Shown: positions 1-64,000 of the stretch, piece after piece
Layout of the letters: every line of letters starts with the position of its first letter
Numbering within the stretch: the first letter of the stretch is position 1
From: a virus
Taxonomy: Duplodnaviria > Caudoviricetes
Length of the DNA stretch: 64,000 bases
Strand: one strand, 5' to 3'
Virus record (IMG/VR): IMGVR_UViG_3300010356_000549
Coordinates: 1-64,000 of that record
Position numbers and translations under genes: made by a program
Notes under the pieces: generated by a model
Seen by the model: the letters and a program-made list of their open reading frames with translations, nothing else
Told to the model about the DNA's origin: nothing
Databases searched by the model: none

Positions 1-314
1 ATGGTTCGACTCCCGCAGAGGCATTCGCAGTCGGTCCCGAGGGATATTAGGGTAAAGCCCATGAGTCGCTTGCGGAAATTGAGGTGGAGCACGACCACTG
101 CCTCCTTTTGGGAGTCGAACCATGATGCCTGCATGGGACCGTCGATCCAGGCACGGACCGCGTCTTGCTGGGTGAAGATTTCAGTGGTGAGGGCGGTTTC
201 CTTAACTGTGTTAATTACACGGATTTCACCGACCGTCGGTGCCTTGGGGGCGACCGGGGTGCGGGTGCGGGAACGGGCTGGGACGCGGGATGATCTGATT
301 TCGGTTTTGGCCAT
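1..314 (-). CDS. radC: RadC-like JAB-domain protein, truncated at the window edge
   Basis: Manual translation from ATG at 314: MAKTEIRSSR...KEAVVVLHLNFRKRLMGFTLISLGTDCECL, which matches the RadC pattern E-x-F-x-V-L-x-L-(D/N)-x-K-N-R-L-I-G...I-S-x-G-T. The JAB metal motif would lie beyond base 1. Confidence 0.7.
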   Translation of the reverse strand, partial: MAKTEIRSSRVPARSRTRTPVAPKAPTVGEIRVINTVKETALTTEIFTQQDAVRAWIDGPMQASWFDSQKEAVVVLHLNFRKRLMGFTLISLGTDCECLCGSRT

Positions 315-348
315 AGTGTTAGCTGGTAAGTGGTTGGGAGTAGGTGGA

Positions 349-582
349 TTATTTGGCGAAGCGGCAGTGCATATTTACGGGGAGGAGGGCTTCCACCGCA
401 CCTAGGAGGATAAGATAATCGGCGGATGCCGGGGCATCTTGATCCTCAACATGGAAGAGGATGCGGCGGAGAGCGTCGGCCTCTTTGCTGTCATAGGTGA
501 AGAGGCGCTGGCGGATTTCACGCACGGTTGGTGTTTTGGTTGATGTGGTCATTTCAGTATTGATGTTAGAATTGTTTTGCAT
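349..582 (-). CDS. hypothetical protein (leaderless, MQN start)
   Basis: 77-aa ORF directly behind a sigma70-like promoter, co-oriented with its neighbours. Confidence 0.7.
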   Translation of the reverse strand: MQNNSNINTEMTTSTKTPTVREIRQRLFTYDSKEADALRRILFHVEDQDAPASADYLILLGAVEALLPVNMHCRFAK

Positions 583-637
583 GTTGATAGCTTAAAGGCT
601 AAATGAAGTAGTGCAAGCGATTTAATCAAATATTTTT
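574..637 (-). promoter_or_regulatory. promoter TTGCAC-N16-TAAGCT with AT-rich upstream element; near-identical copy at 2906-2970
   Basis: -35 at 611-616 and -10 at 589-594; ATG 6 nt downstream. Confidence 0.75.
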
Positions 638-641
638 CCAT

Positions 642-669
642 AAAAAAAAGCAGCCGGGGGGAGCTGCTT
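642..669 (-). terminator. rho-independent terminator
   Basis: AAGCAGC/GCTGCTT stem followed by a U-run on the minus strand, downstream of alkB. Confidence 0.6.
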
Positions 670-716
670 GATTCCGTGGGGATTAGAGTGGTTAAAAAAA
701 AGCGGAGTTTTGTTCC

Positions 717-1439
717 TCACTGATCATAATGGAAGCGGCGAAAGGTTAGGCTGATTCTCCAGCCGCAAGGTGTTGAGTGTTTGGGGATTCGGTGAAGCAT
801 CACCGCCTGGAATCCGGGGGGCATGACGAACAGGGAGCCACGCTCCAAAAGGTAACGATCCGCAGGCGGGACAGCTCCCTTGACTGCCACCCTGCCTGTC
901 GCTCGGCATTCACCACACAACTCAATAGTGTTCCTCGCTCCTATGGAGGTGTCAGTAAACATCTTCTCTCCTTTGCATACAGGACAAACCATATCCTGAG
1001 GCTTGACCCAAATCTCCCGTTCCGCTCCGAAGGACATGACGGTGATGGGCGCTGCCGCGTCCATACCCGCAAAGTCGTCCGCGTGCCACCCGAGGTGCTG
1101 ATGCTGGTCGTCATACTTGTTCAAAAAACACCCGTTAAAGAACCCGGTGTAAATCAACCGGGGGGCGCTTTGCAGGTTCCAGATGCCTTCCCGGAATAGG
1201 CTAGCGAAGGTCCACATCGCCACCACGTCTCTCATTTCGTGGAGGTAGGGGGACCAGGGCTTCGAGGTGTAGCTAACACCATCGTCCTGTCGGCCATAGG
1301 CATAGTCGGTCTCCCTGTCGGCCATGAAATATTCGTGGCGGGCTGCCCTTTTGGTTTCCCAGCTCAGGCTTAGAAGCTCGTCCTCCATGTCGGCGAGCAA
1401 TGTGGCGGACAGGGACGGTGGAATGTAGATGGGTTTCAT
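717..1439 (-). CDS. alkB: AlkB-family 2OG-Fe(II) dioxygenase with an inserted CxxC..CxxC Zn finger
   Basis: CFLNKY...LGWHADD (HxD), MSFGAER, GSLFVMPPGFQ..MLHRIPK (distal His), RISLTFR (RxxxxxR). Confidence 0.85.
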   Translation of the reverse strand: MKPIYIPPSLSATLLADMEDELLSLSWETKRAARHEYFMADRETDYAYGRQDDGVSYTSKPWSPYLHEMRDVVAMWTFASLFREGIWNLQSAPRLIYTGFFNGCFLNKYDDQHQHLGWHADDFAGMDAAAPITVMSFGAEREIWVKPQDMVCPVCKGEKMFTDTSIGARNTIELCGECRATGRVAVKGAVPPADRYLLERGSLFVMPPGFQAVMLHRIPKHSTPCGWRISLTFRRFHYDQ

Positions 1440-1442
1440 AGG

Positions 1443-1736
1443 TTATTTGCTGAGGGTGGCGGTTGGGGTCTCCCGGTCAATCGGGCGGTGGAAAAAGCAA
1501 AGCAGGCTGTCAGAGTTCCAGCCAGTGAAGGTGAATCGCCGACCCTCAAAAACCAACACCTTCCCGGTGAGCTTCCGCACGTCATCCCAGCCATTGGGGA
1601 CGGCTATTTGCAGGGACTCCCGCCTGACTTCGGGCCGGATGGTGTGGATGACGGCGATTTCAGAGTTGCTGATTTTGGCACGTCCGTGCTTGGCGAGAGC
1701 AGGGCTTAGTGGGCGCTTGTTGTTGATACTTCTCAT
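1443..1736 (-). CDS. hypothetical protein
   Basis: 97-aa ORF in the leftward gene train. Confidence 0.6.
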   Translation of the reverse strand: MRSINNKRPLSPALAKHGRAKISNSEIAVIHTIRPEVRRESLQIAVPNGWDDVRKLTGKVLVFEGRRFTFTGWNSDSLLCFFHRPIDRETPTATLSK

Positions 1737-1765
1737 GGTTGTAATATGGTTGTAATTGGTTGAAG

Positions 1766-2008
1766 TTAAGCGTATTTGTAAAGTAGTTCGTTGGCTTCTC
1801 CGGGGGAAACCGTCCGAGTGTAAACGCTGGCATTGCGGCCTAACTTCCCGCCGGGGCCATAGGCCGACTCCAGGGCTGCCCGCCGGGTGAAACCGACACC
1901 GAGAATGCAGGTGCGGCCAGCGAAGGCGGAAGGTGCCTCCACTACGTGAATGGTGACATCGATCTCAGCCACGGGAGCGGCTGCGGGTGTGGTATTTACG
2001 TTGCTCAT
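1766..2008 (-). CDS. hypothetical protein
   Basis: 80-aa ORF in the leftward gene train. Confidence 0.65.
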   Translation of the reverse strand: MSNVNTTPAAAPVAEIDVTIHVVEAPSAFAGRTCILGVGFTRRAALESAYGPGGKLGRNASVYTRTVSPGEANELLYKYA

Positions 2009-2051
2009 ATATTTGGTATTTAGTATGTTGATAATGTGTATGTTAGTGATG

Positions 2052-2249
2052 TTATTTGGTGACTAAATTTATTTCGACCTCCACTGCTACCCAGCCATGA
2101 TTGGCGTGGGGCGGGCTGAATTTGCGGAGGGCATCGGCTGCGGTGTAGGACAGGGTTTCAACTATGATGCGGCCTGAGGGGCCACGCATTACCCAAAAGG
2201 TAACTGGGCCGGGCGCTGGCGCGGGTGCTGGAGATGAGGTGGAGTCCAT
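2052..2249 (-). CDS. hypothetical protein (start MDSTSS)
   Basis: 3' part of track ORF 2052..2438; ATG at 2249 abuts the stop of the upstream gene. Confidence 0.55.
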   Translation of the reverse strand: MDSTSSPAPAPAPGPVTFWVMRGPSGRIIVETLSYTAADALRKFSPPHANHGWVAVEVEINLVTK

Positions 2250-2251
2250 GA

Positions 2252-2557
2252 TTAAAGGCCGAGCAGGTGGAGTTTCCGACCCGTATAAAGGCGGTCGGCT
2301 GCGATGATGAAGTGGACAAGGGCCATGTCCGCTTGGCGTTCTACCCCGTCCTCGCAGGCCATATTTACGCTGGCGGGCTGGTCCGGGTGCCGGGTGAAGC
2401 GCAGGTCCACATTGGGCCATTCCTCGCGCATTGCCCACCGGAGGGAGGTCTCATATTCGGTCAGGGTATCGTTGAGGAGGCGCTGTTCGGCTTCATACTG
2501 TGGGTGAAGCTCGTCGAGTGAGGGGAGCGGATTGTTTGCAGTTATGACTATGCTCAT
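2252..2557 (-). CDS. hypothetical protein
   Basis: 101-aa ORF, tight packing. Confidence 0.6.
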   Translation of the reverse strand: MSIVITANNPLPSLDELHPQYEAEQRLLNDTLTEYETSLRWAMREEWPNVDLRFTRHPDQPASVNMACEDGVERQADMALVHFIIAADRLYTGRKLHLLGL

Positions 2558-2584
2558 GGTGCTAATAGGTTGAATTTGAGTTGT

Positions 2585-2914
2585 TTAAAAGGTTGACCAC
2601 TCGATCCGGGCATCATCAAAAAGACACCGCAGTGTGGCAGCGTAGGATTCGAGGTAACATTTGGACATGGGATCGCGGGGCAGGCCAGCTTCCTCGCAGG
2701 TGAGCAGAGCGTTTTCGCGGGCGGAGTCTTTGAAGTCGCCACCCTCAGTGGTGTCGAGGGCATCGAGCCGGGCGCAGTCGGCACGAAGGGCGGACCACTC
2801 CCGTTCTACTAGGAGTTGCTCGGCTTCGGCCACGGTCCATCCCTTTTTAGTCAGGGCGGCGACCTCTTTCAGGTGTGCTTTCTGTGATTTGCTCATTGAT
2901 GATTTGTTTTGCAT
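2585..2914 (-). CDS. hypothetical protein (leaderless, MQN start)
   Basis: 109-aa ORF directly behind the duplicated promoter. Confidence 0.7.
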   Translation of the reverse strand: MQNKSSMSKSQKAHLKEVAALTKKGWTVAEAEQLLVEREWSALRADCARLDALDTTEGGDFKDSARENALLTCEEAGLPRDPMSKCYLESYAATLRCLFDDARIEWSTF

Positions 2915-2970
2915 GTTGATAGCTTAAACGCTAAGTAAAATAGTGCAAGCGATTTAATCAAATTATTTTT
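2906..2970 (-). promoter_or_regulatory. promoter TTGCAC-N16-TAAGCT, copy of 574-637
   Basis: -35 at 2943-2948, -10 at 2921-2926, ATG at 2914. Confidence 0.75.
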
Positions 2971-3009
2971 AGGAGGAGCCGTAAATCATTGAGAGGGAAG
3001 CGAATAAAT

Positions 3010-3027
3010 TTTGCACGATCTTGCAAA
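3010..3027 (+). repeat. 18-bp quasi-palindrome TTTGCACGATCTTGCAAA, copy 1 of 11
   Basis: exact copy, immediately past the stop of 3029..3373. Confidence 0.95.
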
Positions 3028-3028
3028 T

Positions 3029-3373
3029 TTAATCATAATAGCAGGCGAGACCGTTATCCCTGATGATCTTCCTGAGGCTGCTGCCGTGGAGATCGCACCA
3101 TTCTGCCAGCTTGTCGAGTTGGGGCTGCGTGGCGGGATGGTAACCACGGACATTCCCAGGAGCGAGGTGAATCCAGCCGAGTTCTTCGGCCTGCCGCCAA
3201 GCGCTGATGCCCTCCGGGGGGAACGGGAGCAGGGAGACAATCAGCGGGTCGTGGTCACCGTAGTCGCAGGCATAGAAGTGCCCGCGAGGGCACAGCCAGC
3301 CGTATCGACAGGACATATCTGGCTGGGGGGATGGCCGTTCGTCACCGTATAGCGTTGTTGCCCTATCTCCCAT
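3029..3373 (-). CDS. conserved phage hypothetical protein (GWLxPxG..C...H motif)
   Basis: GWLCPRGHFYACDYGDHD and AEELGWIHL resemble a common phage family. Confidence 0.6.
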   Translation of the reverse strand: MGDRATTLYGDERPSPQPDMSCRYGWLCPRGHFYACDYGDHDPLIVSLLPFPPEGISAWRQAEELGWIHLAPGNVRGYHPATQPQLDKLAEWCDLHGSSLRKIIRDNGLACYYD

Positions 3374-3378
3374 AACCT

Positions 3379-3798
3379 TTAAGATTGATCAGCCTTGTCG
3401 CGAGGTGGTATCAGGCCAGCCGCGAGCCGTTTTTTGTATTGGCGTGCGACGGCTGGAACCGTTACCCCGAGTTGATAGGCAATCACGGAGCGGGGCATCG
3501 TCCAGTCGACAGCATCCCACACTTCCTCCGGGTGCCGGGCACAGTGCCTATCAGGGGCATAGGCTGCCCGAGCGCCATACAGCCTTGTCTTGGACAAGCC
3601 TGTTTGCTCCATGAGTTCCGGGATGCTCAGGGACCAATCAATGTGCTCCCATTTACGCACCCCAATGGTGTGCGGGGCATACCTGCGGCGCATAGTGGAT
3701 ACACACGGAGTGGAGTAACCAAACTTTTTGCCTATATCCTTGGTTTCCATTGACCAGTCCACGTCTGTGGCCCAATTTATTCTTGCCTTTCTGCTCAT
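3379..3798 (-). CDS. protein with three tandem HTH-like repeats (DWS/T motif), putative DNA-binding
   Basis: DVDWSMETKDIGKKFGYS, HIDWSLSIPELMEQTGLS, AVDWTMPRSVIAYQLGVT. Confidence 0.6.
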   Translation of the reverse strand: MSRKARINWATDVDWSMETKDIGKKFGYSTPCVSTMRRRYAPHTIGVRKWEHIDWSLSIPELMEQTGLSKTRLYGARAAYAPDRHCARHPEEVWDAVDWTMPRSVIAYQLGVTVPAVARQYKKRLAAGLIPPRDKADQS

Positions 3799-4205
3799 GC
3801 TTTGGGAGGGTTAGATTCAAGGGCATTCACCATGCAGGTGATGTGGCGGTTCAAGACTTCCACCTTTAGCCGTTGCTTCTCCAGCTTAAGGCGATGATAA
3901 TCCCGTGTTTTGCGGGCGAGAACCAAGTCGTCGGTGACGTGAAGGAACTGACGATAGGAACCACCGCTGGAGAAGGTGTGGCTCTGGACATAAATTAGGC
4001 CAAGGGCGGCTATGATCTCCTCTGCCTGCGCAGAACTGATAGTTAGCCTAAGGCTTGGGTGGGAGTAGAGGGTGAAATGAGGGTCAGAACCCCAATGGTG
4101 TAGGGAGCAATCTTTGTCCCACTTATCCACGACCATGGCCGTGTCGACGGTGACGAGGGCATCCTCTGTAGGGCTTATTATACATAGTATTTCTGGTGAT
4201 AGCAT
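3795..4205 (-). CDS. hypothetical protein, likely paralog of 4236..4658
   Basis: KWDKDCSLHHWGSDPHFTL vs AWSKNYSLYRWKGDDRYIL; both end in a coiled-coil-like tail. Confidence 0.6.
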   Translation of the reverse strand: MLSPEILCIISPTEDALVTVDTAMVVDKWDKDCSLHHWGSDPHFTLYSHPSLRLTISSAQAEEIIAALGLIYVQSHTFSSGGSYRQFLHVTDDLVLARKTRDYHRLKLEKQRLKVEVLNRHITCMVNALESNPPKA

Positions 4206-4235
4206 TGTGTTATTTATATGTTAGTTATGTGTGGT

Positions 4236-4658
4236 TTACCACGTTGGTTCACCGCTATGCTTCTTGATGCGATACTCCAACATGGAAATTTTGGTCTCAA
4301 AGGCTGCGGTGATATTCCGGGCGCGTTTGATGTGCCGGGCGAGGTCTTTGCGATAGCGGTCAACCTCCACCTCAGCCGTGTAGCAAGTGATGTAGCGCGT
4401 GGCCGAGGGGAAGGGGATACCCTCCACCGCGATTAGGTCCAGGATCTCGATGAGTTCATCACCCTGACCCAGGGTGATGCGGAGTAGGGAGGGGCTGGAG
4501 AAGTTGGTTTCCTCACAGCGGGTGGCGTGGGCCAGAATGTAGCGGTCGTCTCCCTTCCAGCGATAGAGGGAGTAGTTTTTGCTCCATGCTGCCCCCACGA
4601 TTGTCAGGTCGAGAACACTGGTCCCGTTGTCGTATGTGTGTATGATAGCGTGTCTCAT
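4236..4658 (-). CDS. hypothetical protein, likely paralog of 3795..4205
   Basis: see paralog. Confidence 0.6.
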   Translation of the reverse strand: MRHAIIHTYDNGTSVLDLTIVGAAWSKNYSLYRWKGDDRYILAHATRCEETNFSSPSLLRITLGQGDELIEILDLIAVEGIPFPSATRYITCYTAEVEVDRYRKDLARHIKRARNITAAFETKISMLEYRIKKHSGEPTW

Positions 4659-4693
4659 GTGGTCTGTGTGGCGTATAAAGTCGGTTGCATAAA

Positions 4694-4990
4694 TTAGGAT
4701 TCAAAATATTCTCTGGCGTTCCCGGCCACAACGGTCTCAAGCCTTACTATGAGACTCTCCAGCGAAAACGCGACAGCCACGGACTCACCTCCGGGGAACA
4801 TAAAACCGGGCTTTAGGGTCACCCAAGAGGAACCACGTCTACCTTCCCTCCACGTTTCCTGCACTCTGCTATCGTCGGCTTTAATCCTCGCTAGTGGGCT
4901 CAGGGACTTGACTTTTTTGGTTACTACTTGACTCTCATTAACGGTCCGAGCGTGGATGGTCGTTTTTTTACATGTTACAGTTTTCTTCAT
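4694..4990 (-). CDS. hypothetical protein (leaderless)
   Basis: 98-aa ORF; TTGCAC(5021-5026)-N17-TAATGT(4998-5003), ATG 7 nt later. Confidence 0.65.
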   Translation of the reverse strand: MKKTVTCKKTTIHARTVNESQVVTKKVKSLSPLARIKADDSRVQETWREGRRGSSWVTLKPGFMFPGGESVAVAFSLESLIVRLETVVAGNAREYFES

Positions 4991-5074
4991 AGGGGTAACA
5001 TTAACCTAGGGATGCCAGTAGTGCAAGCTAATTAATAAAATTATTTTTATTAAACCTAAAATTTGTTGGGGGGA

Positions 5075-5251
5075 TCAGGGCTCCTTGTCCTTAGGATTTG
5101 CACGATCTTGCAAATTTTTGGGTGGCTTCCTGTCTTTCCACGGGAAGGCTATTTGGATACCATAGGAGGTGGGGCCACGGGGGCTGGGATCACTCCATGT
5201 CCATATCGATACACGTCGAAGGATCTTGCGGATAAATTTCACGGATTTCAT
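5075..5251 (-). CDS. 58-aa hypothetical protein missed by the ORF track (MKSVKFIRKILRRVSIWTWSDP...)
   Basis: manual translation; preceded by TTTCCA-N16-TAGGTT with a 5-nt gap; carries 18-bp motif copy 2. Confidence 0.45.
   Translation of the reverse strand: MKSVKFIRKILRRVSIWTWSDPSPRGPTSYGIQIAFPWKDRKPPKNLQDRANPKDKEP
5097..5114 (+). repeat. 18-bp quasi-palindrome, copy 2
   Basis: exact TTTGCACGATCTTGCAAA. Confidence 0.95.
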
Positions 5252-5305
5252 GGGGTAACCTACACCACGATTTGCCTTTGGAAAGGGGGTGTGTTATGGT
5301 CCCCG

Positions 5306-5965
5306 ATGAAGTTGTGGATACTGATATTGATAGCAGGGCTTGCCGGGGCAGGTGTAAAGGGAGCGGACCAATGGCAAATCACTTACAACGGCAACCTAAA
5401 GGTTGCGGCTGGCACGGATTATGTGATTATCGACCTGTTTGACTACGGCTCCAGGGGTGTGGCCACCGTTAAGGCGGCTGGGGCCAAGCCCATCGCCTAT
5501 TTCTCGGCGCATTACGAGGATTGGCGACCGGACAAAGGCCAATTCGGGCGCAAGCTCGGGAAGATTGGAGGGTGGAAAGGTGAGTATTACATCGACTGGA
5601 CAGACCCGAGGAACCAAACCGTCATGCTTAGTAGATTGGAGCGGGCTAGTCGGCTAGGGTATTGGGGAGTTGACATGGATAACGTGGATGGGCCGGGGAT
5701 GGGTGGTTATTTTGCGTGGCTCTACAAGGCTGCGAAGGCTAAAGGGCTGGCGGTGGGGCTGAAAAACAGCGTTGAGCTGCTGCCGACCTGGGGGGCTAAG
5801 GTGGATTTTTTCGTCTCCGAGGCCACGAACTCCGGGGAACTGACCTGTTATAAGCCCTACATTCTCCCCACTCGACCAGCCGTGCGCATGTGTTATAGTC
5901 GCAAGGTGCCGACACCCGCATACATCGCCGAGGTGTGGAGCAAAACAAAAGGAAGCAAATACTGA
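5306..5965 (+). CDS. secreted glycoside hydrolase family 114 (endo-alpha-1,4-galactosaminidase-like)
   Basis: signal peptide MKLWILILIAGLAGAGVKG; QWQI, VIIDLFD, PIAYFSA.YEDWRPD, GWKGEYYID, GVDMDNVDG, GLAVGLKN, VDFFVSE; promoter TTGCCT-N17-TATGGT 5 nt before the ATG. Confidence 0.8.
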   Translation: MKLWILILIAGLAGAGVKGADQWQITYNGNLKVAAGTDYVIIDLFDYGSRGVATVKAAGAKPIAYFSAHYEDWRPDKGQFGRKLGKIGGWKGEYYIDWTDPRNQTVMLSRLERASRLGYWGVDMDNVDGPGMGGYFAWLYKAAKAKGLAVGLKNSVELLPTWGAKVDFFVSEATNSGELTCYKPYILPTRPAVRMCYSRKVPTPAYIAEVWSKTKGSKY

Positions 5966-5966
5966 T

Positions 5967-6272
5967 ATGAATAGGAGAGGATCATTCAAAACAATATTGG
6001 GCGGCTTGATAGCTGCGGCAACGTGGATTGGGGCGGGATGCCGGGAGGTTTACAGCGCGGTCTCGCGGTGGGGGTGGCCGGGCTACCCCAAGAAGGGGGA
6101 GCTGAGGAAACACCTGAAAACATCAAAGAACCATCCAAACATTACGGATGCGGAGGTGGATGCCATGTCATTTGAGCAGATGATCAAGTGGCACGATGCA
6201 GACCACAAGCGGAGGGGGGACAAGGGGCGATTCAATCCCGCTGCGCATGTCCCTGGAACTGACTACCCATGA
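5967..6272 (+). CDS. small exported protein with a twin-arginine-like signal
   Basis: MNRRGSFKTILGGLIAAATWIGAG-C; His-rich C-terminus (LRKHL...H...WHDADH). Confidence 0.6.
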   Translation: MNRRGSFKTILGGLIAAATWIGAGCREVYSAVSRWGWPGYPKKGELRKHLKTSKNHPNITDAEVDAMSFEQMIKWHDADHKRRGDKGRFNPAAHVPGTDYP

Positions 6273-6931
6273 CGCGCCGGGGGCTGCTCCTATCCGCCTT
6301 TTCGTGGCCTGATTTTGGAGAGTTACAACTAAAGATGAAACCAAGTGAAGACATGCTCCGCATAGCGGAGTTCATCGTGACAAAGGAAGGACGATTCGAT
6401 GCCGATGGGCGGTTGGTCGTTTACAAGCTGCCAAGGGGGGATGGGGGTGGCTCCTATGAGGTGGCCGGGATCAATGACAAGTTTCATCCCGGCATGGCCA
6501 GGCACCTGCGAGGACTGATTGAGGGAGGTAACCATGAGGAGGCCATGACTCAGGCTACCTGCTACATCGCGGAGTATGTAGGGAGTGCGGCTTCCTACCA
6601 TGAGTCCTATGCCGTGGACGTGTTCCTGATGGATTGCTCGTTCAACCGAGGGCCGACCGGGGCGGTCAAAATCCTCCAACAGGCGTTGAAAACGGCTGGC
6701 CTTTACGGGGGCAAGATCGACGGGAAGGCCGGGCCGTTGGTGCAAGATGCTCTGCTGCGCATAAGCGGGGAGGACTTGATTTTCCGCCTGCTGCTATCGC
6801 GCCAGTGGTATGAACGCTGTATCGTGGGGCGGTCCGAGTCTAACCCGCTATGGAATGGGCTGGTCAATCGCTGGATCAACGTTGCCCAATTCGCTGTAAG
6901 GCTGGGTAACCCCTACAAAAACCTGGCTTAA
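6269..6931 (+). CDS. GH108-family muramidase with a C-terminal peptidoglycan-binding domain
   Basis: KEGRFD (EGG-like catalytic Glu), GGGSYEVAGIN, VFLMDCSFNRGPTGAVKILQQAL..DGKAGP, NGLVNR. Confidence 0.75.
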   Translation: MTRRGLLLSAFSWPDFGELQLKMKPSEDMLRIAEFIVTKEGRFDADGRLVVYKLPRGDGGGSYEVAGINDKFHPGMARHLRGLIEGGNHEEAMTQATCYIAEYVGSAASYHESYAVDVFLMDCSFNRGPTGAVKILQQALKTAGLYGGKIDGKAGPLVQDALLRISGEDLIFRLLLSRQWYERCIVGRSESNPLWNGLVNRWINVAQFAVRLGNPYKNLA

Positions 6932-6938
6932 TCCTTTA

Positions 6939-6969
6939 AAACCCAATGCCCTACGCATTGGGTTTTTTT
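6939..6969 (+). terminator. rho-independent terminator
   Basis: AACCCAATGC/GCATTGGGTT stem plus T-run. Confidence 0.85.
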
Positions 6970-7033
6970 ATTGGGTGAAAAAAAGATAAAAAAGAATTTG
7001 CAAAGAGTATTAAACTACTTTAAGCTCCCCTCC

Positions 7034-7165
7034 ATGCAAAACGCTGACTATCGCAAAATCAACGACCGGAGCCAAAACTCCTCGACCTACCACAAAAAGG
7101 ACGGGGCCAATGTCCGGGCCAAACTCAAGGTAATCACCCTGCGGGCCATCAAGGACTTGGTCTAG
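7034..7165 (+). CDS. small hypothetical protein (leaderless, MQN start)
   Basis: TTGCAA(6998-7003)-N17-TAAGCT(7021-7026), ATG 7 nt later. Confidence 0.55.
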   Translation: MQNADYRKINDRSQNSSTYHKKDGANVRAKLKVITLRAIKDLV

Positions 7166-7167
7166 CC

Positions 7168-7551
7168 ATGTGGACTGAGATCAATAATAACGACTTTTTT
7201 CACCAACTTATACGCACCATGAACTACACCAAAACCGTCTATAAATATCCGCTTAAGATCGCAGAATCCCAGGAGGTTCTCATGCCCGAAGGGGCTGAAA
7301 TACTCTGCATTGGGTATGATCCCAACGGGAGCCTGTCGTTGTGGGCGCTAGTGGAATGCGACAAACCACAGGTGCCTGTCCCCATTTTCATGTGTGGGAC
7401 GGGCACCCGAGTTGAGGCGGGGGCGAAGTATCTGGAGACACTGAAAGACGGCTCCTTTATGTGGCATTTCTTCACCGAGGCCGACCCTGACCCTGCTTGT
7501 CCCGGTCCCTCCAATTTGGAAAAGTGGGAGACGTGGGAGGAGGGGAGATGA
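7168..7551 (+). CDS. conserved phage hypothetical protein
   Basis: TVYKYPL...MPEGAEIL...LWALV...GTG, a pattern common in phage proteins. Confidence 0.6.
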   Translation: MWTEINNNDFFHQLIRTMNYTKTVYKYPLKIAESQEVLMPEGAEILCIGYDPNGSLSLWALVECDKPQVPVPIFMCGTGTRVEAGAKYLETLKDGSFMWHFFTEADPDPACPGPSNLEKWETWEEGR

Positions 7552-7628
7552 TTGAGGTAATCGCTTTTTGGGCAGCTATCACTGCTCTAATCTTTGCTGT
7601 GGCTGTGATGATACTCAGCCTCTTTTAA
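7548..7628 (+). CDS. 26-aa single-pass membrane peptide MIEVIAFWAAITALIFAVAVMILSLF
   Basis: manual translation; ATGA overlap with the upstream stop; GGAGG-type RBS. Confidence 0.5.
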   Translation: MIEVIAFWAAITALIFAVAVMILSLF

Positions 7629-7646
7629 CATTAACCACACTGAGAA

Positions 7647-7994
7647 ATGTTGCAACGAGAGAGATGCTGCGGGCAATGCCCATTCGCCAAGTCAACGCCC
7701 AAGACCTATCTGGATACAATGGGGCAGAACGGGCAGAAGTTTATCGGGCAGGCCCAAGCCGGGATGTATCTACCATGCCACATGGAGGTGGGGTTTGGGG
7801 AGTTTCTGAAGAACCCACATCTGCCCCAATGCGCCGGGGCTGCGAAGTATCGGGCAAACGTCGGGATTGAGGTGCCGAAGGGCATAGGCACACTACCACC
7901 AGACCGGTGGAGGCGGTTCTGGCTGCTATCCAGGTGGCGCGGAAGGCCGGGGTCACCCCGACCGAGGTGTGGATCGGGCCTTATCAAGCCATGA
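7647..7994 (+). CDS. Cys/His-motif phage protein (CxxCPF..PCH..CAG), 3' end uncertain
   Basis: CCGQCPFAK, LPCHM, QCAGAA; overlaps the next ORF by 88 nt. Confidence 0.5.
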   Translation: MLQRERCCGQCPFAKSTPKTYLDTMGQNGQKFIGQAQAGMYLPCHMEVGFGEFLKNPHLPQCAGAAKYRANVGIEVPKGIGTLPPDRWRRFWLLSRWRGRPGSPRPRCGSGLIKP

Positions 7995-8176
7995 TTTTTG
8001 AGGCGGAAATGAAAGCCCATTGGGAGGAAGGGCGGCTAAAGGATTTCACGAAAATCCCGCTGGTAATAGGGCAGGGGCCGATCCAGCCAAAAATGGAGGG
8101 AGCCACGCTGCTGGGCCTGACTGTCCGAGTCAAGAACCACGATGGCATCAGGGTAGGAGTTTCATTTGAGGCATGA
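7907..8176 (+). CDS. hypothetical protein
   Basis: 89-aa ORF; its stop overlaps the next start (ATGA). Confidence 0.5.
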   Translation: MEAVLAAIQVARKAGVTPTEVWIGPYQAMIFEAEMKAHWEEGRLKDFTKIPLVIGQGPIQPKMEGATLLGLTVRVKNHDGIRVGVSFEA

Positions 8177-8556
8177 GCAGGAGCATGAGCATTATCTGGA
8201 ACAGGCTAAAGGCGGCGATGAGCTACCCTCCTTATGGCATGAATTGCCCGCCGAGGAATGCCCTTCCACCACCGCCACCACCAAAACCAATCACAACTAG
8301 AAGTATGAGCATAGACACCAATAAAATAGAGGTAGAAGATACGCGAGCCAGCGAGGAGGAGAGCTGCTACAGTTGCGGCTCTCGGGACTGCGGGGCGAGG
8401 GCACCGGGGCAAGGCATGTCGTGGGACTGGCGGGAGCAGCCCAACTGGGGCAGGCTTAATAACCTGCTGAGACCTTTCGGGGCTGTCATCATTGAGGTAG
8501 ATACCGATGACGACCAACACACAATCAGGGTAGGAAAGCTGAATAATAACAGATGA
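8173..8556 (+). CDS. hypothetical protein with a proline run and CxxC
   Basis: 127-aa ORF, coupled overlaps at both ends. Confidence 0.55.
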   Translation: MSRSMSIIWNRLKAAMSYPPYGMNCPPRNALPPPPPPKPITTRSMSIDTNKIEVEDTRASEEESCYSCGSRDCGARAPGQGMSWDWREQPNWGRLNNLLRPFGAVIIEVDTDDDQHTIRVGKLNNNR

Positions 8557-8858
8557 GAATGACATTGAAGGGACTGACGGCAAAAGAGAGAAACACTCTG
8601 ATAAACAAGCAGCATGAGCTGGAGGGGGCGCTGGACTGGCTTTTAAGGCAAGCTGATGGTAGGACAACGGAGGGGAGTTTTACGGGAGAGGGAGGTGGGC
8701 CTATTCCCACCGTTACCGTGGACGGCCACCATCTCCGAATCCTCATCAATCATGTGGAGGGGGACATCAACCTTATCGCTGAGTGGCTGAGGGAGGATGC
8801 GAAGGGTAAGGCTTTCCGGGAGGGGTGGCTTAAATCGTGCTTCAAGACAGGCATATAA
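8553..8858 (+). CDS. hypothetical protein
   Basis: 101-aa ORF with ATGA overlap. Confidence 0.6.
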   Translation: MRMTLKGLTAKERNTLINKQHELEGALDWLLRQADGRTTEGSFTGEGGGPIPTVTVDGHHLRILINHVEGDINLIAEWLREDAKGKAFREGWLKSCFKTGI

Positions 8859-8876
8859 TTTGCAAGACCGTGCAAA
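8859..8876 (-). repeat. 18-bp quasi-palindrome, copy 3 (1 mismatch)
   Basis: TTTGCAAGACCGTGCAAA on +, directly after the stop codon. Confidence 0.9.
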
Positions 8877-8890
8877 ATCACACAAAAGGT

Positions 8891-9094
8891 ATGGATAGAG
8901 ATTACCGCACGGGAACACATCTATTTGCGCTCCACTCCGGGGATACCGAAACGGGGCGCAGGAAGATAATGACGGGGCAGGAAGCGATGGACGATAACCT
9001 AGCCAAACAGCGGGCCTATGTGGCGGCTGTGAGGCAAGGCAAGCCCAACGGGGAGCGGCTGGAGGTCTGGAAAGTGATCAAGAAATTTATATGA
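8891..9094 (+). CDS. hypothetical protein
   Basis: 3' part of track ORF 8837..9094; start uncertain (8891 or 8969). Confidence 0.45.
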   Translation: MDRDYRTGTHLFALHSGDTETGRRKIMTGQEAMDDNLAKQRAYVAAVRQGKPNGERLEVWKVIKKFI

Positions 9095-9303
9095 TCCTGT
9101 CAAAATATTGGGTGGTGGTTTACTGCAAACAAACTCCACGCCACCGAGTTGGGCCGGGCCACCTTGAAACGCAGGATTGGAAGCCGGAAATCACGACCGT
9201 GGTTTCCCTGAGGCACAAGCGCAGTGAAACGTTTGTGCGGCAGATGAATGAGTTCATAGACTTAGATGTTCGGGAGGTAAAGCCCTTGGAGCAGTGGAGG
9301 TAG
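9091..9303 (+). CDS. hypothetical protein
   Basis: 70-aa ORF with ATGA overlap. Confidence 0.55.
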   Translation: MILSKYWVVVYCKQTPRHRVGPGHLETQDWKPEITTVVSLRHKRSETFVRQMNEFIDLDVREVKPLEQWR

Positions 9304-9366
9304 GTTGACGGAGGGGGCCATTAATTAACTGCTTGAACGGGCGGCTTTGTCTGCTAGAATGTGGAC

Positions 9367-9645
9367 ATGCCACACTTCCTAAGCGTCCATGAAGACGAGC
9401 TTTTAGTCGTGACCTTAGACACCGGATTCCTAGAATCCGGGGAGACCGCTTATTTTGTTATCGGGAGGGCCAGCGATAACGGGAAGATCATCGAGGGCGC
9501 ATTCTCCGGGTCGACCGCTACCATCGCGCATGGGCTGGTCGCCGGGGAATACAAGACGCAGATTCAGGCTAGGGTAGAGGCTACCGTCACCAACGTGATT
9601 GAGGGGCCACGGCTTAAGGTGGAGGCCATCCTAAAAACCAGATGA
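9367..9645 (+). CDS. hypothetical protein (leaderless)
   Basis: TTGAAC(9333-9338)-N16-TAGAAT(9355-9360), ATG 6 nt later. Confidence 0.65.
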   Translation: MPHFLSVHEDELLVVTLDTGFLESGETAYFVIGRASDNGKIIEGAFSGSTATIAHGLVAGEYKTQIQARVEATVTNVIEGPRLKVEAILKTR

Positions 9646-10211
9646 CCGTCAATCAAACAGTTACCCTTGCGACCCTAACGGTCAACGAGCAAACGGTGAT
9701 GTTGGCCGTCGAAGGCAGGGATCGTGTTTTATTGGGTGGACCACATGGGCCAGGCAGCGCAACGGGCTTCCAATCGCCTGCTGCCTTGAGCGCAATCCTT
9801 GACGCTTATGGGGATGGGTTCTGGAACAGCGGGTCGGGAGACAGGCTGTATGACGACGGTGCACTAGCAAATGGGCTCTACGGCTCGCCGTTATTGTATT
9901 ACGTTGAAGGTTATCCGGCGACGGGGTATTACGAGGCCACGTTTTATGTTTCGGGCAACCCGACTTCGCTTGACTCCAACGGGGACGGGTGGTGGGATTC
10001 TGACAATGATAGCACGTCGGAGTTTTATGACAATGGATACTTATTCACGGGCACCTACTCAGGCTTGTTCTATGTCAACGGGCTACTGTTTGGAAGCGGG
10101 TGGTATAGCGGTACAGGCACTTGGTACCATGAGAGCGTGGCAACCACACTGGACTCAAACGGGGACGGGAACTGGGATGGATCGGACTGGATTGGAGGGG
10201 TCAGACAATAA
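9642..10211 (+). CDS. Tyr/Gly/Trp-rich repeat protein with two DxNGDG motifs
   Basis: LDSNGDGWWD and LDSNGDGNWD; repeated Y-x-x-G turns. Confidence 0.6.
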   Translation: MTVNQTVTLATLTVNEQTVMLAVEGRDRVLLGGPHGPGSATGFQSPAALSAILDAYGDGFWNSGSGDRLYDDGALANGLYGSPLLYYVEGYPATGYYEATFYVSGNPTSLDSNGDGWWDSDNDSTSEFYDNGYLFTGTYSGLFYVNGLLFGSGWYSGTGTWYHESVATTLDSNGDGNWDGSDWIGGVRQ

Positions 10212-10321
10212 TGCCATGACCAAGCTGATTATATGGGTCATTTGGCTGGCGATTATGAAAGGGAGATTGGTTGTCTCTCTTTCCAGATTGACAACAAGGG
10301 TTAAGCGATTAGTATGGACTA

Positions 10322-11053
10322 ATGACATCGCGATTATTGAGTATCCTTGTGACCCTGCCCGTGATTTGCACGATCTTGCAAATCCGGTCGACTTCGGCGA
10401 CCGAGAGCACCTTCACGGCTGCCAAGAATATCCTGCGGACAGCGATTCCTGTTAAGCAGGAAGGCGGCTTCCTGCGGAGCGGGTGGATCAAAGAAGGGCT
10501 ATCGTCCCTCATGGGTGTGGAGGGGACCGTCGTTCAAGTGGAGCTGCCCGCGACAGAGCCAGAGCCAGCGCCAGTAACGACCTCAGGCGACGAGGTTCAG
10601 GAGTTGCCCGAAGGCACCAGCAATTTTTACCGGGACTCCCTGTTTCCCCTACCCGTAGATGATGAGGCGATACGGCAGCCCGAGAAAGTGCCCACCGGGG
10701 CACCCGTTCAGCTCATTGTTATTGACCTATCTGAGGAAAAGCTGGAGGCTTTCAGTATAGAAGGGGAGAGCCTGATGACCGCCAAAATCAAGGCATCCCG
10801 CTTTGGTATCGGGAGCGAGCAGGGGAGCAAAAAGACGCCCATAGGCGAGTGGACCCTGAATAAGGAGCCCAAGCACTCCTACGGTCCCACGTATCGGCTT
10901 TCCGGGGAGCAGGGCAAGGAAAGGGGCATCCTGATTCACCCCGGCAACCTAGGGCACGGCTCTCGCGGCTGTATTCATGTGAGTTGGGATAAGATCAAGG
11001 CACTTTACTCAATCACAGCCTCAAAAGGCACCGAGCTTAGGATTCAAGAATGA
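10322..11053 (+). CDS. exported L,D-transpeptidase (YkuD-domain) protein
   Basis: N-terminal signal; IVIDLSEEKLEAF, KTPIGEW, GILIHPG..GSRGCIHV (catalytic His/Cys); promoter TTGACA-N16-TAGTAT 6 nt upstream. Confidence 0.75.
   Translation: MTSRLLSILVTLPVICTILQIRSTSATESTFTAAKNILRTAIPVKQEGGFLRSGWIKEGLSSLMGVEGTVVQVELPATEPEPAPVTTSGDEVQELPEGTSNFYRDSLFPLPVDDEAIRQPEKVPTGAPVQLIVIDLSEEKLEAFSIEGESLMTAKIKASRFGIGSEQGSKKTPIGEWTLNKEPKHSYGPTYRLSGEQGKERGILIHPGNLGHGSRGCIHVSWDKIKALYSITASKGTELRIQE
10365..10382 (+). repeat. 18-bp quasi-palindrome, copy 4 (inside the signal-peptide codons)
   Basis: exact copy. Confidence 0.95.
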
Positions 11054-11406
11054 ATATATGGAGGAACATAGTCGCCTTTTCTCTCCTTTCCCTAACCGGG
11101 TGTCGGGAGAGTGACGAGAGGGTGCTTTCGAAGCGTCCCAGCTTCACTCCCCTAGCTATTGGGGCGGAGGAGCCGGGGGATGCGGAGGGGCTTTCTCCCG
11201 GCATCCTACGCATCGACATAAATTGGTCCCCCGAACCTCCGGTTGATCTGGAGGAAGAACCCACTTGGCTGTTTGACAATCCTTATGTGGAGTCCCCCGA
11301 GCCAATCAAGCCTAAGCCTAAGGCCAAGGCCAAGGCCAAGGCACCCGCCAAGGCCACACCTAAAAAATCCACTATAAAAAAGGCGGCTCCCGCTTGCAAA
11401 ACATGA
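11050..11406 (+). CDS. lipoprotein with a Lys/Ala/Pro-rich tail
   Basis: lipobox LTG-C; KPKPKAKAKAKAPAK repeat. Confidence 0.65.
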   Translation: MNIWRNIVAFSLLSLTGCRESDERVLSKRPSFTPLAIGAEEPGDAEGLSPGILRIDINWSPEPPVDLEEEPTWLFDNPYVESPEPIKPKPKAKAKAKAPAKATPKKSTIKKAAPACKT

Positions 11407-11461
11407 CGATGACTTTATCCTTGCGGTCGCAAGGTAAATACAACCAAGCAATAGAACAAAA

Positions 11462-12208
11462 ATGAAGAATAAAATTATAACGTTGGCGGCCATATTGGCC
11501 GGAGTAGGGTTAAGCATGATGATGGTAGGGTGTGATGGACCTCATCCGGTCCTTCCGGTTCCAGGGACCGTGACGGCTGCGGAGGCAGAGACTACCTACG
11601 ATGACACCTATGTTTACGAACACAAGCTCACTGAGCCAATCGTGGTTGAAGACGGGGAGACATACGATGGATTGATTGACGGGAGGATGACCCGACTCAG
11701 CCGGGCCGATGCCGACCCTATTGCCATCAAAAACATTCGAGGGGAGCTACTACACAACCAAGCTGGGATTGTCATGGAGTTAAAGCCGGGAGCCATAGTC
11801 AAGAACGTCATTATTGCTGAGAATTGCCAGATTGATGCAGTCCTAGCGGGGCGGATGAATATTTACCTTGAAAACGTGGAGTGGGAAGATTGTGCCGTGA
11901 ATGTCATTACCAAAGATTCACCGGGTTACCTATCATTGACCAATTGCCATGGACAAGCCAGTATTACCTATGCACCTAACATTAGTGAGGCCGGGCCGGG
12001 AAACGGATCTCAGGAAATAGCGGAAGCCAAGCAGAGCAAGCCGAGCGATGACCTTAGCATCAGCAATGCACCGGATTACATGGGAAAGCGTTCTAAGTCA
12101 GCCTCATCCGGGGTATCCGCACTCAAGCCCCCCAAATGGGTGCCGGGCAAGCCGTTCCAAAACTGGAAGGCTCAAATTGCTTACCATAAGGCCAAGCAAG
12201 CCTCCTAG
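11462..12208 (+). CDS. lipoprotein with a pectate-lyase family 3-like beta-helix
   Basis: lipobox VG-C; PIVVEDGETYDG, MELKPGAIVKNVII, LENVEWED. Confidence 0.6.
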   Translation: MKNKIITLAAILAGVGLSMMMVGCDGPHPVLPVPGTVTAAEAETTYDDTYVYEHKLTEPIVVEDGETYDGLIDGRMTRLSRADADPIAIKNIRGELLHNQAGIVMELKPGAIVKNVIIAENCQIDAVLAGRMNIYLENVEWEDCAVNVITKDSPGYLSLTNCHGQASITYAPNISEAGPGNGSQEIAEAKQSKPSDDLSISNAPDYMGKRSKSASSGVSALKPPKWVPGKPFQNWKAQIAYHKAKQAS

Positions 12209-12230
12209 AATCAATAGAATCCCATCCCCC

Positions 12231-12258
12231 AAACCCGTCAGAAATGGCGGGTTTTTTT
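12231..12258 (+). terminator. rho-independent terminator
   Basis: AAACCCGTCA-GAAA-TGGCGGGTTT plus T-run. Confidence 0.85.
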
Positions 12259-12333
12259 GTGTCCCTGAATATTAGTTAAAATAAATTACTTTTTTTCTCT
12301 TTACTAATAAGGGTTAAGGGTTTATAATGTGTT

Positions 12334-12615
12334 ATGGGAATAAATATAAATGTGGAAGGGATGGCGGCATTCACGGTACGTGAATTACTGCTCATGGGTC
12401 AACTGGCTAAGGCTGGCAGGGGGATGACGTGCAGTGAGCTGCGGCCTATGCTAGAAACCAGCTTATCGGGAATCACGTCAATCTGCCTCAGCTTGGAACG
12501 GCGGGGGCTGGTGATGCGTTCCAAGAGCGATCACCCGAAGTCGGCGGATAGGAGATGTGTCCACGTCCACTTAACGGAGGCCGGGGCGAAGCTCATCAAC
12601 GATAAACTGGTATGA
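12334..12615 (+). CDS. MarR-like winged-HTH regulator
   Basis: MTCSELRPMLETSLSGITSICLSLERRGLVMR...DRRCVHVHLTEAG; promoter TTTACT-N17-TATAAT 5 nt upstream. Confidence 0.8.
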   Translation: MGININVEGMAAFTVRELLLMGQLAKAGRGMTCSELRPMLETSLSGITSICLSLERRGLVMRSKSDHPKSADRRCVHVHLTEAGAKLINDKLV

Positions 12616-12866
12616 CAACAGTGGAGTTAGAGAAGCTGGTAGAGGCAAGCGTCTGCTGCCTTATTTCACAGAAATTCCATGACCTTACCTTTTCCGACAG
12701 CCTTCAATGCCGCTTGGCTCATAATGAGATAACCGTCGTTGAACTTAAAGAGGTGTTCATGGCCGGGGTAAATGCGGTGCGGGTGGCCACAGGGGCGGCA
12801 CTGCTGCCTTTGGAGGCGGCGGAGTTGGCTCTGGAGGAGCTGCGGAGACAAGAGGATATCCTCTGA
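12612..12866 (+). CDS. hypothetical protein
   Basis: 84-aa ORF with ATGA overlap. Confidence 0.6.
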   Translation: MTTVELEKLVEASVCCLISQKFHDLTFSDSLQCRLAHNEITVVELKEVFMAGVNAVRVATGAALLPLEAAELALEELRRQEDIL

Positions 12867-12870
12867 TACC

Positions 12871-13182
12871 ATGAGGAAAATTGAGGAGGAAGAGGAGTGG
12901 CTTAAGCTCATTGCGAAGCCCAAAAAGAAGAGGGTCAAGAAGGCCAAGGCCATGAATCAGGTTGAGGCGGCCAGGATCGTTGCGCAGGCGACCAACGCCA
13001 GTGCTAATACGGTCAAGGCGTGGTGGCGTAAAAACAAGGTGGCTGCCTCTCTAACTCTGGCCGAAGCGGTATTGAGGTCCGTTTGGCTGGGGCAGGCGGT
13101 TAGGGTGGGGCGACTCACCATCCGGGTGTGGGTAACTAAGGAGGACTCCATAGCGGATATTGAGGAGAAATTGATGGATTGA
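12871..13182 (+). CDS. hypothetical basic protein, weak HU/IHF-like resemblance
   Basis: MNQVEAARIVAQATNAS...AEAVLRSVWLGQAVRVG. Confidence 0.5.
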   Translation: MRKIEEEEEWLKLIAKPKKKRVKKAKAMNQVEAARIVAQATNASANTVKAWWRKNKVAASLTLAEAVLRSVWLGQAVRVGRLTIRVWVTKEDSIADIEEKLMD

Positions 13183-13231
13183 CACGGGGACGAGGCAGGG
13201 TAACCTAAGGAGTCGTGTTATTGCCTAGTGG

Positions 13232-13274
13232 AACCCAGCGGATTGTGGCGCAAGCTCGTCCGCTGGGTTTTTTT
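13232..13274 (+). terminator. rho-independent terminator
   Basis: AACCCAGCGGA/TCCGCTGGGTT stem plus T-run. Confidence 0.8.
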
Positions 13275-13308
13275 ATTGACGCTGCGGAACTTTGAACTAT
13301 CGTGGGGC

Positions 13309-13854
13309 ATGACTACCAAGAAAAGCCCTGCCAGATCGCGCACTAAGCCTAAGGATAACACCAAGGTTAAGGAGGACACGATCAGGCGGAAGAATCGAAT
13401 GTTGAAAGCCTTGGCGGATACCAAGGGGAACATCTCAGCGGCCTGTGACCGGGTGGGGGTGGACCGCATTACCCACTACCGCTACATGGAGAACGACCCT
13501 GCCTATGCCAGCAAGGTTAAGGAGGTCGAGGAGAGGTTGGTGGAGACGATTGAATCCCTGTTCATCAAATCGACGGTCAAGGCCGATGACAGGCGTTCGA
13601 TGAAGTGGATTCTGGAGCGGTTGAACCGGGCGCGTTGGGGTAAAGTTGAGACTCACGAATTGTCCGGGCCGGGCGGGGAGCCTATACGCACCGAGGGCAC
13701 TATCACGGTGGCGACCCTGCGCCAGTATATCCCTGACCAATCTTTATGCGATGCCGTTATCGACATGGCTCGCTCAAAACCTCGCGTGATTCAGCCGTCC
13801 TCTGGTGAGGCCGTGGCCAAGAAACGCGATGAGGATGAAATCGGAATGAACTAG
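13309..13854 (+). CDS. terS: terminase small subunit (HTH)
   Basis: LKALADTKGNISAACDRVGVDRITHYRY HTH, WILER...WG, ELSGPGGEPI; promoter TTGACG-N16-TATCGT 5 nt before the ATG. Confidence 0.7.
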   Translation: MTTKKSPARSRTKPKDNTKVKEDTIRRKNRMLKALADTKGNISAACDRVGVDRITHYRYMENDPAYASKVKEVEERLVETIESLFIKSTVKADDRRSMKWILERLNRARWGKVETHELSGPGGEPIRTEGTITVATLRQYIPDQSLCDAVIDMARSKPRVIQPSSGEAVAKKRDEDEIGMN

Positions 13855-13866
13855 ACATATAAAAGC

Positions 13867-14565
13867 ATGAGCATGAAAAGAAAAGACACAAAAGGCAATC
13901 GCACGGCGACATTAGACGTGCGAGTAATGGCACTGGCAGACCTACAGGAGCACCCAAGGAATGCCGAGATACGCAAGCACCCAGCTCCGGGAACGGCTAA
14001 GTGGGAGACACTGAAGAAGTCGCTGAAACATGATTACTTTGATCCCATCGTGCTCAACCTAAGGAACGGCCAACTGGTATCGGGCCACCTGCGCAGGCGC
14101 GTGATGATGGAGGATGACATGTACACCCATGCGAGTGTGGTGTGTGTGGATTATGATGAACCCACCCACATGGCGAGAATGTTGGCGGCCAACAAAAGCG
14201 TGGGGGACAACGACCTTGAGGGTCTCAAACAATGGTTCTCGGAGTTCTCGACCATTGATGACTTTAATTTTGACATAACGGGCTTTGACATGGGGGAGAT
14301 TGACGGGATGGGTAACTTTGACCCTGCTTTCGACTTTGACGACGAGGATGACACGACCGGGGAGCCGCCACCAGAGGCGGGGGAGGCTGATTACCGGGGG
14401 ATTCGCTACCTTCAACTCATCTACTCACCGGAGGAGTATGAGGAGATCCAGACCTTGATTGCTGCCTACAAAAAGGCAAAAAACAAGGAGCTGACAGCTA
14501 CCTTCGGGGACGACTGTAATGACTTCGCAAACATCGTGCTCCACCTGTTTCGTCATGCAAGTTAA
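13867..14565 (+). CDS. ParB/Srx-like N-terminal domain protein
   Basis: LADLQEHPRNA...LKKSL..YFDPIVLN..GQLVSGHLRRR...MLAANK. Confidence 0.8.
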   Translation: MSMKRKDTKGNRTATLDVRVMALADLQEHPRNAEIRKHPAPGTAKWETLKKSLKHDYFDPIVLNLRNGQLVSGHLRRRVMMEDDMYTHASVVCVDYDEPTHMARMLAANKSVGDNDLEGLKQWFSEFSTIDDFNFDITGFDMGEIDGMGNFDPAFDFDDEDDTTGEPPPEAGEADYRGIRYLQLIYSPEEYEEIQTLIAAYKKAKNKELTATFGDDCNDFANIVLHLFRHAS

Positions 14566-15535
14566 GCGTATCCGAGAGCTTCCCTTCCGGGAGGTTTACC
14601 TGCCTCCGTGCCTCACTGAGGCGGAGACAAACGCCAAGCTCGGCACCCTACTAAATGATTCCGACTTTGATGAGGACAAAATTTTCCGGGAGAACGTCAA
14701 TGCCTACTGTGCCGAGACAAAGGCTCCCCTTTTTTTCTTGCGGAGGGGGATTATCTCAAAGGAGCTGGTCGTCACCGCATTCAACTCGTTCCTTAAAGCG
14801 GCTGGCAAATCTTACAACCGAGGCATGGCGTCTGGTTCTGACCCTGGGGAGGAAGCCCTGTCTGAATTGCTGAGGCTAACCGGGGCAGTGGCTTACCGTA
14901 AAGCCAAAGGCAACGCTACCCGCTATGAGGTGCTGTGCTCTGACGGGAGCTGGTCAAACACGTCCTATGCGGCTCCCATAAACTCAGGGGTGGCGGGATT
15001 TTACCCCAAGACACCCCGAGTGCCTTACTGCCGATTGACGGCATTCACTCAGAACCATGTGGAGGAGTTCCGGGCCGGGCTGCCCTTGGTGCATTTGGTG
15101 GATAATGTTTACAAGGCGCTGGTTCCTGACAGCTATGCGCTTCAACGGGAGGAAGCTAACCGAACATCACCGGACTTTGTGATCAAAGACACGTCTTTCA
15201 CCACCATCACGGTCAACAAAAACTGGCAGACAGCATGCCATACCGATAAAGGCGACTTCGAGCAGGGCTTTGGGAATTTGGTGGCTCTGCGCAAGGGGAA
15301 ATACTCCGGGGGATTCACTATTCTGCCAAGATACCGGGCCGGGGTGGACCTACAAAACGGTGACGTGCTGCTGATGGACGTTCATAAGGTGCATGGGAAC
15401 AGCAAGATCGTGAAGATGGCACCGGGGGCGGTCAGGCTTTCCTTAGTGCATTATTACCGGGCGGACATGATTAATTGTGGCACGCAGAAGGATGAGCTGG
15501 AGGAAGCCAGACGCAAACGTCAAAAGCTGCTATGA
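14555..15535 (+). CDS. TET/JBP-family 2OG-Fe(II) base dioxygenase #1
   Basis: PYCRLTAF, FTTITVNKNWQTACHTDKGD (HxD), GVDLQNGDVLLMDVHKVHGNS, RLSLVHYYR. Confidence 0.85.
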   Translation: MQVKRIRELPFREVYLPPCLTEAETNAKLGTLLNDSDFDEDKIFRENVNAYCAETKAPLFFLRRGIISKELVVTAFNSFLKAAGKSYNRGMASGSDPGEEALSELLRLTGAVAYRKAKGNATRYEVLCSDGSWSNTSYAAPINSGVAGFYPKTPRVPYCRLTAFTQNHVEEFRAGLPLVHLVDNVYKALVPDSYALQREEANRTSPDFVIKDTSFTTITVNKNWQTACHTDKGDFEQGFGNLVALRKGKYSGGFTILPRYRAGVDLQNGDVLLMDVHKVHGNSKIVKMAPGAVRLSLVHYYRADMINCGTQKDELEEARRKRQKLL

Positions 15536-15933
15536 TCATCCGCAAATTCAGCCGCTCTGACGAGGCATGGATTAAGCCGATATGGATTCAGGGAGAAAAA
15601 ATGGGTGCCTTCGGTGCCTTTTTCTTCATGTGGAGCGGCTTAGTGCAGGGCAGGCCCAAAGGAGTCGACGCCGTCGTATGTCAGGGCAAGGGGTTTATGC
15701 GGTTCGTGAATAAAAACGGGGTATGTGAGGTCAAGGAAATCATAGTTGCCGAGTCTGCCCGTCGTCAAGGCGTGGGGCGAGCATTACTTGAGGAGCTGCC
15801 AAGACCTATCGTGCTGGAGACCAATGAATGGAACGAGAGCAGCCTGCTATTCTACAAGAGTTTGGGCTTTCAACAAAAAGGATCAAGAAGGACGCCCAAA
15901 GGTAAGGTCTTGATCCAGCTAGTGAGGAAATAA
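15532..15933 (+). CDS. GNAT-family acetyltransferase
   Basis: EIIVAESARRQGVGRALLE (motif A), NESSLLFYKSLGF (motif B). Confidence 0.85.
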   Translation: MIIRKFSRSDEAWIKPIWIQGEKMGAFGAFFFMWSGLVQGRPKGVDAVVCQGKGFMRFVNKNGVCEVKEIIVAESARRQGVGRALLEELPRPIVLETNEWNESSLLFYKSLGFQQKGSRRTPKGKVLIQLVRK

Positions 15934-15934
15934 C

Positions 15935-16537
15935 ATGTGTGGAGTCGTTGCGTGGATAAAGGGAGGCCGGAGAAGCGTGCCGGGGATTTGTAAATTGCTG
16001 GAGGAGTCCGCTATCCGAGGAGTTCATTCATTTGGTTTTTATGGGCCGGGTGGCACCTCCAAGCACCATAGGCTGGCGGAGGCCGTGAAGCAAATGCCCA
16101 TGGCACCGTTCATCTTCCATAACCGTTATTCCACCTCAGGGGACTGGGATGACCATAATAACAATCAACCCATCATCTCCGGGAGCGTGGGAATGGCCTT
16201 TAACGGGACTTTGGATATGAGAACCAAGGAGGAGATGGAGGCGGCCCACGGGGTCAAGATGCGGACCTACAATGATGGGGAGCTTGCGTTGCTGGCTTAC
16301 CTCAAGGGGGGCGACCGGGGGCTGATGGACTTTATCGAAGAGACGGGAGGCTCATTCGCAGGCGTGTTCTTGGAGCCGGGGAGACTGTTCGCATACCGGA
16401 ATACCAAGCGACCCTTATGGGTGGTGGATGAGGGGAGTCTTGCTGTCATAGCGTCCACTCAGGATATCCTCTCGCGGGCGGGCTTTAACGGGGCTGAGGA
16501 ATTGGAGGCAGGGGAAATACACTCATGGACACTGTAA
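15935..16537 (+). CDS. stand-alone class II (Ntn) glutamine amidotransferase domain
   Basis: MCGVV N-terminal Cys, RGVHSFG, HNRYSTSG, NQPI, FNGTL. Confidence 0.85.
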   Translation: MCGVVAWIKGGRRSVPGICKLLEESAIRGVHSFGFYGPGGTSKHHRLAEAVKQMPMAPFIFHNRYSTSGDWDDHNNNQPIISGSVGMAFNGTLDMRTKEEMEAAHGVKMRTYNDGELALLAYLKGGDRGLMDFIEETGGSFAGVFLEPGRLFAYRNTKRPLWVVDEGSLAVIASTQDILSRAGFNGAEELEAGEIHSWTL

Positions 16538-17424
16538 ACAGATATTTGGAGTATCACCTCCGATCCGCCAAAGAACGGGATATTGATCCGGCCAACGATG
16601 CGCTGAGATATTTGTCAAACCGTTTTGAGCTAAACAGGGAACAAAGGTATTGGTTGGCCTTCCTTTATGCCACCTGCTACTCCTCCACGACTGCCTACTA
16701 CATGTACAATGAGTTCCCCGACTTTGAGACGGTGGACCCAAAGCGCATGACCAGATGGTGGGAAGCTAACCGGGACAAGCTGCTGTTTCAGACCGACAGG
16801 AGATGGACACGCAGCCGGAATCAATGGGTGGATTGCTTCCTCTCTTACCGCTCCTTAGTGGGGAGCGTAGGGAGCCAACACGCACTATTCAAGAGTGCCC
16901 TACGACGCGCAGGAGGGTGTAATCGAGGTGCCTACGACATAGCCTTCTCCCTCAGTAGCACCATCTTCACGTTTGGGAGGTTTACCCTATTCCTGTATCT
17001 GGATGCCATAAATGCCATCACGGAAACATCGTTGAATCCACATAGCCTAGACTTAGTCAACGCTGCCTCTAGCCGGGGAGGATTGGCCTTCGCAGTAGGG
17101 ATGAGTGTAGAGAGTAAAGATTACCCCAAACTCAATCGCAAGTTTAAGGAGTTGGAGGTGGCCGTGGGGGGGCTACCTATAGATGACCAGTTCAAGACGG
17201 TGTGGGCTATGGAAACTTGCCTGTGCGCCTTCCGCAAACACTGCCAGGGGAATAAACGATGGGTTGGCTACTACATCGAGAGGCAGCGCAAGGAGCTGGA
17301 GGCGATGCAGGAAAAGGTTGCGACGGGGGTGAATTGGGACGTTTTGTGGGACTTTAGGGCGGAAACGTATAAGGATAAGCATCTTAAAAATGAAAAACGT
17401 AAAATTAATAGCAGTTGGAGGTGA
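16525..17424 (+). CDS. amino-acid:DNA transferase-like (aGPT-Pplase2/ADDT clade) protein
   Basis: RYWLAFLY..CY, FGRFTLFLYLD, METCLCAFRK, RWVGYYIER; context between TET and kinase genes. Confidence 0.65.
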   Translation: MDTVNRYLEYHLRSAKERDIDPANDALRYLSNRFELNREQRYWLAFLYATCYSSTTAYYMYNEFPDFETVDPKRMTRWWEANRDKLLFQTDRRWTRSRNQWVDCFLSYRSLVGSVGSQHALFKSALRRAGGCNRGAYDIAFSLSSTIFTFGRFTLFLYLDAINAITETSLNPHSLDLVNAASSRGGLAFAVGMSVESKDYPKLNRKFKELEVAVGGLPIDDQFKTVWAMETCLCAFRKHCQGNKRWVGYYIERQRKELEAMQEKVATGVNWDVLWDFRAETYKDKHLKNEKRKINSSWR

Positions 17425-17932
17425 GCCAGCCAGCGGGAAGACATCGGTATTTCGACATGTCCAGAGCAAGCTGGCACCGATGGGGCGGGAGTTCCGTTAC
17501 AAGCTGGTCAGGGGCAGGATGAATGCGGCGGGCGACGTGCTTATGCTGGGGGTGTTTGACGGCTCCTTACATGAGGGGACAGACAAGCTGAGTATGGCGG
17601 TTCAGCCGGACCTTTTGGCGTTCCTGGATGTGCTGGAGGCCAAGGGTAAAAAAGTGGTGATAGTCTTTGAAGGGGACAGGTTATTCAACGGGGCGCTGTT
17701 TGATAAGGTGGAAGAGGACTGTTCGCTGTTTGTCTTGACAACCAACAGGCAAGCGGAGAACATACGAGCGAGGGGGACGAACCAGACAGACGCCTTCCTC
17801 CTATCCAAAAAAACCAAGGTTGCGAACATCTGTAAACGGTTTAAGCATACCCCAATAGAGAACAATCACCCGGAGTCTATGGAGGAGGCGGCGGAGGTGA
17901 TCGTGAAGGAAATCAAAAGGCTCCTCTCATAA
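17390..17932 (+). CDS. P-loop nucleotide/DNA-base kinase of base-modification clusters
   Basis: AVGGEPASGKTS (Walker A), GTDKLSMAVQP, IVFEGDRLF. Confidence 0.75.
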   Translation: MKNVKLIAVGGEPASGKTSVFRHVQSKLAPMGREFRYKLVRGRMNAAGDVLMLGVFDGSLHEGTDKLSMAVQPDLLAFLDVLEAKGKKVVIVFEGDRLFNGALFDKVEEDCSLFVLTTNRQAENIRARGTNQTDAFLLSKKTKVANICKRFKHTPIENNHPESMEEAAEVIVKEIKRLLS

Positions 17933-17936
17933 GGCC

Positions 17937-18872
17937 ATGGAGACAATCAAAAGAAACAAGGTATTAACGGACAGCGACACTGCGGCAATGGAGGGCTCGA
18001 CCCTGCGCAAAAAACCATCTATGGTCATTAAGGGGGGGCACCCCCTTGGGGTTTTTTGTGCCGATACCGGGAGCTGCCTGCTCAAGTATTTGCCACAAGT
18101 GGTCCCCCGAAAAATATGGCTGCCCGCCTATAATGCGCTCGAAGACGCAGCGACCATGTCGGATAACCGGGGGATGGCGTCCGGGGAGCTGGATGACGAG
18201 GAGGCCATGAAGCTGGCCATCCGGCAAGGCGGCATTGGTTTCCATAGGGTGAACAAATACCGCATCCAAGTGGTGTATGAGGGCAACAAGGTTAGCAGCG
18301 TGAACAGGTCAAAGCCATCCATGGGAGGCATAGTGGGATTCTTCGGGAGCGGCCCAAGACAGCCCTTCTGTAGGGTCACCGCCTATGCTCAGAAGGATTT
18401 TGTGAGGTTTAAACGATCATGGCCATTGGTTCGGGCGGTGAATAGCGTTTATCAAAAGGAGATGCCCCACAATTATGAGATACAGGAGGCAGCTTTGGCG
18501 GCTTCTAAAGGGCAGGATTTTATCATTACAGGGACGGCCTTCTCTACCCTGACAGTCAACCGCAATTTCCAAACGGCATGTCACTATGATCGGGGGGATT
18601 TTAAGGAGGGCTTCGGAAACCTGTTTGTCATACGCAAGGGGCAGTATGAGGGAGGCATTACCTGCTTCCCTCAGTATGACATGGGCGTGGACATGCAGAC
18701 CGGGGATGTGCTATTGATGGACGTTCACCGCCTTCACGGCAACACGCCTATCAAACCCAAGGAGCCGGGGGCGGTGCGGCTTGCCATTGTAATGTATCTA
18801 AGGGAAGACATTCTCAAGTGCTCCTCTATGGAGGAAGAGTTGAAAAAAGCCAGAATTGTTACCGCACTATGA
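17937..18872 (+). CDS. TET/JBP-family 2OG-Fe(II) base dioxygenase #2
   Basis: PFCRVTAY, FSTLTVNRNFQTACHYDRGD (HxD), GDVLLMDVHRLHGNT, RLAIVMYLR; clear paralog of #1. Confidence 0.85.
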   Translation: METIKRNKVLTDSDTAAMEGSTLRKKPSMVIKGGHPLGVFCADTGSCLLKYLPQVVPRKIWLPAYNALEDAATMSDNRGMASGELDDEEAMKLAIRQGGIGFHRVNKYRIQVVYEGNKVSSVNRSKPSMGGIVGFFGSGPRQPFCRVTAYAQKDFVRFKRSWPLVRAVNSVYQKEMPHNYEIQEAALAASKGQDFIITGTAFSTLTVNRNFQTACHYDRGDFKEGFGNLFVIRKGQYEGGITCFPQYDMGVDMQTGDVLLMDVHRLHGNTPIKPKEPGAVRLAIVMYLREDILKCSSMEEELKKARIVTAL

Positions 18873-20371
18873 ACACGCTGTCGGAACAGGAGTACCAGAA
18901 GGCAATCGAAGTGCTCATAGCTAAGGCCAGAACCGACTTCCTGACTTACTTTCACCTGTTTAATCCACAGGGAGCCGGGGCCATTATTTTGGGTGACCTT
19001 CACCGCTACCTGATTGAGCTTACCCAACAAGTGTACGAGGGAGGACCGGAGCGGGCGAATAATGCTGTGTCCGTTCCTCCGCAACACGGCAAGAGCACGA
19101 TTCTATCCGTGGAGGCACCGAGCTGGCTGCTGGGAGTTTCCCCCAACATATCCATCGCCATCACGGGTTTCTCCTACAGCCTTGTGACCAAGTTTTCAAA
19201 GGCAATCAGGAGCCGTTTGGAGCATCCACTTTATCAGATCATCTTTCCAGGGGTTTACCCCGCCAAAGGGTCAAACAAGGAGGATGAATGGGAGACAGCC
19301 GTAGGGGGCAGCGTGATTGCCAAATCTTCCGGGGCAAAGCTGACCGGGCGACGGGTCGACTGGTTGATCATGGATGACGTTCACCCCGGTCGAGCCGAAG
19401 CGGAGAGTCCATCCATGAGGCGGAAGGTCATTGAGTGGTATTTCGCGGACTGTCTTACACGCTTACACCCCAAGGCGAAGACGTTTCTGGTGGGCACCCG
19501 CTGGCACCCGCACGACTTGATTGGGCACCTGACTTCTCCCGAGTATCAAGCGGAGCTGGACCAAGAGCAAAGCTCCCGGAAGTTTACCAAAGTCAATATT
19601 GCGGCGATTGCGGAGGAAGGCGTGCCGGACCCTCTGGACAGGCAACCCGGAGAAGCCCTATTCCCTGAGGAGCGTCCTTTGAGCTACCTGAAAAGCATCA
19701 AGGCGGCCATACCCTCCTACGAGTGGGACAGCCAGTACCAAGGCAAGCCTCGCTCTGCTGCGGGCGGGCAAATCGACCTTACCAATCTCCACTACCTGAC
19801 TCCCGATAACATACCGTGGAATGACATAGACGAAATTGTCAGGGGGTGGGACTTGGCCATGAGCGAGAAACAGACTGCGGACTATACCGCAGGGGCTTTG
19901 GTGGGGATCAACTGGGATACGCGGGCGCTGTATATCCTGCACATCTACCGGAGGAGGATGGCGTGGGCCAAGATGCGGAAGGCCATCCTGGACACTGCGG
20001 CGATTGACCTGAGGGGGTATCCCGCAAAGAAAGACGTGACATCCAAAAAGGTGCTGCGTGTGGGGCTGGAGGGGGTGGCCGGGTTCAAAGGGGTGGTTGA
20101 GGACGTGCGGCAGGAGCTACTGGGGACCGTCAAGGTGGAGTTGCGCAACCCGCCATCTCGATCACAAGGCGGAGGCAGCAAGCTACTTCGGGCACAGCCT
20201 TGGCTGAATAAGCTGGAGAAGGGGCTTGTTTATGTGGTCCGGGGCGACTGGACTAAGGATTTCATTGATGAGCTTGACCACTTCCCTGATGGGCCTAAAG
20301 ATGACCAGATTGATGCCGTATCCATTGGGAATGAGATGTTTGACAGGCGGGCGCAATTATTGATTGCCTAA
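18869..20371 (+). CDS. terL: terminase large subunit
   Basis: SVPPQHGKS (Walker A), LIMDD (Walker B), GTRWH..DLIG, GWDLA..ADYT, FPDGPKDDQIDA. Confidence 0.95.
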   Translation: MNTLSEQEYQKAIEVLIAKARTDFLTYFHLFNPQGAGAIILGDLHRYLIELTQQVYEGGPERANNAVSVPPQHGKSTILSVEAPSWLLGVSPNISIAITGFSYSLVTKFSKAIRSRLEHPLYQIIFPGVYPAKGSNKEDEWETAVGGSVIAKSSGAKLTGRRVDWLIMDDVHPGRAEAESPSMRRKVIEWYFADCLTRLHPKAKTFLVGTRWHPHDLIGHLTSPEYQAELDQEQSSRKFTKVNIAAIAEEGVPDPLDRQPGEALFPEERPLSYLKSIKAAIPSYEWDSQYQGKPRSAAGGQIDLTNLHYLTPDNIPWNDIDEIVRGWDLAMSEKQTADYTAGALVGINWDTRALYILHIYRRRMAWAKMRKAILDTAAIDLRGYPAKKDVTSKKVLRVGLEGVAGFKGVVEDVRQELLGTVKVELRNPPSRSQGGGSKLLRAQPWLNKLEKGLVYVVRGDWTKDFIDELDHFPDGPKDDQIDAVSIGNEMFDRRAQLLIA

Positions 20372-20404
20372 GGGCTTGAGACGTTATAAGGTGGCGACCT
20401 ACTT

Positions 20405-20965
20405 ATGGGCAAAAATTACGAAATACTACAACCACTTGGAACAGGCGTCTTAATCAAGAGAAGCAAGCCGAGAACCGTCACCGAGGGAGGCATTCATTTG
20501 CCTGAAACGGAGGTGGAGCGGCCACCAGAAGGGCTGGTCTTGAGGACTGGGACCGGGCCCAAGAAGGCGGAGGCGGATAAATGGGGCGGCTTTACGGTGG
20601 AGCAGGGCGACTTTGTGCTGATAAACAGGTATGGAGCCAGGGATGTCACCGACGACCTCGCCATAGTGAAATCTGAGGACATTCTGGCGCGTATCGAGGG
20701 AGGGGAACTGTTCCCGCTGGACACCACGTTACTGATTCGCGTCCTCCCGAGAGAGACGCAGGCGGGCTCCATCGTATTGCCCGAGTTCTCGCGCATGACT
20801 CAGGAGTTTGGTGTGGTGGTCGACCGGGGCGATAGGTGTAAAATCATCCATGAGGGCGATTATGTTTTCGTGGCATCGACTCAGGGGATGCACTACCGGG
20901 CGCATGGACAGGATTACATCCTGCTTCGGGAGGAGGCTGTCAAGGCATACGCTGACAACCAGTGA
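20405..20965 (+). CDS. groES: tandem double-domain GroES/Cpn10 co-chaperonin
   Basis: two repeats: QPLGTGVLIK..TEGGIHLPE..GDFVL..SEDILA and FPLDTTLLIR..AGSIVLPE..GDYVF..REEAVKA. Confidence 0.85.
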   Translation: MGKNYEILQPLGTGVLIKRSKPRTVTEGGIHLPETEVERPPEGLVLRTGTGPKKAEADKWGGFTVEQGDFVLINRYGARDVTDDLAIVKSEDILARIEGGELFPLDTTLLIRVLPRETQAGSIVLPEFSRMTQEFGVVVDRGDRCKIIHEGDYVFVASTQGMHYRAHGQDYILLREEAVKAYADNQ

Positions 20966-21010
20966 AGTGCTGCTTGCGTAGGGGCGTGGGTTAGCTTAAG
21001 ATTCATCCCA

Positions 21011-21706
21011 ATGAAGCAGGACTCTAAAAATATCTTAATTGAAAACCCACACACCGGGAATGCGTCTTTTGGTGATGCTCTCAAGCTCCTAAACGTGGAA
21101 GCGTTGCCTAAGTATGCTACTCCAGATGAGGCGCGTAAACACTTCCCCGATTGGGAGAAGCTGAGGAAAGTGGTCTTAATCCGCGACCCTCTGGAGCGGT
21201 TCGAGAGTGCGGCGACGGCCTATCTCCTAGGCCGGGATTCCCAGGGGGATCAAGTGGAGGATGAGGAACTGAGCAAGGCACTCACCCCTGAGAAGCGGGG
21301 GGAAGTGATCCTGCGTCGACTCTTAGCCGGGAAGGGGGAGACGCCTGTGGGCCTGCTACCCCAAAGCAACTGGCTAACCTGTAAGATGGACTTGATCCTC
21401 GCCACCCATGACATAGCCAGTTTTTTCAACGTTGTTGACGACCTTTCCCAAGCAACACGCAGCAATACCTTTGCTCACAATCCCGAGGTGCGGGACTTTT
21501 GGGTGAGGGCACGCAGCGACGATAACCGGGCGCTCGTTCGCGAGGTATATGCGAAGGATTACCAGACTTTCTCCACACTCCCGGTGTGGTCCCCGGACCC
21601 AAGCAAGGTCCGTTTCCTGACCGGGTATTGCCCGGACTGCCCCCTTCAGGATGGAAATTTGCAAGATCGTGCAAAATTGGAGCCAGTCAGGAAGCGTAAA
21701 AATTAA
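21011..21706 (+). CDS. sulfotransferase family 2-like protein
   Basis: NPHTGNAS (variant of xPKTGxTS), IRDPLERFESA, PQSNWL, YAKDYQTF; own promoter TTGCGT-N17-TAAGAT. Confidence 0.6.
   Translation: MKQDSKNILIENPHTGNASFGDALKLLNVEALPKYATPDEARKHFPDWEKLRKVVLIRDPLERFESAATAYLLGRDSQGDQVEDEELSKALTPEKRGEVILRRLLAGKGETPVGLLPQSNWLTCKMDLILATHDIASFFNVVDDLSQATRSNTFAHNPEVRDFWVRARSDDNRALVREVYAKDYQTFSTLPVWSPDPSKVRFLTGYCPDCPLQDGNLQDRAKLEPVRKRKN
21658..21675 (-). repeat. 18-bp quasi-palindrome, copy 5
   Basis: exact reverse complement, 36 nt before the portal ATG. Confidence 0.95.
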
Positions 21707-21711
21707 GTATC

Positions 21712-23118
21712 ATGTTTGAACAGTTAAAATCAGCCTTTTTGCGTCGCAGAGGTGAGCCTGACTTGAGCCGGGCGACTCCATCAGAGCTTGCCATGTTGTC
21801 CCGCATAGGTAACCGAAAAGAGCGGGAGTTCATTGAGTCTAAGCTGGGCATCCCGCTTCACAAATTCAGTGACTTTTCCTCCTACCTATCCACTGGACAT
21901 AAGCTGGTTTGGGCATCTTATCGTTCATGCAAGCTAATTGCGGCGGCCATGCTATCGGCTGATTTTAAGATCATATCAGTAGGGGGTCAGAGCCAATACA
22001 CGCTGGTTCAGCTTCCCCCGCCACCTGTAAAGGGGGAGACTGACCCCATCTACTTCTCATCGGGCGGCTTTATCAAAAACCCCAACCCTTATGACTCATG
22101 GGAGGAGTTCGTGGAGATGACTGTTTTCCACCTGGAGTTGACAGGTAATGCCTATTGGCTCAAGGATGAGATTGACCTAAGTGGGCGGCCTTCTGCCTTG
22201 TACCCTTTGTTACCCCACAACATGGGGCCAGTGCCGGGCAAGAAAGAAAAGGTGGCCAGCTATGAATACAAGGTCAACGGCATTATCAAATCGTTCAAGC
22301 CTGAGGAGATCATCCACCTGAAAACCACAAACCCGGTCAACCTAATGCTGGGCATGGGGTCAATTGAGCCGTCCCAGCCGCTGTACAACCAGTTCATCAA
22401 CAAGAACAATCTGGATGAGAAGTTTGTGGAGAACGGTGCCCAAATATCCGGGGTACTGTCCCGCGAGGATGCCGAAGGGCTGGACTCGGAGGACTGGGAC
22501 CGCTTCAAGAAAAAATTCAACTTGGATTATGCGGGCAAGGCCAACGCCGGGAAGACGGCTTTCCTTAACGGGAAGTGGTCATATCACCGCCTTGGTATGA
22601 ACATGGCCGAGATGCAGGCGTTGGAACGGGAGAAGTGGACGGTTGAGCAAATCTTCATGAACCATGGTGTGCCCCTTTCGGTGGCCGGGATTCAGGGGGC
22701 GGCTAACTACGCCACCGCTTCGCAAGATGAACGAAACTTCCGCAAATACAAGGTTGTGCCTCTGCTCGACATGATCGTGGGCAAGATCAACTCAGAGGGC
22801 TTTATCCAAGCTAATGATCCCAACTACACGCTGGTGTATGAAATGTCCGGTCTCATTGACGTGGATCAGATCGTCAAGGAGATGCTACCTTTGCTCAAGG
22901 CTGGAGTCATTACTCGCAACGAGCTTAGGGAAAAGATCAATATGCCGATCATCACAGACAACCCAATGATGGACGAGTTGACGGTGGAAATGACCACAAT
23001 CCCACTGGCATTGGCCGGGGTGGGTAATCCTGCTGATTCCGATCTTGCCCCCAAGGAGACGCCTAAGGCGACAAAAGGAGGAGTGAAGAAAAAACGCTAT
23101 GTCAAAAACATTCGTTAG
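21712..23118 (+). CDS. portal protein (HK97 family)
   Basis: NPNPY, LELTGNAYW, EEIIHLK, GMGSI, QIFMNHGVPLSVAG, GVITRNELRE. Confidence 0.93.
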   Translation: MFEQLKSAFLRRRGEPDLSRATPSELAMLSRIGNRKEREFIESKLGIPLHKFSDFSSYLSTGHKLVWASYRSCKLIAAAMLSADFKIISVGGQSQYTLVQLPPPPVKGETDPIYFSSGGFIKNPNPYDSWEEFVEMTVFHLELTGNAYWLKDEIDLSGRPSALYPLLPHNMGPVPGKKEKVASYEYKVNGIIKSFKPEEIIHLKTTNPVNLMLGMGSIEPSQPLYNQFINKNNLDEKFVENGAQISGVLSREDAEGLDSEDWDRFKKKFNLDYAGKANAGKTAFLNGKWSYHRLGMNMAEMQALEREKWTVEQIFMNHGVPLSVAGIQGAANYATASQDERNFRKYKVVPLLDMIVGKINSEGFIQANDPNYTLVYEMSGLIDVDQIVKEMLPLLKAGVITRNELREKINMPIITDNPMMDELTVEMTTIPLALAGVGNPADSDLAPKETPKATKGGVKKKRYVKNIR

Positions 23119-26100
23119 TAGGAGCACGGCGAGCGGGCGGGCCATGGACCGTGCCCGAGAAGCTGGGCAAAACGACCTCCTATTCGCAAGGTACCGCAAG
23201 TCACCCCAACCTCCTCCAGGGGGCTGGAATGCGGGGAACGTGACCACCTCTGTTCACATCGCCATAAACAGGGACATTGTGAACATCCAAAGGATGGAAA
23301 GGGCCAGGGGCATAAAGGCACTGACTCCAATCCTGACCAAGTTTATGGTCGAGCAGGTCGAGCAGATCATTGAAGTTGCCCTTATGCGGGCGCGGGTGAT
23401 GTACGGTATCCGCAAGTCTAAGTCGGCCATTATTAATGCGGATGCGCATGTGTCCTTATGGGAGGCTGCGATTATGAACGAGCTTTCCGGGACCGGGGTG
23501 CTGGTTTCCCTTACCCAGCCCGCGCTGTCGACCGTTCATCAAAACGTCTATGGGAAGATTGGGCTGGTCCTAAATGGGGAAAACAACGTAGTCAACCCGC
23601 CTAGGCTAATGGCGCGGATGGAGGCCGTGGCTACACGCATCACCGCTATCGGGGAGACTACTCGGGCGCGGGTTAAAAGGGAGGTGATTGACAGCGTGGA
23701 ACGGGGCAACACGGTGTTCGAGGTGGCCGAAAGTATCCGGGCGCGTATGCCTGAGATCGTCACCAACCGGGTGCCCACCATCGTCAGGACCGAGATGGGG
23801 AGGATCAGCGACGACGCCACCAAGTTTGCCATGAAAAACTCTAAAGTGGTTAGCCACATGAGTGTAGTTGGGTGCGAGGCCGTAGAGCCAGGCATTCCCA
23901 CCTATAAGGGGAGGCCGACATGTAACATCGAGAACGTTCCCATTGAAGACGAGCAACTGCTGGAGTTCCACATCAACCACACGGGCGTGATTATCGCATC
24001 CAAGTTTTTCCCAGCCCGTATTGCGGGGCAGCCCACACGGTACGTGGCCATACCTGCGGGTGTGGCTCCAATATCCCCCAACCTTATGCCGCCGGGGGTG
24101 ATTCACCCAGAGGACTTGAGTGTGGACGAACTGGCAAATACTCTCATGGGCTACGTGGAGGAGCACCCCAATAACTACCCTGCGATTGAGGCGCTGCTGG
24201 TCGACTCTTACAAGGTGCCCAAGGCGGATTTTGATGATGCCGTGAAGAGGCTCAGGAAGACGCATAGTGGGTTCAATAGCAGGATGAGTAGGATATTCCT
24301 CTGGCCTAAGGCCGACCTAAACAACGCGGAAGCGCTGGCTGCTCGAATGACCTCCTACGTGGACAAGCACAATCCAACCGCGCTGGAGATGGCCATGTCG
24401 GCAGTCGACGTGGGGGCACCTGTTAAGACCGTGGAGGAGGCGGTTGCTATCCTACAGCGTTCCGGGCGGCTAATGGACGCGGTGACTGACCCTTCTCTGG
24501 TCAAAAACTCCCTTGAGGCTGGATATGCCATCTACATCAAAGTTGCGAATAATGAGGCTTTCACCATGTCCTTAGACGACCTGCGCAAGTGGTGGTGGAA
24601 GTCAGGAGGGACTCTGGATATAGTCGAGCAGGGATTTGACGAAACCCTAATCATCTCCCCGAACGCATACATTCGATTCAGCCTAGAGGAGTGGAAAATC
24701 CATGAAAACGAAATGGTGGGGCGTCTCCAGCGGATAGGCGTGATGGATGAGGAGGGGGGCTTGATTGACCCCTGGAAACGGACCCTGGTGAAGACACCAC
24801 CATTCTCCCGAAGGATCATAACACCACCTAATGTGCCTCCGGTTGACCTCAATATGTTCCCGAGTGGTAAATCCCACCTCAGGGATTTGAACGTCACGGA
24901 GCTGGCGGATACGTTGGTTAAATATGTTGATAAGTATCCACGTTCCTATGAGCAGATGGAGAGGCTGGCGGAGGGTTACCTTGTGCCTGAATGGGCTTTC
25001 AAGGAGGCAGTCAACAGGATCAGAAAGACGCACGATGGATTTGCCCGCGACTCTGCCCGTATATTCCTATGGGAGCGGTCTTTAGGGAGTAACCCGGTGG
25101 CTCTTGCCGCACGCCTTATGGACCTTGATACCAGGCACCCCAACTCTGAGCTGGAATTGGTTATCTCCGCACTGGATAACGGCATACCCTTGCACGTCTG
25201 GAAACAAGCCGAGGCGTTGGTGCAGGATAGAGGAGGGATGCCTAATGCCGTCACGGAGCCATGGAGGGTGCGCAATTACCATCAGGCGGCCTATGCCCTA
25301 AATGACATGGTTTTTCACACCCCTAGGACGAGCAGTACCCTGAGTGAGCTTAAGAGGCTGTGGGTGGACCGGGGCGGTGATGGTGGCACCATATTTGAAC
25401 GGGGGGCGGATCAGCTTTATCGCGTGTACCCTTCCCGATGGATTGAGAGTTCGATCGGTATGGACCCTGACGCTGGCACACCCGCCTTGGAAGCCTTCTA
25501 TGCACGTCTCCAGGCTTTAGGGGTGGTGGATAAGGACAGGAACATCATAGATGTGTGGCTTCGCCCTAGGTCCGAGCCTGTGATACCTCCACAGCGGGTG
25601 CAGGCAGCCAAGCCAAAAAAACCTGTAACGTCGTCGAGGCCTCCGTCCCCCCCGCTCCCGGAGGGTAAGAAAGCAATCAGCCCTAAGCCGGGGAGGCGGA
25701 AGCTACACCCCAATATTGGTAAATCCGCCCAGTATAACGCAGCTCTAAAGGCCGAGGAGATTCTTAAAGAATCCCTGAATTACAAGACAAGTGCGGAGTG
25801 GTCGAAGGAGTTCATTGCTCTGGACAATGAGAAGATTACCCTACTGAACAACATACCGACCCTGAACAAGGTATATCGCAATGTTCTACAAGCCCACGAA
25901 AAGGAGCCGACCAACGCCTTCCTTAAGACCACTCTGGCCTCCACGAAAAAGGACTTAGACAAGAAAGAGGCTAGGCTAAAGGTGGTCGAGGAGGAGATGG
26001 TAAAGATGCGCAGCGAAAAGGCACCCGCCTATGATGTAATGGTGGGCCGGGCTGAGGGCAATATCAAAAAGATAACCGTGCTGGACGAGCTGAACTCGCT

Positions 26101-28237
26101 CATCTCCGGGGTATCCCAGGACTGGATGATGTACCCGCCGAGTAAGGAGGGCTTCAAGCAAATCATGAGGGAAGCCAAGGAGGGACTCGCCTTCATCGAC
26201 CACTTGGTCCCAGAAAGTAAGATGGGCGGCCTTAAGCAGATTCACCTGCGTTATGCGGACAGGGCATATGCGGAGGCAGGAGCACAGGTCAACATTTACC
26301 TCGACCCTCACACCGGGCACTTGAAAACCATGGCGCACGAGCTGGGGCACGTTTTGGAGTTCCAATCGCCGGAGGTGATGCAGAACAGCCGATTGTTTTT
26401 GTTGAAACGGGCGAAGGACCGGGAGGCGACCATTCAAGGCTTCCCCGGAGCGCAAGCGTGGGAGCAGTTTTGGGTGGGCAAGAACGGGGAGCCTATCCTA
26501 GGCAGGCCGGGCGGTGGGTATGTTGAGAAGTACACCAAGGCATACGCGGGCCGGGTTTACAACACCCGTGCCATCAACGGAAATACTGCCGAACAGTTGG
26601 CGGCCCATAGCGCTGACCACTACGCTTCGGAGGTGATGACTATGGGGATTGAAAACCTCCTAACCGATCATGTCCAATTCGCCAAAGACGACCCTGAATG
26701 GTTCCGCTTTGTGGTAGCAAACCTGAGGGGCGATTATGTTGACAACGATATCCTGGCAGAGGCTACCGCTGCGGCTGGACCTAAAAAACCGAAGCCAGTC
26801 AAGCCGAAGCCCGTGGTCATTAAGCCGACCAAGCCGACCAAGCCAGCTCCCCCCAAAAAGAAGGTGCCCAAAAAGAAGCCGACGCCTAAGCCGACGCCCA
26901 AACCGAAGCCGAAGCCGAAGCCTATCGTGGTCAAGCCCAAGCCTGCACCTAAAAAGAAGGTGCCCAAAAAGAAAGTGCCCAAAAAGAAACCCGTAGCGGC
27001 TCCCGATACCCCGATACCCAAACCGTCTCGGGCACCTGAGGCACCGATGGCACCGGAGAGGGTGCTGCGAACCGAGCCTGATACTTTGCCACTCCACACC
27101 AATCAGGCAGTCTCTGAGCAGTATAACGCTGCTCTAAAGGCCGAGGAGATCCTTGCTGAGTCGAGAAGCTACTCTCAGACAAAACTGCCTGAGGTTCGGC
27201 TGAATAGGCTTTTGGCTAACCGGGCGGAGTCTGCTGAGACCCTGGTGTGGGCGCAGAAAGTCATAAACGAGCTGGAGGCGCTGGGGCCAAACGCCACACC
27301 GGAGCAGGTGGCGGAGCTGGCGGAGTTCAAGGCCATCAAGGAACGCAACTTGGGAGCATTAAAGGACTTCGACCGGGCTATCAAAAAGAACTCAAAGGCA
27401 GGGCCACTTTTTATAGACATGGTGGCCAAGGCGGAGGGTAACTCTTTACTGGATAGCCTAAAGGTGAAGGACCAGCTTGACAAGTGGGACACCAGACCCT
27501 CCATGATCAAGGAGGATATTGAGCCGGAGATTTTAAAGGACATGCTGGGCAAAATCAAGGGCCGGGCCATGGACGGGCTCGCCTTCTTTGCCCACATGGT
27601 CCCTGAGGAGATGATGGGCGGCCTAAAGGCGGTGAAGATAAAGCTCAAGGACCGGGGGGAATGGGACGAGAAGACCAAGACGGTTTACCTTGAGCCGGGG
27701 GGCTACCGGACGGAGCAATTGATGGCGCATGAGATGACCCATGCTTTGGAGGACGCATCACCTGAGGTGCTGGCCAACAGTAAGAAGTTTTTGCTCAAGC
27801 GGGCTAAGGAGCGCAAGGCGGTCGTGGGCACTCACCGGGGCATGACCAAGGACGAGGAGACCCTGATTGGGGAGGATAAAAAGCCCATTTTAGGCAAGGG
27901 CCAAGAGGAGGCCGGGACCAATGCGTATGCCGGGAAGCTGTATATCACCAGATGGTTGAAGGACGGCCTGACTGCGGAGGAGTTGGAGCACCCAGCCTAC
28001 TCGGACGCCATCTACGCCACGGAGGTGATGACGATAGGCATTGAAAAGCTAATGACCGACCATGTGAAGTTTGCCAAGGAAGACCCAGAGTGGTTTCGCT
28101 TTGTGATAGCCAACTTCCGGGGCAAATACGTGGACAACGAGACTCTGGCGGCAGCGGAGGCGGCTAAGGCTTCGGCTGCGGCAACTGCCCCCAAGCACGG
28201 GCCGAGGATGATCAAAATCAGGTGGGGTGAGGGGTAA
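23099..28237 (+). CDS. MuF/SPP1-gp7-like head morphogenesis protein with a long C-terminal extension (duplicated domain A, two HExxH zincin-like domains, Lys/Pro linker)
   Basis: RVPTIVRTEMG MuF motif; HELGH and HEMTH each followed by a (S/T)EVMTxG Glu motif; position after the portal. Confidence 0.8.
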   Translation: MSKTFVSRSTASGRAMDRAREAGQNDLLFARYRKSPQPPPGGWNAGNVTTSVHIAINRDIVNIQRMERARGIKALTPILTKFMVEQVEQIIEVALMRARVMYGIRKSKSAIINADAHVSLWEAAIMNELSGTGVLVSLTQPALSTVHQNVYGKIGLVLNGENNVVNPPRLMARMEAVATRITAIGETTRARVKREVIDSVERGNTVFEVAESIRARMPEIVTNRVPTIVRTEMGRISDDATKFAMKNSKVVSHMSVVGCEAVEPGIPTYKGRPTCNIENVPIEDEQLLEFHINHTGVIIASKFFPARIAGQPTRYVAIPAGVAPISPNLMPPGVIHPEDLSVDELANTLMGYVEEHPNNYPAIEALLVDSYKVPKADFDDAVKRLRKTHSGFNSRMSRIFLWPKADLNNAEALAARMTSYVDKHNPTALEMAMSAVDVGAPVKTVEEAVAILQRSGRLMDAVTDPSLVKNSLEAGYAIYIKVANNEAFTMSLDDLRKWWWKSGGTLDIVEQGFDETLIISPNAYIRFSLEEWKIHENEMVGRLQRIGVMDEEGGLIDPWKRTLVKTPPFSRRIITPPNVPPVDLNMFPSGKSHLRDLNVTELADTLVKYVDKYPRSYEQMERLAEGYLVPEWAFKEAVNRIRKTHDGFARDSARIFLWERSLGSNPVALAARLMDLDTRHPNSELELVISALDNGIPLHVWKQAEALVQDRGGMPNAVTEPWRVRNYHQAAYALNDMVFHTPRTSSTLSELKRLWVDRGGDGGTIFERGADQLYRVYPSRWIESSIGMDPDAGTPALEAFYARLQALGVVDKDRNIIDVWLRPRSEPVIPPQRVQAAKPKKPVTSSRPPSPPLPEGKKAISPKPGRRKLHPNIGKSAQYNAALKAEEILKESLNYKTSAEWSKEFIALDNEKITLLNNIPTLNKVYRNVLQAHEKEPTNAFLKTTLASTKKDLDKKEARLKVVEEEMVKMRSEKAPAYDVMVGRAEGNIKKITVLDELNSLISGVSQDWMMYPPSKEGFKQIMREAKEGLAFIDHLVPESKMGGLKQIHLRYADRAYAEAGAQVNIYLDPHTGHLKTMAHELGHVLEFQSPEVMQNSRLFLLKRAKDREATIQGFPGAQAWEQFWVGKNGEPILGRPGGGYVEKYTKAYAGRVYNTRAINGNTAEQLAAHSADHYASEVMTMGIENLLTDHVQFAKDDPEWFRFVVANLRGDYVDNDILAEATAAAGPKKPKPVKPKPVVIKPTKPTKPAPPKKKVPKKKPTPKPTPKPKPKPKPIVVKPKPAPKKKVPKKKVPKKKPVAAPDTPIPKPSRAPEAPMAPERVLRTEPDTLPLHTNQAVSEQYNAALKAEEILAESRSYSQTKLPEVRLNRLLANRAESAETLVWAQKVINELEALGPNATPEQVAELAEFKAIKERNLGALKDFDRAIKKNSKAGPLFIDMVAKAEGNSLLDSLKVKDQLDKWDTRPSMIKEDIEPEILKDMLGKIKGRAMDGLAFFAHMVPEEMMGGLKAVKIKLKDRGEWDEKTKTVYLEPGGYRTEQLMAHEMTHALEDASPEVLANSKKFLLKRAKERKAVVGTHRGMTKDEETLIGEDKKPILGKGQEEAGTNAYAGKLYITRWLKDGLTAEELEHPAYSDAIYATEVMTIGIEKLMTDHVKFAKEDPEWFRFVIANFRGKYVDNETLAAAEAAKASAAATAPKHGPRMIKIRWGEG

Positions 28238-28279
28238 AAAGGGCTTTACTTTTTACTAAGTCGCCTTTAGTATTTAAGC

Positions 28280-28549
28280 ATGACCATTATACGTTGCAAA
28301 CTAACAGGGGTGGAAATAGCCTTGGGGGGCACTACTCCCACCGTCCATACCCAATCCGAGTATCCCGCCTCAACACAGGCAGCCTATGAAACGTGCCTGC
28401 TTGCTCTCAACCTACTCAGCCCGGAACTGGCGGGGTGGATGGACTGCGAAGGGCTCCTCGCCGACTACCTCATTGAGAAATTTGATTTTGAGATGGTTTC
28501 AAGGCCGGAGCAAGAGCTGGATGCGGCAGGTCGTCAGCGGGTTAATTAG
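28280..28549 (+). CDS. small hypothetical protein (leaderless)
   Basis: TTTACT(28245-28250)-N17-TAGTAT(28268-28273), ATG 6 nt later. Confidence 0.65.
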   Translation: MTIIRCKLTGVEIALGGTTPTVHTQSEYPASTQAAYETCLLALNLLSPELAGWMDCEGLLADYLIEKFDFEMVSRPEQELDAAGRQRVN

Positions 28550-28553
28550 AAAA

Positions 28554-28571
28554 TTTGCACGATCTTGCAAA
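28554..28571 (+). repeat. 18-bp quasi-palindrome, copy 6, overlapping the putative -35 of the protease/capsid promoter
   Basis: exact copy. Confidence 0.95.
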
Positions 28572-28590
28572 CTGTGGTAATTCTTACCAC

Positions 28591-29424
28591 ATGATAAAAA
28601 TCAAGACGGAAGCAAAGAAGAAAAAGGCGGCTATCAACCTAACCGGGAAGATGGTCCTATGGAACCCCAAACACCCCAACTCTCAGGCCATCGCGGGGAT
28701 CGTTCGGAGCCAGTCCGGGAAGACGGTTGAGGTGGATTTGGCAGTCCCCAACTCGGAGGGACTACTGGTGGTTGCCCGAGGCGCAACCGTTACCCTACAC
28801 CGTGAAGACGTGGCCCAGTTTGGGGGCGTCTATCAGGATGGCCGGGATGTCAAGCTGTGGGAGAGCAATCAGCCCATCTCCGACGTAAAGCAGGCCACTG
28901 AGGTCAAGAGGGACAACGTCGTGGTGGATTACCGGGGAGTGTCCTTTGAGGGCTTCGGCTCCACCTTCGGGAGCGTGACCAACCGGGACCGGGATCAGGA
29001 CTACGTGATGCCGGGGGCTTTTGACAAGTCCATCCGCCGATTCAAGGAGAACCCGGTGATGCTGATTAACCACACCCGGCAAGTGATAAGCCTGATGGGG
29101 CATTACTCCAAACTTTCAGTCGTGCAAACGGGCTTGGCGGTGCGGGGGGAAGTCACCGACTCACCACACCCCGACGCGGTGCATACCCGCTTTCAAATCG
29201 TAGAGGGGTCACTTAAAACCCTGTCTATCGGGGGGATATTTTTCTATGCGGAGGACTTCAAAGGGATCAAGGAGGTGGACCTCCACGAGGTATCGCTGGT
29301 GGTTATTCCGGCCAACCCGGACGCCACGGTGCAGGTTAGGTCGTTGAGCGAATCCATCGCCGAGTCCATATTCCGGGAGCACGCCAAGCGATTCGGGGGC
29401 GAGGTTCGTCATAAAAATTCTTGA
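28591..29424 (+). CDS. HK97-type prohead protease with an N-terminal extension
   Basis: FEGFGSTFG..DRDQDYVMPGAFDKS, MLINH, LSIGG, LHEVSLVVIPANPDA. Confidence 0.92.
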   Translation: MIKIKTEAKKKKAAINLTGKMVLWNPKHPNSQAIAGIVRSQSGKTVEVDLAVPNSEGLLVVARGATVTLHREDVAQFGGVYQDGRDVKLWESNQPISDVKQATEVKRDNVVVDYRGVSFEGFGSTFGSVTNRDRDQDYVMPGAFDKSIRRFKENPVMLINHTRQVISLMGHYSKLSVVQTGLAVRGEVTDSPHPDAVHTRFQIVEGSLKTLSIGGIFFYAEDFKGIKEVDLHEVSLVVIPANPDATVQVRSLSESIAESIFREHAKRFGGEVRHKNS

Positions 29425-29540
29425 CTTAACCGGAAATCCTGCGAAAAATTGTTTCAAATGAATTTCCCCTTCAAGGCGGTCACTGCAAAATGTGGTGCGG
29501 CCAGCGGAAACCAACCAATAGTAATCATAATCATACAAGA

Positions 29541-31259
29541 ATGAAATTCACCATTAAACAAAAGATGCGGTTGGCCGAGCTGTCTAACAGCGCCACGTTG
29601 ACCGATGCCGAGAAAACCGAACTGACCGAGCTTACCGATGCGTGTAAGGCGGCTGGTTTAACCCCTGCCACCGTCGTGAAGGAATTCACCGAGGCAGACG
29701 ACGACGCGGAGGAAGGTATCTCTGAGGAGAAACTTGCTGCGCTTATCACCAAGGCGGTCACTGCGGCCATCCCTGCCAATAGCGGGGTGGACTCTGCGAA
29801 GTTGATCGCCGAAATTCAAAAGGCTGCCGCCTCCCAAAAGGGCGAGGGTCTTACTGCCGATCAGGTCGAGAAGATCATGATCAAGCATATCGGAGGAACC
29901 AGCATCGACAAGGATGCGTTGGTGCTGGCCATTAAGGCGGCTATGCCTGAGGAAAAAGGGGTCACCCAAAAGGAGCTTTTGGCTACCCTTGATAAGTTTG
30001 CGGCCTCTATCAAGACGCCTTCCCGCAATGAGTTCGAGGTTGAGTATGCCCGCGACTTCCCGTTCGAGCACCGCAACCAGAATATGACCGTGGCGGAAAA
30101 GCAGCTTGCCAACGTCTGTCTCCACCACGTCTCTGACGAGCGCAAGGCGGACATGAAGGCTGCCAAGCAACACGTCCCGACCGGGATGAACGACGGAATC
30201 AGCGATGAGCAACTTGCCTATGCTGCCCGCAAAGGGGCTGCGGCTTGGAAGGCGGCTCGCAACGCTCGCATCTATGGCGGGAAAACCCTGACCACTACTG
30301 GTTCGGGATCGGGCGCTGACCTCATTCCTTCGGACTTGAGTTCGGACCTGATGATGAGGATGTATCTGGAGTCCCAGCTTGCCAGCGAAATGCAGGCCAG
30401 CGAGATCGAGATGCCCACTCCCGTCTTCAAGTTCCCGCTCACCACGACTCGCCCTAACTTCTATGTGGGCAGCGAGAATCCGGGGAGCGACCCTACCTCT
30501 TCGGAGCCGGGCACCGACTCGATCACGCTGGATTCCAAAAAGTTGATTGGTATGTCTGAATACAGCTACGAGGCTGACGAGGACGCCATCATCGCAATCC
30601 TGCCTATGCTCCAGGAGTCGCTGGCTGCGGGCGCGGCTGACGCGTACGAGGGCGCGTTGATCAACGGTGACACCACCGGGACGCACCAAGACTCCGATAT
30701 CCATGCGGTGTCCGGTCACCACGCGAAACTGTTCAAGGGCTTGCGGAAGTATGCCATTGCTGGTTCGCTGACCAAGGACATTTCCACCGGGAAAATCAAC
30801 GCCACGAACATCATCGCCATGCGGAAGATGCTCAAGCGTTGGGGTGTCAAACCACGCGACTTGATGTTGCTGGTCGGACCTCAGGGCTACAACGATTTGA
30901 TCGGCCTTGAAGAAACCCTTACCTTCGAGAAAGTCGGCAACCCTGCCGCTGCTCGAATCCTTACTGGTGAGGCTGGCTCCATCATGGGGATTCGCATCGT
31001 GGTTTCCGCTCAGGTTCGTGAGGACTTGAACGCATCCGGGGTGTATGATGGGACCACGATGACCAAGGGCAGCGTCCTTTTGGTTCACCGCCCATCTTGG
31101 ATCAGCGGTGTGCGCCGGGGCTTTACCGTTGAGGTCGACGTTGACCGCAAGCGTCAGGTCAACTCTGTGGTGGCCAGTTTCCGCCGGGCGTTCGTGCCTA
31201 AGGAGACGCCGAGCACGACTCTGCCCTCTGTGGTTCTCGGCTACAACTATGCTGTTTAA
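29541..31259 (+). CDS. major capsid protein (HK97 fold, long N-terminal scaffold domain)
   Basis: GADLIPSDLS, FYVGSE, ITLDSKKL, ALINGD; position after the protease; strong terminator. Confidence 0.9.
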   Translation: MKFTIKQKMRLAELSNSATLTDAEKTELTELTDACKAAGLTPATVVKEFTEADDDAEEGISEEKLAALITKAVTAAIPANSGVDSAKLIAEIQKAAASQKGEGLTADQVEKIMIKHIGGTSIDKDALVLAIKAAMPEEKGVTQKELLATLDKFAASIKTPSRNEFEVEYARDFPFEHRNQNMTVAEKQLANVCLHHVSDERKADMKAAKQHVPTGMNDGISDEQLAYAARKGAAAWKAARNARIYGGKTLTTTGSGSGADLIPSDLSSDLMMRMYLESQLASEMQASEIEMPTPVFKFPLTTTRPNFYVGSENPGSDPTSSEPGTDSITLDSKKLIGMSEYSYEADEDAIIAILPMLQESLAAGAADAYEGALINGDTTGTHQDSDIHAVSGHHAKLFKGLRKYAIAGSLTKDISTGKINATNIIAMRKMLKRWGVKPRDLMLLVGPQGYNDLIGLEETLTFEKVGNPAAARILTGEAGSIMGIRIVVSAQVREDLNASGVYDGTTMTKGSVLLVHRPSWISGVRRGFTVEVDVDRKRQVNSVVASFRRAFVPKETPSTTLPSVVLGYNYAV

Positions 31260-31292
31260 CCCCTGGTTAATCTGGTAATTGAGTAGATGGTC

Positions 31293-31328
31293 AGCCCGCT
31301 CTGGATACGTCCAGGGCGGGCTTTTTTT
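31293..31328 (+). terminator. rho-independent terminator
   Basis: AGCCCGCTCTGGA/TCCAGGGCGGGCT stem plus T7. Confidence 0.85.
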
Positions 31329-31343
31329 GCACGATCTTGCAAA
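31326..31343 (+). repeat. 18-bp quasi-palindrome, copy 7, between the terminator and the next promoter
   Basis: exact copy; TTGCGT-N17-TATCAT follows at 31355-31383. Confidence 0.95.
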
Positions 31344-31395
31344 AATTATTGCCCTTGCGTATTAGCGCAGGCGGCTGTATCATCCTGAACATAAT

Positions 31396-31896
31396 ATGCG
31401 AAGGGTAAAATACGAGGGCAAAGCAAGCAACATTGGCAGATTCGGGAACGTCAAAAAAGGAGACGTGCTGGAGCTGACCGAGATGGAGTGGTCTGACATA
31501 CGGGCAGAGGCTCATTTTCAGCTAATCGACCAACCCCTATCCAAAGAGGAGCGTGAAATCGCGGCACGCATTGCCCCGTGGGGGAACGGCTATTTTGACC
31601 TGAGGACTATCCCATGGGAAAACCCCAACCTTCCCCGGCAACTACTGGCGAGAGCACCCAAAACGCGGCTGGTCAGCATTCTGGACGCGGTTAAGCAAAA
31701 CGGGGGCACCGTGGCGGAGGGCTACCGGGAAATGGGGGAGAGGCTATGGCTGGTTGACGCGGTGATGGCTGCGGCTACCTTACACGGCTGGACAGAGCTG
31801 ACGATGGAGCAGAGGACAAACCTGCCGACTTTCGAGGAAAGAAAAACCAATACAACAACCGACCTGCCCGCAACTCGGGACAGGCGCAAAAAATAA
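31396..31896 (+). CDS. hypothetical protein (head region)
   Basis: 166-aa ORF with its own promoter. Confidence 0.7.
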   Translation: MRRVKYEGKASNIGRFGNVKKGDVLELTEMEWSDIRAEAHFQLIDQPLSKEEREIAARIAPWGNGYFDLRTIPWENPNLPRQLLARAPKTRLVSILDAVKQNGGTVAEGYREMGERLWLVDAVMAAATLHGWTELTMEQRTNLPTFEERKTNTTTDLPATRDRRKK

Positions 31897-31900
31897 ACAA

Positions 31901-32167
31901 ATGATAACAAAGCAAATGATCAGAGCGGCGGCCCAAGCCACGCCTCAAGGAAGAGCAAGTGACACCTACGTGGAAAACGTCGTGGCCCAGTATGAGACAC
32001 TTGACGAGCCAGGGAGGCAACGCCTTCATAACAGCCTAACCGGGGTAACGGTGGCCACCAAGGAGGGGGAAGTCGCCAAGGTGGGGGGTAAAACCTCCAA
32101 GTTGGACAAGAAATTCGACGACAAGGTGGAGAAGCCGGGGGATACCAAAGGGGGGGTGACCGATTAA
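31901..32167 (+). CDS. hypothetical protein (head region)
   Basis: 88-aa ORF. Confidence 0.65.
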   Translation: MITKQMIRAAAQATPQGRASDTYVENVVAQYETLDEPGRQRLHNSLTGVTVATKEGEVAKVGGKTSKLDKKFDDKVEKPGDTKGGVTD

Positions 32168-32774
32168 TCCCTATTGCACAGTTGAGGACATTCAGCGGGA
32201 GACGCGCAACCGGGAAGCAGAAAACACCGTCTGGTTCGCCGAGTGCGCTTCCCGCGCATCCCGTTGGATCGACACCCACTGTGGGCGGGACTTCCTATTC
32301 CATGACCACGCAGAGGGCGAGGCTCCCTATGAGGTGCCACGGAAGTATGTGCTGGCTAATGAGGTGTTTCTCCCTATCCCCATCATCACCCTGACGGGGC
32401 TGTGGGTTACCGAGGAGACCGCACCTGTGGAGGCGGATAAATTTGACCCGGAGGACTACTATTTCTCACTGCCTAACGCCAGTCACCGGGCGCGGATCGA
32501 CACGCTGGGCACCTTTGGGCCTTATCCGTTTCGCTTGAATATGTTTCTGGAGGGCACCTTCGGATATGAGGTGGAGGATGAAACGTCACCGCCTAGCGGG
32601 ATACCGGAAAACGTGAGGCGGGCTACCGTCCTATTGGCTGCTGCGTGGTCAGTGGAGAAGCGGTTGGAGAGCGTGGCACTGGACGGCTCAAGGGCTGAGG
32701 TGCTGGACACGGGGATTCCCAGGGAGGTGTTTGACCTCATCAAACGATTCAGAATCAGAAACGACGAAATCTAA
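32163..32774 (+). CDS. head-tail adaptor (SPP1 gp15/HK97 gp6-like), probable ATT start
   Basis: frame is open from ATT at 32163: NPYCTVEDIQRE..ASRWIDTHCGRDF.. and later GYE..IPENVRRATVLLAA. Confidence 0.75.
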   Translation: MNPYCTVEDIQRETRNREAENTVWFAECASRASRWIDTHCGRDFLFHDHAEGEAPYEVPRKYVLANEVFLPIPIITLTGLWVTEETAPVEADKFDPEDYYFSLPNASHRARIDTLGTFGPYPFRLNMFLEGTFGYEVEDETSPPSGIPENVRRATVLLAAAWSVEKRLESVALDGSRAEVLDTGIPREVFDLIKRFRIRNDEI

Positions 32775-33274
32775 TGGCACAGCTTGTCCTAGTCGCCCAA
32801 ACCGGGCCAGCCAAGAGGCTGATAAAAAAACTTCACCGCAACCTGACACCTGAATCTATGGACAGGGTGGTCAGGGTGAGCGCTTTTAAGATTCATGCGA
32901 AGCTGGTCGTTGCCACCCCTAAAAGGTGGACCGGGCAAACGCGGAGAGGATGGACCGTTACCTTTGCAGGCGCGAGCCACTACGCGATATGGAACCGATC
33001 AAAGGTAATGCTGTGGCTGGAGAAGGGCACCCCTGCCAGAGGACCAGTCCGGGCGAAGGCGCTGTTTATCCCCCTTAACCGGAAGATGGCTCTGGCCGGG
33101 CCGAAGGCGTTGAAGAACCCCAATCATCGTTTCATCTACGGGGTGGACTACATCCTAAGGAAGTCAGTGAAGGGAGCCAAGGCGATGCACATCGTCAGAA
33201 ACTTTCTGCCTACTGGCGAAAAGATTCTATTCGCTGAGATGCGGAGCTTCATCAGAGAAATTGCTTCATCATAA
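32774..33274 (+). CDS. neck/tail-completion protein (HK97 gp10-like)
   Basis: TPKRWTGQTRRGW, WLEKGT, KALFIP, KGAKAMH. Confidence 0.7.
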   Translation: MAQLVLVAQTGPAKRLIKKLHRNLTPESMDRVVRVSAFKIHAKLVVATPKRWTGQTRRGWTVTFAGASHYAIWNRSKVMLWLEKGTPARGPVRAKALFIPLNRKMALAGPKALKNPNHRFIYGVDYILRKSVKGAKAMHIVRNFLPTGEKILFAEMRSFIREIASS

Positions 33275-33275
33275 T

Positions 33276-33821
33276 ATGGCTACCGTTTACAACTGCACAA
33301 TGGCCACCGCTGCCGCCTGGGTATTGAATGAGAGGATCATTCACCACTCCCAATCGGGCGGCTTGCTGGAGGGTCTTAAATTTGACAAGGAGGGCACCTA
33401 CGACGTGGACGGGGAATCAGACCTGCCTTTGCTCCAACCGTTGGCGGTTAGCTTGACCGAAAAAGTTGGGCCGGGCTTCGGGGCTTCGGGGGCGCAGGGG
33501 AAGAATGGCACCATATCCCCGACGTGGACAATGACCTACCGTTTGGCAACGTCTCGCAGGCGGCTTTTGTTTAGGCGCAACCCTGATGTGATATCGGAGC
33601 CGAAGGGCTTCATGGAATGGGCCTGTGCCATCATCGACGCCATGGAGATAAATCAAGACGGGGCGCTCGACGCCGGGCTGGAGGGCTCCATTGAGTCCCC
33701 GATGCTTGTAAATATCGGGGAGAACACCGCCTCGCAACTATCCTTTCAGGGCATCATGCAGGTGGTTCTCCATACCAAAAACCATTGCCGAGGGGAGCGT
33801 TCCTTCACTCTCCCGGAGTAA
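33276..33821 (+). CDS. putative tail terminator/completion protein
   Basis: synteny between the gp10-like gene and the tail tube gene. Confidence 0.55.
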   Translation: MATVYNCTMATAAAWVLNERIIHHSQSGGLLEGLKFDKEGTYDVDGESDLPLLQPLAVSLTEKVGPGFGASGAQGKNGTISPTWTMTYRLATSRRRLLFRRNPDVISEPKGFMEWACAIIDAMEINQDGALDAGLEGSIESPMLVNIGENTASQLSFQGIMQVVLHTKNHCRGERSFTLPE

Positions 33822-33843
33822 TGGAGGGGCCATCAAATTACAT

Positions 33844-33867
33844 TTGACATAACGGTCTGCTATGTCA
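33844..33867 (+). promoter_or_regulatory. TTGACA overlapped by inverted repeat TGACATA-N9-TATGTCA
   Basis: sequence upstream of the tail tube gene. Confidence 0.45.
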
Positions 33868-33899
33868 TCGTTTATCAACTTAAATTTTAATAAAAACAA

Positions 33900-34247
33900 A
33901 TGGCTTGCGGAACAGTAGTTGGAGCATCGTTGGAGTTTGGGATTGCGGCGGATGAGGCTTCGCTGACTACCCAAACTGTATCTGTCACGAACAAGAAGGA
34001 CAAAAAGGAGGCGCGGGACAAGTGTGGCATTATCGTTGCCGTCTCGTTCTACAATGCGACTTCTGAGATTTCAATTGACGGTCTTGGGACCGCTGCGAAC
34101 TCAGTGGGCACCGCGCTCTCTTTGAGTGGAACATACCTAACCTTAGCGGGGGCTACCTTTGTTGATGAGGTAGGGGTGGTCAAAACCAACGACGACTTTG
34201 TGAAGTCTTCGATCAAGGCCACCAGCTATGCTGGCATCTCTGTGTAA
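33900..34247 (+). CDS. major tail (tube) protein, short type
   Basis: 115-aa Thr/Ser/Ala-rich beta protein upstream of the chaperones and tape measure. Confidence 0.6.
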   Translation: MACGTVVGASLEFGIAADEASLTTQTVSVTNKKDKKEARDKCGIIVAVSFYNATSEISIDGLGTAANSVGTALSLSGTYLTLAGATFVDEVGVVKTNDDFVKSSIKATSYAGISV

Positions 34248-34298
34248 ACCCTTAACCCGTCTCCCACGGATTAAACGAGCCGTGGGAGAGCCATTCTT

Positions 34299-34781
34299 AT
34301 GGATTCAAAAACCAACCCGGTCCAACCGGGTCACGACAACCAACATATTGCCAAGGATTCGCTGGTCATTCATGTGACCAATATCGACCTGGCAATCTGC
34401 CTGATAAGCGTGGGCATACCCCTACGGGATGACCCTCCATTCACCCACATTCGGCTGCTGAATGGTGAGGAGCGCTTCATCTTCAATTTCCACTCTGCCT
34501 CTGAGGATGGCACGGAGAACACCGGGAAGCTGATTCAGGCGTTTCGCGAGGATGCGAAGTTCATATCCGAGAACCCCACGCACCCCTTCACCTTCGCCAT
34601 GTGTGCCCTTAAGAACCGGGAGCGCTTCCGCGAGGTTCTGAGCAAGAGCAAGCCCTGGGTGGCCTTTCGCAATTCCAGGGGGGGTAAGGCGAATTTATTG
34701 GTCGTTGAGGGGTCAAGGAAACACCAGCAATGTATCAGAAAAGGTATGGTGAGGACAGACCCTTACCGCAAAGATAAATAA
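34299..34781 (+). CDS. hypothetical protein (tail region)
   Basis: 160-aa ORF. Confidence 0.65.
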   Translation: MDSKTNPVQPGHDNQHIAKDSLVIHVTNIDLAICLISVGIPLRDDPPFTHIRLLNGEERFIFNFHSASEDGTENTGKLIQAFREDAKFISENPTHPFTFAMCALKNRERFREVLSKSKPWVAFRNSRGGKANLLVVEGSRKHQQCIRKGMVRTDPYRKDK

Positions 34782-34782
34782 C

Positions 34783-35229
34783 ATGAGTATGCTAGACGAT
34801 GAACTAACTAAGAAGGCGGCTGAGGCCGAAAAATCCATGATAGACTCGCACGCGGGAGGAGGCGTAGAGCTGCTGGGGATGCACATGAGGCCAGTCACCT
34901 TGGGCTCTTTGGTCATGCTAATGCAGGTCGGCTCTGAGCTGATTCGGGGGGTGCCTATCTCCCAATGCCGAAACATCCTAATGGATTGTTGTGTGTTTAT
35001 ACGGCTCCACACTCTCTCGTTCAAGCAAGCCGTCAAACTGACGCGGAACAAGGCTGCTCTGGAAGACGCGGCATTAGAGCTTGCGGAGAAGTTGAGTCCC
35101 GCTGATGTAGGGGCTATTATTGATGCGGTCACCCTAATGATCAAAAAGGCCACCGAGACGCAGGTGGAGCCTATTCTTGAGGATTCCCTTATGGGCACCC
35201 GCGACGATGACGTGCTGGGGGAGACCTAA
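34783..35229 (+). CDS. tail assembly chaperone (G-like)
   Basis: synteny; GGGGGAG slippery site just before the stop. Confidence 0.7.
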   Translation: MSMLDDELTKKAAEAEKSMIDSHAGGGVELLGMHMRPVTLGSLVMLMQVGSELIRGVPISQCRNILMDCCVFIRLHTLSFKQAVKLTRNKAALEDAALELAEKLSPADVGAIIDAVTLMIKKATETQVEPILEDSLMGTRDDDVLGET

Positions 35230-35414
35230 GACCGCACTGGGTTACCCGACTCTGTGCCGTCGTATCTCTAGTTTCAGGGGAGAGTGCTCATTACATACTT
35301 AGGAAGATGCCTCTGCGCATCGCCTATGATTTTGAGCACATTTTTTACAGGCGGGAGGGGTATAAGGTTACCACGCCGGGGGGCGGCGATTGTGAAATTC
35401 ACAGAATGAGGTAA
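35217..35414 (+). CDS. -1 frameshift extension of the tail chaperone (T-like), no independent start
   Basis: -1 frame is open: GGDLRPHWVTRLCAVVSLVSGESAHYILRKMPLRIAYDFEHIFYRREG...stop at 35412-35414. Confidence 0.7.
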   Translation, partial: GGDLRPHWVTRLCAVVSLVSGESAHYILRKMPLRIAYDFEHIFYRREGYKVTTPGGGDCEIHRMR

Positions 35415-35423
35415 TATGGGGGC

Positions 35424-37847
35424 ATGAATGAGACTATAACTATTGATGTTCTGGCTAATGCGGGCAAGGCCAACAAGAACCTAAAGGACACCAGCAACGC
35501 GGTCAATGGGGTGGGCACTTCTGCCGCATCTACCGGGGGGAAAATGGGCGCTCTGGGTGCTATGGCTCGCAAGGTGGCGATAAGTATTGGGGCCATGGCG
35601 GCGGCCTTTGTCGGATTAGCAGGGGCGGTCTCCATCATGACCAAACTGATTAGGGTCAATGCGGTGTTTGAGGAGTCCATGTCACAGGTCCGAGCCGTGA
35701 CCCAATCAGCGGCAGGCTTCACGGAGGCGGCATTCCGCTCTATGAGCGAGGAGGCAAGGCGGCTCGGGGCGACCACCAAATACACTGCTGGGGATGCTGC
35801 GGATGGCCTTAAGTATCTGGCCATGTCCGGGTTTACCGCTCAACAAGCAACCGAAGCCCTAGAATCTACCCTTGAACTAGCACAAGCTGGTGGTCTGGAG
35901 CTGGGGGAGAGTGCGGAGATTGTGTCTAACATCCTTAACCAGTTTGGGGCGGCGACAAGTCGCACGGCGGAGTTTTGTAATGTCTTGGCGATCACGGCAT
36001 CCCGTTCTAATACTGACGTGAGGCAGATGGGAGAGGCCATGAAGTATGCGGGTCCGGTTGCGGGCGGCTTGGGCAGGAGCGTCCAGGAGACAGCAGCAGC
36101 CATAGGAACATTAGCAAACAGCGGTATCCAAGCCAGTATCGCGGGAACGGCTCTAAGGGGTATGATGATCGGGCTGGCCGATAAGTCTTCCCACACCTAT
36201 AGAACCCTGATTGAAATGGGAGCAACGGAGGAGTCCCTCAACGTACGCACCCGCTCCCTTGTGGATGTCATGCAGACATTGAAGGACGTAGGTGTGAATG
36301 CGGGGAATGCGTACGCTATCTTTACCGACCGGGCGGGCGCGGCTGCGAACATGTTGACACGGAACCTTGATGTTTTTCGTAGCATGGACGAGGCCATTGG
36401 CAACACCCCGGATGGGCTGAATGATATGGCAGATGCAATGGTTGATAACCTTGTAGGGGCTTCCAGAGAAGTGACCTCAGCATGGGAAGAGATGCTGCTA
36501 CAGGTGGGAGACGGCGGCCTAAATGAGGGTCTTCGGGCCTTGGTCGACGGGACGGCCCAAATGCTGGTTGGATTCAATGAGCTGGAGATGGGCGTTGAGG
36601 TGGGGGAGAGCCTATCTGCGGCATTCTCCACTCTTGGTGCCATTCTCGGAGAGCTGCCGGGGGTCATGCAGGATCTTCACACCATCTTCGGGCCAATAGC
36701 TGCATCCATAGGTGCGTTGTGGAATAGCATGGGCAGCGAGGATACTTTCTTTGGCCAGATTAGGCAAGGAAAGCAGGAGAGGGATCTGGTTGGGGAGCAC
36801 AAGAAACAATCCAATTTCACTGAGGATATTAGGCAGCAAGTGAAGGATGCGGACAGCGATGAGGATTCTGAAAAGATTCAGAAGGCTTTGGAAGATCGTC
36901 AACGGGTGTTGGAGGAGACTAAGGCGGCTATTGAGCGGGACGCAACCATGGGTGAGGACATGAAGATACGCTCCCTCAGTCAGGTCAATCAGAGCATGGC
37001 GGAAATCGCCAAGATGAGAGAGGCGGCTTACATTGATTTTGACGACAGGGGAGAGACGGTCAAAAACCTGCAAGCGGAGCTGGCCATGAATATCAAGATC
37101 AACCAAGCAAAGGCGGAGCAGGCCAGGATTGACAAGGAGAATGAGCCTTCTGACGCGGAGCAGGAAGAACAGGCGCGGGCATTCGCTAGGCGCAAGCCCA
37201 TGCGTGAAAGTCTGGAGGCTTTTGATAACGCGGAGCGGGACCGAGACATAGCCAAGGGGCCAAAAGGGCAGGCTAAGGTGGATGCCTACCTTGCCACGGA
37301 GGGGATAGACACAGAGGAGGACTTGGCTGATGAGATGGATGCCCTAAGGGCCAAGCTCAACACGGAGGGAGTGGTCATGTTCAGTGAGGAGGAGGAGAAG
37401 CGGATGGAAGCGTTGCTGGTTCTTATGGGTAAAATCAATGCTGCTAAACGCGAAAGCAAGGACGCAACAAAAGCTGATAAGGCGCTCGCAGATACTGAGG
37501 CCATTCTGGATGCTAAATTGGCCGGGAACAAAGAGGAGGTGGAAAGGCTGGAGCGGGAGGGCAAGATCAATAAGATGACCGAGGAGCTGGGCGGCGGGGA
37601 TAAGGCGAGAGAAAACGCCACTCGGGTCGTTGATAAAACCATGGCTCTGGAGAAGCAAGGCCGGGAACGGGAGACAGCCCGGATTGGCCGGATCGGCGGG
37701 GCTATTAACGCCATCGTGGGGAGGAGTTCCGGGGAGCAGGTTGCCAAGTTGGCCAGTGAGCAGCTATCCCAACAAAAAGAGATCGTGAAGGAGTTGCAAG
37801 AGCACTCCCGTTATTTCAGAACCCAACAACGAACCAGTGTATTTTAA
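35424..37847 (+). CDS. tape measure protein (TP901 family)
   Basis: FEESMSQVRAVT, ARRLGATTKYTA, LAMSGF, GEAMKYAGP, LANSGIQASIAGTALR. Confidence 0.92.
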   Translation: MNETITIDVLANAGKANKNLKDTSNAVNGVGTSAASTGGKMGALGAMARKVAISIGAMAAAFVGLAGAVSIMTKLIRVNAVFEESMSQVRAVTQSAAGFTEAAFRSMSEEARRLGATTKYTAGDAADGLKYLAMSGFTAQQATEALESTLELAQAGGLELGESAEIVSNILNQFGAATSRTAEFCNVLAITASRSNTDVRQMGEAMKYAGPVAGGLGRSVQETAAAIGTLANSGIQASIAGTALRGMMIGLADKSSHTYRTLIEMGATEESLNVRTRSLVDVMQTLKDVGVNAGNAYAIFTDRAGAAANMLTRNLDVFRSMDEAIGNTPDGLNDMADAMVDNLVGASREVTSAWEEMLLQVGDGGLNEGLRALVDGTAQMLVGFNELEMGVEVGESLSAAFSTLGAILGELPGVMQDLHTIFGPIAASIGALWNSMGSEDTFFGQIRQGKQERDLVGEHKKQSNFTEDIRQQVKDADSDEDSEKIQKALEDRQRVLEETKAAIERDATMGEDMKIRSLSQVNQSMAEIAKMREAAYIDFDDRGETVKNLQAELAMNIKINQAKAEQARIDKENEPSDAEQEEQARAFARRKPMRESLEAFDNAERDRDIAKGPKGQAKVDAYLATEGIDTEEDLADEMDALRAKLNTEGVVMFSEEEEKRMEALLVLMGKINAAKRESKDATKADKALADTEAILDAKLAGNKEEVERLEREGKINKMTEELGGGDKARENATRVVDKTMALEKQGRERETARIGRIGGAINAIVGRSSGEQVAKLASEQLSQQKEIVKELQEHSRYFRTQQRTSVF

Positions 37848-37849
37848 TT

Positions 37850-38623
37850 ATGCCAAACGATGTAGATATCAAAGGAGCAACAGAGCCTCATGCCATTGAC
37901 AAAGAGAGTGGCTCTTTGAGTGCGGATGGGCTGGGTCAATCGACCCTGAATTACAGGGTGATGACCTTAGAGCAATGCACCACGTACAGCGAGGGGCACC
38001 CCTTAGGTTGGATTGAAAAGGGGCGCACTTGGGAGCTGCTGACCGGGGGACTCGGCTATGAATTGGCCATCAACTATGAAGGCACAGAGGAGGAGGATTC
38101 CGATGATTATTCGCTGGATATTTCCTTCGCTGAGGAGCCTATTGAATCGCACCCGCGATGGGAGTTGATCAAGAAGGTTTACAAGGGCCGGGTGGAGGAT
38201 GGCAAGGTTGTCTTCACCGAGAAGCTGGAGAGGGGAGGGGCTACCGGGCTGAATGCAGGAGGCGGAGGGCAGCGAAAAAACCCGTTATTTGGGGTAACAT
38301 CTTATTTGGTGTTGAAAGGGGTGTTTGTCCACTCCTACACCACCACGCAAAAGCCACACTTGGACAGCATAGGGACCATAGTGAAGCACCTACCGGGGGA
38401 CTTTGACACGCCGCCCAACCACGATTGGCTGATGATGCCACCGAAGATGAAGCGGGCGGGCAAGAACGCGGAAGGGGAGAAGGTTTACCAAGTGACTCAG
38501 GAGTATCTGATGTCGGCAATCGGAGGATGGCCCCCAGAGGTGTATGGCTTGATGGAACAAGGTGGAGCCGGGGGAAGGCCGGATGGCCTAAGCATAGGAA
38601 GTGTACAGGGGGGCAGATTGTAA
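37850..38623 (+). CDS. putative distal tail/baseplate protein
   Basis: synteny after the tape measure gene. Confidence 0.55.
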   Translation: MPNDVDIKGATEPHAIDKESGSLSADGLGQSTLNYRVMTLEQCTTYSEGHPLGWIEKGRTWELLTGGLGYELAINYEGTEEEDSDDYSLDISFAEEPIESHPRWELIKKVYKGRVEDGKVVFTEKLERGGATGLNAGGGGQRKNPLFGVTSYLVLKGVFVHSYTTTQKPHLDSIGTIVKHLPGDFDTPPNHDWLMMPPKMKRAGKNAEGEKVYQVTQEYLMSAIGGWPPEVYGLMEQGGAGGRPDGLSIGSVQGGRL

Positions 38624-38627
38624 TAAC

Positions 38628-39260
38628 ATGCCTATCACCAACATAAACCAAGTGACGGCCAAGAAGGGGGATGCCATCCTCCCGAAATGGAAGCTGCTAG
38701 TTGAGCTGGTGCAAAGAGGCTTTCGCTTTGGTCGGGACGTTAAGCTGTCCATTCTACCGGGTGGCGGAATGCTGGTTTCTGCAGTGGGCGACCCTTACCC
38801 TTGGCTCCATCCGTGGAAGGTGGGTTACCCCGATGACAGCAATATGGTCAGCATCAGGCCGGGAACAGTAAATGGGGCAGTTCCCTTTATCAAGGAGGGG
38901 ATGCGACTGGGCGAGGTGGATAAGGACACTGGGGACACTCCGGGGCTGACCCTAAAGGCAGGAGAGGAAGGCGAGCGGACGTGGGTAATGGTGAGCGTGA
39001 GAGGGACAAACACCATACGGGGAGAGGAGACGACCTATGACATGCTCAGAATGGATGCGGCCACGTCGTTGCCTAAAGGCATGGGGTCGGGAGGGGTGAT
39101 TGCCACAGATGAAGGGTGGGCGAGGTATCCGGTGGCGATGGTGTTATGGGGAGCAGACGAGCTGGCCGAAAGCATCTTCCAAATATCCTACCACAACCTA
39201 AATTATGTCATGAGCAAGGCCGAAGGCCGGACCAATAGACACTTTTTTTTCGCAGCATGA
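38628..39260 (+). CDS. putative tail-tip protein
   Basis: HPWKVG motif shared with the next ORF; synteny. Confidence 0.55.
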   Translation: MPITNINQVTAKKGDAILPKWKLLVELVQRGFRFGRDVKLSILPGGGMLVSAVGDPYPWLHPWKVGYPDDSNMVSIRPGTVNGAVPFIKEGMRLGEVDKDTGDTPGLTLKAGEEGERTWVMVSVRGTNTIRGEETTYDMLRMDAATSLPKGMGSGGVIATDEGWARYPVAMVLWGADELAESIFQISYHNLNYVMSKAEGRTNRHFFFAA

Positions 39261-40318
39261 AGAGGGATGGTAAAATCAGAGGGCCAAAGATCCAGAAGGT
39301 AACCGGGCCGGAGCCTTTTTATCCTGAGGTTGCGGACTGGAACGGCTTGGCGGCCTGGCTCTACAAGACTCGCAACCTATTCATGGGGACAACGGCAAAG
39401 GAGGGCACTTTCTCTCACCCGTGGAAGGTTGGGTGTGTATGGGATACCGCGCTGGGAAAATGGGTGATAACCGTTAAGGCGGGCTTCCTAAGGGGGCATG
39501 ATGTGGTGGTTAAGGAGGTGGAGGGCTATTGCGCCGGGGATGCCACTTGGAAAAGGGAAACGGGAGCTGTCAACCCAGACCCTATGAACGCGAAGACGGG
39601 CAAGACATTTAAGAACGTGCCCTTGATTGAAAAGCCCATGATTCCAGTGCTCAAATGGAGGGTGGCGGCATCGGCGGACAAGGTGGTGCTCGCCGGGAGC
39701 GACGAGAAGCCCGTTCCGCCCTACTTTACCGAGCTAGGGGTGGTGGGGGCTAAGGTCATCTCCGTTGATCTGGATACACAAGAGCTGACCGTGACTGAGC
39801 CGGAAACGATACCCCTATCAGCGGCGAGGCAACTCCGGTCTGTGGAGATTGTTTTAAATCAACCTAGGCCAGTGGTTAATTTTGTTGAGGCAGATGGAGC
39901 CCTGGTGCCTTCGGTGGATTACCCGGACCCAAAAAAGAAACCACCTTTCTTAAGGCTACAGCCGAAGCCTCCGGTCACGAGCACCGATGTGGTTTCCACT
40001 GCCATAATACAAACCAGTCTCAACCAAGAGCTGCACATCGCAACAGTTTGGTTGATCGGACCTCCGGGCGACTTGGGCACGGTGGAGCCGGGGGAAGATT
40101 GGGAGTTTGTGAGCCAGAATTGGGTGTGGTGGAACCTTGATTACTCGGTCCACGTCAAAGCGACCGAAGTATCCCTGGAGCCAGTAGTCAATCCAGCGCT
40201 CGGGCTAACCGGGAGCGAGAATGCCCAAGTGATCGTGGACGGTCTCAATGCGCAGGCGAGGGCTGCGGAGGAGTTGGCAAGCAGTGTGCAAATAGATGGG
40301 GGATTCTGGACGATATGA
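39257..40318 (+). CDS. putative tail-tip protein
   Basis: FSHPWKVG; synteny. Confidence 0.55.
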   Translation: MKRDGKIRGPKIQKVTGPEPFYPEVADWNGLAAWLYKTRNLFMGTTAKEGTFSHPWKVGCVWDTALGKWVITVKAGFLRGHDVVVKEVEGYCAGDATWKRETGAVNPDPMNAKTGKTFKNVPLIEKPMIPVLKWRVAASADKVVLAGSDEKPVPPYFTELGVVGAKVISVDLDTQELTVTEPETIPLSAARQLRSVEIVLNQPRPVVNFVEADGALVPSVDYPDPKKKPPFLRLQPKPPVTSTDVVSTAIIQTSLNQELHIATVWLIGPPGDLGTVEPGEDWEFVSQNWVWWNLDYSVHVKATEVSLEPVVNPALGLTGSENAQVIVDGLNAQARAAEELASSVQIDGGFWTI

Positions 40319-40506
40319 GCGAGGAAGTTGTAGGATTAACAGGTCCGAGGGAGTTCGAAGAGGAAAGGGCGACCGAGTTGCGCCTCAACCCCAAGTTTCC
40401 CTACTATGCGCAGCCCTTCCCCTTTGACACGGTGATAGACTCCAAAAATTTGCACGATCTTGCAAATCCTGAGGAGGAACAAGGCATTGACAGCAATCAA
40501 CTTTAA
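40315..40506 (+). CDS. small tail-region protein
   Basis: 63-aa ORF with ATGA overlap; LNPKFPYYAQPFP. Confidence 0.5.
   Translation: MSEEVVGLTGPREFEEERATELRLNPKFPYYAQPFPFDTVIDSKNLHDLANPEEEQGIDSNQL
40449..40466 (+). repeat. 18-bp quasi-palindrome, copy 8
   Basis: exact copy inside the 63-aa ORF. Confidence 0.95.
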
Positions 40507-40523
40507 AACGACTGTAAAAATAA

Positions 40524-43235
40524 ATGACATTAACAGGGTATTATGACTTGGCGACTAAGCAGATTTTCAGCGATGTCGCAGGCAACCAAGGGATCAACGT
40601 TCAAACGCTGATTGCTGGGGAGGCAGTAAAAATCAGCGCACGATTCCGGGAGGTGCGGGACGGTGTTCCTAGGGAATATCAGCCCAACGTTAGGGCGATG
40701 CGGGCAACCCTGGGCTTTGTAGATTCCCGCCCAACTCTCGGCACCTTTAAGCTGTCAGTTGGAGGGGTGGAAACGGATGCGATCACCTACAACACCGATT
40801 CAACCGCATTTGCCACGGCTATTCAGGCGGCATTAAACGCGGTGAGCATAGCTGCGGGAGCGGCGACCGTGATCCACCGGGACTCGTCGTTCATCATCAC
40901 GTTCGCCACGATCAGCGGGGCGGCGCAGGAAATCCTCATGGTTCAAAACCGACTACACCCAATAACGTTCGGGAGAGTCCGGGGCTACCAACGCGGAGAC
41001 CGATGGGAGCATGAGCTACGCTTCATGAAGGCACCCCTGGCCCATACCAACACCTTCATTACCGAAGGCGCTCCCGTTCCCGTCATTGAGGTGCTGAGGG
41101 AAGGCGGGTCGGATGGCGATGTATCGTGGTCTGAGATTCAAAAACTTTACATCCCTCCGGGCTTCGCAGGCACCTTTCGGATCGTGCGGGATGGGGCCAT
41201 ACGGTCTGAGCCTTTAGGCGTCAAATCTACCGTGGAGGATATTGACGCTGCCATGACCAACCTACTTGATCCGGGGGGAGAGTTCATAGTCACCACGCCC
41301 ATCAAAAACGTGGCTTATATTGAGTTCGCCGGGGACATGAAGGGGGGGAACTATCCCCTGCTCACTGTGGAAATCTTTGACTCCCCTCCGCCAGCCAAGG
41401 CTGTCACCCTAAATACGCGCACTCGCGAGATGGCCGACTGGATGCAGGTGGTCAACGAGGGCTTGGCTTGGCTTGAGGTAAAGGCAGAAATCGAAGATGA
41501 GGAGGATGTGTTTAAGTGGCACACCCTTTTCTATCGCGAGGTGCGGGTTCGGGAGAACATCGACTGGGAGGAGCTGGCGACTGCTCCGGGGATTGACTGG
41601 CTGAATCCGCCTTCTTTCTACTCTTACAACACGTTTGCGCCGGGGCAAGTGAGCAATGGCCAAATCCACTACACGACCACGATTGGTGATGGGTCGGCTA
41701 CATCCTTCCCCATCACCCATGGGCTGAACACGACAGTGGTTGATTTATCAATTCTGGAGACGGCTTCTCCGGGGGCAGCCATGATCGCGGGAACGGACTT
41801 TTCGTGGGAGAGGAACGGAGCAAATCAGGTAATTATAACGTGGCTCGGAACCACACCGACAACCGGGCAATATGTGGCTACCGTAAAGGGGCTGGCAATG
41901 ACCAGCTTTTTTGACGATCACGGCCACGTTATCGACGACACGGAGGGGCTGCAAGAAATCATCGACGACCTACAGGGGCGGCTGGCCGTCCTTGAAATAT
42001 CGTCAGGGGGCAGAACCCTGGAGGCACCGGGCGAGGAGGGGATTGAGGTGGCCAGATGGACTTTGCCTACCCTCTATGAGCTGTATCCTTCCAAGGTGCA
42101 ACCGACTCCACCGGAGTCTGGCAAATTGTCTGACCTTGACGCGGACGAGTTACGCGAGGGGTCAACCCGCAAGATCATCAGCCGGGGTAAAGGGCTGCTG
42201 CCAGCCGTCCATGACGCGAGTGTGGCGGCTTTGCCCGCTACTTTACCCGCTGCAAACTCAACTGCGGCTGAGGCATTTATTGGAGCCGTGGGGAGGCACG
42301 ACGGCACCGGGGAGCTGATACTTCCGGGGGGAGGAGGCAACGCATCTTCACGCATTCAGCCGGGCGAATTTGCGACGACCGACGGGGTGCTGTGGTATCC
42401 TGTGGTTCAATACGGTGACTATGAGGCCCATGTAGTGACGGCGAATGCCGAGACCGACAAGCTGACCTTCTCATCCCTGGCCACGGCTGAGATGCTTCCC
42501 GAAGGGGCAAACGTCGAGCTGGCCACGACCAACACCTTGCCAGCCGGGCTATCGACGGGGGTGACATACACCGTGTTTGGCATGGACTATGCCGATGGCT
42601 CGTTTCAACTCAAAGACAGTGGGGGTACGGTGGTGACCTTTACCGATACCGGGACCGGAGTTCATACCGTGGTGGTGGCGGGGCAAATCACTTATTACCC
42701 AAGGCACTTCGAGCGGACCCTTTTTACCATCCATGTAAATGACAAGATGCTGAGGCCACGCAAACGGCTTGACGTGGGCTTCCAACTGGAGGCTGCGGTC
42801 TTGAAATCCAACACGGAGGCGCAGTGGGTGGTCGTGATTGAGATTGGGGAAGCCCGGTCCGTCGCTACGGTGGGGACCGAGGGGCTGAATCTGAGTGAGA
42901 TGGTGTGGCGTAAAATCCCTGCTCTTGAGCAACGCATTATCCTGACCAAGCAGGCCACGACACACCGTTTCGGCCTAAGGGTTCAACGGCGGCTGATAGA
43001 CGGGCTGGACGTGTTTGATGCGTCCCGCTTCCTTTATGGTGCGCAAGAAACCGGGGTGGTCCCCCCTCTCACGGCCAACTTTGCGGTGAGGGGCAGGTTG
43101 ACCCGATTTGATACCATTGATTCCGTGTCTGACCCTAAGGGCTACGTGATTGTCTCGGGATTGAATTTTAAGGCAGAGGATGATGCCGCTAGCAATGGGA
43201 CGGCTATCGAGTATGGTTTCGCCATAGTAAAATAA
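40524..43235 (+). CDS. large tail/structural protein
   Basis: 903 aa; IGDGSATSFPITHGLNT and TLPAGLSTGVTYTV motifs typical of virion proteins. Confidence 0.65.
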   Translation: MTLTGYYDLATKQIFSDVAGNQGINVQTLIAGEAVKISARFREVRDGVPREYQPNVRAMRATLGFVDSRPTLGTFKLSVGGVETDAITYNTDSTAFATAIQAALNAVSIAAGAATVIHRDSSFIITFATISGAAQEILMVQNRLHPITFGRVRGYQRGDRWEHELRFMKAPLAHTNTFITEGAPVPVIEVLREGGSDGDVSWSEIQKLYIPPGFAGTFRIVRDGAIRSEPLGVKSTVEDIDAAMTNLLDPGGEFIVTTPIKNVAYIEFAGDMKGGNYPLLTVEIFDSPPPAKAVTLNTRTREMADWMQVVNEGLAWLEVKAEIEDEEDVFKWHTLFYREVRVRENIDWEELATAPGIDWLNPPSFYSYNTFAPGQVSNGQIHYTTTIGDGSATSFPITHGLNTTVVDLSILETASPGAAMIAGTDFSWERNGANQVIITWLGTTPTTGQYVATVKGLAMTSFFDDHGHVIDDTEGLQEIIDDLQGRLAVLEISSGGRTLEAPGEEGIEVARWTLPTLYELYPSKVQPTPPESGKLSDLDADELREGSTRKIISRGKGLLPAVHDASVAALPATLPAANSTAAEAFIGAVGRHDGTGELILPGGGGNASSRIQPGEFATTDGVLWYPVVQYGDYEAHVVTANAETDKLTFSSLATAEMLPEGANVELATTNTLPAGLSTGVTYTVFGMDYADGSFQLKDSGGTVVTFTDTGTGVHTVVVAGQITYYPRHFERTLFTIHVNDKMLRPRKRLDVGFQLEAAVLKSNTEAQWVVVIEIGEARSVATVGTEGLNLSEMVWRKIPALEQRIILTKQATTHRFGLRVQRRLIDGLDVFDASRFLYGAQETGVVPPLTANFAVRGRLTRFDTIDSVSDPKGYVIVSGLNFKAEDDAASNGTAIEYGFAIVK

Positions 43236-43236
43236 T

Positions 43237-45582
43237 ATGAGCTACTTAGACGCATTTGCACAAGAGGCCGTCGACGCAATTAACGTCGCACCTGAAATTG
43301 ACCTCCTCACCTCCTTACTGGATGGCAAGGTGGGGGAGGAAATATCCTATCAGATGAAGGCTAGATACAAGCCTGAATATTGGTCAGCGGTTGGGCTACC
43401 TGAGGGGTGGGAGATTAATGCCTCCACCGGGCTAATCACTGGGGTGACAGAGGTGGCGGGTCTGTATAAGGCCATTATCACCGTTAGTAATTTTCAAAAG
43501 TTAGTCTTCACCTACTCAACCAATCGCGTTATCATTGGATCGCGGGCCTTGGTTACCGGGGAGATAGTTGGTGTTTACACGACGGGAACGCTCCCGTCGC
43601 CCTTAAACGCCAGCACACTTTATGAAGTGTATGCTCCCGACACCCTGATTGGCGGGGGCGCGAACACGGACAGCGTGTATCTGGCACCTGTAGGGACAAG
43701 CAATTACATCACCCTGACCGGGGGGACGGGCAGTTATTACCTAGTCAAACGGAGGATTGACGAGGCAGCTTTGATTATCCCAATCCTGGGAGACGCCATT
43801 AGTTCTGTTTCTGATGATTCCTTCACCCTACTGATGGACGTTGATATTGACTCCGGGGTGGTCACCTTCCCCACGATAAGTGTTAGCGATTGGAGTCCAG
43901 CGGCAGCGGAACAAAGGACCGATGGCTTGAAAGCTCCCAAGTTAGCCGTAAAGCGGGGGGACCGATTCCCGGTGGCAATAGGCTTCACGAGAGCGAATCA
44001 GCTACAAGACTTGCCCTTGGGGTCTGTCCTCATCGGCTCCAAGCAATACGCGCCTGAGCCATTGGTTCCCCTGAGCGATAGTTCGTTCACCAAAATAGGC
44101 TCTGGTAAGTCAACCAGATATGAGGTTGTCCTCAGTATCGCAGAGGCAGCGTGGTTGGGTATCCTCTCTGACGAGGAGGAGGATGAAGGCACCTACGTCA
44201 ATTCCATTTGTGAGGTGCAATACAGTACGGGGGGTGCCGCTACATGGGCGACAGTCAGTCAATTAATCGTGCATGATGCGCAGGCCATAAACCTATCCGT
44301 GGCCGAGCCAGTTTCTCAGGCGTTCGAGTTTGATGAACTGCCAGACAATGCGGATGAGCCTATTGACTTCCAGTTGACGCTAAATTTATCCGCTACCGGA
44401 AACGGGGTCACCACGGGCACATCAATAACCAAGCCGCTGACGGGATCACGAAATGGGGGTGTGTGGACTTTTGTGGATCGTGATCAGGATGGTTTATCTG
44501 ATATAACGACCGTGACAACGGGATACAGCGGCTCTCTTACCTTTACGTTTAGTAGATACAAATTCCCTGCTCTACAACCAATAGACATGTCAAATGGATC
44601 GACGTACGGCGGTGTACTTGACCAAAAAATTTCGTATGTGGCTCCCGGCATCCCTTCATACCCTACTGCAATCCCAGGGTATGAATCAATCAGGTTTTAC
44701 AATGCCTCTAATACCCTCCTTAAAACCATTCAAATAGGGGATGCGGACTGGGCAGCTAAGGTAATCATCCCGTGGGCGAATAATGGGACCACACTAACGG
44801 AGACAAAGACGATTACATACCTGCTGGGGGCGACTACCTCAACCATTACTCTGACCAGTGGGATGTCTTTGCTAGACTTGTGGGTAGAGCATATCGCTAT
44901 ACAGACTGACCAGAGGGTAAAATTTCCAGAATGCTCTTTTAGTGGTCAGAATTTAGTACTGAAGTTTGGCCCAAGATGGGGCACACGACCAAGCCCATTC
45001 CGGGCTACCGTGAACGCAGTAGCATACAACGCCACCTATGCCTACAATAACATGACTAATGATGAGGTTTTTCACGAAAGTCTCCGGGAGGTAATCGAAA
45101 AAATAACTAATGCTTTGTATGGTTCCGTTTGGTCATCCGCTGCCAGACCAAAATTAGTTAGCGCAGGTATTTTTACGCCTAGTACAATTTCCATCCTGAC
45201 GCAGACCAACCTGAGTGCATTTGCTCAGTCAGTGGCTTACCTAAAAGACGAGTCCGATAATGTATATGTTTTCAATAAGACACCCTTTACGACGACCGTG
45301 GTGACACCGTTTACTCCGCTGAATGTATCATCGGACACGATTCTAGCAGGTGGTTGGAAGGCTAATTTACGTTATTCGGGGATCGACTCTGTTTCGGCTT
45401 CGGAGGCTACAGTTAGCTCCCAGGTCGTTGCTTCAACCCTTATAGGGGGGTATGAACCCACGTATGGCGAGATTGTCGTTTCAGCGCAGTTGACGGCTCC
45501 CGCAAAGGAGGAGCAGACGGGTTACACCAAAACCAGCGAATCCTTTGTCCTTAGGGTCGAGGATGACCATATCGAAAATTAA
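43237..45582 (+). CDS. tail fibre/receptor-binding candidate with an N-terminal putative Ig (He_PIG-like) domain
   Basis: SAVGLPEGWEINASTGLITG; AT-richer central segment. Confidence 0.6.
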   Translation: MSYLDAFAQEAVDAINVAPEIDLLTSLLDGKVGEEISYQMKARYKPEYWSAVGLPEGWEINASTGLITGVTEVAGLYKAIITVSNFQKLVFTYSTNRVIIGSRALVTGEIVGVYTTGTLPSPLNASTLYEVYAPDTLIGGGANTDSVYLAPVGTSNYITLTGGTGSYYLVKRRIDEAALIIPILGDAISSVSDDSFTLLMDVDIDSGVVTFPTISVSDWSPAAAEQRTDGLKAPKLAVKRGDRFPVAIGFTRANQLQDLPLGSVLIGSKQYAPEPLVPLSDSSFTKIGSGKSTRYEVVLSIAEAAWLGILSDEEEDEGTYVNSICEVQYSTGGAATWATVSQLIVHDAQAINLSVAEPVSQAFEFDELPDNADEPIDFQLTLNLSATGNGVTTGTSITKPLTGSRNGGVWTFVDRDQDGLSDITTVTTGYSGSLTFTFSRYKFPALQPIDMSNGSTYGGVLDQKISYVAPGIPSYPTAIPGYESIRFYNASNTLLKTIQIGDADWAAKVIIPWANNGTTLTETKTITYLLGATTSTITLTSGMSLLDLWVEHIAIQTDQRVKFPECSFSGQNLVLKFGPRWGTRPSPFRATVNAVAYNATYAYNNMTNDEVFHESLREVIEKITNALYGSVWSSAARPKLVSAGIFTPSTISILTQTNLSAFAQSVAYLKDESDNVYVFNKTPFTTTVVTPFTPLNVSSDTILAGGWKANLRYSGIDSVSASEATVSSQVVASTLIGGYEPTYGEIVVSAQLTAPAKEEQTGYTKTSESFVLRVEDDHIEN

Positions 45583-45586
45583 CATA

Positions 45587-46351
45587 ATGGCTACCGTAAA
45601 AGGCTCAACAATAATCAGGGATCGTGAGAACGCGAATGCTCGCGCCAACGCGAATTTTAACGCGGGCAATTTCAATGCCGAGACACAGGCACGTATTGAA
45701 GGCAATGCAATTGGGGGTGTACGTGGCCCCAATGGTGGGTGGGTTTACCCTAATAGCAGACCACTTGGCACGGGAAACATAGTTGCCACAGTAAATGGCT
45801 CTCCAAATGTAGGGGGAGCCACCTCTGGAGGTGGAAGCGGAGGAAGTAGGAGCAGCAACCTAAGCGGAAAATCTTACAACGACCTTGTGAACACGGATAT
45901 AGGTGCTCTGGTTGAGCCAGATGATGTGTTTAGCTTTGATGTGGATGCGGCGGGCAATCTGGTGAATGCCAAATTGGAGCGTGAAGGAGTAGCAGGGACT
46001 GGTATGAATTTCCCCACGGCTCTCCACCTTGCGAAGACGACCGGGTTTTTGGTGGGGAGGTCATCATGGCAAACGGCTGACTCCGGGAAGTGGCTTTACT
46101 ACTACGGGGTGGCGTGGTTCCTCCTACTCATGGACGGGTCGGAGCTGGTAACGTCCGAGGGGGTCACGCGGGAGGTTGCCCCCAACTTTACCTATGGGGA
46201 TGCCCTATCCGAGGACTGGATTCTGCCGCCGGGTGCGGGCGCTGCTGGCTATCTACAATTCGAGCCGTTCGAAAGCACGATTAATGGTAAAACGCAAAAA
46301 TACAACCCACTAAGCCCACCCACTAGGATTGGCTATGGAATAACTTTATGA
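45587..46351 (+). CDS. putative structural protein
   Basis: Gly/Asn-rich N-terminus; end of the tail module. Confidence 0.55.
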   Translation: MATVKGSTIIRDRENANARANANFNAGNFNAETQARIEGNAIGGVRGPNGGWVYPNSRPLGTGNIVATVNGSPNVGGATSGGGSGGSRSSNLSGKSYNDLVNTDIGALVEPDDVFSFDVDAAGNLVNAKLEREGVAGTGMNFPTALHLAKTTGFLVGRSSWQTADSGKWLYYYGVAWFLLLMDGSELVTSEGVTREVAPNFTYGDALSEDWILPPGAGAAGYLQFEPFESTINGKTQKYNPLSPPTRIGYGITL

Positions 46352-47400
46352 GCAGGAAGAGAGTGAAGAAAAAAACGTTTTGCCTAGTGGTCCCTTGGAT
46401 GGCACTAGGAGGCGCGGATAGGTGCGGCCTTGATGTGCTCTCCTACTACAAGTCGAAGGGGTATCGGGCAGTGGTAATAGCTACCAAACACAATCCCCTT
46501 ACCCACCATCAAACGCAGGCTTTTGCTACAGTAGCTGACGCAATTTACACCGAGGAGGATATGCTTGCTACCATACAGGAGGAGGCTCCCGATATCGTGC
46601 TGATTAATAATAGTCATCACGCTTACCAATACTTGGCCGGGATAAAGAAGGTGGCTCCAGCGTGTAAGTTATTCGCCCTAATGCACATGCTCTTACCCCA
46701 CCCATGGGATTTTGAAGAGTATCTAAAAAAGGGCTTCGCCAAGGTGGATGGGGTCATCACCGTATCCAACAAGCTGAAAGCCGACCTTGCGGAGAAGGGG
46801 ATTCGGAAGAAGGTTTATCCGCTCCATTGGTTCGGCTTTAAGGGAGATGGCCTCTCTTTCTCAAGGGAGTTGTCAAATCGGATTCTGTGCCCTATGAGGC
46901 TGGAGACCCAGAAGCGTCCCGAGTTCATCCCTCTGGTGGCGGAGAAGATGCGGGCGCTCATACCCACGGCCAAGTTCATCATAACGGGCTCGGGGTATAT
47001 GGAGGATCGTGTCAAGGAGGTGGCCGTTGAGAGGGGTGTTATGGATATGCTGGAGTTCACCGGGGAGATACCACTGGATGAAATGGAGGCGCAATACACC
47101 AAGGCTGGGGCTGTCCTTTGCCCTTCCAGAGATGAGGGGATTCCTCTCATCTATTATGAGGCAATGCAAAGGGGTGTCCCGCTCGCGGCATCAAAGGTGG
47201 GGGCAGTGGGTGAAGTGGTCCCTCCAGAGTATCTTATTGAGTTTGAGGCGAGCGACGAGGCATACCTATATGCGGAGCTGCTGGCGAAGCACTTGATGAA
47301 ATACACCATCGAGCATGTGGTAAATACAAGTATCCGGGTTTCCAGGGACTTCTCACATGGTAAATGGGCAGAGAGGCTGGCGGCTATCATGGGGAGATGA
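46348..47400 (+). CDS. GT4 (GT-B fold) glycosyltransferase
   Basis: LGGADR, RLETQKRPE, PSRDEGIPLIYYEAMQRGVPLAASKVG (EX7E). Confidence 0.9.
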   Translation: MSRKRVKKKTFCLVVPWMALGGADRCGLDVLSYYKSKGYRAVVIATKHNPLTHHQTQAFATVADAIYTEEDMLATIQEEAPDIVLINNSHHAYQYLAGIKKVAPACKLFALMHMLLPHPWDFEEYLKKGFAKVDGVITVSNKLKADLAEKGIRKKVYPLHWFGFKGDGLSFSRELSNRILCPMRLETQKRPEFIPLVAEKMRALIPTAKFIITGSGYMEDRVKEVAVERGVMDMLEFTGEIPLDEMEAQYTKAGAVLCPSRDEGIPLIYYEAMQRGVPLAASKVGAVGEVVPPEYLIEFEASDEAYLYAELLAKHLMKYTIEHVVNTSIRVSRDFSHGKWAERLAAIMGR

Positions 47401-48668
47401 TCACGATAAGCAATGGCCGAATCCTATGGATTCTCAACCCAAAAACCGGGACACGCTCCGTGGTCGCTTCAAAGTTATTTGCGGGGTATGCGGAGAACTA
47501 CATCACCGGGGTGGAGCACCCTTGCTTTAAAAATCTCTACAAGGTGGCGGTGGTTAGAAACCCCTTTGATAGACTCGTTTCCTGCTTCTTTAACAAGGTT
47601 GATGTAGGAAAAGGATACGGGGGCAAAGACAGCGGGGCGATTCCTGAGCATGTCAGGCATAGCTTCTCAGCCTTTGTTCATTGGCTGGCGGAGGGGGACA
47701 ACCTAAGGAGTGACGTTCACTGGCTACCTCAATCCGAGTATCTGCCCCCAGCACATCAGATTGACCACCTAATCAGGTTTGAGAGCTTGCGGAGGGGATT
47801 CGCCGAGGTGTGCAAAGTAGCAGGGCAGCCCTGCGAGTTGCCTCTTGACAACAACTCCTATCACGACCATTATTCCACCTATTTTGATGATGAGCTTGTG
47901 CAGGTGGCGAGCAGGCTATACGGTGAGGACTTACAACGATTTGGGTACAGTTTTAATGATATGAGCAAGGCAAGAATTGGGTGGGATAGATACGTCGAAA
48001 GCATGGTTGCACTTGGCCTGGTGCCGGGGGATGAATGGGCTAACCGGGAAAGGTGGGAGAGCATCTACAACGGTTTCCTGTCCAAACAAGCCGTAAAGGG
48101 GGAGGTCAGGAAATTTGTGGAGATTGGCCAGGGCTCCGGCAAATACACCCTGATGGCTCTGGCCGACCACAAGCCAGAGCTGGCGATCTGCTGTGACGTG
48201 TCCAAACGTTTTTTGGACTATTGCGAGGAGAGAATCTCTAAGACTATGCCGGAGGCAACCGTACGCTATGAGCTACTGCCCCCAAAGAACAGATATGCGC
48301 TCATGGACAGCGTCCTAAAGCATACCGGGCCGGAGACGGTCGACCTTGTGTTTTCCATTGATGTGATGGTTCATGTGGAGGCTCCCCTAATTCTCAACTA
48401 CCTGATGAATGCAAATAGTCTGCTCAGGCTCGGGGGGACCGTGGTAATGCAGGTGGCCAACGGTAGCACATCTTCAGGCGTTGAAAGGATGCTGGAGGAC
48501 GTGGAGCCGATTCATGGGCCTGACGAGCATTTTGAGGGCAAGTTCCAGTGGGTTACCCCGTCCCTCATTACGCGGATGGCCACTCGGGCCGGGCTTGAGG
48601 TAGAACTGATGACGTGTGAGAACGGGGTGGACCTTTACTTTTCAGCGACCAAAATAATGCACCTATGA
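47397..48668 (+). CDS. sulfotransferase family 2 fused to a class I SAM methyltransferase
   Basis: NPKTGTRS, VVRNPFDRLVSCF, HWLPQSEY, IRFESL, DLQRFGY; then FVEIGQGSG, CCDVS, DLVFSIDVMVH. Confidence 0.8.
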   Translation: MITISNGRILWILNPKTGTRSVVASKLFAGYAENYITGVEHPCFKNLYKVAVVRNPFDRLVSCFFNKVDVGKGYGGKDSGAIPEHVRHSFSAFVHWLAEGDNLRSDVHWLPQSEYLPPAHQIDHLIRFESLRRGFAEVCKVAGQPCELPLDNNSYHDHYSTYFDDELVQVASRLYGEDLQRFGYSFNDMSKARIGWDRYVESMVALGLVPGDEWANRERWESIYNGFLSKQAVKGEVRKFVEIGQGSGKYTLMALADHKPELAICCDVSKRFLDYCEERISKTMPEATVRYELLPPKNRYALMDSVLKHTGPETVDLVFSIDVMVHVEAPLILNYLMNANSLLRLGGTVVMQVANGSTSSGVERMLEDVEPIHGPDEHFEGKFQWVTPSLITRMATRAGLEVELMTCENGVDLYFSATKIMHL

Positions 48669-49342
48669 AAGCAATCGTCTATCAAGTGGACACCTACTAC
48701 AACAGTCCCCACGTTACCGGGAGGCATTCCCATCACTACTATAACATGTGCGAATACCTGCTGCCGCAAACGCAGCAATGGTGTAAGGATATGGGGCACG
48801 CCTTTGAGCTGATTAGGCCGGACGTGGTGACCTGCACGAGGAATGAGGTATGGCCGGAGACCATGCGCCACACCATCAACACCATCCCTAGGTTCGCCGA
48901 GAGCGAGTATGATTACATGCTCTTCCTGGACTTTGACATCTACGTGCCGGAGAGGTATGAGTTCCCCTTCCGGGAGGGCGTGATTCAGGCACCCTCTTAC
49001 CCGCGCAATGAAAGGTATGATTTTCTCAAGGCTAAGGTCAAGGAGATGACCGGGCTGGAGACCACCTCCGACTCCTACCTATTTTGTGCTGTGGCCATGA
49101 GCAAGGACGTGGCACGGCGGCTCAACGTCCCTATGCTGACCAATCCGATGCCCAGTTACAATGGCACAGTTTACAGCAACGATGAGCTGACCCTCCTTTA
49201 CCATGCCGATAGTAAGGGGGTGCCCTTTGAGGATATCAAGGGGATAGTCAAGCACTCCGGGTGGGGAAGGGGCAACCACATTACCCACTTTGGAGGGGAC
49301 GGGAAGGATGTAATTCGGTCGTGGTTCAGCGGAGGTATTTGA
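48665..49342 (+). CDS. GT-A-like nucleotide-diphospho-sugar transferase
   Basis: YDYMLFLDFDI (DxD), NDELTL, ITHFGGDGK. Confidence 0.55.
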   Translation: MKAIVYQVDTYYNSPHVTGRHSHHYYNMCEYLLPQTQQWCKDMGHAFELIRPDVVTCTRNEVWPETMRHTINTIPRFAESEYDYMLFLDFDIYVPERYEFPFREGVIQAPSYPRNERYDFLKAKVKEMTGLETTSDSYLFCAVAMSKDVARRLNVPMLTNPMPSYNGTVYSNDELTLLYHADSKGVPFEDIKGIVKHSGWGRGNHITHFGGDGKDVIRSWFSGGI

Positions 49343-49439
49343 CATTATGAAAAAGCGTAGGATGATACGTCAAACAAAGAGGCAGTCGCGGCCTAAAGTG
49401 GGCCGGGACGTGTTAAAAATATTACTCAATAAAGCAATT

Positions 49440-49811
49440 ATGATAGAGAGAGTAAAGTCAAGGAAACTGTGGGTGGCGGTCTTATCGGCGGCGCTGGTCG
49501 CCTTCGGAGACGGCATGGGCCTAAGTCAAGTGACCCAGTGGATCATCGGGATGATCGGCGGGCTCTACACCGTGGGGCAAGGTATTGCCGATGGTGGAAA
49601 GCAGGGGGAACTCCAGGCGCTGGCAGCAGAGCAGCGCCAAATGCAACGTGCGGCTGCGGCCTCCCGGAAGCAGATGGAGGCAGAGGCTAGGCAGGCGGCT
49701 CAATGGGGGCTACAACCTCAAGGGCAGTGGAACGGTTACCCGCCACAAGGGAACGTGCAAAATACCCAAGGTGTGCTGACTCCTAACAACCAGCAAAAAC
49801 CTCAACTATAA
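49440..49811 (+). CDS. holin-like two-TM protein with a Gln-rich tail
   Basis: KSRKLWVAV..ALVAF, IIGMIGGLYTVGQGIAD. Confidence 0.6.
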   Translation: MIERVKSRKLWVAVLSAALVAFGDGMGLSQVTQWIIGMIGGLYTVGQGIADGGKQGELQALAAEQRQMQRAAAASRKQMEAEARQAAQWGLQPQGQWNGYPPQGNVQNTQGVLTPNNQQKPQL

Positions 49812-49906
49812 GCAATTAATTGGGTCGCTAACAAGAGTGCCCTTTTGAATAGAGTCCTCCCCCCGCCGTGGGGGGGGCTTTTTACTAAGATAAAACCAAC
49901 AAAAAT

Positions 49907-50125
49907 ATGAAAAACATCATCATGCTATTGATCATCGCTTTCGCCCTATTTGGGGGTGTTCAAGCGGTTGAAGCTCGGCCTTCTAATCAGCCCTGCCGCT
50001 GTGCGGTGGACGGTTGTAAGAAGTGCCCGAAGTGCGGCGGCTGCCGCTGCGGGGCGAAGGATTGCAAGTGTAAGAAATGCACCTGCAAAAAGGCTCCCCC
50101 ATTTAGGAAAAGGGGCCAGCGCTAA
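49907..50125 (+). CDS. secreted Cys-rich metallothionein-like peptide
   Basis: signal peptide, then 11 Cys within residues 30-60. Confidence 0.65.
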   Translation: MKNIIMLLIIAFALFGGVQAVEARPSNQPCRCAVDGCKKCPKCGGCRCGAKDCKCKKCTCKKAPPFRKRGQR

Positions 50126-50216
50126 CCTTTCGGACATGACGACCTGGGGTAAGTCGCAAAACTATCCCGCCACCCCTTGCATCTCTCTCTCGGTGTGCTA
50201 CATTCTGGCAAAAAAT

Positions 50217-50234
50217 TTTGCACGATCTTGCAAA
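50217..50234 (+). repeat. 18-bp quasi-palindrome, copy 9, between the promoter and the endolysin ATG
   Basis: exact copy; TTGCAT(50177-50182)-N16-TACATT(50199-50204) upstream. Confidence 0.95.
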
Positions 50235-50242
50235 TTACTATT

Positions 50243-50704
50243 ATGGACGAACGATCAGCCCGAATCATAAGCACCTTACACCCCAAAGCGCAGCCCGTAT
50301 TTACGCGGCTCCTTGAAGCGGGAAAGACCATCGCCCTACTGCATGGGGCTGATTACGTCGCAATCTCCGGGCATCGGAGTTACGCAGAGCAAACGGAGCT
50401 GTATGCCAAGGGCCGGACCAAGCCGGGCCGGATCGTCACAAACGCTCGGGCGGGCTACAGCAACCACAACTTTGGGATCGCGGTGGATTTTGGGGTGTTC
50501 AAGGATGGCAAATATCTGGACAGCGCCAAGCCTGCCCTTGCCAACAAGATCCACAAGCAAGTCGCGGAATGGGCGGCTAAACATGAGTGGATCATCGAGT
50601 GGGGGGGCAACTGGAAATCCTTTCAAGACATACCCCACTTCCAGCTCAAAGGCCACACCCTGGCCCAACTTCGCACGCTGGTAAAGGAGGGGAAATGGAG
50701 CTAG
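50243..50704 (+). CDS. M15-family (L-Ala-D-Glu peptidase-like) endolysin
   Basis: SGHRSYAEQTELYAKGRT, TNARAGYSNHNFGIAVD, WGGNW..FQDIPHFQ. Confidence 0.92.
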   Translation: MDERSARIISTLHPKAQPVFTRLLEAGKTIALLHGADYVAISGHRSYAEQTELYAKGRTKPGRIVTNARAGYSNHNFGIAVDFGVFKDGKYLDSAKPALANKIHKQVAEWAAKHEWIIEWGGNWKSFQDIPHFQLKGHTLAQLRTLVKEGKWS

Positions 50705-51060
50705 GTAAAGTGACCCAATGGATTGACGAGCTAATCGCTCAAACCAAAATGCCCCCGCCTATGGAAGCCGACCCGCGCATTTTTTGTTACATGCTCGGGA
50801 TTATCGCTTTCGGGGGTGTATCCGCGCTGGCGGCCCTTTTCTCCTCCGAGGCTTCCTTGACACCCCGTGTAGTGGTGGCGTATATGCTGTCGGGGCTTAT
50901 CTCCTCAGGCGTTGTGGTGCTGCTACTGGTGGAAAGGTATGGTCTGTCGTGGTTTCTGGTAGGCATTGCCATCCTCGCGGGGTACAAAGCGGTGGACTTT
51001 TTGGCGGCTGGAAGTCTGTATGTAAGGAAACTAATCGGAAAGTTCGTAAAGCATGAGTAA
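50695..51060 (+). CDS. holin (three predicted TM segments)
   Basis: hydrophobic segments, basic C-terminus, overlaps the endolysin stop. Confidence 0.65.
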   Translation: MELGKVTQWIDELIAQTKMPPPMEADPRIFCYMLGIIAFGGVSALAALFSSEASLTPRVVVAYMLSGLISSGVVVLLLVERYGLSWFLVGIAILAGYKAVDFLAAGSLYVRKLIGKFVKHE

Positions 51061-51520
51061 GGCAAGGTTAAGGGTCAGCGAATTACTACACGTATTATTG
51101 CTCGTTTTGGTAGGGGCAAGCCTGGGGGGCTACATCTTCGAGAAGGGTCACCGGAAGAGTGCCCACGAACGCATGGAATTGGCCTTTCACTCCGGGCGGG
51201 CCGGGTGGTGGGTGTTCAACGTGAGGAAGAACCAACTAGAATGGTCAGACGGCATGTTTGATTTATACCAGCAGAAGCCCGAGTCGTGGGAGCCGACTTA
51301 TGCCGGGTTTATAAATTCTGTGCATCCTGAGGACCGGGTGGAGGTCACGTCCCTACTGGAGGAATGCTACACCAAGGGCACGCCTTACCGGGTGGGCTTT
51401 CGTATTGTATGGCCGGACGGTCAGGTTCACAAAATACTGGCATCAGGGGAACGCTCGCACGATGGCCGATACATCGTTGGAATCAACATCGAGGACTCGA
51501 TGCTAAGGGTTTACGAGTAA
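51053..51520 (+). CDS. membrane-anchored PAS (PAS_3-like) domain protein
   Basis: TM at residues 10-28; GWWVFNV..LEWSD..DLY, SVHPEDR, YRVGFRIVWPDGQVHKI. Confidence 0.8.
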   Translation: MSKARLRVSELLHVLLLVLVGASLGGYIFEKGHRKSAHERMELAFHSGRAGWWVFNVRKNQLEWSDGMFDLYQQKPESWEPTYAGFINSVHPEDRVEVTSLLEECYTKGTPYRVGFRIVWPDGQVHKILASGERSHDGRYIVGINIEDSMLRVYE

Positions 51521-51636
51521 AGGGGCGATAACTTGCTGGCGATCAAGGGATAGTATTTTTGTTAAAAAAAGACTTTGCAAAGGCTTTAAAAGGGTTTACT
51601 CTTTAGTCGTCCACAGTAGAGGGACAATAAACGACA

Positions 51637-53295
51637 ATGAGTAAACAAAAGTATCAGAAGGCTCTAAGCCTTTTATCAGACAGCGGCATCGGTGTAATCC
51701 TCACCAGAACCCGCGAACCACTACGGGCTATCTCAGCTCTCCGGGAACTCTCCCAAACCAATCACCTTCCGTTCTGTCAGTGGGACGTTATGCGGGGCTG
51801 GCGCAGTTACGGTCCCAACGACCGGGAAGACACTCCACCTAAGGCGGAGAAAATCACCGACCCTTTTATGGCCTTGAAGGCCATCGAGGATATCGACAAT
51901 GCAGGGATGAACCGTAAAGAATCGGGCCTATTTGTGATGAGCGCTATTCATCATTGGATGGGCAAACACCCCGGCATAACGGAGTGCTTGCGTCACTACG
52001 TCAAAACATTCGCTGAGAAGGCCGACCTTCGACTTGTGCTGGTCTGCCCGGAGTCGACGATGCTACCGGAGGAGCTGCAACATGATATCCCAATCGTGGA
52101 CTTCGACCTGCCCGACCATGAGGAAATCAAAAGCATTTACGAATACATCCTGGCCTCGTCAACGCTGGAGGGCGAGGATGTTCCTGAGCTTTACGGGGAC
52201 GCGGAAACTGAGGCACTAATCTCATCCGCCGGGGGCATGACCACCATGCAGGCGGAGGCGGCCTATTCGCTGGCCATCGTCAAAAACCGTCCAGTCGACC
52301 GGGAGTGGCATGACATTCCCTTCTCAGCCTTCAACGGCTCCGTGCTGGACTCCAAAACTGAGGCTGTCAAACAGTCGGAAGTGCTGGAGCTACTGGAACC
52401 CGTCGAAATGTCTGACGTGGGCGGTCTGGAGGTTCTCAAGGAGTGGATCACCGATGCAGCCCAAATGTTCTCCAAAGAGGCAAGGGATTTTGGGGCGGAT
52501 ATGCCGGACGGTATTGCGGCAGTCGGACCTCCGGGCACCGGGAAAACTCTTGTGGCCAAGGCTATCGCCACCACGCTGGGGCAGCCCTTAGTCAAGTTTG
52601 ACGTATCCAAGTGCTTCGGCAAATACGTCGGGGAGAGCGAAAGCAAGGTGCGGTCTGCCCTTAAGCAGCTTGAGGCCATGGGCCGGGTGGTCGTGCTTTT
52701 TGATGAGGTGGATAAGTCACTTGGCGGCTCTCACCAAGGCGGTGGGGATAACGGGGTTTCCCAAAGGGTGCTGGGGTCTATCCTGACCTTCCTTCAAGAA
52801 ACGTCTGCCCCTATCTTTCCAGTGTTCACCGCTAACCGGACCAACTCCCTGCCACCGGAATTGCTCAGGAAGGGGCGGCTTGATGAGGTCTTTGCGGTGA
52901 TGCCTCCCAACCGTATCGAGCGCGAGGCCATCCTGAAAATCCACCTGCGCAAGCGCAAGCAAACCGGGAAGATCAAAGATTTGGGCGTGGCAGTAGCGGC
53001 CAGCCGGGGTTACGTTTCCGCAGAGCTGGAGGCGGCAGTCAAAGAGGCGGTGAAGCACAGCTTCTGCCACGGCGTGGAGATTACCGGGCAACTGATAGCG
53101 GAGCAGCTTCTCAACATGGTCCCAATCTCTGTGGCCTTTGCCGAAGACTTTGCAGCGATGCAGGAGTGGGCAGCGAACAACGCTCGCCAAGCCTCTGCCC
53201 CTTGCGATGAGGACGCCAATGAGTCTATACCGGAGCCTAAGCGGGCGCGGAGGCGGGCTATTCAGGGTGACAACAACATCAACTCGAAAAACTAG
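51637..53295 (+). CDS. ycf46: Ycf46-like AAA+ ATPase
   Basis: VGGLEVLKEWI, GPPGTGKT, VLFDEVDK, TANRTNSLPPELLRKGRLDE; promoter TTGCAA-N16-TACTCT at 51575-51602. Confidence 0.85.
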   Translation: MSKQKYQKALSLLSDSGIGVILTRTREPLRAISALRELSQTNHLPFCQWDVMRGWRSYGPNDREDTPPKAEKITDPFMALKAIEDIDNAGMNRKESGLFVMSAIHHWMGKHPGITECLRHYVKTFAEKADLRLVLVCPESTMLPEELQHDIPIVDFDLPDHEEIKSIYEYILASSTLEGEDVPELYGDAETEALISSAGGMTTMQAEAAYSLAIVKNRPVDREWHDIPFSAFNGSVLDSKTEAVKQSEVLELLEPVEMSDVGGLEVLKEWITDAAQMFSKEARDFGADMPDGIAAVGPPGTGKTLVAKAIATTLGQPLVKFDVSKCFGKYVGESESKVRSALKQLEAMGRVVVLFDEVDKSLGGSHQGGGDNGVSQRVLGSILTFLQETSAPIFPVFTANRTNSLPPELLRKGRLDEVFAVMPPNRIEREAILKIHLRKRKQTGKIKDLGVAVAASRGYVSAELEAAVKEAVKHSFCHGVEITGQLIAEQLLNMVPISVAFAEDFAAMQEWAANNARQASAPCDEDANESIPEPKRARRRAIQGDNNINSKN

Positions 53296-53299
53296 AGTC

Positions 53300-53950
53300 A
53301 TGCCCTACATCAGAACATTAGTCGGGAACATCAATGAATACAGCGGCTCCTCCCAGGTGCGGGTGTTCCACTCCCCGCGAGCAGGCGGGCTCGGCCACCA
53401 AGAGCTTTTCTTGGATAAGGCTGCCGGGGAAGGGCCAACGGCTGGCAAGATTATCCAAAGGATGACCAACCCTATTTTCATCCCAGCCGTTGTGGGGAAG
53501 CCCAAGGAGATTGGGGGGATGCTGGTGGATCAAACCTTCTCCATCTCGGATGGTGAGATACTGAAAATCTTCGCTCATCTCCGGGGCGGCTACGGGAGCC
53601 GGGTTAAAACTGCCAACGTGTTTCTGCGGGTGCGGGAGGGCGCGGCAGTGCAAAAAATCAGAATCAAAATCTCAACCAATCCAAACGCGGCTTTCCAGTA
53701 TGCGGAGATTGAGGGGGCTTTTGACATTCTGGACCCTGATGACGTGGAAGCAACGGGAGTGAAGATGCTGGAGCAATTCCGGGACTCCATGAGCCTTGCG
53801 AACCGTCAAAGGGTGATCAGTGAAGTGATAGTCATTCAGCCTGAGGTTAAGGCTGTCCAAAAAATGGTTAAAAAGGAAACCATCGGGGTCGACGGCACAA
53901 AGGTCGTCACCTTTGAAGTCAAACGTAAAAGAGCAATCAGAACCAAGTAA
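53300..53950 (+). CDS. hypothetical protein
   Basis: 3' part of track ORF 53138..53950; ATG at 53300 follows the AAA stop. Confidence 0.65.
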   Translation: MPYIRTLVGNINEYSGSSQVRVFHSPRAGGLGHQELFLDKAAGEGPTAGKIIQRMTNPIFIPAVVGKPKEIGGMLVDQTFSISDGEILKIFAHLRGGYGSRVKTANVFLRVREGAAVQKIRIKISTNPNAAFQYAEIEGAFDILDPDDVEATGVKMLEQFRDSMSLANRQRVISEVIVIQPEVKAVQKMVKKETIGVDGTKVVTFEVKRKRAIRTK

Positions 53951-53963
53951 AAAAAGTAATATT

Positions 53964-54539
53964 ATGTCACATACAACGAGCATTAAGTCAGCTCCAATTA
54001 AGTCGGTGGCGGCCCTGAAGGGGTGTATCGCAGAAATGCGGGCCAATGGAATGAAGATCAACCTTAAAGAGAACGCGGTCCCGCGCATGTTTTACCGGGA
54101 CCAAATCTCGCGGCACGTTAAGGCGGCTGAGGCGGCGAGGGCACCCGCTGATAAGCTGGGTTTACAGTTCCACACAAACCCGGAGGAATGCGACTACGTT
54201 ATTGAGCTGGAGGACGCATATTATGACATCGCCCTGATCAAAGACAAGAATGGCTATCTCGTGCCCTTCTTTGATGACTACAACTATCCCTCGCAGTCGA
54301 GTGGCACTAAGGCCACCAAACCCATCCGGGGCGTTCTCGGGGCAAAATACGAGGGCAAGGTGGAGCACTGGAGCGGCGAGCGGGATGCCACAGATCAAAC
54401 CCTGCATTCCGTAGGGAAGCTGCTTCAAGGGTATGCCCGGCACGCGGCCATGGAGGCGGCGACTATGGCGGGCTACCAAGTGCTGGGGTATGAGGAGGAT
54501 GACAAGGGGTGGCAACACCTGCTGGTCGAAGTCAATTAA
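53964..54539 (+). CDS. DUF1257/Ycf35-like protein
   Basis: MSHTTSIK..IKSVAALK, LLQGYARHAAMEAA..GY. Confidence 0.65.
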   Translation: MSHTTSIKSAPIKSVAALKGCIAEMRANGMKINLKENAVPRMFYRDQISRHVKAAEAARAPADKLGLQFHTNPEECDYVIELEDAYYDIALIKDKNGYLVPFFDDYNYPSQSSGTKATKPIRGVLGAKYEGKVEHWSGERDATDQTLHSVGKLLQGYARHAAMEAATMAGYQVLGYEEDDKGWQHLLVEVN

Positions 54540-54574
54540 GCCTAACCGGAGTTCAACAATAACCGACTAAAATT

Positions 54575-54781
54575 ATGGGATCTAAACAAATCAAAATCAG
54601 CATCTCGCCCATCGGCGAGGTCAAGCTACTGACAGAGGGTTTCGCGGGGATGGGGTGTTTGGCGGCAGCCAAGCCCATTCTGGACGCCTTAAGCGACCAC
54701 ACCAAGCCTCCCGAGATTGAAATCACGGGGGAAGGCTATGCCACGGAAACTGAATCGGAGCTGGAGTGCCAAGTAGGATGA
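54575..54781 (+). CDS. DUF2997-like protein
   Basis: KQIKISISPIGEVKLLTEGFAGMGC. Confidence 0.7.
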   Translation: MGSKQIKISISPIGEVKLLTEGFAGMGCLAAAKPILDALSDHTKPPEIEITGEGYATETESELECQVG

Positions 54782-55104
54782 AGCAAGTCATCTCCATTGC
54801 GCCGGACGGCTCCATGCACGCACTAAAGCAATGCAATGCGCTTGACCTGCGGGCTTTTGGCCGGGCGGATATTCGCCGGGCTACCCTGATTGAGTGGGAT
54901 GCGGACCTACAGGCATGGTTCATCCGCTGGTGCGACCCTAGGCTGGGGGAAGGCGTGTGGAAGCACGAGGATGGCCGGGTCATCACCTTCCAGGAGTATG
55001 AGGAGGCAGTGGCCCATGAGGTGGCCACCATCCAAACGATGCAGAGAGCTGGGAAACTGGCGGCTCTGGGGGCCATCCTCCATTGTGTTCAGGCCGAAGC
55101 CTGA
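54778..55104 (+). CDS. hypothetical protein of the Ycf46 neighbourhood
   Basis: VISIAPDG..DLRAFGRADIRRATLIEWD; coupled start. Confidence 0.6.
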   Translation: MKQVISIAPDGSMHALKQCNALDLRAFGRADIRRATLIEWDADLQAWFIRWCDPRLGEGVWKHEDGRVITFQEYEEAVAHEVATIQTMQRAGKLAALGAILHCVQAEA

Positions 55105-55117
55105 AAGGTAAAAAAAG

Positions 55118-55159
55118 GCGGCTCCCTAGGAAAGTTTTTCCGAAAACCTAGGGAGCCGC
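55118..55159. repeat. perfect 13-bp inverted repeat GCGGCTCCCTAGG/CCTAGGGAGCCGC
   Basis: A-run on the 5' side only. Confidence 0.8.
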
Positions 55160-55223
55160 AAACACACTGAGAAGTCACACATCTTTCGATGTCGCGGCAA
55201 TAACTTAACGCTGGGAAGAACTA

Positions 55224-56393
55224 ATGTCTAGCAAATCTTTGATTACTTATCGAAATATTCATCGCCTGCTGGTTAGGGAGTGGGCACCTCACTTGACACA
55301 TGTGGAATATCGGGCATTACATTTTATATTGGATCGCACACTTGGATGGAACAAAACATGGGAAAAAATAACCCTCAAACAAGCCGTGGAGGGCATAGAA
55401 AACAACGGGGTAATATACGCTTCCCCCTTCTCGCCAAACTCGGCCAGCGGAGCCAGCAAAGCCCTGAAAGGTTTACTGGAGAAGGGTGTGATCGAGGCTC
55501 AAGCCGGGCCGAACCGGACCAACAAATACAGAATAAACGAACAGTGGCAACCTATGAAAATATCAAAAAGGCGGGCGGCGGAGGGGAAAAAAGAGTACCT
55601 AGAGGAGGTAATCAGAGTACCTAATTTAGGTACGCCGGGAGTACCTAATTTAGGTACGCGAAGAAGTACAAAAGAAAGAGGAGAAACTGATAAGAGTTCC
55701 GATGCCGGGGGCATCGGTGATCTGGAGGAGCAATTCGCTCTGATAGCTGAAACCAGAAAGGGGAAGCTCAAGGGTAAGGCAAAGGAGGGGAAAGCGCTAA
55801 GGCCGGATGGAACGGGATTCCGGCCTTTTCAAAAGAACGTCCCTGCCCTTTGGTTCACCCTGCTCTCCGAGCATCACCCTGAGGCACCCCGTTCCCTATC
55901 TCCCGTCTCTGCCTCCATCCTTTACAATTACTGGGGGTCATGGACTCAGGCCAGAGACTCCGGGGAGTTCGGGGAGTTCCTGGAGTGGGTGTTCAAGCGC
56001 TGGCACAGCCTAGGGGCGATTGCCTTTCACTGGATGGGCGCTTTTCCCACCTACCCGGACGTGAGGATCATCACAGCCGTTTATCACCGGATGACCATTG
56101 AGGAGTGGTATCGCAATCAGGTGGCCTTCGAGGATTTAACTCACTTGACCCCGGACGAGCGCAGGAAGCGCTTCATGGAACGAGAATGGGGGATGGACGC
56201 CGGGGAAGCCGAGCGCAGGGTGGCCAAGATACGGGGTGAGCGGGACCAATTGGCCGAAGTGGAGCGCGAGAGGGCGCGGCTAAGGGTGGAGGTTGAAAGA
56301 TTCAGGCAGGAGAAGGCTGCGGCATCCCGAGGCCGGGAAAGAACAAGGCGCAACGCGCCACTACAATTAATCGACGACGAACATGATGAATAA
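55224..56393 (+). CDS. replication initiator (lambda O-like N-terminal wHTH)
   Basis: YRALHFILDRTLGWNKTWEKITLKQ, LKGLLEKGVI; internal repeats; heads the replication genes. Confidence 0.7.
   Translation: MSSKSLITYRNIHRLLVREWAPHLTHVEYRALHFILDRTLGWNKTWEKITLKQAVEGIENNGVIYASPFSPNSASGASKALKGLLEKGVIEAQAGPNRTNKYRINEQWQPMKISKRRAAEGKKEYLEEVIRVPNLGTPGVPNLGTRRSTKERGETDKSSDAGGIGDLEEQFALIAETRKGKLKGKAKEGKALRPDGTGFRPFQKNVPALWFTLLSEHHPEAPRSLSPVSASILYNYWGSWTQARDSGEFGEFLEWVFKRWHSLGAIAFHWMGAFPTYPDVRIITAVYHRMTIEEWYRNQVAFEDLTHLTPDERRKRFMEREWGMDAGEAERRVAKIRGERDQLAEVERERARLRVEVERFRQEKAAASRGRERTRRNAPLQLIDDEHDE
55615..55659. repeat. two 21-bp direct repeats GAGTACCTAATTTAGGTACGC, each palindromic; candidate origin iterons
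   Basis: 55615-55635 and 55639-55659, inside the initiator gene. Confidence 0.75.
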
Positions 56394-56943
56394 AGACCAA
56401 GACGAGATCAAGAAAATGCTTAGGGCGGCTGGAGTCCCTGCTTCCTATTGCGTGCCCAAAAAGTGGACAGAGCTGGGAGATGGAGCCGTGATCATATCAA
56501 ACTGGCTCAAGAACGACGGGCTGGCGGCTTTGCAGGATGGCAAGGTGATGCTGCTGGAAGTGCCTCTTACACCCTCGATGAAGCCAGATAAGGCAATCGA
56601 GCAGGCCGAGAACATAAGGTGGACCTACAACTTATGTCACGCCTATGCTATACTCAACAAGCTGCCTACATCAAGGTTTGATGCCTGGGAGCTGCGGGAG
56701 GACGTTAAGTGGGAGGCACTGGAAGAGTCGTCCATAATTTTTGTGGAGGGAGTGTATTCGAGGGGCAGCACAGGGTTTACCCCAGAACAGCGTAGAACCA
56801 TTGAGTTCTTTCTCAAGACCGCACTTGAGCGGAATATTGGGCTGGTGATTTTGCAAGATCGTGCAAATTCAGGCAATTCGTGGGAGGGCTTCTCCCAATC
56901 ATTCGAGGCATTAATCCGGTCCCGCATCGCTATCTTGGTATGA
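56383..56943 (+). CDS. putative helicase loader (degenerate DnaC/IstB-like)
   Basis: position between initiator and DnaB; LRAAGVP..Y N-terminus; no intact Walker A. Confidence 0.4.
   Translation: MMNKDQDEIKKMLRAAGVPASYCVPKKWTELGDGAVIISNWLKNDGLAALQDGKVMLLEVPLTPSMKPDKAIEQAENIRWTYNLCHAYAILNKLPTSRFDAWELREDVKWEALEESSIIFVEGVYSRGSTGFTPEQRRTIEFFLKTALERNIGLVILQDRANSGNSWEGFSQSFEALIRSRIAILV
56850..56867 (-). repeat. 18-bp quasi-palindrome, copy 10
   Basis: exact reverse complement inside a CDS. Confidence 0.95.
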
Positions 56944-58229
56944 GTCAGGGAACTAAATTCATCAGGGCGGTGTGTGATGCCAACGACTGGAAAACCCTGC
57001 GCAGGGCGAGTGCTCGCCTTTTTACCGAGGAGGAGACGCCTTTGTTCAATTATGTCCGGGATTATCATGCCAACTATGGCACGTTGCCTACGGTACAGAT
57101 CCTGACTGCGGAGGCGGGATTTACCCTGCCAATGATAGGGACACGCGGCAACGCGGCTTTTTGGTTTGATTCGTTGCGCCAGCGTTACGCCCACACCAAG
57201 GTTAGGGAGCAATGGCCCGCCCTGATTGACAGTGTGGGGATGGGAGCGAGCGGGACACTGGACATTGCGGCCACTATTTCGACCTTAAGGGAGATGCTGG
57301 CTTCTGCGGCCTTCGGGGATACCGGGCAATTGGTCACGATGGCTGACATGGCGGAGGCAATCCGGGATAAGATCGCCTATGCCCGAAACCATCCGGGGCT
57401 TATCGGTATCTCAACAGGCTGGGCCACACTGGATGAGGCTACCCAAGGCATGATGGGGGGCGACCTAATTGTAATTGCGGGGCGACCATCCATGGGCAAA
57501 TCTTACCTGCTTATGGAGATGGCGCTGGCGGCCAATAGGCTGGGGAAAGTCATAGCCATGACTTCCATGGAGATGGGCCTGGATCAGCTCACCTTTAGGT
57601 GGCTGGGGAGGCTGACCGGGATTAACCCTACCTTGATACGCAAGGGGGAGCTGGACACCTACCAATATCAACGTGTCAGGGATGCCCTTGACGATATAGA
57701 AGACCCACTTAGTGACATACACCTAATCGCCGGGAACATGTCCAAGTCAGTGGAGGCGATTGAGGCCATGATCATCGAGACCGGGCCTGAAATCGTCTTT
57801 ATCGACTCTGCTTACCTTTTGTCCCCCTCAGGTAAGGCGAAAGGCTACGTTTCCAAGTGGGAGAGCATAAGCGAGGTGGTCAAAGAGCTGAAACAAATGG
57901 CGCTACGGTATGACATTCCGATCGTGATCACGGTGCAGTTCAATCGCAACCAAAAATCCACCTCAACAAAGGCGCTCGACATGGGCGATATTGGGGGGAG
58001 CGACTCCATACCGCAGGATGCGTCAATCGTGCTGGGCGCGAGGAAAGGGCCGAAGCCTTACACTGATACACGCAGGATTATTGAGGTAATGAAAAACAGG
58101 GAGGGAGCCTGCCCTACGTTCGCGACAGCCTTCTCCTTTGCCCCTGTCACGATGGAGGAAGTGGAGTATTCACCTTCAATCAATATTCATGGGGAACCAA
58201 CCCCGGAACTAACAGCATGGATGGGATAA
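56940..58229 (+). CDS. dnaB: DnaB-like replicative helicase
   Basis: IAGRPSMGKS, SMEM, IVFIDSAYL, QFNR, DIGGSDSIPQDAS, MKNREG. Confidence 0.93.
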   Translation: MSQGTKFIRAVCDANDWKTLRRASARLFTEEETPLFNYVRDYHANYGTLPTVQILTAEAGFTLPMIGTRGNAAFWFDSLRQRYAHTKVREQWPALIDSVGMGASGTLDIAATISTLREMLASAAFGDTGQLVTMADMAEAIRDKIAYARNHPGLIGISTGWATLDEATQGMMGGDLIVIAGRPSMGKSYLLMEMALAANRLGKVIAMTSMEMGLDQLTFRWLGRLTGINPTLIRKGELDTYQYQRVRDALDDIEDPLSDIHLIAGNMSKSVEAIEAMIIETGPEIVFIDSAYLLSPSGKAKGYVSKWESISEVVKELKQMALRYDIPIVITVQFNRNQKSTSTKALDMGDIGGSDSIPQDASIVLGARKGPKPYTDTRRIIEVMKNREGACPTFATAFSFAPVTMEEVEYSPSINIHGEPTPELTAWMG

Positions 58230-58234
58230 CAAAT

Positions 58235-58444
58235 ATGGAAAAAATATACGAGCTAATAGGAGGCCCACTTGATGGGGCGGTCAGACGGATAGACATGACA
58301 ATCGAAGGGGTGGCAGTCAAGGAGTGGAGCAATCGCATATCCATCTACAGGCAACTAGCATACGGGGGCACCTCTGCGAGGGCCAAGACCATTCACCCGT
58401 CCCTGCTGTATAGGGGGACTGTAAGCAGGCCGACGGCCAACTAA
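58235..58444 (+). CDS. small hypothetical protein
   Basis: ELIGGPLDG motif common in phage small proteins. Confidence 0.55.
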   Translation: MEKIYELIGGPLDGAVRRIDMTIEGVAVKEWSNRISIYRQLAYGGTSARAKTIHPSLLYRGTVSRPTAN

Positions 58445-58447
58445 CAA

Positions 58448-58465
58448 TTTGCACGATTTTGCAAA
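58448..58465 (+). repeat. 18-bp quasi-palindrome, copy 11 (1 mismatch)
   Basis: TTTGCACGATTTTGCAAA, 11 nt before the next ATG. Confidence 0.9.
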
Positions 58466-58476
58466 AAACACACAAT

Positions 58477-59007
58477 ATGGGAACGACATTGAATAAAGCA
58501 GAGTTGGAGCTGAGGATTGATGAAGCCGTCAAACTAAGCCTAGCTAAAATCCCCGGTTCCGACGTGGCGATAGCGGGGGCGTGCGTCCTTTACGCGCATG
58601 AGACGGCTAAGGTTCTACAGGAGGAGGGCTACACCGCGTTGGTGCAGGGCGGCTCGGCATTCTGGAGGATGGCACCTGATAGCGAGCCGGGGATGACTTG
58701 GTTTGGGTATGGCTTCAACAAGGACGAGGCTGCCCACGCGGTCACGAGGGGCTACCTTCCAGAGTTACACGCTTGGGTGGTGGTGATGGAAACCGAGGAG
58801 CTGGTCGATTGCACCGCGAAACACCAAGCTACACAATTGCGCAACACCTTCCTGTCCGAAGGGATCAGGAAGGAATGGAGGGAGCAGTACACCCTACCCT
58901 CCACGATATGGAAAAAATGGAGCGACGTAGGGGCGCGGGAGAGATATGCTGCGGACGATTTTGCCACAGCCATCGTGAACAGAATGATCAAAAAATACTT
59001 TTTATGA
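58477..59007 (+). CDS. hypothetical protein
   Basis: GACVLYA, ELHAWVV, ELVDCT; coupled to polA. Confidence 0.65.
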   Translation: MGTTLNKAELELRIDEAVKLSLAKIPGSDVAIAGACVLYAHETAKVLQEEGYTALVQGGSAFWRMAPDSEPGMTWFGYGFNKDEAAHAVTRGYLPELHAWVVVMETEELVDCTAKHQATQLRNTFLSEGIRKEWREQYTLPSTIWKKWSDVGARERYAADDFATAIVNRMIKKYFL

Positions 59008-62000
59008 CCGAAAACCATTGGCCAAATATAAATGTGATAGAGGGCAGCCAAGCCAAGATCGTGGTGGTCTGCGACCTTACCACCAAGGCAGTGTGGGAGC
59101 GGGGGATGGTGATGACCATTCCCGCTCTGGACCTATTCAAAACGGAGGCGGAGCGAAACGGCTTCGGGCCGGAGGATTTTGTGTTCGTGTCGCCTTCCCG
59201 ACCTATCGCGGAGGAGGATCAGGCGACCGAGAGCAAGACGGCCAAAGCCATGGGTATTGACCGGGCCGAGTTCCTGGAGGTGATCAAGGCATACCAGCCC
59301 GAAATCATCCTGACCCTGGGCAAATGGGCGCTCCGGCAGCTCAAGGGTAATGCCATCAAAATAACCACGGCTAGGGGCACCGCTCAGGTGATTGACGTGG
59401 CGGGCCAGGAATACCCTGTGCTGCCCCTTCTGTCTCCCCGAGAGGTGCTTCGCTTCCCCGAGCGCAAGGTTATTTTCAGGACCGACTTCATGCAGTTGGC
59501 CAGCCTTAAGGAGCACGGTTATGACGTGGATCAATTCAGGGAGGGGGCGCAGGGCAAGGGCTACCGTTGGTGCCTTGACTTGGCTCACCTACTCGACAAT
59601 CCCCCACAACAGATTGCCTTCGACTGTGAGACCGTAGGTCTGGACCGTTATGACCCACGATTCGAGCTGGTGACCGTGCAGATCACAACCCGCAAGGGGG
59701 AGAGCTTAGTTGTCCCCCTCCACATCGAATGGTGGAACAATCCAGAGTTGATGTCCCTAGAATCTGCGGCTGCTCCACGTCTCACTAAGACCATCCGCAA
59801 AAAGCTCATTGGCCAGCTCAAGGAGCTACTGGAGAATCCGAAGGTGGCGGTGGTCGGCCACAACCTGAAATATGACATCCACGCCATGAGGACGGCTGGA
59901 GTGCGCATTGCCAACTGGTATGCGGACACCATGCAGTTGGCGTTTGTTGTTGACGAGAACATGCAGCGGATGGGGCTTGACGATTGCGTTAGAAGGTGGC
60001 TCCCCCAATTCGCGGGATATGCCGACGAGTTCAATGCGAACATCGACAAGAGCAACATGCACAAGGTGCCGCATAGTCAATTCTTGGGGTATGCCGGGGG
60101 GGATACTGAGGTCACTTGGCGGCTGGCCGGGGTGCTACTCGATGAGGCAAAGCGGGACATTTTGCAGTGGGGCACCTTCATAAAGGTGCAAATGCCAGCT
60201 CTAAGGGCTTTCGTGGGGATGGAGGAAGTGGGAGTTGGGATCAACACCACCGCTTTGACCGAGTTTGGGGTGTACTTAGAGCAACGTCACGCCGAGCTAC
60301 AGGCGAAATTGCTGGATCAAGTCCCCCCTACCCTATTGCGGGCGCATGAAGAGAAGGGCTGCCGATTCTCTCGGGCCGACTTTGTGATTGACTGCCTTTT
60401 TGGGGAGGACTCCATCCGATTCCTGGAAGACGGGACCGTGGACCAACACAATGGGTCGCGGCTCAAGGCCAAGGTGTGGACTAAAGGTGGGCAACCCTCT
60501 ACCAGCTCCACCGATCATTTACCCTACTTTGACCACTGCGAATGGGTGCGCGACTTAATGGAGTTAAGCAAGGTCAGCAAGATGATCTCAACCTATGTGG
60601 GGCATGACCTCAAGGAGTGGCAGCAACCCATCAAGCGGACCAAGACCGGGCTGCTACCTAAGGTCGTCAGGGACATATTGGCCGAAAGAGGATACGTTGC
60701 CCCTTTACAGGTGGCCGGGCGACTTCGGGAGCCGGATCAAGAAATCGTCAATTTCATCAGAAGCAACTACCCAATTTCAGCGTCCATACCTGACCGGGAG
60801 TTGAGCTGTAAAATCAATGGGATAACCTTTGACACCATGGGCCGGGTCTTCCGGGAATGCCGGGAGGAGGCAACCGGGTTCTGGCAATACCTCAAGAACA
60901 AGGAGACAGCGCCACGCATTCACCCGTCCTTTCACCTCCACAGGACCGTTACAGGGCGGGCGGCTTCCTCCAATCCCAATGGACAGAATCTACCCAAGCG
61001 GGGTGCCTTGGCCAAAGCGTATCGTCGAATCTTCATCCCCACGGAGGGCTACACCTTTATTGAATGTGACCTTTCGCAGGCCGAGCTGCGCATCGCGGCA
61101 TGGATGGCCGGGGAGCCTGAGATGCTGCGGATTTACCGAACCGGGGGGGATATCCACTCTGCTACGGCTGCGGCTGTCATGGGCGTGTCTGAGCGTGTCT
61201 TCAACGCGGGACTACATTCATCGACCCTGCTTCACACCGTAGCGGCAGAGTGGCCGGGGGCTAACTCCTACCTGCTTGCGGCTGGCAGCAAGATGATGGA
61301 GGTCACCCTGAAAGCCTTCTTAGATTACAAACGATTTGCGGCCAAGGCCATTAACTTCGGATTCCTGTACGGGATGGGCTGGCGCAAGTTCCAAGTCTAT
61401 GCCCGTGTTGAGTACGGACTGACCTTTACCGAGGCTGAGGCACAAGCCATTCGGAAGACCTTTTTTCGTAAATATGCGGGGCTGGAGGAGTGGCACGACC
61501 AAACGAGGGAGTTTGTCAAAGACCGGGGCTTTGTCCGGGCGCTTCATGGGGCTTTGCGCCACCTGCCCAATATTGAATCCGATGATGAGGGGGTCATAGG
61601 GGGGGCCAGCCGTCAAAGCATTAACTCACCTGTTCAGCGCTTCGCCAGCGACCTGGGGCTGATTGCTCTGAGCAGATTTGTGAGGGACTGCGACCATGAC
61701 CGGATGCGGCCTTGCCTCTTTATTCATGACTCCAACATCATCGAGGCCAAACACGATTGCGTGGAAGAGGCGGCTGATGCCCTTAAATGGTACATGCAGT
61801 CTCAACCCTTGATGGAGTGGTTTGGGCTGGAGTCGCCCATCCCGATTATTGCCGATATTTCGGTGGGGGTAAATTTGGAGCAGATGACCGCATGGAATGG
61901 GCGGGACGGCACACCTAACTTATTGGGTAGGAAGCCGGAGTGGGCTTCCGATAGGGAAACACCTTTGGGATTTAGAGGTGTGAATCAACCAGTAAAGAAA

Positions 62001-62018
62001 AGGTTTATCCATAGATAA
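59004..62018 (+). CDS. polA: family A DNA polymerase with an N-terminal UDG-like domain and 3'-5' exonuclease
   Basis: QPEIILTLGKWAL..ITTARG..LPLLSP (UDG4-like); IAFDCET, GHNLKYD, YAGGD (Exo I-III); DLSQAELR, KAINFGFLYG, FIHDS (motifs A-C). Confidence 0.93.
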   Translation: MTENHWPNINVIEGSQAKIVVVCDLTTKAVWERGMVMTIPALDLFKTEAERNGFGPEDFVFVSPSRPIAEEDQATESKTAKAMGIDRAEFLEVIKAYQPEIILTLGKWALRQLKGNAIKITTARGTAQVIDVAGQEYPVLPLLSPREVLRFPERKVIFRTDFMQLASLKEHGYDVDQFREGAQGKGYRWCLDLAHLLDNPPQQIAFDCETVGLDRYDPRFELVTVQITTRKGESLVVPLHIEWWNNPELMSLESAAAPRLTKTIRKKLIGQLKELLENPKVAVVGHNLKYDIHAMRTAGVRIANWYADTMQLAFVVDENMQRMGLDDCVRRWLPQFAGYADEFNANIDKSNMHKVPHSQFLGYAGGDTEVTWRLAGVLLDEAKRDILQWGTFIKVQMPALRAFVGMEEVGVGINTTALTEFGVYLEQRHAELQAKLLDQVPPTLLRAHEEKGCRFSRADFVIDCLFGEDSIRFLEDGTVDQHNGSRLKAKVWTKGGQPSTSSTDHLPYFDHCEWVRDLMELSKVSKMISTYVGHDLKEWQQPIKRTKTGLLPKVVRDILAERGYVAPLQVAGRLREPDQEIVNFIRSNYPISASIPDRELSCKINGITFDTMGRVFRECREEATGFWQYLKNKETAPRIHPSFHLHRTVTGRAASSNPNGQNLPKRGALAKAYRRIFIPTEGYTFIECDLSQAELRIAAWMAGEPEMLRIYRTGGDIHSATAAAVMGVSERVFNAGLHSSTLLHTVAAEWPGANSYLLAAGSKMMEVTLKAFLDYKRFAAKAINFGFLYGMGWRKFQVYARVEYGLTFTEAEAQAIRKTFFRKYAGLEEWHDQTREFVKDRGFVRALHGALRHLPNIESDDEGVIGGASRQSINSPVQRFASDLGLIALSRFVRDCDHDRMRPCLFIHDSNIIEAKHDCVEEAADALKWYMQSQPLMEWFGLESPIPIIADISVGVNLEQMTAWNGRDGTPNLLGRKPEWASDRETPLGFRGVNQPVKKRFIHR

Positions 62019-62105
62019 AAATAATACTTGCAAAGGGTAAAGGATAAGTTAGACTAGGGGAAGCTAGTCCTAAGGACTCAATATAACAACAAATAAAAAT
62101 CACAC

Positions 62106-62576
62106 ATGAGAGCAGTTAAGGCGACGACCAAGAAAACCATCACGACAAAAAACGCACCCAAAAGAGTGCCACGGAGCCGCGTTCCTGCGGCGACGCCTAA
62201 GGCGGAGGCCGGGACCAACCCTCTGGAGAAAATGGCGGCTGATTATTATGCGGCCAATGAGGCCAGGAAGAAATTCGCCACCGCATCGGAGAAGCTCCGG
62301 GAGCAGCTTTTGGGGGAGATGGGACGGCAGGGGATAGAGAAATTTGAGCTGCCTGCTCACGGCAACACCCCTGCATTGGTGGCCACTATTGAATCCCGCA
62401 ATACGACGACCATCGACCTTCAAGCCCTGTCCAAGCTGGTATCCTTCGAAGTATTAATGCAGGTGGTTTCCGCATCTGTCTCTGCGGTTACTGCGGTGGC
62501 CGGGAAGGAAGTGCTCGCCCAAGTGGCCATACCTGGGAAGAGCAGCCCAAACGTCAACGTTAATCCCAAAAAATAG
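62106..62576 (+). CDS. hypothetical protein
   Basis: 156-aa ORF; promoter TTGCAA-N16-TAGACT upstream. Confidence 0.7.
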   Translation: MRAVKATTKKTITTKNAPKRVPRSRVPAATPKAEAGTNPLEKMAADYYAANEARKKFATASEKLREQLLGEMGRQGIEKFELPAHGNTPALVATIESRNTTTIDLQALSKLVSFEVLMQVVSASVSAVTAVAGKEVLAQVAIPGKSSPNVNVNPKK

Positions 62577-62577
62577 G

Positions 62578-63591
62578 ATGAAAGAGGCGGCGCTGAGAGC
62601 ACTATTGTCGAAGCTGGACATTGATGTTCAGTTCAAAAATGCCAAGGGATGGCTCTCAGCGCCATGCCCCTTTGCGGAACATCTTCACCAATACGGGACC
62701 GACTTGAATCCTTCTTTCATGGTGAAGGTGTCCGACCGGGGCGCATCTGGCTTCAACTGCTTTTCATGCCACCAACGGGGTAACCTTACCCGCTTAATGA
62801 CCAAGCTCGGGAAGCTCAGGGGCCAGTCCTATGACCGGGAAATCATCCGGGCGGCCATTGAGGAGACGCCTAAGGATGTCGAGAGCTGGGATGACCTCAA
62901 GGATCAATGGATTGCCGAGGCCATGCTGGATGAGCCGCTGGACTCACGCCTTTACAGGCGCATGTACCCCTCAGCATGGAGGGAGGAGGAGTCTCGCCTT
63001 TACCTATTGGAGCGCGGAGTATCGGAGGTGGCAGCGACCGTCCTGGACCTCCGGCACGATCCAGATAGCCATCGCGTCCTTTTCCCAGTCTATGACGACG
63101 ACCACTTCCTGTATGGCTTTACCGGGCGGGCCGTCTATGACGACATTGAGCCAAGGATCAGGGACTATGCCGGGCTTAAAAAAGATCGACACCTGCTGGG
63201 CCAGCATCTTATATCGTCGAGGCCGGGGATGCCTATTGTATTGGTGGAGGGGCTGTTTGCTTTAGCCCATCTGGTGACCATCGGGGCGACCGATCTCGCA
63301 GTGCCCATGGCCACGATGGGGAGCTACTTGAGCCAATACCAAGCAGGCATACTGGCAGACTACGGGAGGGCGGTTTACCTGCTATATGACAACGACATGG
63401 CCGGGAGCGAGGGGCTGTTTGGTTCATGGAGTGAGAGGCGGGGATTCGAGGGAGGAGGCGCGGTGGATAAGCTCAAGAGCGAGGTGCCGACCTTTGTGTG
63501 CTTATACCCCGAAGGCGTGGACGATCCAGACGATTTGACGCTGACACAATTTACAGAATTTTTCTCCGAGGGGGGAAGAGAATACCAGTGA
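62578..63591 (+). CDS. dnaG: DnaG-like primase (Zn finger plus TOPRIM)
   Basis: CPFAEHLH..FNCFSC, YLLERG, YGFTGR, LVEGLFA, YDNDMAG, DPDD. Confidence 0.85.
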   Translation: MKEAALRALLSKLDIDVQFKNAKGWLSAPCPFAEHLHQYGTDLNPSFMVKVSDRGASGFNCFSCHQRGNLTRLMTKLGKLRGQSYDREIIRAAIEETPKDVESWDDLKDQWIAEAMLDEPLDSRLYRRMYPSAWREEESRLYLLERGVSEVAATVLDLRHDPDSHRVLFPVYDDDHFLYGFTGRAVYDDIEPRIRDYAGLKKDRHLLGQHLISSRPGMPIVLVEGLFALAHLVTIGATDLAVPMATMGSYLSQYQAGILADYGRAVYLLYDNDMAGSEGLFGSWSERRGFEGGGAVDKLKSEVPTFVCLYPEGVDDPDDLTLTQFTEFFSEGGREYQ

Positions 63592-63632
63592 GTTGGTAAC
63601 AAAAACAAACAACAAATAAATACAATAAATAA

Positions 63633-64000
63633 ATGAGGACTAACGCAAATAAGGGGAACACGGCACAGACCGCAGAGTCACGCCGGGGAGCACTACGGGA
63701 AGCCGTGGCCAGGGACGAGGAGGCAGCCAAAAAGAGGGCGGCTAACTCAAATCAACCATGGCGCTTTTTTCAGGCCAAGGGTGCAGAAACGGAGGTGATA
63801 ATTCTGGACAAGGAGCTGGAGGAAGCCTTCTGGCGCAATGAGCACAACCTGGAAATCGCGGGCAAGTGGGGCAACTATGAGCCGTGTATAGCAGACTCAG
63901 GACCATGTCCCCACTGTAAAGCGGGGTCATCCCCCTACCTTGTGGTGCTGCTTACCGTATTGGTGATTCAGCAATACACCAACAAGAAGACGGGCAAGGT
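63633..64000 (+). CDS. putative gp32-like ssDNA-binding protein, truncated at the window edge
   Basis: manual translation: ...QPWRFFQAKGAETEVIILD..EHNL..YEPCIADSGPCPHC..., open to the end. Confidence 0.6.
   Translation, partial: MRTNANKGNTAQTAESRRGALREAVARDEEAAKKRAANSNQPWRFFQAKGAETEVIILDKELEEAFWRNEHNLEIAGKWGNYEPCIADSGPCPHCKAGSSPYLVVLLTVLVIQQYTNKKTGK

Follow-up and report, generated by a model that had tools for sequence, protein, structure and literature searches.

An evenly spaced array of palindromic sites in a tailed phage genome and a candidate ParB-like protein that may bind it

Introduction

Noc and ParB/Spo0J bind as dimers to 14-16-bp palindromes scattered over the chromosome, and the OB copies recognised by KorB are dispersed both near to and far from promoters. 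In L5 and other Cluster A phages, elongating RNA polymerase is blocked throughout the genome by two to three dozen stoperators per genome, which are bound by the gp71 repressor and sit in very short gaps between genes. A 17-bp dyad repeat, TGTTCGG-N3-CCGAACA, is found in the Cluster O mycobacteriophages Corndog and Catdawg, and binding of these repeats by a dimeric protein was predicted by the authors (PMC4351075). Apart from these analogous repeats, the literature searched contained no published account of a genome-wide marking system such as the one proposed below.

The window analysed here comprises 64,000 bp (bases 1-64000) of a virus record of 75,106 bp, which is estimated to be only 86% complete; the phage is called G000 where it has to be told apart from its relatives. 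An initial annotation of the window had described eleven copies of TTTGCACGATCTTGCAAA, nine of them exact, and had suggested that one dimeric protein acts on them genome-wide, in analogy to stoperators and to ParB. Both analogies proved apt.

Results

All eleven copies are present, and the two that are not exact each have a single mismatch in the spacer (Table 1). Counting over the whole record added three copies past the window, giving a total of 14 in 75,106 bp. Dinucleotide-preserving shuffles gave a chance expectation of 0.04 matches with a maximum of 1, and the whole record read backwards contained no match. No tail of weaker sites was found in the G000 record, which showed three near-matches to TGCAM-N4-KTGCA (two of them overlapping true sites) versus 7.4 in shuffles.

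Table 1. Copies of the quasi-palindrome in the phage record and their surroundings
Site	Coordinates	Strand	Match	Surroundings
1	3010..3027	+	exact	intergenic, 1 nt from stop of minus-strand gene 3029-3373; ~55 bp upstream of leftward promoter cassette
2	5097..5114	+	exact	divergent intergenic region between leftward operon (ends 4990) and GH114 gene
3	8859..8876	-	one mismatch, GGTC centre	begins right after stop at 8858; ends 14 nt ahead of ATG at 8891
4	10365..10382	+	exact	codons 15-21 (ICTILQI) of YkuD-like gene 10322-11053; ~+43 from promoter TTGACA-16-TAGTAT at 10288
5	21658..21675	-	exact	codons 216-222 (NLQDRAK) of 231-aa gene; 36 nt ahead of portal ATG at 21712
6	28554..28571	+	exact	4 nt past stop at 28549; 19 nt ahead of prohead protease (Peptidase_S78) ATG at 28591
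7	31326..31343	+	exact	joined to T-tract of post-capsid terminator (31295-31328); 11 nt upstream of TTGCGT-17-TATCAT
8	40449..40466	+	exact	within 205-bp gap preceding 903-aa tail gene (40524)
9	50217..50234	+	exact	~12 nt downstream of TTGCAT-17-TACATT, operator-like position; 8 nt ahead of endolysin (Peptidase_M15_4) ATG at 50243
10	56850..56867	-	exact	codons 156-162 (ILQDRAN) of 186-aa gene 56383-56943; just upstream of DnaB
11	58448..58465	+	one mismatch, GATT centre	3 nt past stop at 58444; 14 nt ahead of ATG at 58480, polymerase region entry
extra	64694		two mismatches	beyond window
extra	68269	-		beyond window
extra	71834	+		beyond window; coding (NLHDLAK)

The site can be written as TTGCAM-GATC-KTGCAA, a 16-bp palindromic core with T/A flanks. 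A core palindrome of this length in 14 copies per genome, four of them intragenic, corresponds to the site arrays of the ParB/KorB/Noc type, in which palindromes of 13-16 bp recur many times per replicon, within genes and far from promoters too. The spacer is conserved and asymmetric, as had been noted; its asymmetry consists of a single A-to-C deviation from a perfect palindrome, which avoids AGATCT and CGATCG, so that no directional function is required to explain it. Palindromic hexamers occur in G000 at half the expected number (408 observed, 838 expected), 21 of the 64 being absent, and the sites persist despite this strong avoidance. Ten of the 14 sites are intergenic, although only 5.6% of the genome is (binomial P=2.4e-10). 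Their spacing is more even than random (CV 0.62), the 18-mer is nowhere clustered, and its orientation relative to transcription is unbiased (8 against 5).

The peptides encoded at the four coding sites are correctly given in Table 1 and involve two frame offsets, which supports conservation at the level of DNA rather than of protein. These four copies fall in variable protein segments and cause no indels. The same holds for in-gene copies in the related phages HJ05, L338C and L026 introduced below: in all four genomes the copies take the place of homologous codons, and they align without indels to helicase, PolA and RNase H. In-gene copies were thus made in place and not inserted. This speaks against a mobile or host-derived repeat, be it a REP/MITE-like insertion, a host regulator box or a set of sigma-54-type promoters, which the near-identity of the copies might suggest. 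The sigma-54 consensus is TGGCACG-N4-TTGCW. The phage string TTGCACG-N3-TTGCA resembles it superficially, but lacks the GG, is one base shorter in its spacing and has copies on both strands. A search of 185,579 species genomes revealed 18 scattered single matches, close to the chance number estimated from the size of the collection, and enrichment of the motif in none of them. The motif is phage-encoded and not a host repeat, and of all the explanations considered here a mobile or host origin of the copies is the least credible.

Every phage that was found to share the replication module of G000 has its own version of the palindrome, with the common form TGCAM-N3/4-KTGCA. These relatives are Aeromonas phage HJ05, Rhizobium phage L338C, Pseudomonas phage SM1, whose group has been reported as lytic, and five metagenome contigs (L025, L026, L027, L055, L056). 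The stretches examined were 17-30 kb for SM1, L025, L027, L048, L050 and L055, ~13 kb for L026 and ~6 kb for L056. The form TGCAM-N4-KTGCA occurs at 23 sites in HJ05, 55 times per 100 kb in L338C and 8 times per 30 kb in SM1, and the half-site TGCAA of G000 is the same in these three phages; N3 spacing or changed half-sites were seen in L027, L026, L025, L055 and L056. Half-sites thus vary among phages with unknown or different hosts, yet are common to phages of Alpha- and Gammaproteobacteria, which also argues against a host-derived repeat. Sites recur every 2-5 kb in the relatives. Spacing was evener than random in all four genomes tested (P from 0.04 to below 2e-4), with CVs of 0.37 in HJ05, 0.19 in L027 and 0.55 in L338C. 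A mild polarity was seen in HJ05, where the degenerate half TTGAAA is 5' in all seven one-mismatch copies. Sites lie just upstream of PolA in HJ05 and L027 and ~50 nt inside the annotated polymerase ORF in L338C. The array is inherited along with the replication/recombination module of the phage.

Part of this co-inherited module is a lambda-O-like initiator (55224-56393) with a winged-helix N-domain (Phage_rep_O, E=2.4e-4). O-type initiators bind ~18-bp palindromes as dimers, and the dispersed copies could in principle be its iterons, serving as multiple origins or as sites that titrate the initiator. We consider this highly improbable, because the initiator gene contains a lambda-style origin of its own, made up of another palindrome, GAGTACCTAATTTAGGTACGC, in three tandem copies at 55593-55659 with 22-24-bp spacing, whereas the 18-mer forms no tandem cluster within the gene as lambda-O iterons do. 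The initiator genes of HJ05, L026 and L027 likewise have private iterons, unlike the dispersed palindromes of these phages.

Placement of the copies at module entries, as described initially, is borne out: they lie upstream of portal, prohead protease, endolysin, DnaB and the polymerase region and just past the capsid terminator. The notion that the arms double as -35 boxes holds only at 31326, where a plausible -10 is correctly distanced from the site's own arm, and does not apply to the rest in general. At six intergenic sites of G000 the preceding stop codon lies at a distance of 0-4 nt and the following ATG at 0-19 nt, so that the site takes up the gap and leaves no room for a promoter; such very short gaps, used genome-wide, are a placement that G000 shares with stoperators. 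In L338C, 14 of 29 intergenic sites begin at most 12 nt from a stop codon, and at 13 of the 23 copies of a conserved promoter a site precedes the -35 by 7-12 nt. Sites at +1/+2 of the terminator T-tract were found at 5 of 14 terminators in HJ05 (two through degenerate copies), 2 of 6 in L338C and 1 of 6 in G000, and sites in SM1, as well as 50217 of G000, lie at or just past start sites. The distance from site to promoter ranges from 6 to 30 nt and most sites have no promoter nearby. With such varied distances, so few promoters nearby and no orientation bias in G000, the placement does not establish a purely transcriptional role.

Several placements are those of classical operators, through which a small early regulator from the variable regions, be it the MarR-like protein (12334), the HTH protein (3379) or some other small protein, could repress or activate individual promoters. 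Site 50217 follows its promoter, 10365 lies at +43 of a strong one, 31326 is upstream of a -35, and 3010 and 5097 each have a copy of a leftward promoter cassette at the same distance; HTH and MarR-like proteins are moreover encoded in G000. We nevertheless regard this explanation as unlikely, since six intergenic sites leave no promoter room, four are intragenic, and gene-specific operators would not be expected to be evenly spaced or conserved across the family. The sites are selected as DNA and fit a dimeric protein acting genome-wide, but the three binders named initially find no support: homologues of the MarR-like, the HTH and the ParB-N-like (13867) proteins were not detected in HJ05, L338C and SM1, which use the same half-site.

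Very unlikely, too, is a role of the copies in RNA, as short REP-like hairpins that serve the stability, processing or termination of the long polycistronic transcripts. Many copies do stand right after stops or abut terminator T-tracts, and both orientations fold alike (~-5 to -6 kcal/mol). These folds are weak versus the real terminator of the phage (-20.8 kcal/mol), however, and the arms are invariant within each genome, variation being limited to the centre, with no compensatory changes found. The arms in L338C are 1-2 nt apart, so that the full stem cannot form, and sites upstream of promoters or in the divergent region lack a useful transcribed context.

The best candidate for a binder is the 369-aa product of 70221-71330, just past the window; that it binds the sites is suggested by its modelled fold and its distribution. 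Members of its family are present in G000, HJ05, L338C, SM1, L025, L055 and L056. A small SH3/Tudor-like domain at the N-terminus is followed by a Lys/Ala/Pro/Glu-rich linker and a C-terminal domain that resembles the DNA-binding domain of ParB/Noc/KorB. The N-terminal (Srx) CTPase clamp domain of ParB was not found in the candidate, which sets it apart from ParB-type proteins, and the PF02195 profile had no match anywhere in G000. Nothing in sequence searches with the candidate pointed significantly to ParB or to an entry of Pfam or PDB. Residues 149-368 were modelled with a pLDDT of 85.2. In the VIA-align comparison, DNA-binding domains of ParB/Spo0J/Noc/KorB made up 13 of the top 19 rows (Z 5.9-8.8), below which Z was <4.7. 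The model aligned with Spo0J-parS at Z 8.8 (rmsd 3.6, 110 aligned residues), with Noc-NBS at Z 8.8 (rmsd 2.8, 112 aligned), with several ParB structures at Z 7.7-8.5 and with KorB-operator at Z 5.9; the Rubisco factor Raf1 matches equally well (Z 8.9), and a Z of 8-9 in an all-helical domain can reflect a common helical arrangement. Plain Foldseek E-values were all >0.2.

The candidate is predicted to form a homodimer, with a score of 0.66 against 0.00 for the best of three controls; contacts agree between runs to at least 72%, and the partner has a pLDDT of 74 or more. Of 30 proteins solved as one-chain pairs, 20 reached the mark, as did 1 of 23 solved as single chains; these counts apply only roughly to the candidate, for which a custom alignment was used. 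As ParB-family dimers have been solved, the pass may reflect likeness to them. A site is located at most ~150 bp upstream of the candidate gene in HJ05, L338C and L056 and ~830 bp upstream in L055, where the intervening stretch has masked bases; none was found directly upstream of the gene in G000. In the second HTH helix, the three TGCAAC phages have RKA, G000 has RMA and the TTGAAC/TTGMAC group has R(S/T)A; this correspondence of helix to motif comprises five lineages only and partly follows phylogeny.

The ParB-N-like gene (13867-14565) heads a TET/JBP modification cluster (phrog_620, E=3e-18). A conceivable split version of the ParB/KorB CTP-dependent sliding clamp would consist of its product and that of 70221-71330, which would load at the sites and spread, coating or organising the chromosome, mainly for compaction, for protection or for recruiting the DNA-hypermodification enzymes rather than for transcription. 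Such coverage would suit the even spacing, and ParB_N-like genes are also found in L338C, HJ05 and Cluster O phages. Lys/Ala/Pro-rich segments of the candidate are of a type also present in histone-H1-like DNA-coating proteins. A precedent exists in KorB, a ParB-family clamp that can act from distal sites (PMC11790492). We think this improbable to about the same degree as gene-specific operators: the palindrome-bearing phages do not conserve the ParB-N-like protein, PF02195 has no match in G000, homologues of the protein are typically fused to DNA methylases, and in two contigs with a 60%-identical copy the 17-21 kb examined showed no array of palindromes.

Discussion

Our preferred reading, to which we assign a probability of roughly 0.5, is that the 14 copies are dsDNA docking sites of a homodimeric phage protein, with the product of 70221-71330 as the best candidate, and that they mark the genome. 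We infer a function in controlling transcription across the genome or in organising the chromosome. Dimers on these sites would tag the chromosome at intervals of a few kb, at boundaries of transcription units: right after stops and the T-tracts of terminators, a short way upstream of -35 boxes, on start sites or just past them, and within leaders. Their most plausible action at such places would be to repress, roadblock or insulate against host RNA polymerase, and the even spacing would provide coverage of the whole genome. An integrase or repressor module was not recognised among the G000 genes scanned.

More tentatively, and with less confidence than for the docking sites as such, the phages may form a large clade of mostly lytic 65-110-kb siphophages with a kind of phage chromatin, in which a dimer with an H1-like tail and only the DNA-binding domain of ParB would dock on evenly spaced TGCAA-type palindromes. 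The clade would include Samunavirus, L338C-like phages, HJ05 and many uncultured marine and freshwater phages. If true, the array would split the chromosome into insulated units and might also shield or organise it in replication and packaging, and the palindromes would be upheld even within genes and against strong palindrome avoidance.

Among described systems, the Cluster O repeats are alike in being more than 30 palindromes with invariant arms across the genome of a non-temperate siphophage, about one third of them coding and without orientation bias (PMC4351075). Eight copies lie in the 10.5 kb around the Catdawg AAA ATPase, which is homologous to that of G000. The half-site differs, the AAA ATPase alone is common to both phages, and a profile search of Catdawg revealed no homologue of the candidate; the Cluster O array is probably an analogue and not a homologue. 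Stoperators are 13 bp long, asymmetric, oriented with transcription and bound by a lysogenic repressor, whereas the G000 sites are quasi-palindromic and unoriented. Noc-NBS and Spo0J-parS are the best structural matches of the modelled C-terminal domain; Noc and ParB/Spo0J differ as organisers of cellular chromosomes that have CTPase domains, a spacing of tens of kb and other half-sites. KorB of the IncP plasmid RK2 likewise places a ParB-family DNA-binding domain on a short palindrome, TTTAGCGGCTAAA (PMC11790492). It has an N-terminal CTPase clamp and KorA as partner, whereas the candidate has an SH3/Tudor-like N-domain and a basic linker. Compared with KorB on RK2, the array described here belongs to a phage that is probably lytic, is denser, with a site every 2-5 kb, and is evenly spaced.

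Distribution and origin of the 18-bp palindrome

The initial annotation had reported eleven copies of the quasi-palindrome TTTGCA-CGATCT-TGCAAA (TTTGCACGATCTTGCAAA) in the window. All eleven positions carry this 18-mer, nine of them exactly and two with one mismatch, and three further copies were found beyond the window (bases 1-64000 of the 75,106-bp IMG/VR record, completeness estimate 86%). A shuffled sequence gave an expectation of 0.04 matches, and a search of the record for weaker sites revealed no tail. Intergenic DNA makes up 5.6% of the record and holds 10 of the 14 copies (P=2.4e-10); six of these almost occupy the entire gap between two genes (stop codon, 0-4 nt, site, 0-19 nt, ATG). 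Four of the 14 copies lie in coding sequence at two frame offsets, in agreement with the earlier claim of copies in differing frames.

The 18-mer is neither a host repeat nor a mobile element. Exact matches in the genomes of 185,579 prokaryote species (one genome per species) amounted to 18 scattered single occurrences in unrelated taxa, about the chance number estimated from the collection size. Searches of IMG/VR detected the exact sequence in a strain fragment (98.6% identical) and as four single matches in records without similarity to this phage, in line with the chance estimate. The intragenic copies in the helicase of the Aeromonas phage HJ05, the polymerase of the metagenome contig L026 and the RNase H of the present phage stand in homologous codons that align with zero indels; the sites were therefore made in place by substitution.

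Positions of features discussed in the text, in coordinates of the whole record
Position	Feature	Remarks
2925-2960 and 5005-5045 (minus strand)	Leftward promoter cassette TAAAAATAATTTnATTAAnTnGCTTGCACTA, two copies	A/T-rich UP-like tract and -35 TTGCAC; for each copy an 18-mer site lies at a distance of about 55 bp, and an ATG without Shine-Dalgarno follows closely downstream
10288-10324	Strong promoter TTGACA-16-TAGTAT	Predicted start coincides with the ATG of the YkuD-like gene (10322), which suggests a leaderless mRNA
28573-28590	Small perfect hairpin GTGGTAA-TTC-TTACCAC	Abuts the prohead protease ATG, with site 28554 on its other side
51637-55104	Five-gene set: Ycf46-like AAA ATPase, 216-aa protein, DUF1257, DUF2997, 112-aa protein (phrog_38408)	Conserved, with synteny kept in every relative of the replication module; DUF1257 match weak, under the Pfam cut-off
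55224-56393	O-like initiator gene
55593-55659	Lambda-type replication origin within the initiator gene	Palindromic iteron GAGTACCTAATTTAGGTACGC in three tandem copies, two of them exact and the third 71% identical; spacing 22-24 bp
64694, 68269, 71834	18-mer copies beyond the window
69719-70138	HNH endonuclease gene (beyond the window)	Between the Cas4-like exonuclease and ParB-DBD-like genes; conserved in L025 and L055
70221-71330	Candidate binder, ParB-DBD-like (beyond the window)	369 aa

Dispersed palindromes in related phages

DNA-level similarity of the record to isolated phages was sought and none was found. Its replication/recombination module (Ycf46-like AAA ATPase, DUF1257, DUF2997, O-like initiator, DnaB, PolA, primase, helicase, UvsX/RecA, resolvase and exonuclease) is syntenic with that of several phages at 25-58% identity, and each phage found with this module has a dispersed palindrome of its own. 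Sites were spaced more evenly than expected at random in each of the four genomes tested (CV 0.19-0.62, P 0.04 to <2e-4), and several phages share them at the same gene boundaries: downstream of the AAA gene, at the PolA entry, downstream of PolA and ahead of the helicase. Capsid relatives in IMG/VR carried no array; they are too distant. Literature searches on HJ05, L338C, Samunavirus and the motif revealed no description of the array.

Dispersed palindromes of phages and metagenome contigs (L025-L027, L055, L056) sharing the module
Genome	Palindrome	Copies
Aeromonas HJ05	TTGCAAC-YR-GTTGCAA	23
Rhizobium L338C	TGCAAC-N1-2-GTTGCA	55 per 100 kb
Pseudomonas SM1	GTGCAA-N4-TTGCAC	8 per 30 kb
L027	TTTGCA-N5-TGCAAA	about 8 per 23 kb
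L026	TTGACC-N3-GGTCAA	4-5 per 13 kb
L025, L056	TTGAAC-N3-GTTCAA	3 in each
L055	TTGAAC-N3-GTGCAA	4

The sites are real and under selection at the DNA level. We consider it very probable (about 90%) that the array is family-wide, roughly even in its spacing, and serves for the docking of a dimeric phage protein.

Candidate binding protein

The MarR-like (12334), HTH (3379) and ParB-N-like (13867) proteins, proposed as binders in the initial annotation, lack support: none has a detectable homologue in the phages sharing the half-site. Two contigs with a ParB-N-like gene at 60% identity showed no array within the 17-21 kb examined. The O-like initiator was rejected since it has its own, different lambda-style iterons inside its gene; initiator homologues in HJ05, L026 and L027 have iterons of their own at the equivalent place. 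As source of specificity, AAA, DUF1257, DUF2997, p112, RepO, DnaB and PolA were dismissed, as they displayed no patch that splits TGCAA-type from TTGAAC/TTGACC-type phages. An Atlas look-up of the AAA ATPase N-domain gave solely family-internal look-alikes, and this domain was likewise rejected as DNA binder.

The conserved protein with a DNA-binding look that is left is the 70221-71330 product. It consists of an SH3/Tudor-like N-domain, a K/A/P/E-rich linker and a conserved C-terminal domain, with extra KPAA-type basic tails in the SM1 and HJ05 homologues. Homologues are present in HJ05, L338C, SM1, L025, L055 and L056; a profile search detected none in the Cluster O phage Catdawg. The C-terminal domain, modelled from an alignment of homologues other than the HJ05, L338C and SM1 rows, reached a pLDDT of 85.2. 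Its top structural neighbours were Spo0J-parS, Noc-NBS, several ParBs and KorB-operator (Z 5.9-8.8); Raf1 ties with these ParB-type neighbours, and Z falls sharply after them. Foldseek E-values and sequence searches for the candidate were not significant, a PDB sequence search with the candidate, the 63633-64691 product and the ParB-N-like protein gave nothing significant, and an Atlas look-up of the candidate returned solely noise-level leads (<=0.82).

Prediction of the candidate as a homodimer passed (score 0.66, best control 0.00; contact agreement between runs at least 72%, pLDDT at least 74); the mark lets through 20 of 30 known homodimers and one of 23 monomers. This pass may be due to likeness to solved ParB dimers. 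An autoregulation signature, a site just upstream of the candidate gene, was found in HJ05, L338C and L056. The nearest upstream site in L055 is ~830 bp off, across a stretch with masked bases, and the present record has no site directly upstream of the gene. The second helix of the HTH varies together with the half-site (RKA / RMA / R(S/T)A). The reading with the best support, unproven and at roughly even odds, is that the ParB-DBD-like protein binds the array and that the array governs the borders of transcription units or the organisation of the chromosome.

Relation to promoters, terminators and RNA structure

A reading of the palindrome arms as sigma-70 -35 boxes was rejected, since a scan detected few -10 partners for them. 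L338C sites lie 7-12 nt upstream of the -35 at 13 of the 23 copies of a conserved sigma-70-like promoter, and 42 of its 55 sites are without that promoter. In L025-L027 sites stand anywhere between 6 and 30 nt from the promoter; such variation speaks against a phased activator and agrees with repression, a roadblock or mere placement in free space. Sites over or just past start sites were found in SM1 and, in the present phage, at 50217 and 10365. Location at +1/+2 of terminator T-tracts is far above chance: this applies to 5 of 14 terminators in HJ05, two of them through degenerate copies, and one 18-mer copy in the present phage directly joins the T-tract of the terminator behind the capsid gene. 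RNA hairpins of the sites would be weak (-5 to -6 kcal/mol vs -20.8 for a real terminator), and covariation of the arms was never seen.

The L338C promoter (TTGMCAAAGGATCGGTTC-N4-GTTAGATT) is highly conserved, including its spacer, and L027 (TTGCTAAACGAAAYCCGG) and L026 (TTGCAAAG...) have conserved promoter types of their own. Shine-Dalgarno matches, even lenient ones, precede just 31 of 82 genes of the present phage, and many leaders are A-rich.

Asymmetry of the spacer

Placed in the common frame, the site equals the perfect palindrome TTGCAA-GATC-TTGCAA (TTGCAAGATCTTGCAA) with one A-to-C change. AGATCT would arise in the perfect form and CGATCG in the doubly changed form; the record contains none and two of these, respectively. 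Palindromic hexamers in general number 408 vs 838 expected, 21 of 64 being wholly absent (among them CCCGGG, 0 vs 34 expected, and CAGCTG, 0 vs 24.5), and GTAC, TGCA, GATC and CTAG are also depleted. Site 64694 alone has C in both halves, and there TATC replaces GATC, so that CGATCG is again avoided. Because both hexamers are scarce and palindromic hexamers are depleted, restriction-site avoidance would be the simplest explanation of the conserved asymmetric spacer. Two selective pressures would then shape one site, and the extreme palindrome avoidance suggests that the phage has long been exposed to many type II restriction systems.

Significance and comparison with known systems

Dispersed phage palindromes have been a puzzle ever since a 17-bp dyad repeat was reported in Cluster O mycobacteriophages (PMC4351075). 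An array of this kind is shown here to be family-wide, selected and, in the four genomes tested, spaced more evenly than random, and it is tied to a specific candidate protein. Several relatives can be cultured (Pseudomonas SM1-like phages, Aeromonas HJ05, Rhizobium L338C), so that its role could be decided directly, and relatives of SM1 are in therapeutic use. Should the array govern transcription or the organisation of the chromosome, phages would have a new level of gene regulation, and phage engineering a ready-made orthogonal pair of operator and binder.

The Cluster O array is analogous to the one described here, and the AAA ATPase is the only protein shared. A link through the AAA/DUF1257/DUF2997 set was rejected, as Catdawg has the AAA ATPase alone of this set. 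The layout resembles that of stoperators, although their asymmetry and oriented placement are missing. In its working the system would resemble KorB/OB or Noc/NBS, but the candidate is without the CTPase domain that defines these two.

Follow-up and report, generated by a model that had tools for sequence, protein, structure and literature searches.

Results

Positions 13867–18872 of the window (the whole 64,000-nt stretch of viral DNA analyzed, taken from a 75-kb IMG/VR phage record) hold seven plus-strand genes that abut or overlap, with neighbors sharing 4–47 nt or standing 1–4 nt apart, and that lie between the small and large terminase genes (terS and terL). All seven encoded proteins could be assigned to families and have intact catalytic residues; the ORF layout and these motifs confirm the run of seven overlapping or abutting genes described in an earlier note on this DNA. 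Upstream, the cassette is flanked by a small terminase-like protein (13228..13854, +, 208 aa, HTH_8), which matches PF02954 at 4.7e-5 as well as phrog_4044 and phrog_4102 (terS) and is 34–49% identical to the ORF immediately 5′ of TerL in loci L086 and L091. Downstream lies the large terminase (18818..20371, +; phrog_38 at 1.2e-89; PF17289 and PF03237), which probably begins with the ATG at 18869 and so shares the sequence ATGA with the stop of the last cassette gene; in the identical contig L090, the terL gene call begins at the position equal to 18869.

The first gene of the cassette (13867..14565, +, 232 aa), left unnamed in the earlier note, encodes a ParB-like protein that matches phrog_620 at 3.2e-18; the Pfam ParB_N profile gave no match to it. 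In its AF2 model, residues 16–125 are confident, 134–178 are disordered and 188–230 form helices, corresponding to an N-terminal ParB/Srx nucleotide-binding domain, an acidic disordered linker and a C-terminal helical hairpin, and the model is devoid of an HTH DNA-binding domain. The best Foldseek matches were ParB-N (5k5d, 1.8e-5), Noc and ParB-CDP, over ~95–100 residues only, and G73 and R76 are invariant. A ParB-like ORF lies 5′ of the cassette in 71 of 80 related loci, the remaining nine of which start at a contig end; the protein encoded here shares <22% identity with the ParBs found in the most common class of cassette. We predict that it is an activator of TET, and it is this predicted activator that defines the subclass of the locus.

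Two genes encode TET/JBP (5mYOX) Fe(II)/2OG dioxygenases, TET1 (14519..15535, +) and TET2 (17937..18872, +, 311 aa), which match PF12851 with 78.7 and 77.9 bits, respectively (E 3.9e-22 and 6.5e-22; cut-off 34.9). Their catalytic residues are H241xD243, H292 and R306 in TET1 and H216xD218, H267 and R281 in TET2. These columns are invariant in 76–77 of 77 relatives, which bears out the previous observation that both enzymes keep HxD, the distal His and the 2OG-binding Arg. TET1 probably starts at 14555, giving a protein of 326 aa, the length of the cluster representative (P0044). Both proteins continue for ~17–19 residues beyond a conserved Cys, as do class A relatives, whereas class B TETs lack this tail. 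The closest relatives of TET1 are the L093 TET and L091 TETa (55%), and TET2 belongs to a clade (SH-aLRT 100) with P0007–P0012 and L091 TETb. TET2 is 41% identical to TET1, and a sister grouping of the two was rejected in a tree test (p-AU 2.5e-5).

The P-loop kinase gene (17390..17932, +, 180 aa) carries the Walker A motif GEPASGKT, and residues G16-K17 and E94-G95-x-R97 of its product are invariant (58/58). The model (pLDDT 90) shows a P-loop nucleoside/NMP-kinase fold, and Foldseek returned P-loop NMP/nucleoside kinases, including the "5-hmdU DNA kinase" of SP10 and PhiW-14 (ranks 13 and 16); by fold, the protein is indistinguishable from other small P-loop kinases. A weak link joins its family to M6 gp54 (hhalign probability 77%, E 2e-5), which has been demonstrated experimentally to be a 5-HMUDK. 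The gene is predicted to encode a 5hmdU DNA kinase.

The adjoining gene (16525..17424, +, 299 aa) encodes a member of the amino acid:DNA transferase family (ADDT, PF18724), which it matches with 82 bits (E 7e-23; cut-off 26.2). Residues E230, T231, L233 and C234 are invariant in all 81 sequences, and this Glu/Cys motif aligns with the essential motif of M6 gp51, PaMx11 gp46 and ViI gp247 (Lee et al., 2021; PMC8989533), the likeness to clade 2 aGPT-Pplases being limited to this short motif. A sequence search against solved structures gave no match, and no characterized ADDT of the PF18724 clade was found in the literature searched. Relationship of this ORF to ADDT had been named in the earlier note as one check on the reading, and it proved to be a bona fide ADDT by both its PF18724 membership and the essential motif.

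Upstream of ADDT, 15935..16537 (+) encodes a stand-alone class II (Ntn) glutamine amidotransferase domain (GATase; 200 aa; GATase_6, PF13522, at 6.4e-8). The protein begins Met-Cys-Gly, with Cys2 conserved in 79 of 79 sequences and R64, N90-G91 and D114 invariant, and these residues align to the glutamine site of the PurF glutaminase domain (1ao0). The PurF-type site is complete, and there is no fused acceptor/synthase domain. All 80 related loci carry a GATase gene, either immediately 5′ of ADDT or with a GNAT gene alone intervening. A GATase:ADDT heterodimer was predicted with a score of 0.91 (three runs) against 0.01 for the best control, a score that expresses model confidence and not binding. 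Of 80 solved complexes, 58 reached the pass mark for such scores, as did 2 of 110 mismatched pairs; since our own alignments were used, these counts apply only approximately. Contacts agreed by at least 93% between runs, with partner pLDDT of at least 93. The GATase contributes its active-site face to the predicted interface (residues 1, 26–31, 65, 67 and 91–96), and ADDT contributes segments that show no variation among GATase-linked ADDTs; the GATase-less ADDT of L091 does not preserve one of these segments. Part of the score could reflect likeness to solved structures, in which Ntn amidotransferase-synthase interfaces are common. The GATase is predicted to be an ammonia donor docked on ADDT.

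The remaining gene (15532..15933, +, 133 aa), of a kind found in 47 of 81 cassettes, encodes a GNAT N-acetyltransferase (PF13508 at 2.4e-9; PF00583 at 3e-7). It is 32% identical over 65 aa (pairwise E 3e-7) to PaMx11 gp48, the 5-NmdU N-acetyltransferase, a similarity that falls within the generic acetyl-CoA motif. By analogy with gp48, the GNAT is predicted to acetylate an amine installed on the base, and the corresponding reaction, from 5-NmdU to 5-AcNmdU, is well established (Lee et al., 2021; PMC8989533).

A profile search of the whole 75,106-b record gave zero matches to PF00145, PF00303, PF02511, PF00383 and PF01555, and no C5-methyltransferase, ThyA/ThyX homolog or dCMP deaminase was found in it. 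The lack of C5-methyltransferase, dUMP hydroxymethylase and dCMP deaminase genes previously reported for the window is thereby extended to the record, as is the search for a C5-methyltransferase elsewhere in the genome that the earlier note had recommended. Since the record is estimated to be 86% complete, a methyltransferase could sit in the missing part of the genome.

The operon is not a chance run of ORFs: at least 129 IMG/VR contigs carry related cassettes. The 80 related loci show three gene orders, and their core always consists of ParB, TET, kinase, GATase and ADDT.

Discussion

Occurrence of TET_JBP beside thymidine-hypermodification genes was noted by Lee et al. (2021; Fig. 2, sequences 22–25; PMC8989533). 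More recently, O'Toole et al. (PNAS 2026; PMC13229309) described phage T-dioxygenases that depend on ParB and are "consistently linked" to GATases, P-loop kinases and AADTs; a neighborhood of ParB, 5mYOX, GATase, P-loop kinase and AADT (plus GNAT) is given in their Fig. 3B and the text on Fig. 9, and the ParB-associated 5mYOXs of clade C1 oxidize T to 5hmU in a ParB-dependent manner, both in E. coli and in vitro. The cluster type was thus published between 2021 and 2026 and is widespread, so the description of the locus as a new system in the earlier note does not stand. Most likely, it is a variation on the published type, with two old TET subtypes and one ParB activator. We conclude, with a probability of roughly 70% for the explanation as a whole, that the operon is a late cassette for post-replicative hypermodification of thymidine and belongs with the clusters of ParB-dependent phage T-dioxygenases (5mYOX clade C1). 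Membership in this class and the first three steps of the pathway outlined below are very probable.

Clade C1 clusters (e.g., 5mYOX176/ParB176) resemble the locus in several respects, the likeness being judged from published descriptions of these enzymes. In both, a TET follows a ParB-like protein that lacks a DNA-binding domain and consists of a nucleotide-binding domain plus a C-terminal domain, an adjacent C5-methyltransferase is absent, and genes for GATase, P-loop kinase, AADT and GNAT lie nearby; both are of metavirome origin and adjoin terminase genes. Unlike those clusters, the locus combines one ParB with two TETs that come from different subclades, has the order GNAT-GATase instead of GATase-GNAT, and places the cassette between terS and terL. 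When tested in E. coli, many published ParB-dependent 5mYOX/ParB pairs gave 5hmU levels of <5% (O'Toole et al., 2026; PMC13229309), and activity of the operon's TETs is therefore not to be assumed.

In the pathway that we propose, TET1, a predicted thymine-to-5hmU oxidase acting on DNA, would together with the ParB-like protein convert thymine in phage DNA to 5-hydroxymethyl-dU, as suggested by homology to enzymes of demonstrated activity. The P-loop kinase would then phosphorylate the hydroxymethyl group, as in the M6/ViI pathway. By virtue of its conserved essential motif, ADDT is predicted to expel phosphate from 5-phosphomethyl-dU through a C6-thiol adduct, with Cys234 attacking C6 and Glu230 serving as acid, to present an exocyclic methylene and to add a nucleophile. 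The previous suggestion that a TET makes 5hmU in place and feeds it into kinase and transferase chemistry is consistent with all family assignments tested and with the work of O'Toole et al. (2026; PMC13229309).

These downstream steps have precedent in phages M6, ViI, PhiW-14 and SP10 (Lee et al., 2018, 2021; PMC8989533), where a P-loop kinase and a Glu/Cys transferase act on 5hmdU in polymerized DNA, as predicted here. In those phages, 5hmdU arises through a dUMP hydroxymethylase and the nucleotide pool, whereas the locus would oxidize T in situ. Their transferase is a clade 2 aGPT-Pplase/AADT, whereas the ADDT of the locus belongs to PF18724, and their tailoring enzymes (PLP, rSAM and FAD) are replaced at the locus by a stand-alone glutaminase. 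The locus would work like the 5-HMUDK/AADT pathway downstream but is no member of the pool-fed type, the TETs standing in for the step of the ThyA homolog.

TET1 and TET2, which the earlier note suggested may differ in base, sequence context or oxidation level, belong to two old subclades and did not arise by recent or local duplication. We tentatively favor a role in which TET2 would widen the sequence contexts (or forms of DNA) in which thymine is oxidized, sharing or bypassing the single ParB. It is less likely that TET2 has no distinct role, being a surplus copy that is redundant or in decay, and that ParB-TET1 alone feeds the pathway. Decay would fit the presence of a second TET in just 1 of 81 ADDT-linked loci, the longer branch of TET2 in the first tree (2.19 vs. 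1.23 for TET1), and the otherwise identical contig L090, in which deletion of one G from a G5 run frameshifts TET2 ahead of the 2OG-binding Arg. The last of these suggests that TET2 may be dispensable, but a homopolymer indel may also be an assembly error. Moreover, neither the catalytic residues nor the C-terminal tail of TET2 have been lost, and members of its subclade are the sole TET, beside ParB, in L085 and L086. Finally, a TET1-type and TET2-type pair with one ParB recurs in the independent TARA phage L091, which is distant (TerL only 42% identical).

The earlier note held the product base to be unpredictable; taken together, the GATase, ADDT and GNAT suggest that 5-aminomethyl-dU is formed first and is then converted to 5-acetylaminomethyl-dU. 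The Ntn glutaminase docked on ADDT would supply ammonia from glutamine as the nucleophile, yielding 5-aminomethyl-dU, as suggested by the strict co-occurrence of the two genes and by the predicted complex, and the GNAT would acetylate the amine by analogy with PaMx11 gp48. We regard this ammonia/acetyl product as somewhat short of an even chance. In PaMx11, the 5-AcNmdU pathway comprises gp46 (Gly-AADT), gp47 (FAD lyase), gp48 (GNAT) and gp49 (kinase). Both systems have kinase, transferase and GNAT in one operon and the same predicted end product, 5-AcNmdU via 5-NmdU. In contrast to PaMx11, where a ThyA homolog is the source of 5hmU, the source at the locus would be a TET, there is no sign of a glycine intermediate, and the amine would come directly from glutamine-derived ammonia. 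No FAD oxidoreductase of the PaMx11 glycinylthymine lyase type was found among the seven operon proteins.

It is also conceivable, though rather improbable, that the group transferred by ADDT is an entire amino acid or an amine (glycine, serine, glutamate/glutamine or a polyamine), with the GATase acting on the adduct or making a co-substrate and the GNAT acetylating the free alpha-amine, so that the product would be N-acetyl-aminoacyl-thymidine or similar instead of 5-AcNmdU. The characterized AADTs (M6 gp51, PaMx11 gp46, ViI gp247 and PhiW-14 gp109) all use amino acids or putrescine, the Pfam family is named "amino acid:DNA transferase," and Lee et al. class genes with a glutaminotransferase domain as being of unknown function. 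Against this, the GATase keeps the full PurF free-glutamine site (Cys1, Arg, Asn-Gly and Asp) and accompanies ADDT in every related locus, and its active-site face is predicted to dock on ADDT, an arrangement that is that of an ammonia-channeling amidotransferase; PLP, radical-SAM and FAD tailoring enzymes were not found in the operon. Class II amidotransferases such as PurF, GlmS and AsnB share with the GATase the glutamine site of N-terminal Cys, Arg, Asn-Gly and Asp, and they hold the glutaminase active-site face against the acceptor enzyme, as predicted here. They differ in that the GATase is a separate 200-aa polypeptide and its predicted acceptor is a DNA-base transferase.

It is very improbable that the TETs oxidize 5-methylcytosine that stems from a Dcm-like enzyme of the host, or from a phage methyltransferase encoded in the 14% of the genome that the record lacks, with the cassette hypermodifying cytosine: phage 5mYOXs of clades A and B oxidize 5mC, and 5mYOX97 and 5mYOX176 are also able to do so in vitro, but no C5-methyltransferase was found in 75 kb, clade C1/C2 phage enzymes without an adjacent one are demonstrated T-dioxygenases, and kinase/AADT chemistry is known for 5hmU only.

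Returning to the thymidine pathway with ammonia as nucleophile, we tentatively propose that the glutaminase pairs with the PF18724 ADDT as the two subunits of a glutamine-dependent "DNA amidotransferase" that would place a bare amino group onto 5-phosphomethyl-dU in duplex DNA, the resulting 5-aminomethyl-dU being N-acetylated where a GNAT occurs, and that two ancient TET subtypes with one ParB may cover complementary thymine contexts. If true, the "DNA amidotransferase" would allow hundreds of uncultured phages to reach the PaMx11 base in one step, with no need for glycine or FAD.

Results and Discussion

The cassette consists of seven plus-strand genes flanked upstream by a small-terminase-like gene (13228-13854; HTH_8, PHROG terS) and downstream by the large terminase gene (TerL; 18818/18869-20371), with neighbors that overlap by 4-47 nt or are separated by 1-4 nt. 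In order, the genes encode a ParB-like protein (13867-14565; phrog_620 'ParB-like partition protein', 3e-18, without a Pfam match), the TET/JBP dioxygenase TET1 (14519-15535; PF12851, 78.7 bits), a GNAT (15532-15933), a stand-alone class II glutamine amidotransferase domain (GATase; 15935-16537), an amino acid:DNA transferase family protein (ADDT; 16525-17424; PF18724, 82 bits vs. a cut-off of 26.2), a P-loop protein taken as the kinase (17390-17932), and a second dioxygenase, TET2 (17937-18872; PF12851, 77.9 bits). The true start of TET1 is probably 14555, as judged from a database cluster representative of 326 aa. Gene calls and family matches thus bear out the earlier note, which had described seven overlapping or abutting genes, among them those for two TET/JBP dioxygenases, a kinase, an amidotransferase, an acetyltransferase and the ADDT-like gene at 16525-17424. 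The note had also reported that the window lacks a C5-methyltransferase, a dUMP hydroxymethylase and a dCMP deaminase; this holds for the entire 75,106-b IMG/VR record, whose first 64 kb form the window (estimated completeness, 86%), where DNA_methylase (C5), Thymidylat_synt, Thy1, dCMP_cyt_deam_1 and N6_N4_Mtase gave no match. Promoter and terminator scans did no better than on shuffled sequences. A terminator-like G+C-rich hairpin followed by a T run occurs at 18028-18052 (+), about 90 nt inside the TET2 frame, and such sites are overall no commoner than in shuffles.

Several features around the cassette were recorded as well. The 186-aa gene directly after TerL (20405-20965, +) has a precomputed Cpn10 (GroES-like) Pfam match on the identical ENA contig L090. 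A run of envelope- or polysaccharide-active genes occupies 5063-12208 (+), including a GH114 glycoside hydrolase (5063-5965, +), a PG_binding_1 domain protein (6269-6931, +), a YkuD L,D-transpeptidase (10322-11053, +) and a pectate-lyase-like protein (11462-12208, +). [quoted passage not shown]

The phage has no available cultured relative. At the DNA level the operon matched none of 50,697 cultured-phage records, and tblastn of the kinase and ADDT gave distant matches only (Cr30, Melnitz, and Vibrio and Aeromonas phages at 21-26%). Such clusters are frequent in viromes, with an ADDT relative encoded on at least 129 IMG/VR contigs and 601 proteins matching TET1 at E <1e-30. Eighty of these contigs, with ADDT identities of 44-52%, were analyzed by applying iterated local HMMs to all their ORFs, giving 81 loci with the window. 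The order ParB-TET-GATase-(GNAT)-ADDT-kinase, usually followed by terS, was found in 53 loci, five of which have two ParB genes and six of which begin at TET; 21 others have the order ParB-small P-loop-GATase-ADDT-TET, and the third architecture comprises a small number of truncated loci. Whatever the order, ParB, TET, P-loop kinase, GATase and ADDT make up the core, to which 47 of the 81 loci add GNAT. The P-loop protein of the 21 loci, located between ParB and GATase, is about 150 aa long, carries GYHGCGKT and was missed by the kinase HMM (L055:3167-3622, with equivalents in contigs L075, L066, L049 and L045). The TETs of these 21 loci have diverged strongly (19-22% identity to TET1) and are without the C-terminal tail.

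Clusters of this type have been described. By mining IMG/VR with PF12851, O'Toole et al. (PNAS 2026) split phage thymine dioxygenases into ParB-independent (clade C2) and ParB-dependent (clade C1) enzymes, and demonstrated, both in E. coli and in vitro, that ParB stimulates the conversion of T to 5hmU (PMC13229309). The partner is a ParB homolog with nucleotide-binding and C-terminal domains, without an obvious DNA-binding domain, and the co-occurring domains listed include GNATs and terminases (PMC13229309). Previously, Lee et al. (2021) had pointed to 'glutaminotransferase' genes in such clusters as having no known function (PMC8989533). The operon is a member of this published, widespread class of post-replicative thymidine-hypermodification clusters and not a new system. 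The central inference of the earlier note, that 5hmU made by TETs is fed to kinase-transferase chemistry, is the published reading of the cluster type (PMC13229309; PMC8989533). The note was right on mechanism but wrong on novelty. Relative to the published class, the window variant is distinguished by two TET subtypes, a single ParB and the placement of the cassette between terS and terL.

The individual proteins were examined by modeling and profile comparison. In a model with mean pLDDT of 71, the ParB-like protein has an N-terminal domain predicted with confidence (residues 16-125), which a disordered, acidic linker (134-178) joins to a C-terminal hairpin of helices (188-230), and the central HTH domain is absent. 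Its best Foldseek matches in the PDB are ParB N-domains, Noc and CDP/CTP-bound ParB, over ~95-100 residues only, and G73 and R76 of the 'GxxR' box are invariant in the aligned relatives. The HxD, distal His and Arg columns of the TETs, which the first reading had seen in both dioxygenases, are indeed present in TET1 and TET2 and invariant in 76-77 of 77 aligned relatives. The kinase has the Walker A sequence GEPASGKT and an invariant E94-G95-x-R97. The PDB structures matched by its model (pLDDT 90) are P-loop NMP/nucleoside kinases. In a viral structure library, SP10 and PhiW-14 proteins named 5-hmdU DNA kinase are among the matches of this model, at ranks 13 and 16. In addition, a 58-member profile of the kinase family aligns over 85 columns (hhalign probability 77%, E 2e-5) with M6 gp54, a 5-hmdU DNA kinase shown by experiment. 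GNAT is 32% identical over 65 aa to PaMx11 gp48, a 5-aminomethyl-dU N-acetyltransferase, the matched stretch being the generic acetyl-CoA region. Searches of PDB sequences with phmmer/hmmsearch found nothing for TET1, the kinase or an ADDT profile, and NCBIfam gave nothing specific.

ADDT residues E230, T231, L233 and C234 are invariant in all 81 sequences and align with the Glu/Cys motif of M6 gp51 and PaMx11 gp46; mutation of the motif Glu or Cys abolishes the activity of M6 gp51 and ViI gp247 (PMC8989533). GATase starts with Met-Cys-Gly, retains the PurF glutaminase-site residues Cys, Arg, Asn-Gly and Asp, and is encoded in 80/80 related loci, either directly upstream of ADDT or with the GNAT gene alone intervening. 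Because GATase is missing from none of these loci and combines an intact glutamine site with the lack of an acceptor domain, its predicted binding to ADDT was examined. The predicted complex scored 0.91-0.92 in three runs vs. 0.01 for the best control, with contact agreement of at least 93% and partner pLDDT of at least 93. Among solved complexes, 58 of 80 reach the pass mark, as do 2 of 110 mismatched pairs; these counts hold only roughly here because the prediction used custom 31-row alignments, and the pass may be partly due to likeness to solved Ntn amidotransferases. On the GATase side, the predicted interface is the active-site face: residue 1 (beside the catalytic Cys), residues 26-31, Y65/T67 of the RYSTSG loop, and residues 91-96 (beside the Asn-Gly oxyanion hole). 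GATase residues 157-160 also belong to the predicted interface. On the ADDT side it involves three segments (33-40, 61-74 and 268-276) that are largely invariant in GATase-linked ADDTs. The ADDT of L091, a 76.9-kb TARA contig with a GATase-less cassette, keeps the catalytic motif but not segment 268-276, and keeps 61-74 in part.

The prediction is supportive of GATase:ADDT binding, short of demonstration, and its modeled geometry is that of an ammonia-channelling amidotransferase. From this geometry we infer that the ADDT nucleophile would be ammonia and not an amino acid. A GATase:ADDT heterodimer would then aminate 5-phosphomethyl-dU with glutamine nitrogen to give 5-aminomethyl-dU, which GNAT would acetylate to 5-acetylaminomethyl-dU. 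PaMx11 makes this base via glycine transfer, FAD-dependent cleavage and acetylation. In the literature searched, we found no function assigned to the GATases of such clusters and no determination of the final base for the cluster type.

Among the 81 ADDT-linked loci, a second TET occurs in the window only. TET1 and TET2 are 41% identical, and each has closer database relatives (P0045-P0047 at 52-56% for TET1, P0007-P0012 at 48-56% for TET2). A lineage-specific local duplication was considered, as the two are sisters in a tree of ADDT-linked loci only (SH-aLRT 96) and have a common insert in the variable region; it was rejected once TET2's true relatives were added. In the resulting tree TET2 falls in a clade with P0007-P0012 (SH-aLRT 100), and a constraint that makes TET1 and TET2 sisters lowers the fit by 80.7 lnL units (p-AU 2.5e-5). 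In contigs L085 and L086, a TET2-type gene is the sole TET, directly after a ParB-like gene and followed by genes quite different from the window's, and P0013 of contig L088 is nearer to TET1 than to TET2. L091 has both types: its TETa shares 55% identity with TET1 and 44.5% with TET2, and its TETb shares 51% with TET2 and 42% with TET1. Hence, at least two phage lineages, with TerLs that are only 42% identical, combine the two types with one ParB. Judged from the clade placement of TET2, the contexts of its relatives and the L091 pair, TET1-type and TET2-type enzymes are old subclades, both normally ParB-associated. The window's ParB is closest to ParBs preceding TET1-type genes (47-48%), followed by those of L085, L086 and L088 (41-42%), of which the L085 and L086 proteins precede TET2-type genes; identity to ParBs of the commonest cassette class is <22%. 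L090 matches the window at 11,859 of 11,860 aligned positions; it comes from the same phage and was rejected as an independent two-TET occurrence. At L090:8714 it has G4 instead of the window's G5 run at 18767, a one-G deletion that shifts the TET2 frame before the 2OG-binding Arg and could be an assembly error or real population variation.

Sequence preferences differ among the published enzymes, being YTY for 5mYOX97 and NTR for 5mYOX176/ParB176 (PMC13229309). The simplest reading is that the two TET subtypes would widen the set of modified thymines. Alternatively, TET1 and TET2 may be split by DNA form or by oxidation depth.

In related phages the ParB-TET front end is combined with several back ends, namely GATase/GNAT/ADDT/kinase, NTP_transferase-like, and radical SAM plus TAGT. 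In L085 (1114-6057) and L086 (6407-11000), ParB and a TET2-type gene are followed by a ~260 aa protein, a ~620 aa protein with a faint NTP_transferase signal, and terS-TerL; L086 shares 61% identity in TerL and 54% in portal with the window. GGACT-domain proteins belong to this back end too. L088 (7297-12444) combines P0013 with a radical SAM/SPASM enzyme, a TAGT-like protein and a 339-aa GNAT fusion. The back ends of these three contigs probably make different T modifications. The L091 cassette (8267-15589) encodes ParB, TETa, TETb, a 328-aa protein that matches no known family, a divergent PF18724 ADDT, the kinase, terS and TerL, with neither GATase nor GNAT; its ParB and kinase are 47 and 43% identical to the window's. 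Epimerase, TAGT-like and NTP_transferase genes lie in its vicinity. Such modularity fits the combinatorial picture drawn previously (PMC13229309; PMC8989533). ParB-TET cassettes are almost always just upstream of the terminase genes or, in the window, between them, a position that fits late-gene expression, after replication and before packaging, the timing being read from position alone.

Amination by GATase:ADDT followed by acetylation is a testable proposal that would assign a chemistry to the GATase flagged in 2021. Moreover, the recurrence of TET1-type and TET2-type enzymes with one ParB provides a natural system for ParB specificity and the partition of sequence contexts among phage T-dioxygenases.

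Follow-up and report, generated by a model that had tools for sequence, protein, structure and literature searches.

The genes for a GNAT acyltransferase, a stand-alone glutamine amidotransferase (GATase) and an amino acid:DNA transferase (AADT) homologue lie side by side in the window, the 64,000-nucleotide stretch of an IMG/VR virus record (75 kb, 86% complete) analyzed here, and we lean towards the view that they lie at the core of a translationally coupled cassette of eight genes for thymine hypermodification that acts after replication. On balance, the pathway would be a glutamine-fed amination of phospho-5hmU, followed by a probable cap added by the GNAT. The evidence also tips slightly towards the GATase and AADT being the first glutamine-dependent amidotransferase with a base in polymeric DNA as its acceptor, made up of two proteins or sometimes of one chain, and widespread in uncultured phages. 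The most likely product is 5-aminomethyl-dU, and then 5-acetamidomethyl-dU, where the nucleophile, the product, and the acceptor and donor of the GNAT are those that we infer.

Thymidine hypermodification protects phage DNA against restriction and other nucleases, and the characterized routes all install an amino acid or a polyamine, which is then trimmed. If the proposal made here is true, a glutamine-fed AADT would represent a shorter route, would bring the amidotransferase principle to DNA, and would explain why a GATase is present beside these clusters. It would also offer a compact way, with two or three enzymes, to put a primary amine or an acetamide on selected thymines, which is relevant to DNA labelling.

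All genes of the cassette are encoded on the plus strand, and the cassette adjoins the packaging genes. At its head is a gene for an HTH_8 / small-terminase-like DNA-binding protein (13228..13854; PF02954, 23.5 bits; phrog_4044 and phrog_4102, terminase small subunit), whose homologue is located between the kinase and the large terminase in most related loci. The large terminase, a context gene at the other end (18818..20371, plus strand; PF17289 and PF03237; phrog_38, 1.2e-89), has no more than 33% identity to that of any cultured phage, and searches of cultured-phage DNA and proteins with the cluster and the AADT gave no match. The GNAT stop codon and the GATase start are separated by 1 nt, and the GATase and AADT genes overlap by 13 nt. 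The description in the first-pass annotation of a GATase that lacks a synthetase domain, overlaps the start of the transferase gene and has the GNAT directly upstream agrees with both the coordinates and the Pfam domains. That annotation had left out the ParB-like protein, both TET/JBP dioxygenases and the P-loop kinase; it took a phospho-5hmU for granted and brought in a kinase only in the assay it proposed. A promoter and terminator scan performed no better than on shuffled sequence.

The amidotransferase and the transferase are linked by their co-occurrence. In all of the 78 related viral loci that extend 1.5 kb or more beyond the GATase on its downstream side, an AADT gene follows within 1.5 kb, and this gene order is far from chance. 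The pairing holds in the loci with TET/JBP dioxygenases, which are the majority, as well as in loci without them, where the pair is accompanied by a ThyA-like gene (L006) or a radical SAM enzyme (L004 and L005). Additionally, at least seven natural single-chain fusions of GATase_6 and ADDT domains were identified (P0126, P0127, P0128, P0129, P0131, P0135 and P0149). They are 28-52% identical to one another, most start with Met-Cys, and both the GATase and the AADT motif sets are kept, with the catalytic and substrate-binding positions of the GATase conserved in all save two rows. An AlphaFold model of one natural fusion gave a pTM of 0.77, with a disordered linker at residues 277-300.

Structure prediction of the GATase-AADT complex, which the first-pass annotation had called for, gave a score of 0.91, compared with 0.00 for the best of three controls; among 80 solved complexes 58 attain that mark, and among 110 mismatched pairs 2 do, a rough calibration only, as custom alignments were used here. 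At least 94% of contacts were shared between the runs, and the pLDDT of the partner was at least 93. Since no GATase-AADT complex has been solved, it is unlikely that the pair passed through the predictor's memory of it. On the GATase side, the predicted interface (residues 1, 26-31, 65, 67, 91-96, 157-160 and 175-177) is the face of the glutamine site, and on the AADT side (residues 32-40, 61-74 and 268-276) it takes in NEFPD and GVxW, two invariant motifs. All 81 non-redundant AADTs linked to a GATase have these motifs intact, whereas the seven relatives with no upstream GATase all have them altered, in a tabulation that is phylogenetically non-independent, the GATase-less AADTs being a few related lineages. 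The natural fusions and the predicted interface residues are ready constructs and point mutants. Altogether, co-occurrence, fusions, the predicted complex, the tracking of the motifs and the glutamine-binding residues described below support the first-pass proposal of an aminating enzyme with two subunits, the GATase and the transferase, and most likely the GATase docks on the AADT and the pair acts as one enzyme.

The proposed glutaminase subunit (15935..16537, plus strand) is a single-domain class II (Ntn) protein of 200 aa that starts with MCGVV (PF13522, 33.1 bits, cut-off 27). A Met-Cys start was observed in 38 of 39 homologues, the remaining row being truncated at its N terminus (at least 90% carry Cys2), and was also seen in further GATase loci. 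Residues R28, G29, H62, R64, Y65, T67, G69, N90, G91 and D114 are invariant in the 39 homologues, and in an alignment the conserved residues match the catalytic ones of Bacillus subtilis PurF (1ao0), including N90-G91 with the Asn-Gly oxyanion hole. R64 and D114 align with what we take to be the PurF residues that bind the alpha-carboxylate and the alpha-amino group of glutamine. The protein is placed in class II by its Cys nucleophile after Met, the oxyanion hole, the glutamine-binding Arg and Asp, and its Pfam score, and the invariance of R64 and D114 supports free glutamine as the probable substrate. A scan of viral contigs with the single GATase sequence gave no match, and the family alignment was required to detect the relatives.

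PurF, GlmS and AsnB share with this GATase the N-terminal Cys, the Asn-Gly oxyanion hole and the glutamine-binding Arg and Asp, as well as a glutaminase face set against the acceptor domain, which here is seen in the predicted complex. In contrast to these enzymes, which are single chains with a small metabolite as acceptor, the two halves here are usually separate polypeptides, and the proposed acceptor is a DNA base held in an all-helical base-flipping transferase. The only GATase matches in cultured phages had 29-31% identity and belonged to amidoligase/GATase/ATP-grasp modules. In Pseudomonas phage tf (gp21-24) and Arthrobacter phage Salgado (gp98-99), for example, longer GATases are encoded beside amidoligase and ATP-grasp genes, and, unlike the window cassette, these modules carry no AADT, kinase or TET gene. 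The matches in tf, RIO-1 and Arthrobacter phages were ruled out as the same system on account of this unrelated context.

The AADT homologue (16525..17424, plus strand), the proposed synthase subunit, has 299 aa and matches PF18724 (ADDT; aGPT-Pplase) with 82 bits, the cut-off being 26.2, and PF18746 with 28.3 against 25. Its model (pLDDT 92.6) was used in a fold search of the PDB, where the PaMx11 gp46 enzyme PUGT ranked top (8z2n and 8z2m; TM 0.63-0.65, probability 1.00), with 8z2n_B the sole match at E <=0.001 and 8z2m at 1.8e-3. PUGT was found by the fold search alone; it was missed when the PDB was searched by sequence, whether with the single AADT sequence or with a profile. The motif E230-T231-x-L233-C234 is invariant in the family and corresponds to E243-T244-x-x-C247 of PUGT, and the invariant D21 aligns with PUGT D24, the Asp lining the C5 pocket. 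The glycine-holding residues W146 and K150 of PUGT align with AADT F153 and L157, in an hhalign alignment of only 17% probability that is anchored only by the DxDP, FG and ETxxC motifs. F153 is invariant in the family, and position 157 is L, I or N. In the AADT, Phe and Leu thus seem to stand in place of the residues with which PUGT holds an amino acid; this should be treated as a lead.

The substrate for amination is probably supplied by the remaining genes of the cassette, judging from the protein families they encode: a ParB-like protein, two TET/JBP dioxygenases and a kinase would deliver phospho-5hmU from thymine after replication. The ParB-like protein, a probable T-dioxygenase activator (13867..14565, plus strand; phrog_620 ParB-like, 3.2e-18), is present in 35 of 41 full related loci. 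It precedes the first TET/JBP paralogue (14519..15535, plus strand; PF12851, 78.7 bits), a probable thymine-to-5hmU dioxygenase with HxD (CHTDKGD) and distal His (HKVHGN) motifs; the second paralogue (17937..18872, plus strand; PF12851, 77.9 bits) is 41% identical to it and also has HxD and the distal His, so that both carry the iron-ligand motifs HTD/HYD and HGN. A ParB-dependent 5mYOX subclass has been described (PMC13229309), and the genes of the window have the features of such a T-dioxygenase (5mYOX clade C1), with TET_JBP ligands, an adjacent ParB and no C5 methyltransferase (PF00145) in the 75-kb record. A ThyA homologue or dUMP hydroxymethylase was likewise absent from the 75-kb record.

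The kinase on which amination of phospho-5hmU depends was found in the P-loop gene at 17390..17932 (plus strand; Walker A GGEPASGKTS), which probably encodes a 5-hmdU DNA kinase. BLASTP of this kinase against PaMx11 gp49 gave no match, and a comparison of profiles did (hhalign probability 95.8%, E 7.4e-9, for the family alignment). The window kinase itself (P0004) has no Pfam match at E 0.01, PF18751 included; PF18751 is matched by 6 of 17 aligned kinase homologues.

The GNAT (15532..15933, plus strand) is a protein of 133 aa and a probable N-acetylase of the aminomethyl base. It matches PF13508 (37.9 bits, cut-off 27), PF00583 (31.2 bits) and PF13673, all above their cut-offs, has the acyl-CoA motif R/Q-x-x-G-x-G/A as RRQGVGRA at residues 76-83 with an invariant G80, and is 32% identical to PaMx11 gp48 over 65 aa (E 3e-7). 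In PaMx11, the GNAT acetylates 5-NmdU (PMC8989533). Homologues are present in 29 of the 41 full related loci, so the enzyme is dispensable in about 30%, and relatives without a GATase still carry it, which indicates that the GNAT has no need of a glutamine-derived amine. The capping of the amine by the GNAT, the last part of the first-pass proposal, is supported as a probable but optional step.

In the pathway that we propose, ParB and the two TET/JBP dioxygenases would oxidize thymine in DNA to 5hmU, as their family suggests, and the P-loop kinase would convert 5hmU to 5-phosphomethyl-dU, as its homology with gp49 of PaMx11 suggests. The Ntn glutaminase, its active-site face set on the AADT, would hydrolyze free L-glutamine at Cys2 and deliver the NH3 to the pocket in the AADT where the C5 substituent is accommodated. 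There, Cys234 of the AADT would add to C6, the phosphate would leave, and NH3 would attack the exocyclic methylene to give 5-aminomethyl-dU, whose new primary amine the GNAT may then acylate, most simply to 5-acetamidomethyl-dU. The absence of flavin, PLP and radical-SAM enzymes stated in the first-pass annotation extends to the whole 75-kb record, in which no PF01266, PF04055 or PF02784 match was obtained and none appeared in Pfam scans of about 50 ORFs; as the record is 86% complete, a tailoring gene may lie outside the sequence.

Other roles for the GATase were considered. The AADT could carry out a conventional transfer of an amino acid or polyamine, as in M6, ViI, PaMx11 and PhiW-14, with the glutaminase active in a later step such as amidation of a carboxylate and the GNAT acylating the amine of the adduct. 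The characterized AADTs all use amino acids or putrescine (PMC8989533), and the AADT-GNAT pair is kept in relatives without a GATase; however, carboxylate amidation requires an adenylating or ATP-grasp partner, of which the cassette and the record contain none, and gene order, fusion and the predicted interface tie the glutaminase to the AADT itself and to no other enzyme, which makes this reading rather unlikely. Stand-alone class II GATase folds can also be plain amidohydrolases, as is EgtC on gamma-glutamyl compounds. The AADT could accordingly attach glutamine (or asparagine), and the Ntn enzyme could then cleave the DNA-borne adduct to leave 5-aminomethyl-dU or a glutamyl-type base. A glutaminase site placed tightly against the AADT, as in the model, would also fit such a composite active site, and gene content cannot separate this route from that with NH3 because the end product could be identical. 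Against it stand the poor nucleophilicity of a carboxamide nitrogen, the invariance of the residues that bind glutamine by its free alpha-amino and alpha-carboxylate groups, the burial of the glutaminase site against the AADT in the predicted complex, where it is not open to DNA, and the apparent loss of the PUGT amino-acid-binding residues; we regard adduct cleavage, the alternative named in the first-pass annotation, as quite unlikely. A role for the glutaminase as the source of glutamate for an alpha-glutamyl-thymine was rejected because glutamate is abundant in cells.

The identity of the target base and the activity of the glutaminase were weighed in the same way. It is very improbable that the target is cytosine, with TET/JBP oxidizing 5mC made by the host or phage to 5hmC and the cassette aminating 5-hydroxymethylcytosine. 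Some phage 5mYOX enzymes do use 5mC (PMC13229309), and the title of the first-pass entry specified only a pyrimidine, but the lack of a C5 methyltransferase in the record noted above, the homology of the kinase to a proven 5-hmdU kinase and the GATase-AADT pair beside a ThyA-like gene in locus L006 all favor thymine, as does the status of the ParB-associated 5mYOX as a subclass of T-dioxygenases with links to GATase, kinase and AADT (PMC13229309). A glutaminase that is catalytically dead and serves as a structural or regulatory subunit of the AADT would account for the predicted binding, which is all that this reading draws on, and is hardly credible given that none of the ten catalytic and substrate positions checked varies among the 39 homologues and that at least 90% of these retain Cys2.

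Comparison with PaMx11 places the glutamine-fed amination that we favor beside a known route. The 5-AcNmdU pathway of that phage consists of gp46 (AADT/PUGT), gp47 (FAD lyase), gp48 (acetyltransferase) and gp49 (5-hmdU kinase) (PMC8989533, PMC11472151). The window resembles it in the gp49-homologous kinase, the gp46 fold with its E-T-x-x-C motif, the small GNAT and the same expected end product. However, PaMx11 has an FAD lyase and a dUMP hydroxymethylase, neither of which is present in the window record, where 5hmU would instead arise through TET/JBP and ParB on finished DNA. The window AADT is also only 14% identical to gp46, with the glycine-binding Trp and Lys apparently changed to Phe and Leu, and its glutaminase is predicted to be bound to the AADT. 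Since no gp47-like FAD lyase is encoded, the window is not a member of the PaMx11-type pathway, although the final base is probably the same; it would be reached with glutamine instead of glycine and a flavin lyase.

The gene neighborhood itself is already published (O'Toole 2026, Lee 2021), and the glutamine-fed chemistry is what we infer. Two experimental papers list the GATase beside such clusters with its role unassigned, and no function was given to it in the literature that we found, although Iyer et al. 2013 (NAR 41:7635) may discuss it. O'Toole et al. 2026 (PMC13229309) linked metavirome ParB-dependent 5mYOX clusters with GATases, P-loop kinases and AADTs, and characterized only the dioxygenase and ParB, giving the GATase no role. 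The gene set and order of those clusters match the window, which is an IMG/VR record of that kind, and the window differs from them in having two dioxygenase paralogues and in the position of the GNAT, which is ahead of the GATase and not between the GATase and the AADT.

The GNAT, class II glutaminase and transferase genes flagged in the first-pass annotation are real, with coordinates, domain matches and spacing that all hold. The 133-aa GNAT (15532-15933) ends 1 nt before the start of the 200-aa glutaminase (15935-16537), which begins Met-Cys-Gly-Val, has a class II glutaminase domain as its sole match, and overlaps by 13 nt the gene for the 299-aa amino acid:DNA transferase (AADT; 16525-17424; Pfam ADDT at 82 bits). 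That annotation omitted the tightly packed run surrounding these genes, which lies on the + strand, as do nearly all genes of the window: an HTH/terS-like gene (13228-13854) ahead of a ParB-like gene (13867-14565), TET/JBP 1 (14519-15535), a 180-aa P-loop protein with the motif GGEPASGKTS (17390-17932), TET/JBP 2 (17937-18872) and TerL (18818-20371). The IMG/VR record is 75 kb long, with an estimated completeness of 86%; its first 64 kb make up the window. Packaging genes consistently adjoin the cassette, both here (13228-13854, 18818-20371) and in related viral loci (L007-L086), a position that suggests a link between modification and packaging. Most relatives have the order kinase, HTH/terS-like, TerL; three features are peculiar to the window: its terS-like gene precedes the cassette and the ParB gene, its GNAT precedes the glutaminase, and it has a second TET/JBP paralogue.

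The two TET/JBP paralogues (14519-15535, 17937-18872) bracket the cassette, share 41% identity and have each retained the HxD and distal His ligands; they may differ in sequence specificity or oxidation depth. The related loci examined each have a single paralogue, located before the glutaminase or after the kinase. The P-loop protein itself has no Pfam match. Aligned with 16 homologues, it reached 95.8% hhalign probability against gp49 of Pseudomonas phage PaMx11, a proven 5-hmdU DNA kinase, and 6 of the 17 family members matched PF18751. No C5 methyltransferase or thymidylate-synthase homologue was found anywhere in the 75-kb record, and neither was a DAO-type flavoenzyme, a radical SAM enzyme or an Orn/Arg-type PLP decarboxylase; Pfam scans of approximately 50 ORFs likewise matched none of these tailoring or methylation enzymes, in agreement with the initial remark that flavin, PLP and radical-SAM enzymes are missing. 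Because of the kinase homology, the presence of the dioxygenases and the absence of these other enzymes, the pathway most likely acts on thymine of finished DNA, which would be oxidised to 5hmU before phosphorylation. The phospho-5hmU that had been assumed at the outset would thus have a putative source within the cassette, in TET/JBP oxidation followed by the P-loop kinase. We have little doubt that the cassette encodes a thymine hypermodification pathway.

Four independent lines, namely gene order, fusions, complex prediction and interface, tie the glutaminase to the AADT, and the two very likely work together. Loci with a glutaminase relative numbered 84 (80 IMG/VR contigs and four metagenome contigs), and the AADT lay downstream of the glutaminase in each of the 78 whose downstream sequence extended for 1.5 kb or more. 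Amongst the 41 loci with full flanks, the AADT was present in 41, the kinase in 38, TET/JBP in 36, ParB in 35 and the GNAT in 29. The pair also occurs without TET/JBP: its neighbour is a thymidylate-synthase-like gene in L006, and a radical SAM enzyme in L004 and L005. The latter two loci (6504-11750) run ParB, ParB, GATase, AADT, Ploopntkinase3, GNAT, radical SAM; the last, a protein of 416 aa, may take the place of the oxygen-dependent first step. Additionally, an exhaustive HMMER search recovered single chains of 555-657 aa with an N-terminal GATase_6 and a C-terminal ADDT domain (P0126, P0127, P0128, P0129, P0131, P0135 and P0149), and partly detected further candidates in P0134 and P0145. 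The fusions are 28-52% identical, most start with Met-Cys, and all carry both sets of catalytic motifs. In the metagenome representatives P0221 and P0144, the AADT is fused to an AAA_18 P-loop kinase (567 aa) and to a PF01451 low-molecular-weight phosphatase-like domain (487 aa).

Complex prediction for the glutaminase and AADT, from family alignments built for this analysis, gave 0.91, 0.91 and 0.90 in three runs, against 0.00 for the best of three controls; that level was attained by 58 of the 80 solved complexes and by 2 of the 110 mismatched pairs used as a benchmark, counts that apply approximately to custom alignments. The runs shared at least 94% of contacts, with a partner pLDDT of at least 93, and the prediction supports binding between the two proteins. 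We know of no solved glutaminase-AADT complex. The predicted interface involves the active-site face of the glutaminase (residues 1, 26-31, 65, 67, 91-96, 157-160 and 175-177) and AADT residues 32-40, 61-74 and 268-276, which hold the invariant motifs N62-E63-F64-P65-D66 and G268-V269-x-W271. Across all AADT relatives compared, 81 of 81 non-redundant AADTs that have a glutaminase upstream keep both motifs intact, whereas one or both were altered in 7 of 7 AADTs without one; since the proteins lacking a glutaminase are few in number and related to one another, this pattern is supportive and not statistical proof. The pairing originally put forward is therefore backed by gene order and fusions, and by the predicted complex and its interface motifs. 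In IMG/VR, L093, L094, L096, L097, L099 and L100 are ParB-kinase-AADT-GNAT-radical SAM clusters with neither glutaminase nor TET/JBP, and with NEFPD and GVxW altered in their AADTs.

Across 39 aligned glutaminase homologues of approximately 200 aa (mean column identity 41%), R28, G29, H62, R64, Y65, T67, G69, N90, G91 and D114 are invariant, and Cys2 is kept in at least 90%, one row being without its N-terminus. In the profile alignment with B. subtilis PurF, the positions that correspond are Cys1, the Arg-Gly pair, the HxRYxTxG loop, the Asn-Gly oxyanion hole and the Asp that holds glutamine by its amino group; on these alignments the enzyme looks suited to free L-glutamine. The AADT model (pLDDT 92.6) had PaMx11 gp46/PUGT as its sole PDB match (TM 0.63-0.65). 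Their profile alignment, of low overall probability (17%) and anchored on DxDP, FG and ETxxC motifs, places AADT D21, Y48, Y52, E230, T231 and C234 on PUGT D24, Y47, Y51, E243, T244 and C247, the catalytic cysteine, metal ligands and pocket facing the C5 substituent. PUGT holds glycine by W146 and K150. These fall on AADT F153 and L157, a replacement that would be in keeping with a small, uncharged nucleophile and not with an amino acid, a reading that depends on this 17% alignment.

In the mechanism considered most likely, TET/JBP with ParB would convert thymine to 5hmU and the kinase would yield 5-phosphomethyl-dU; Cys234 would add to C6 with departure of the phosphate, and NH3 released by glutamine hydrolysis at Cys2 would attack the methylene to give 5-aminomethyl-dU, whose amine the GNAT would cap. 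Ammonia is probably the nucleophile, with moderate confidence. The Ntn enzyme may instead cleave a DNA-borne Gln adduct, as the first-pass annotation offered in the alternative, and this route would yield the identical base; however, two observations speak against it: the glutaminase site is buried in the predicted complex, and the positions that bind free glutamine are intact. The chances that the GNAT N-acetylates the product are about even. The GNAT has the acyl-CoA motif RRQGVGRA and shares 32% identity with PaMx11 gp48 across 65 aa. It is absent from approximately 30% of glutaminase-bearing loci and is still carried by glutaminase-less relatives with the ParB-kinase-AADT-GNAT-radical SAM arrangement, so the cap is an optional add-on and the acceptor of the GNAT is uncertain.

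ParB-dependent phage T-dioxygenases were defined by O'Toole et al. 2026 (PMC13229309), who describe their gene clusters as linked with GATases, P-loop kinases and AADTs but studied the dioxygenase and ParB alone. Lee et al. 2021 (PMC8989533) reconstituted the PaMx11 5-acetylaminomethyl-dU pathway via glycine transfer, an FAD lyase and an acetyltransferase, and remarked that amidotransferases are found alongside genes of this kind and 'await discovery'. The literature searched, exclusive of Iyer et al. 2013, gave no role for the glutaminase. The gene neighbourhood is already published, and the new part is the inferred chemistry, in which DNA would be the acceptor for a glutamine-dependent amidotransferase.

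Elsewhere in the window, a 1106-aa family A DNA polymerase (58698-62018) has a weak N-terminal match to the uracil-DNA-glycosylase superfamily (PF03167, E 9.4e-4, below cut-off), of interest in a phage altering its thymines. A GT4 glycosyltransferase followed by a sulfotransferase-methyltransferase fusion (46348-48668) lies between the tail and replication modules, and may target a surface glycan, a virion protein or DNA. An AlkB-like 2OG-Fe(II) oxygenase (717-1439, - strand; PF13532 at 43 bits) sits among small genes, a 1712-aa ORF (23099-28237) directly follows the portal gene, and a 186-aa GroES/Cpn10 homologue (20405-20965; 77 bits, two matched stretches) directly follows TerL.
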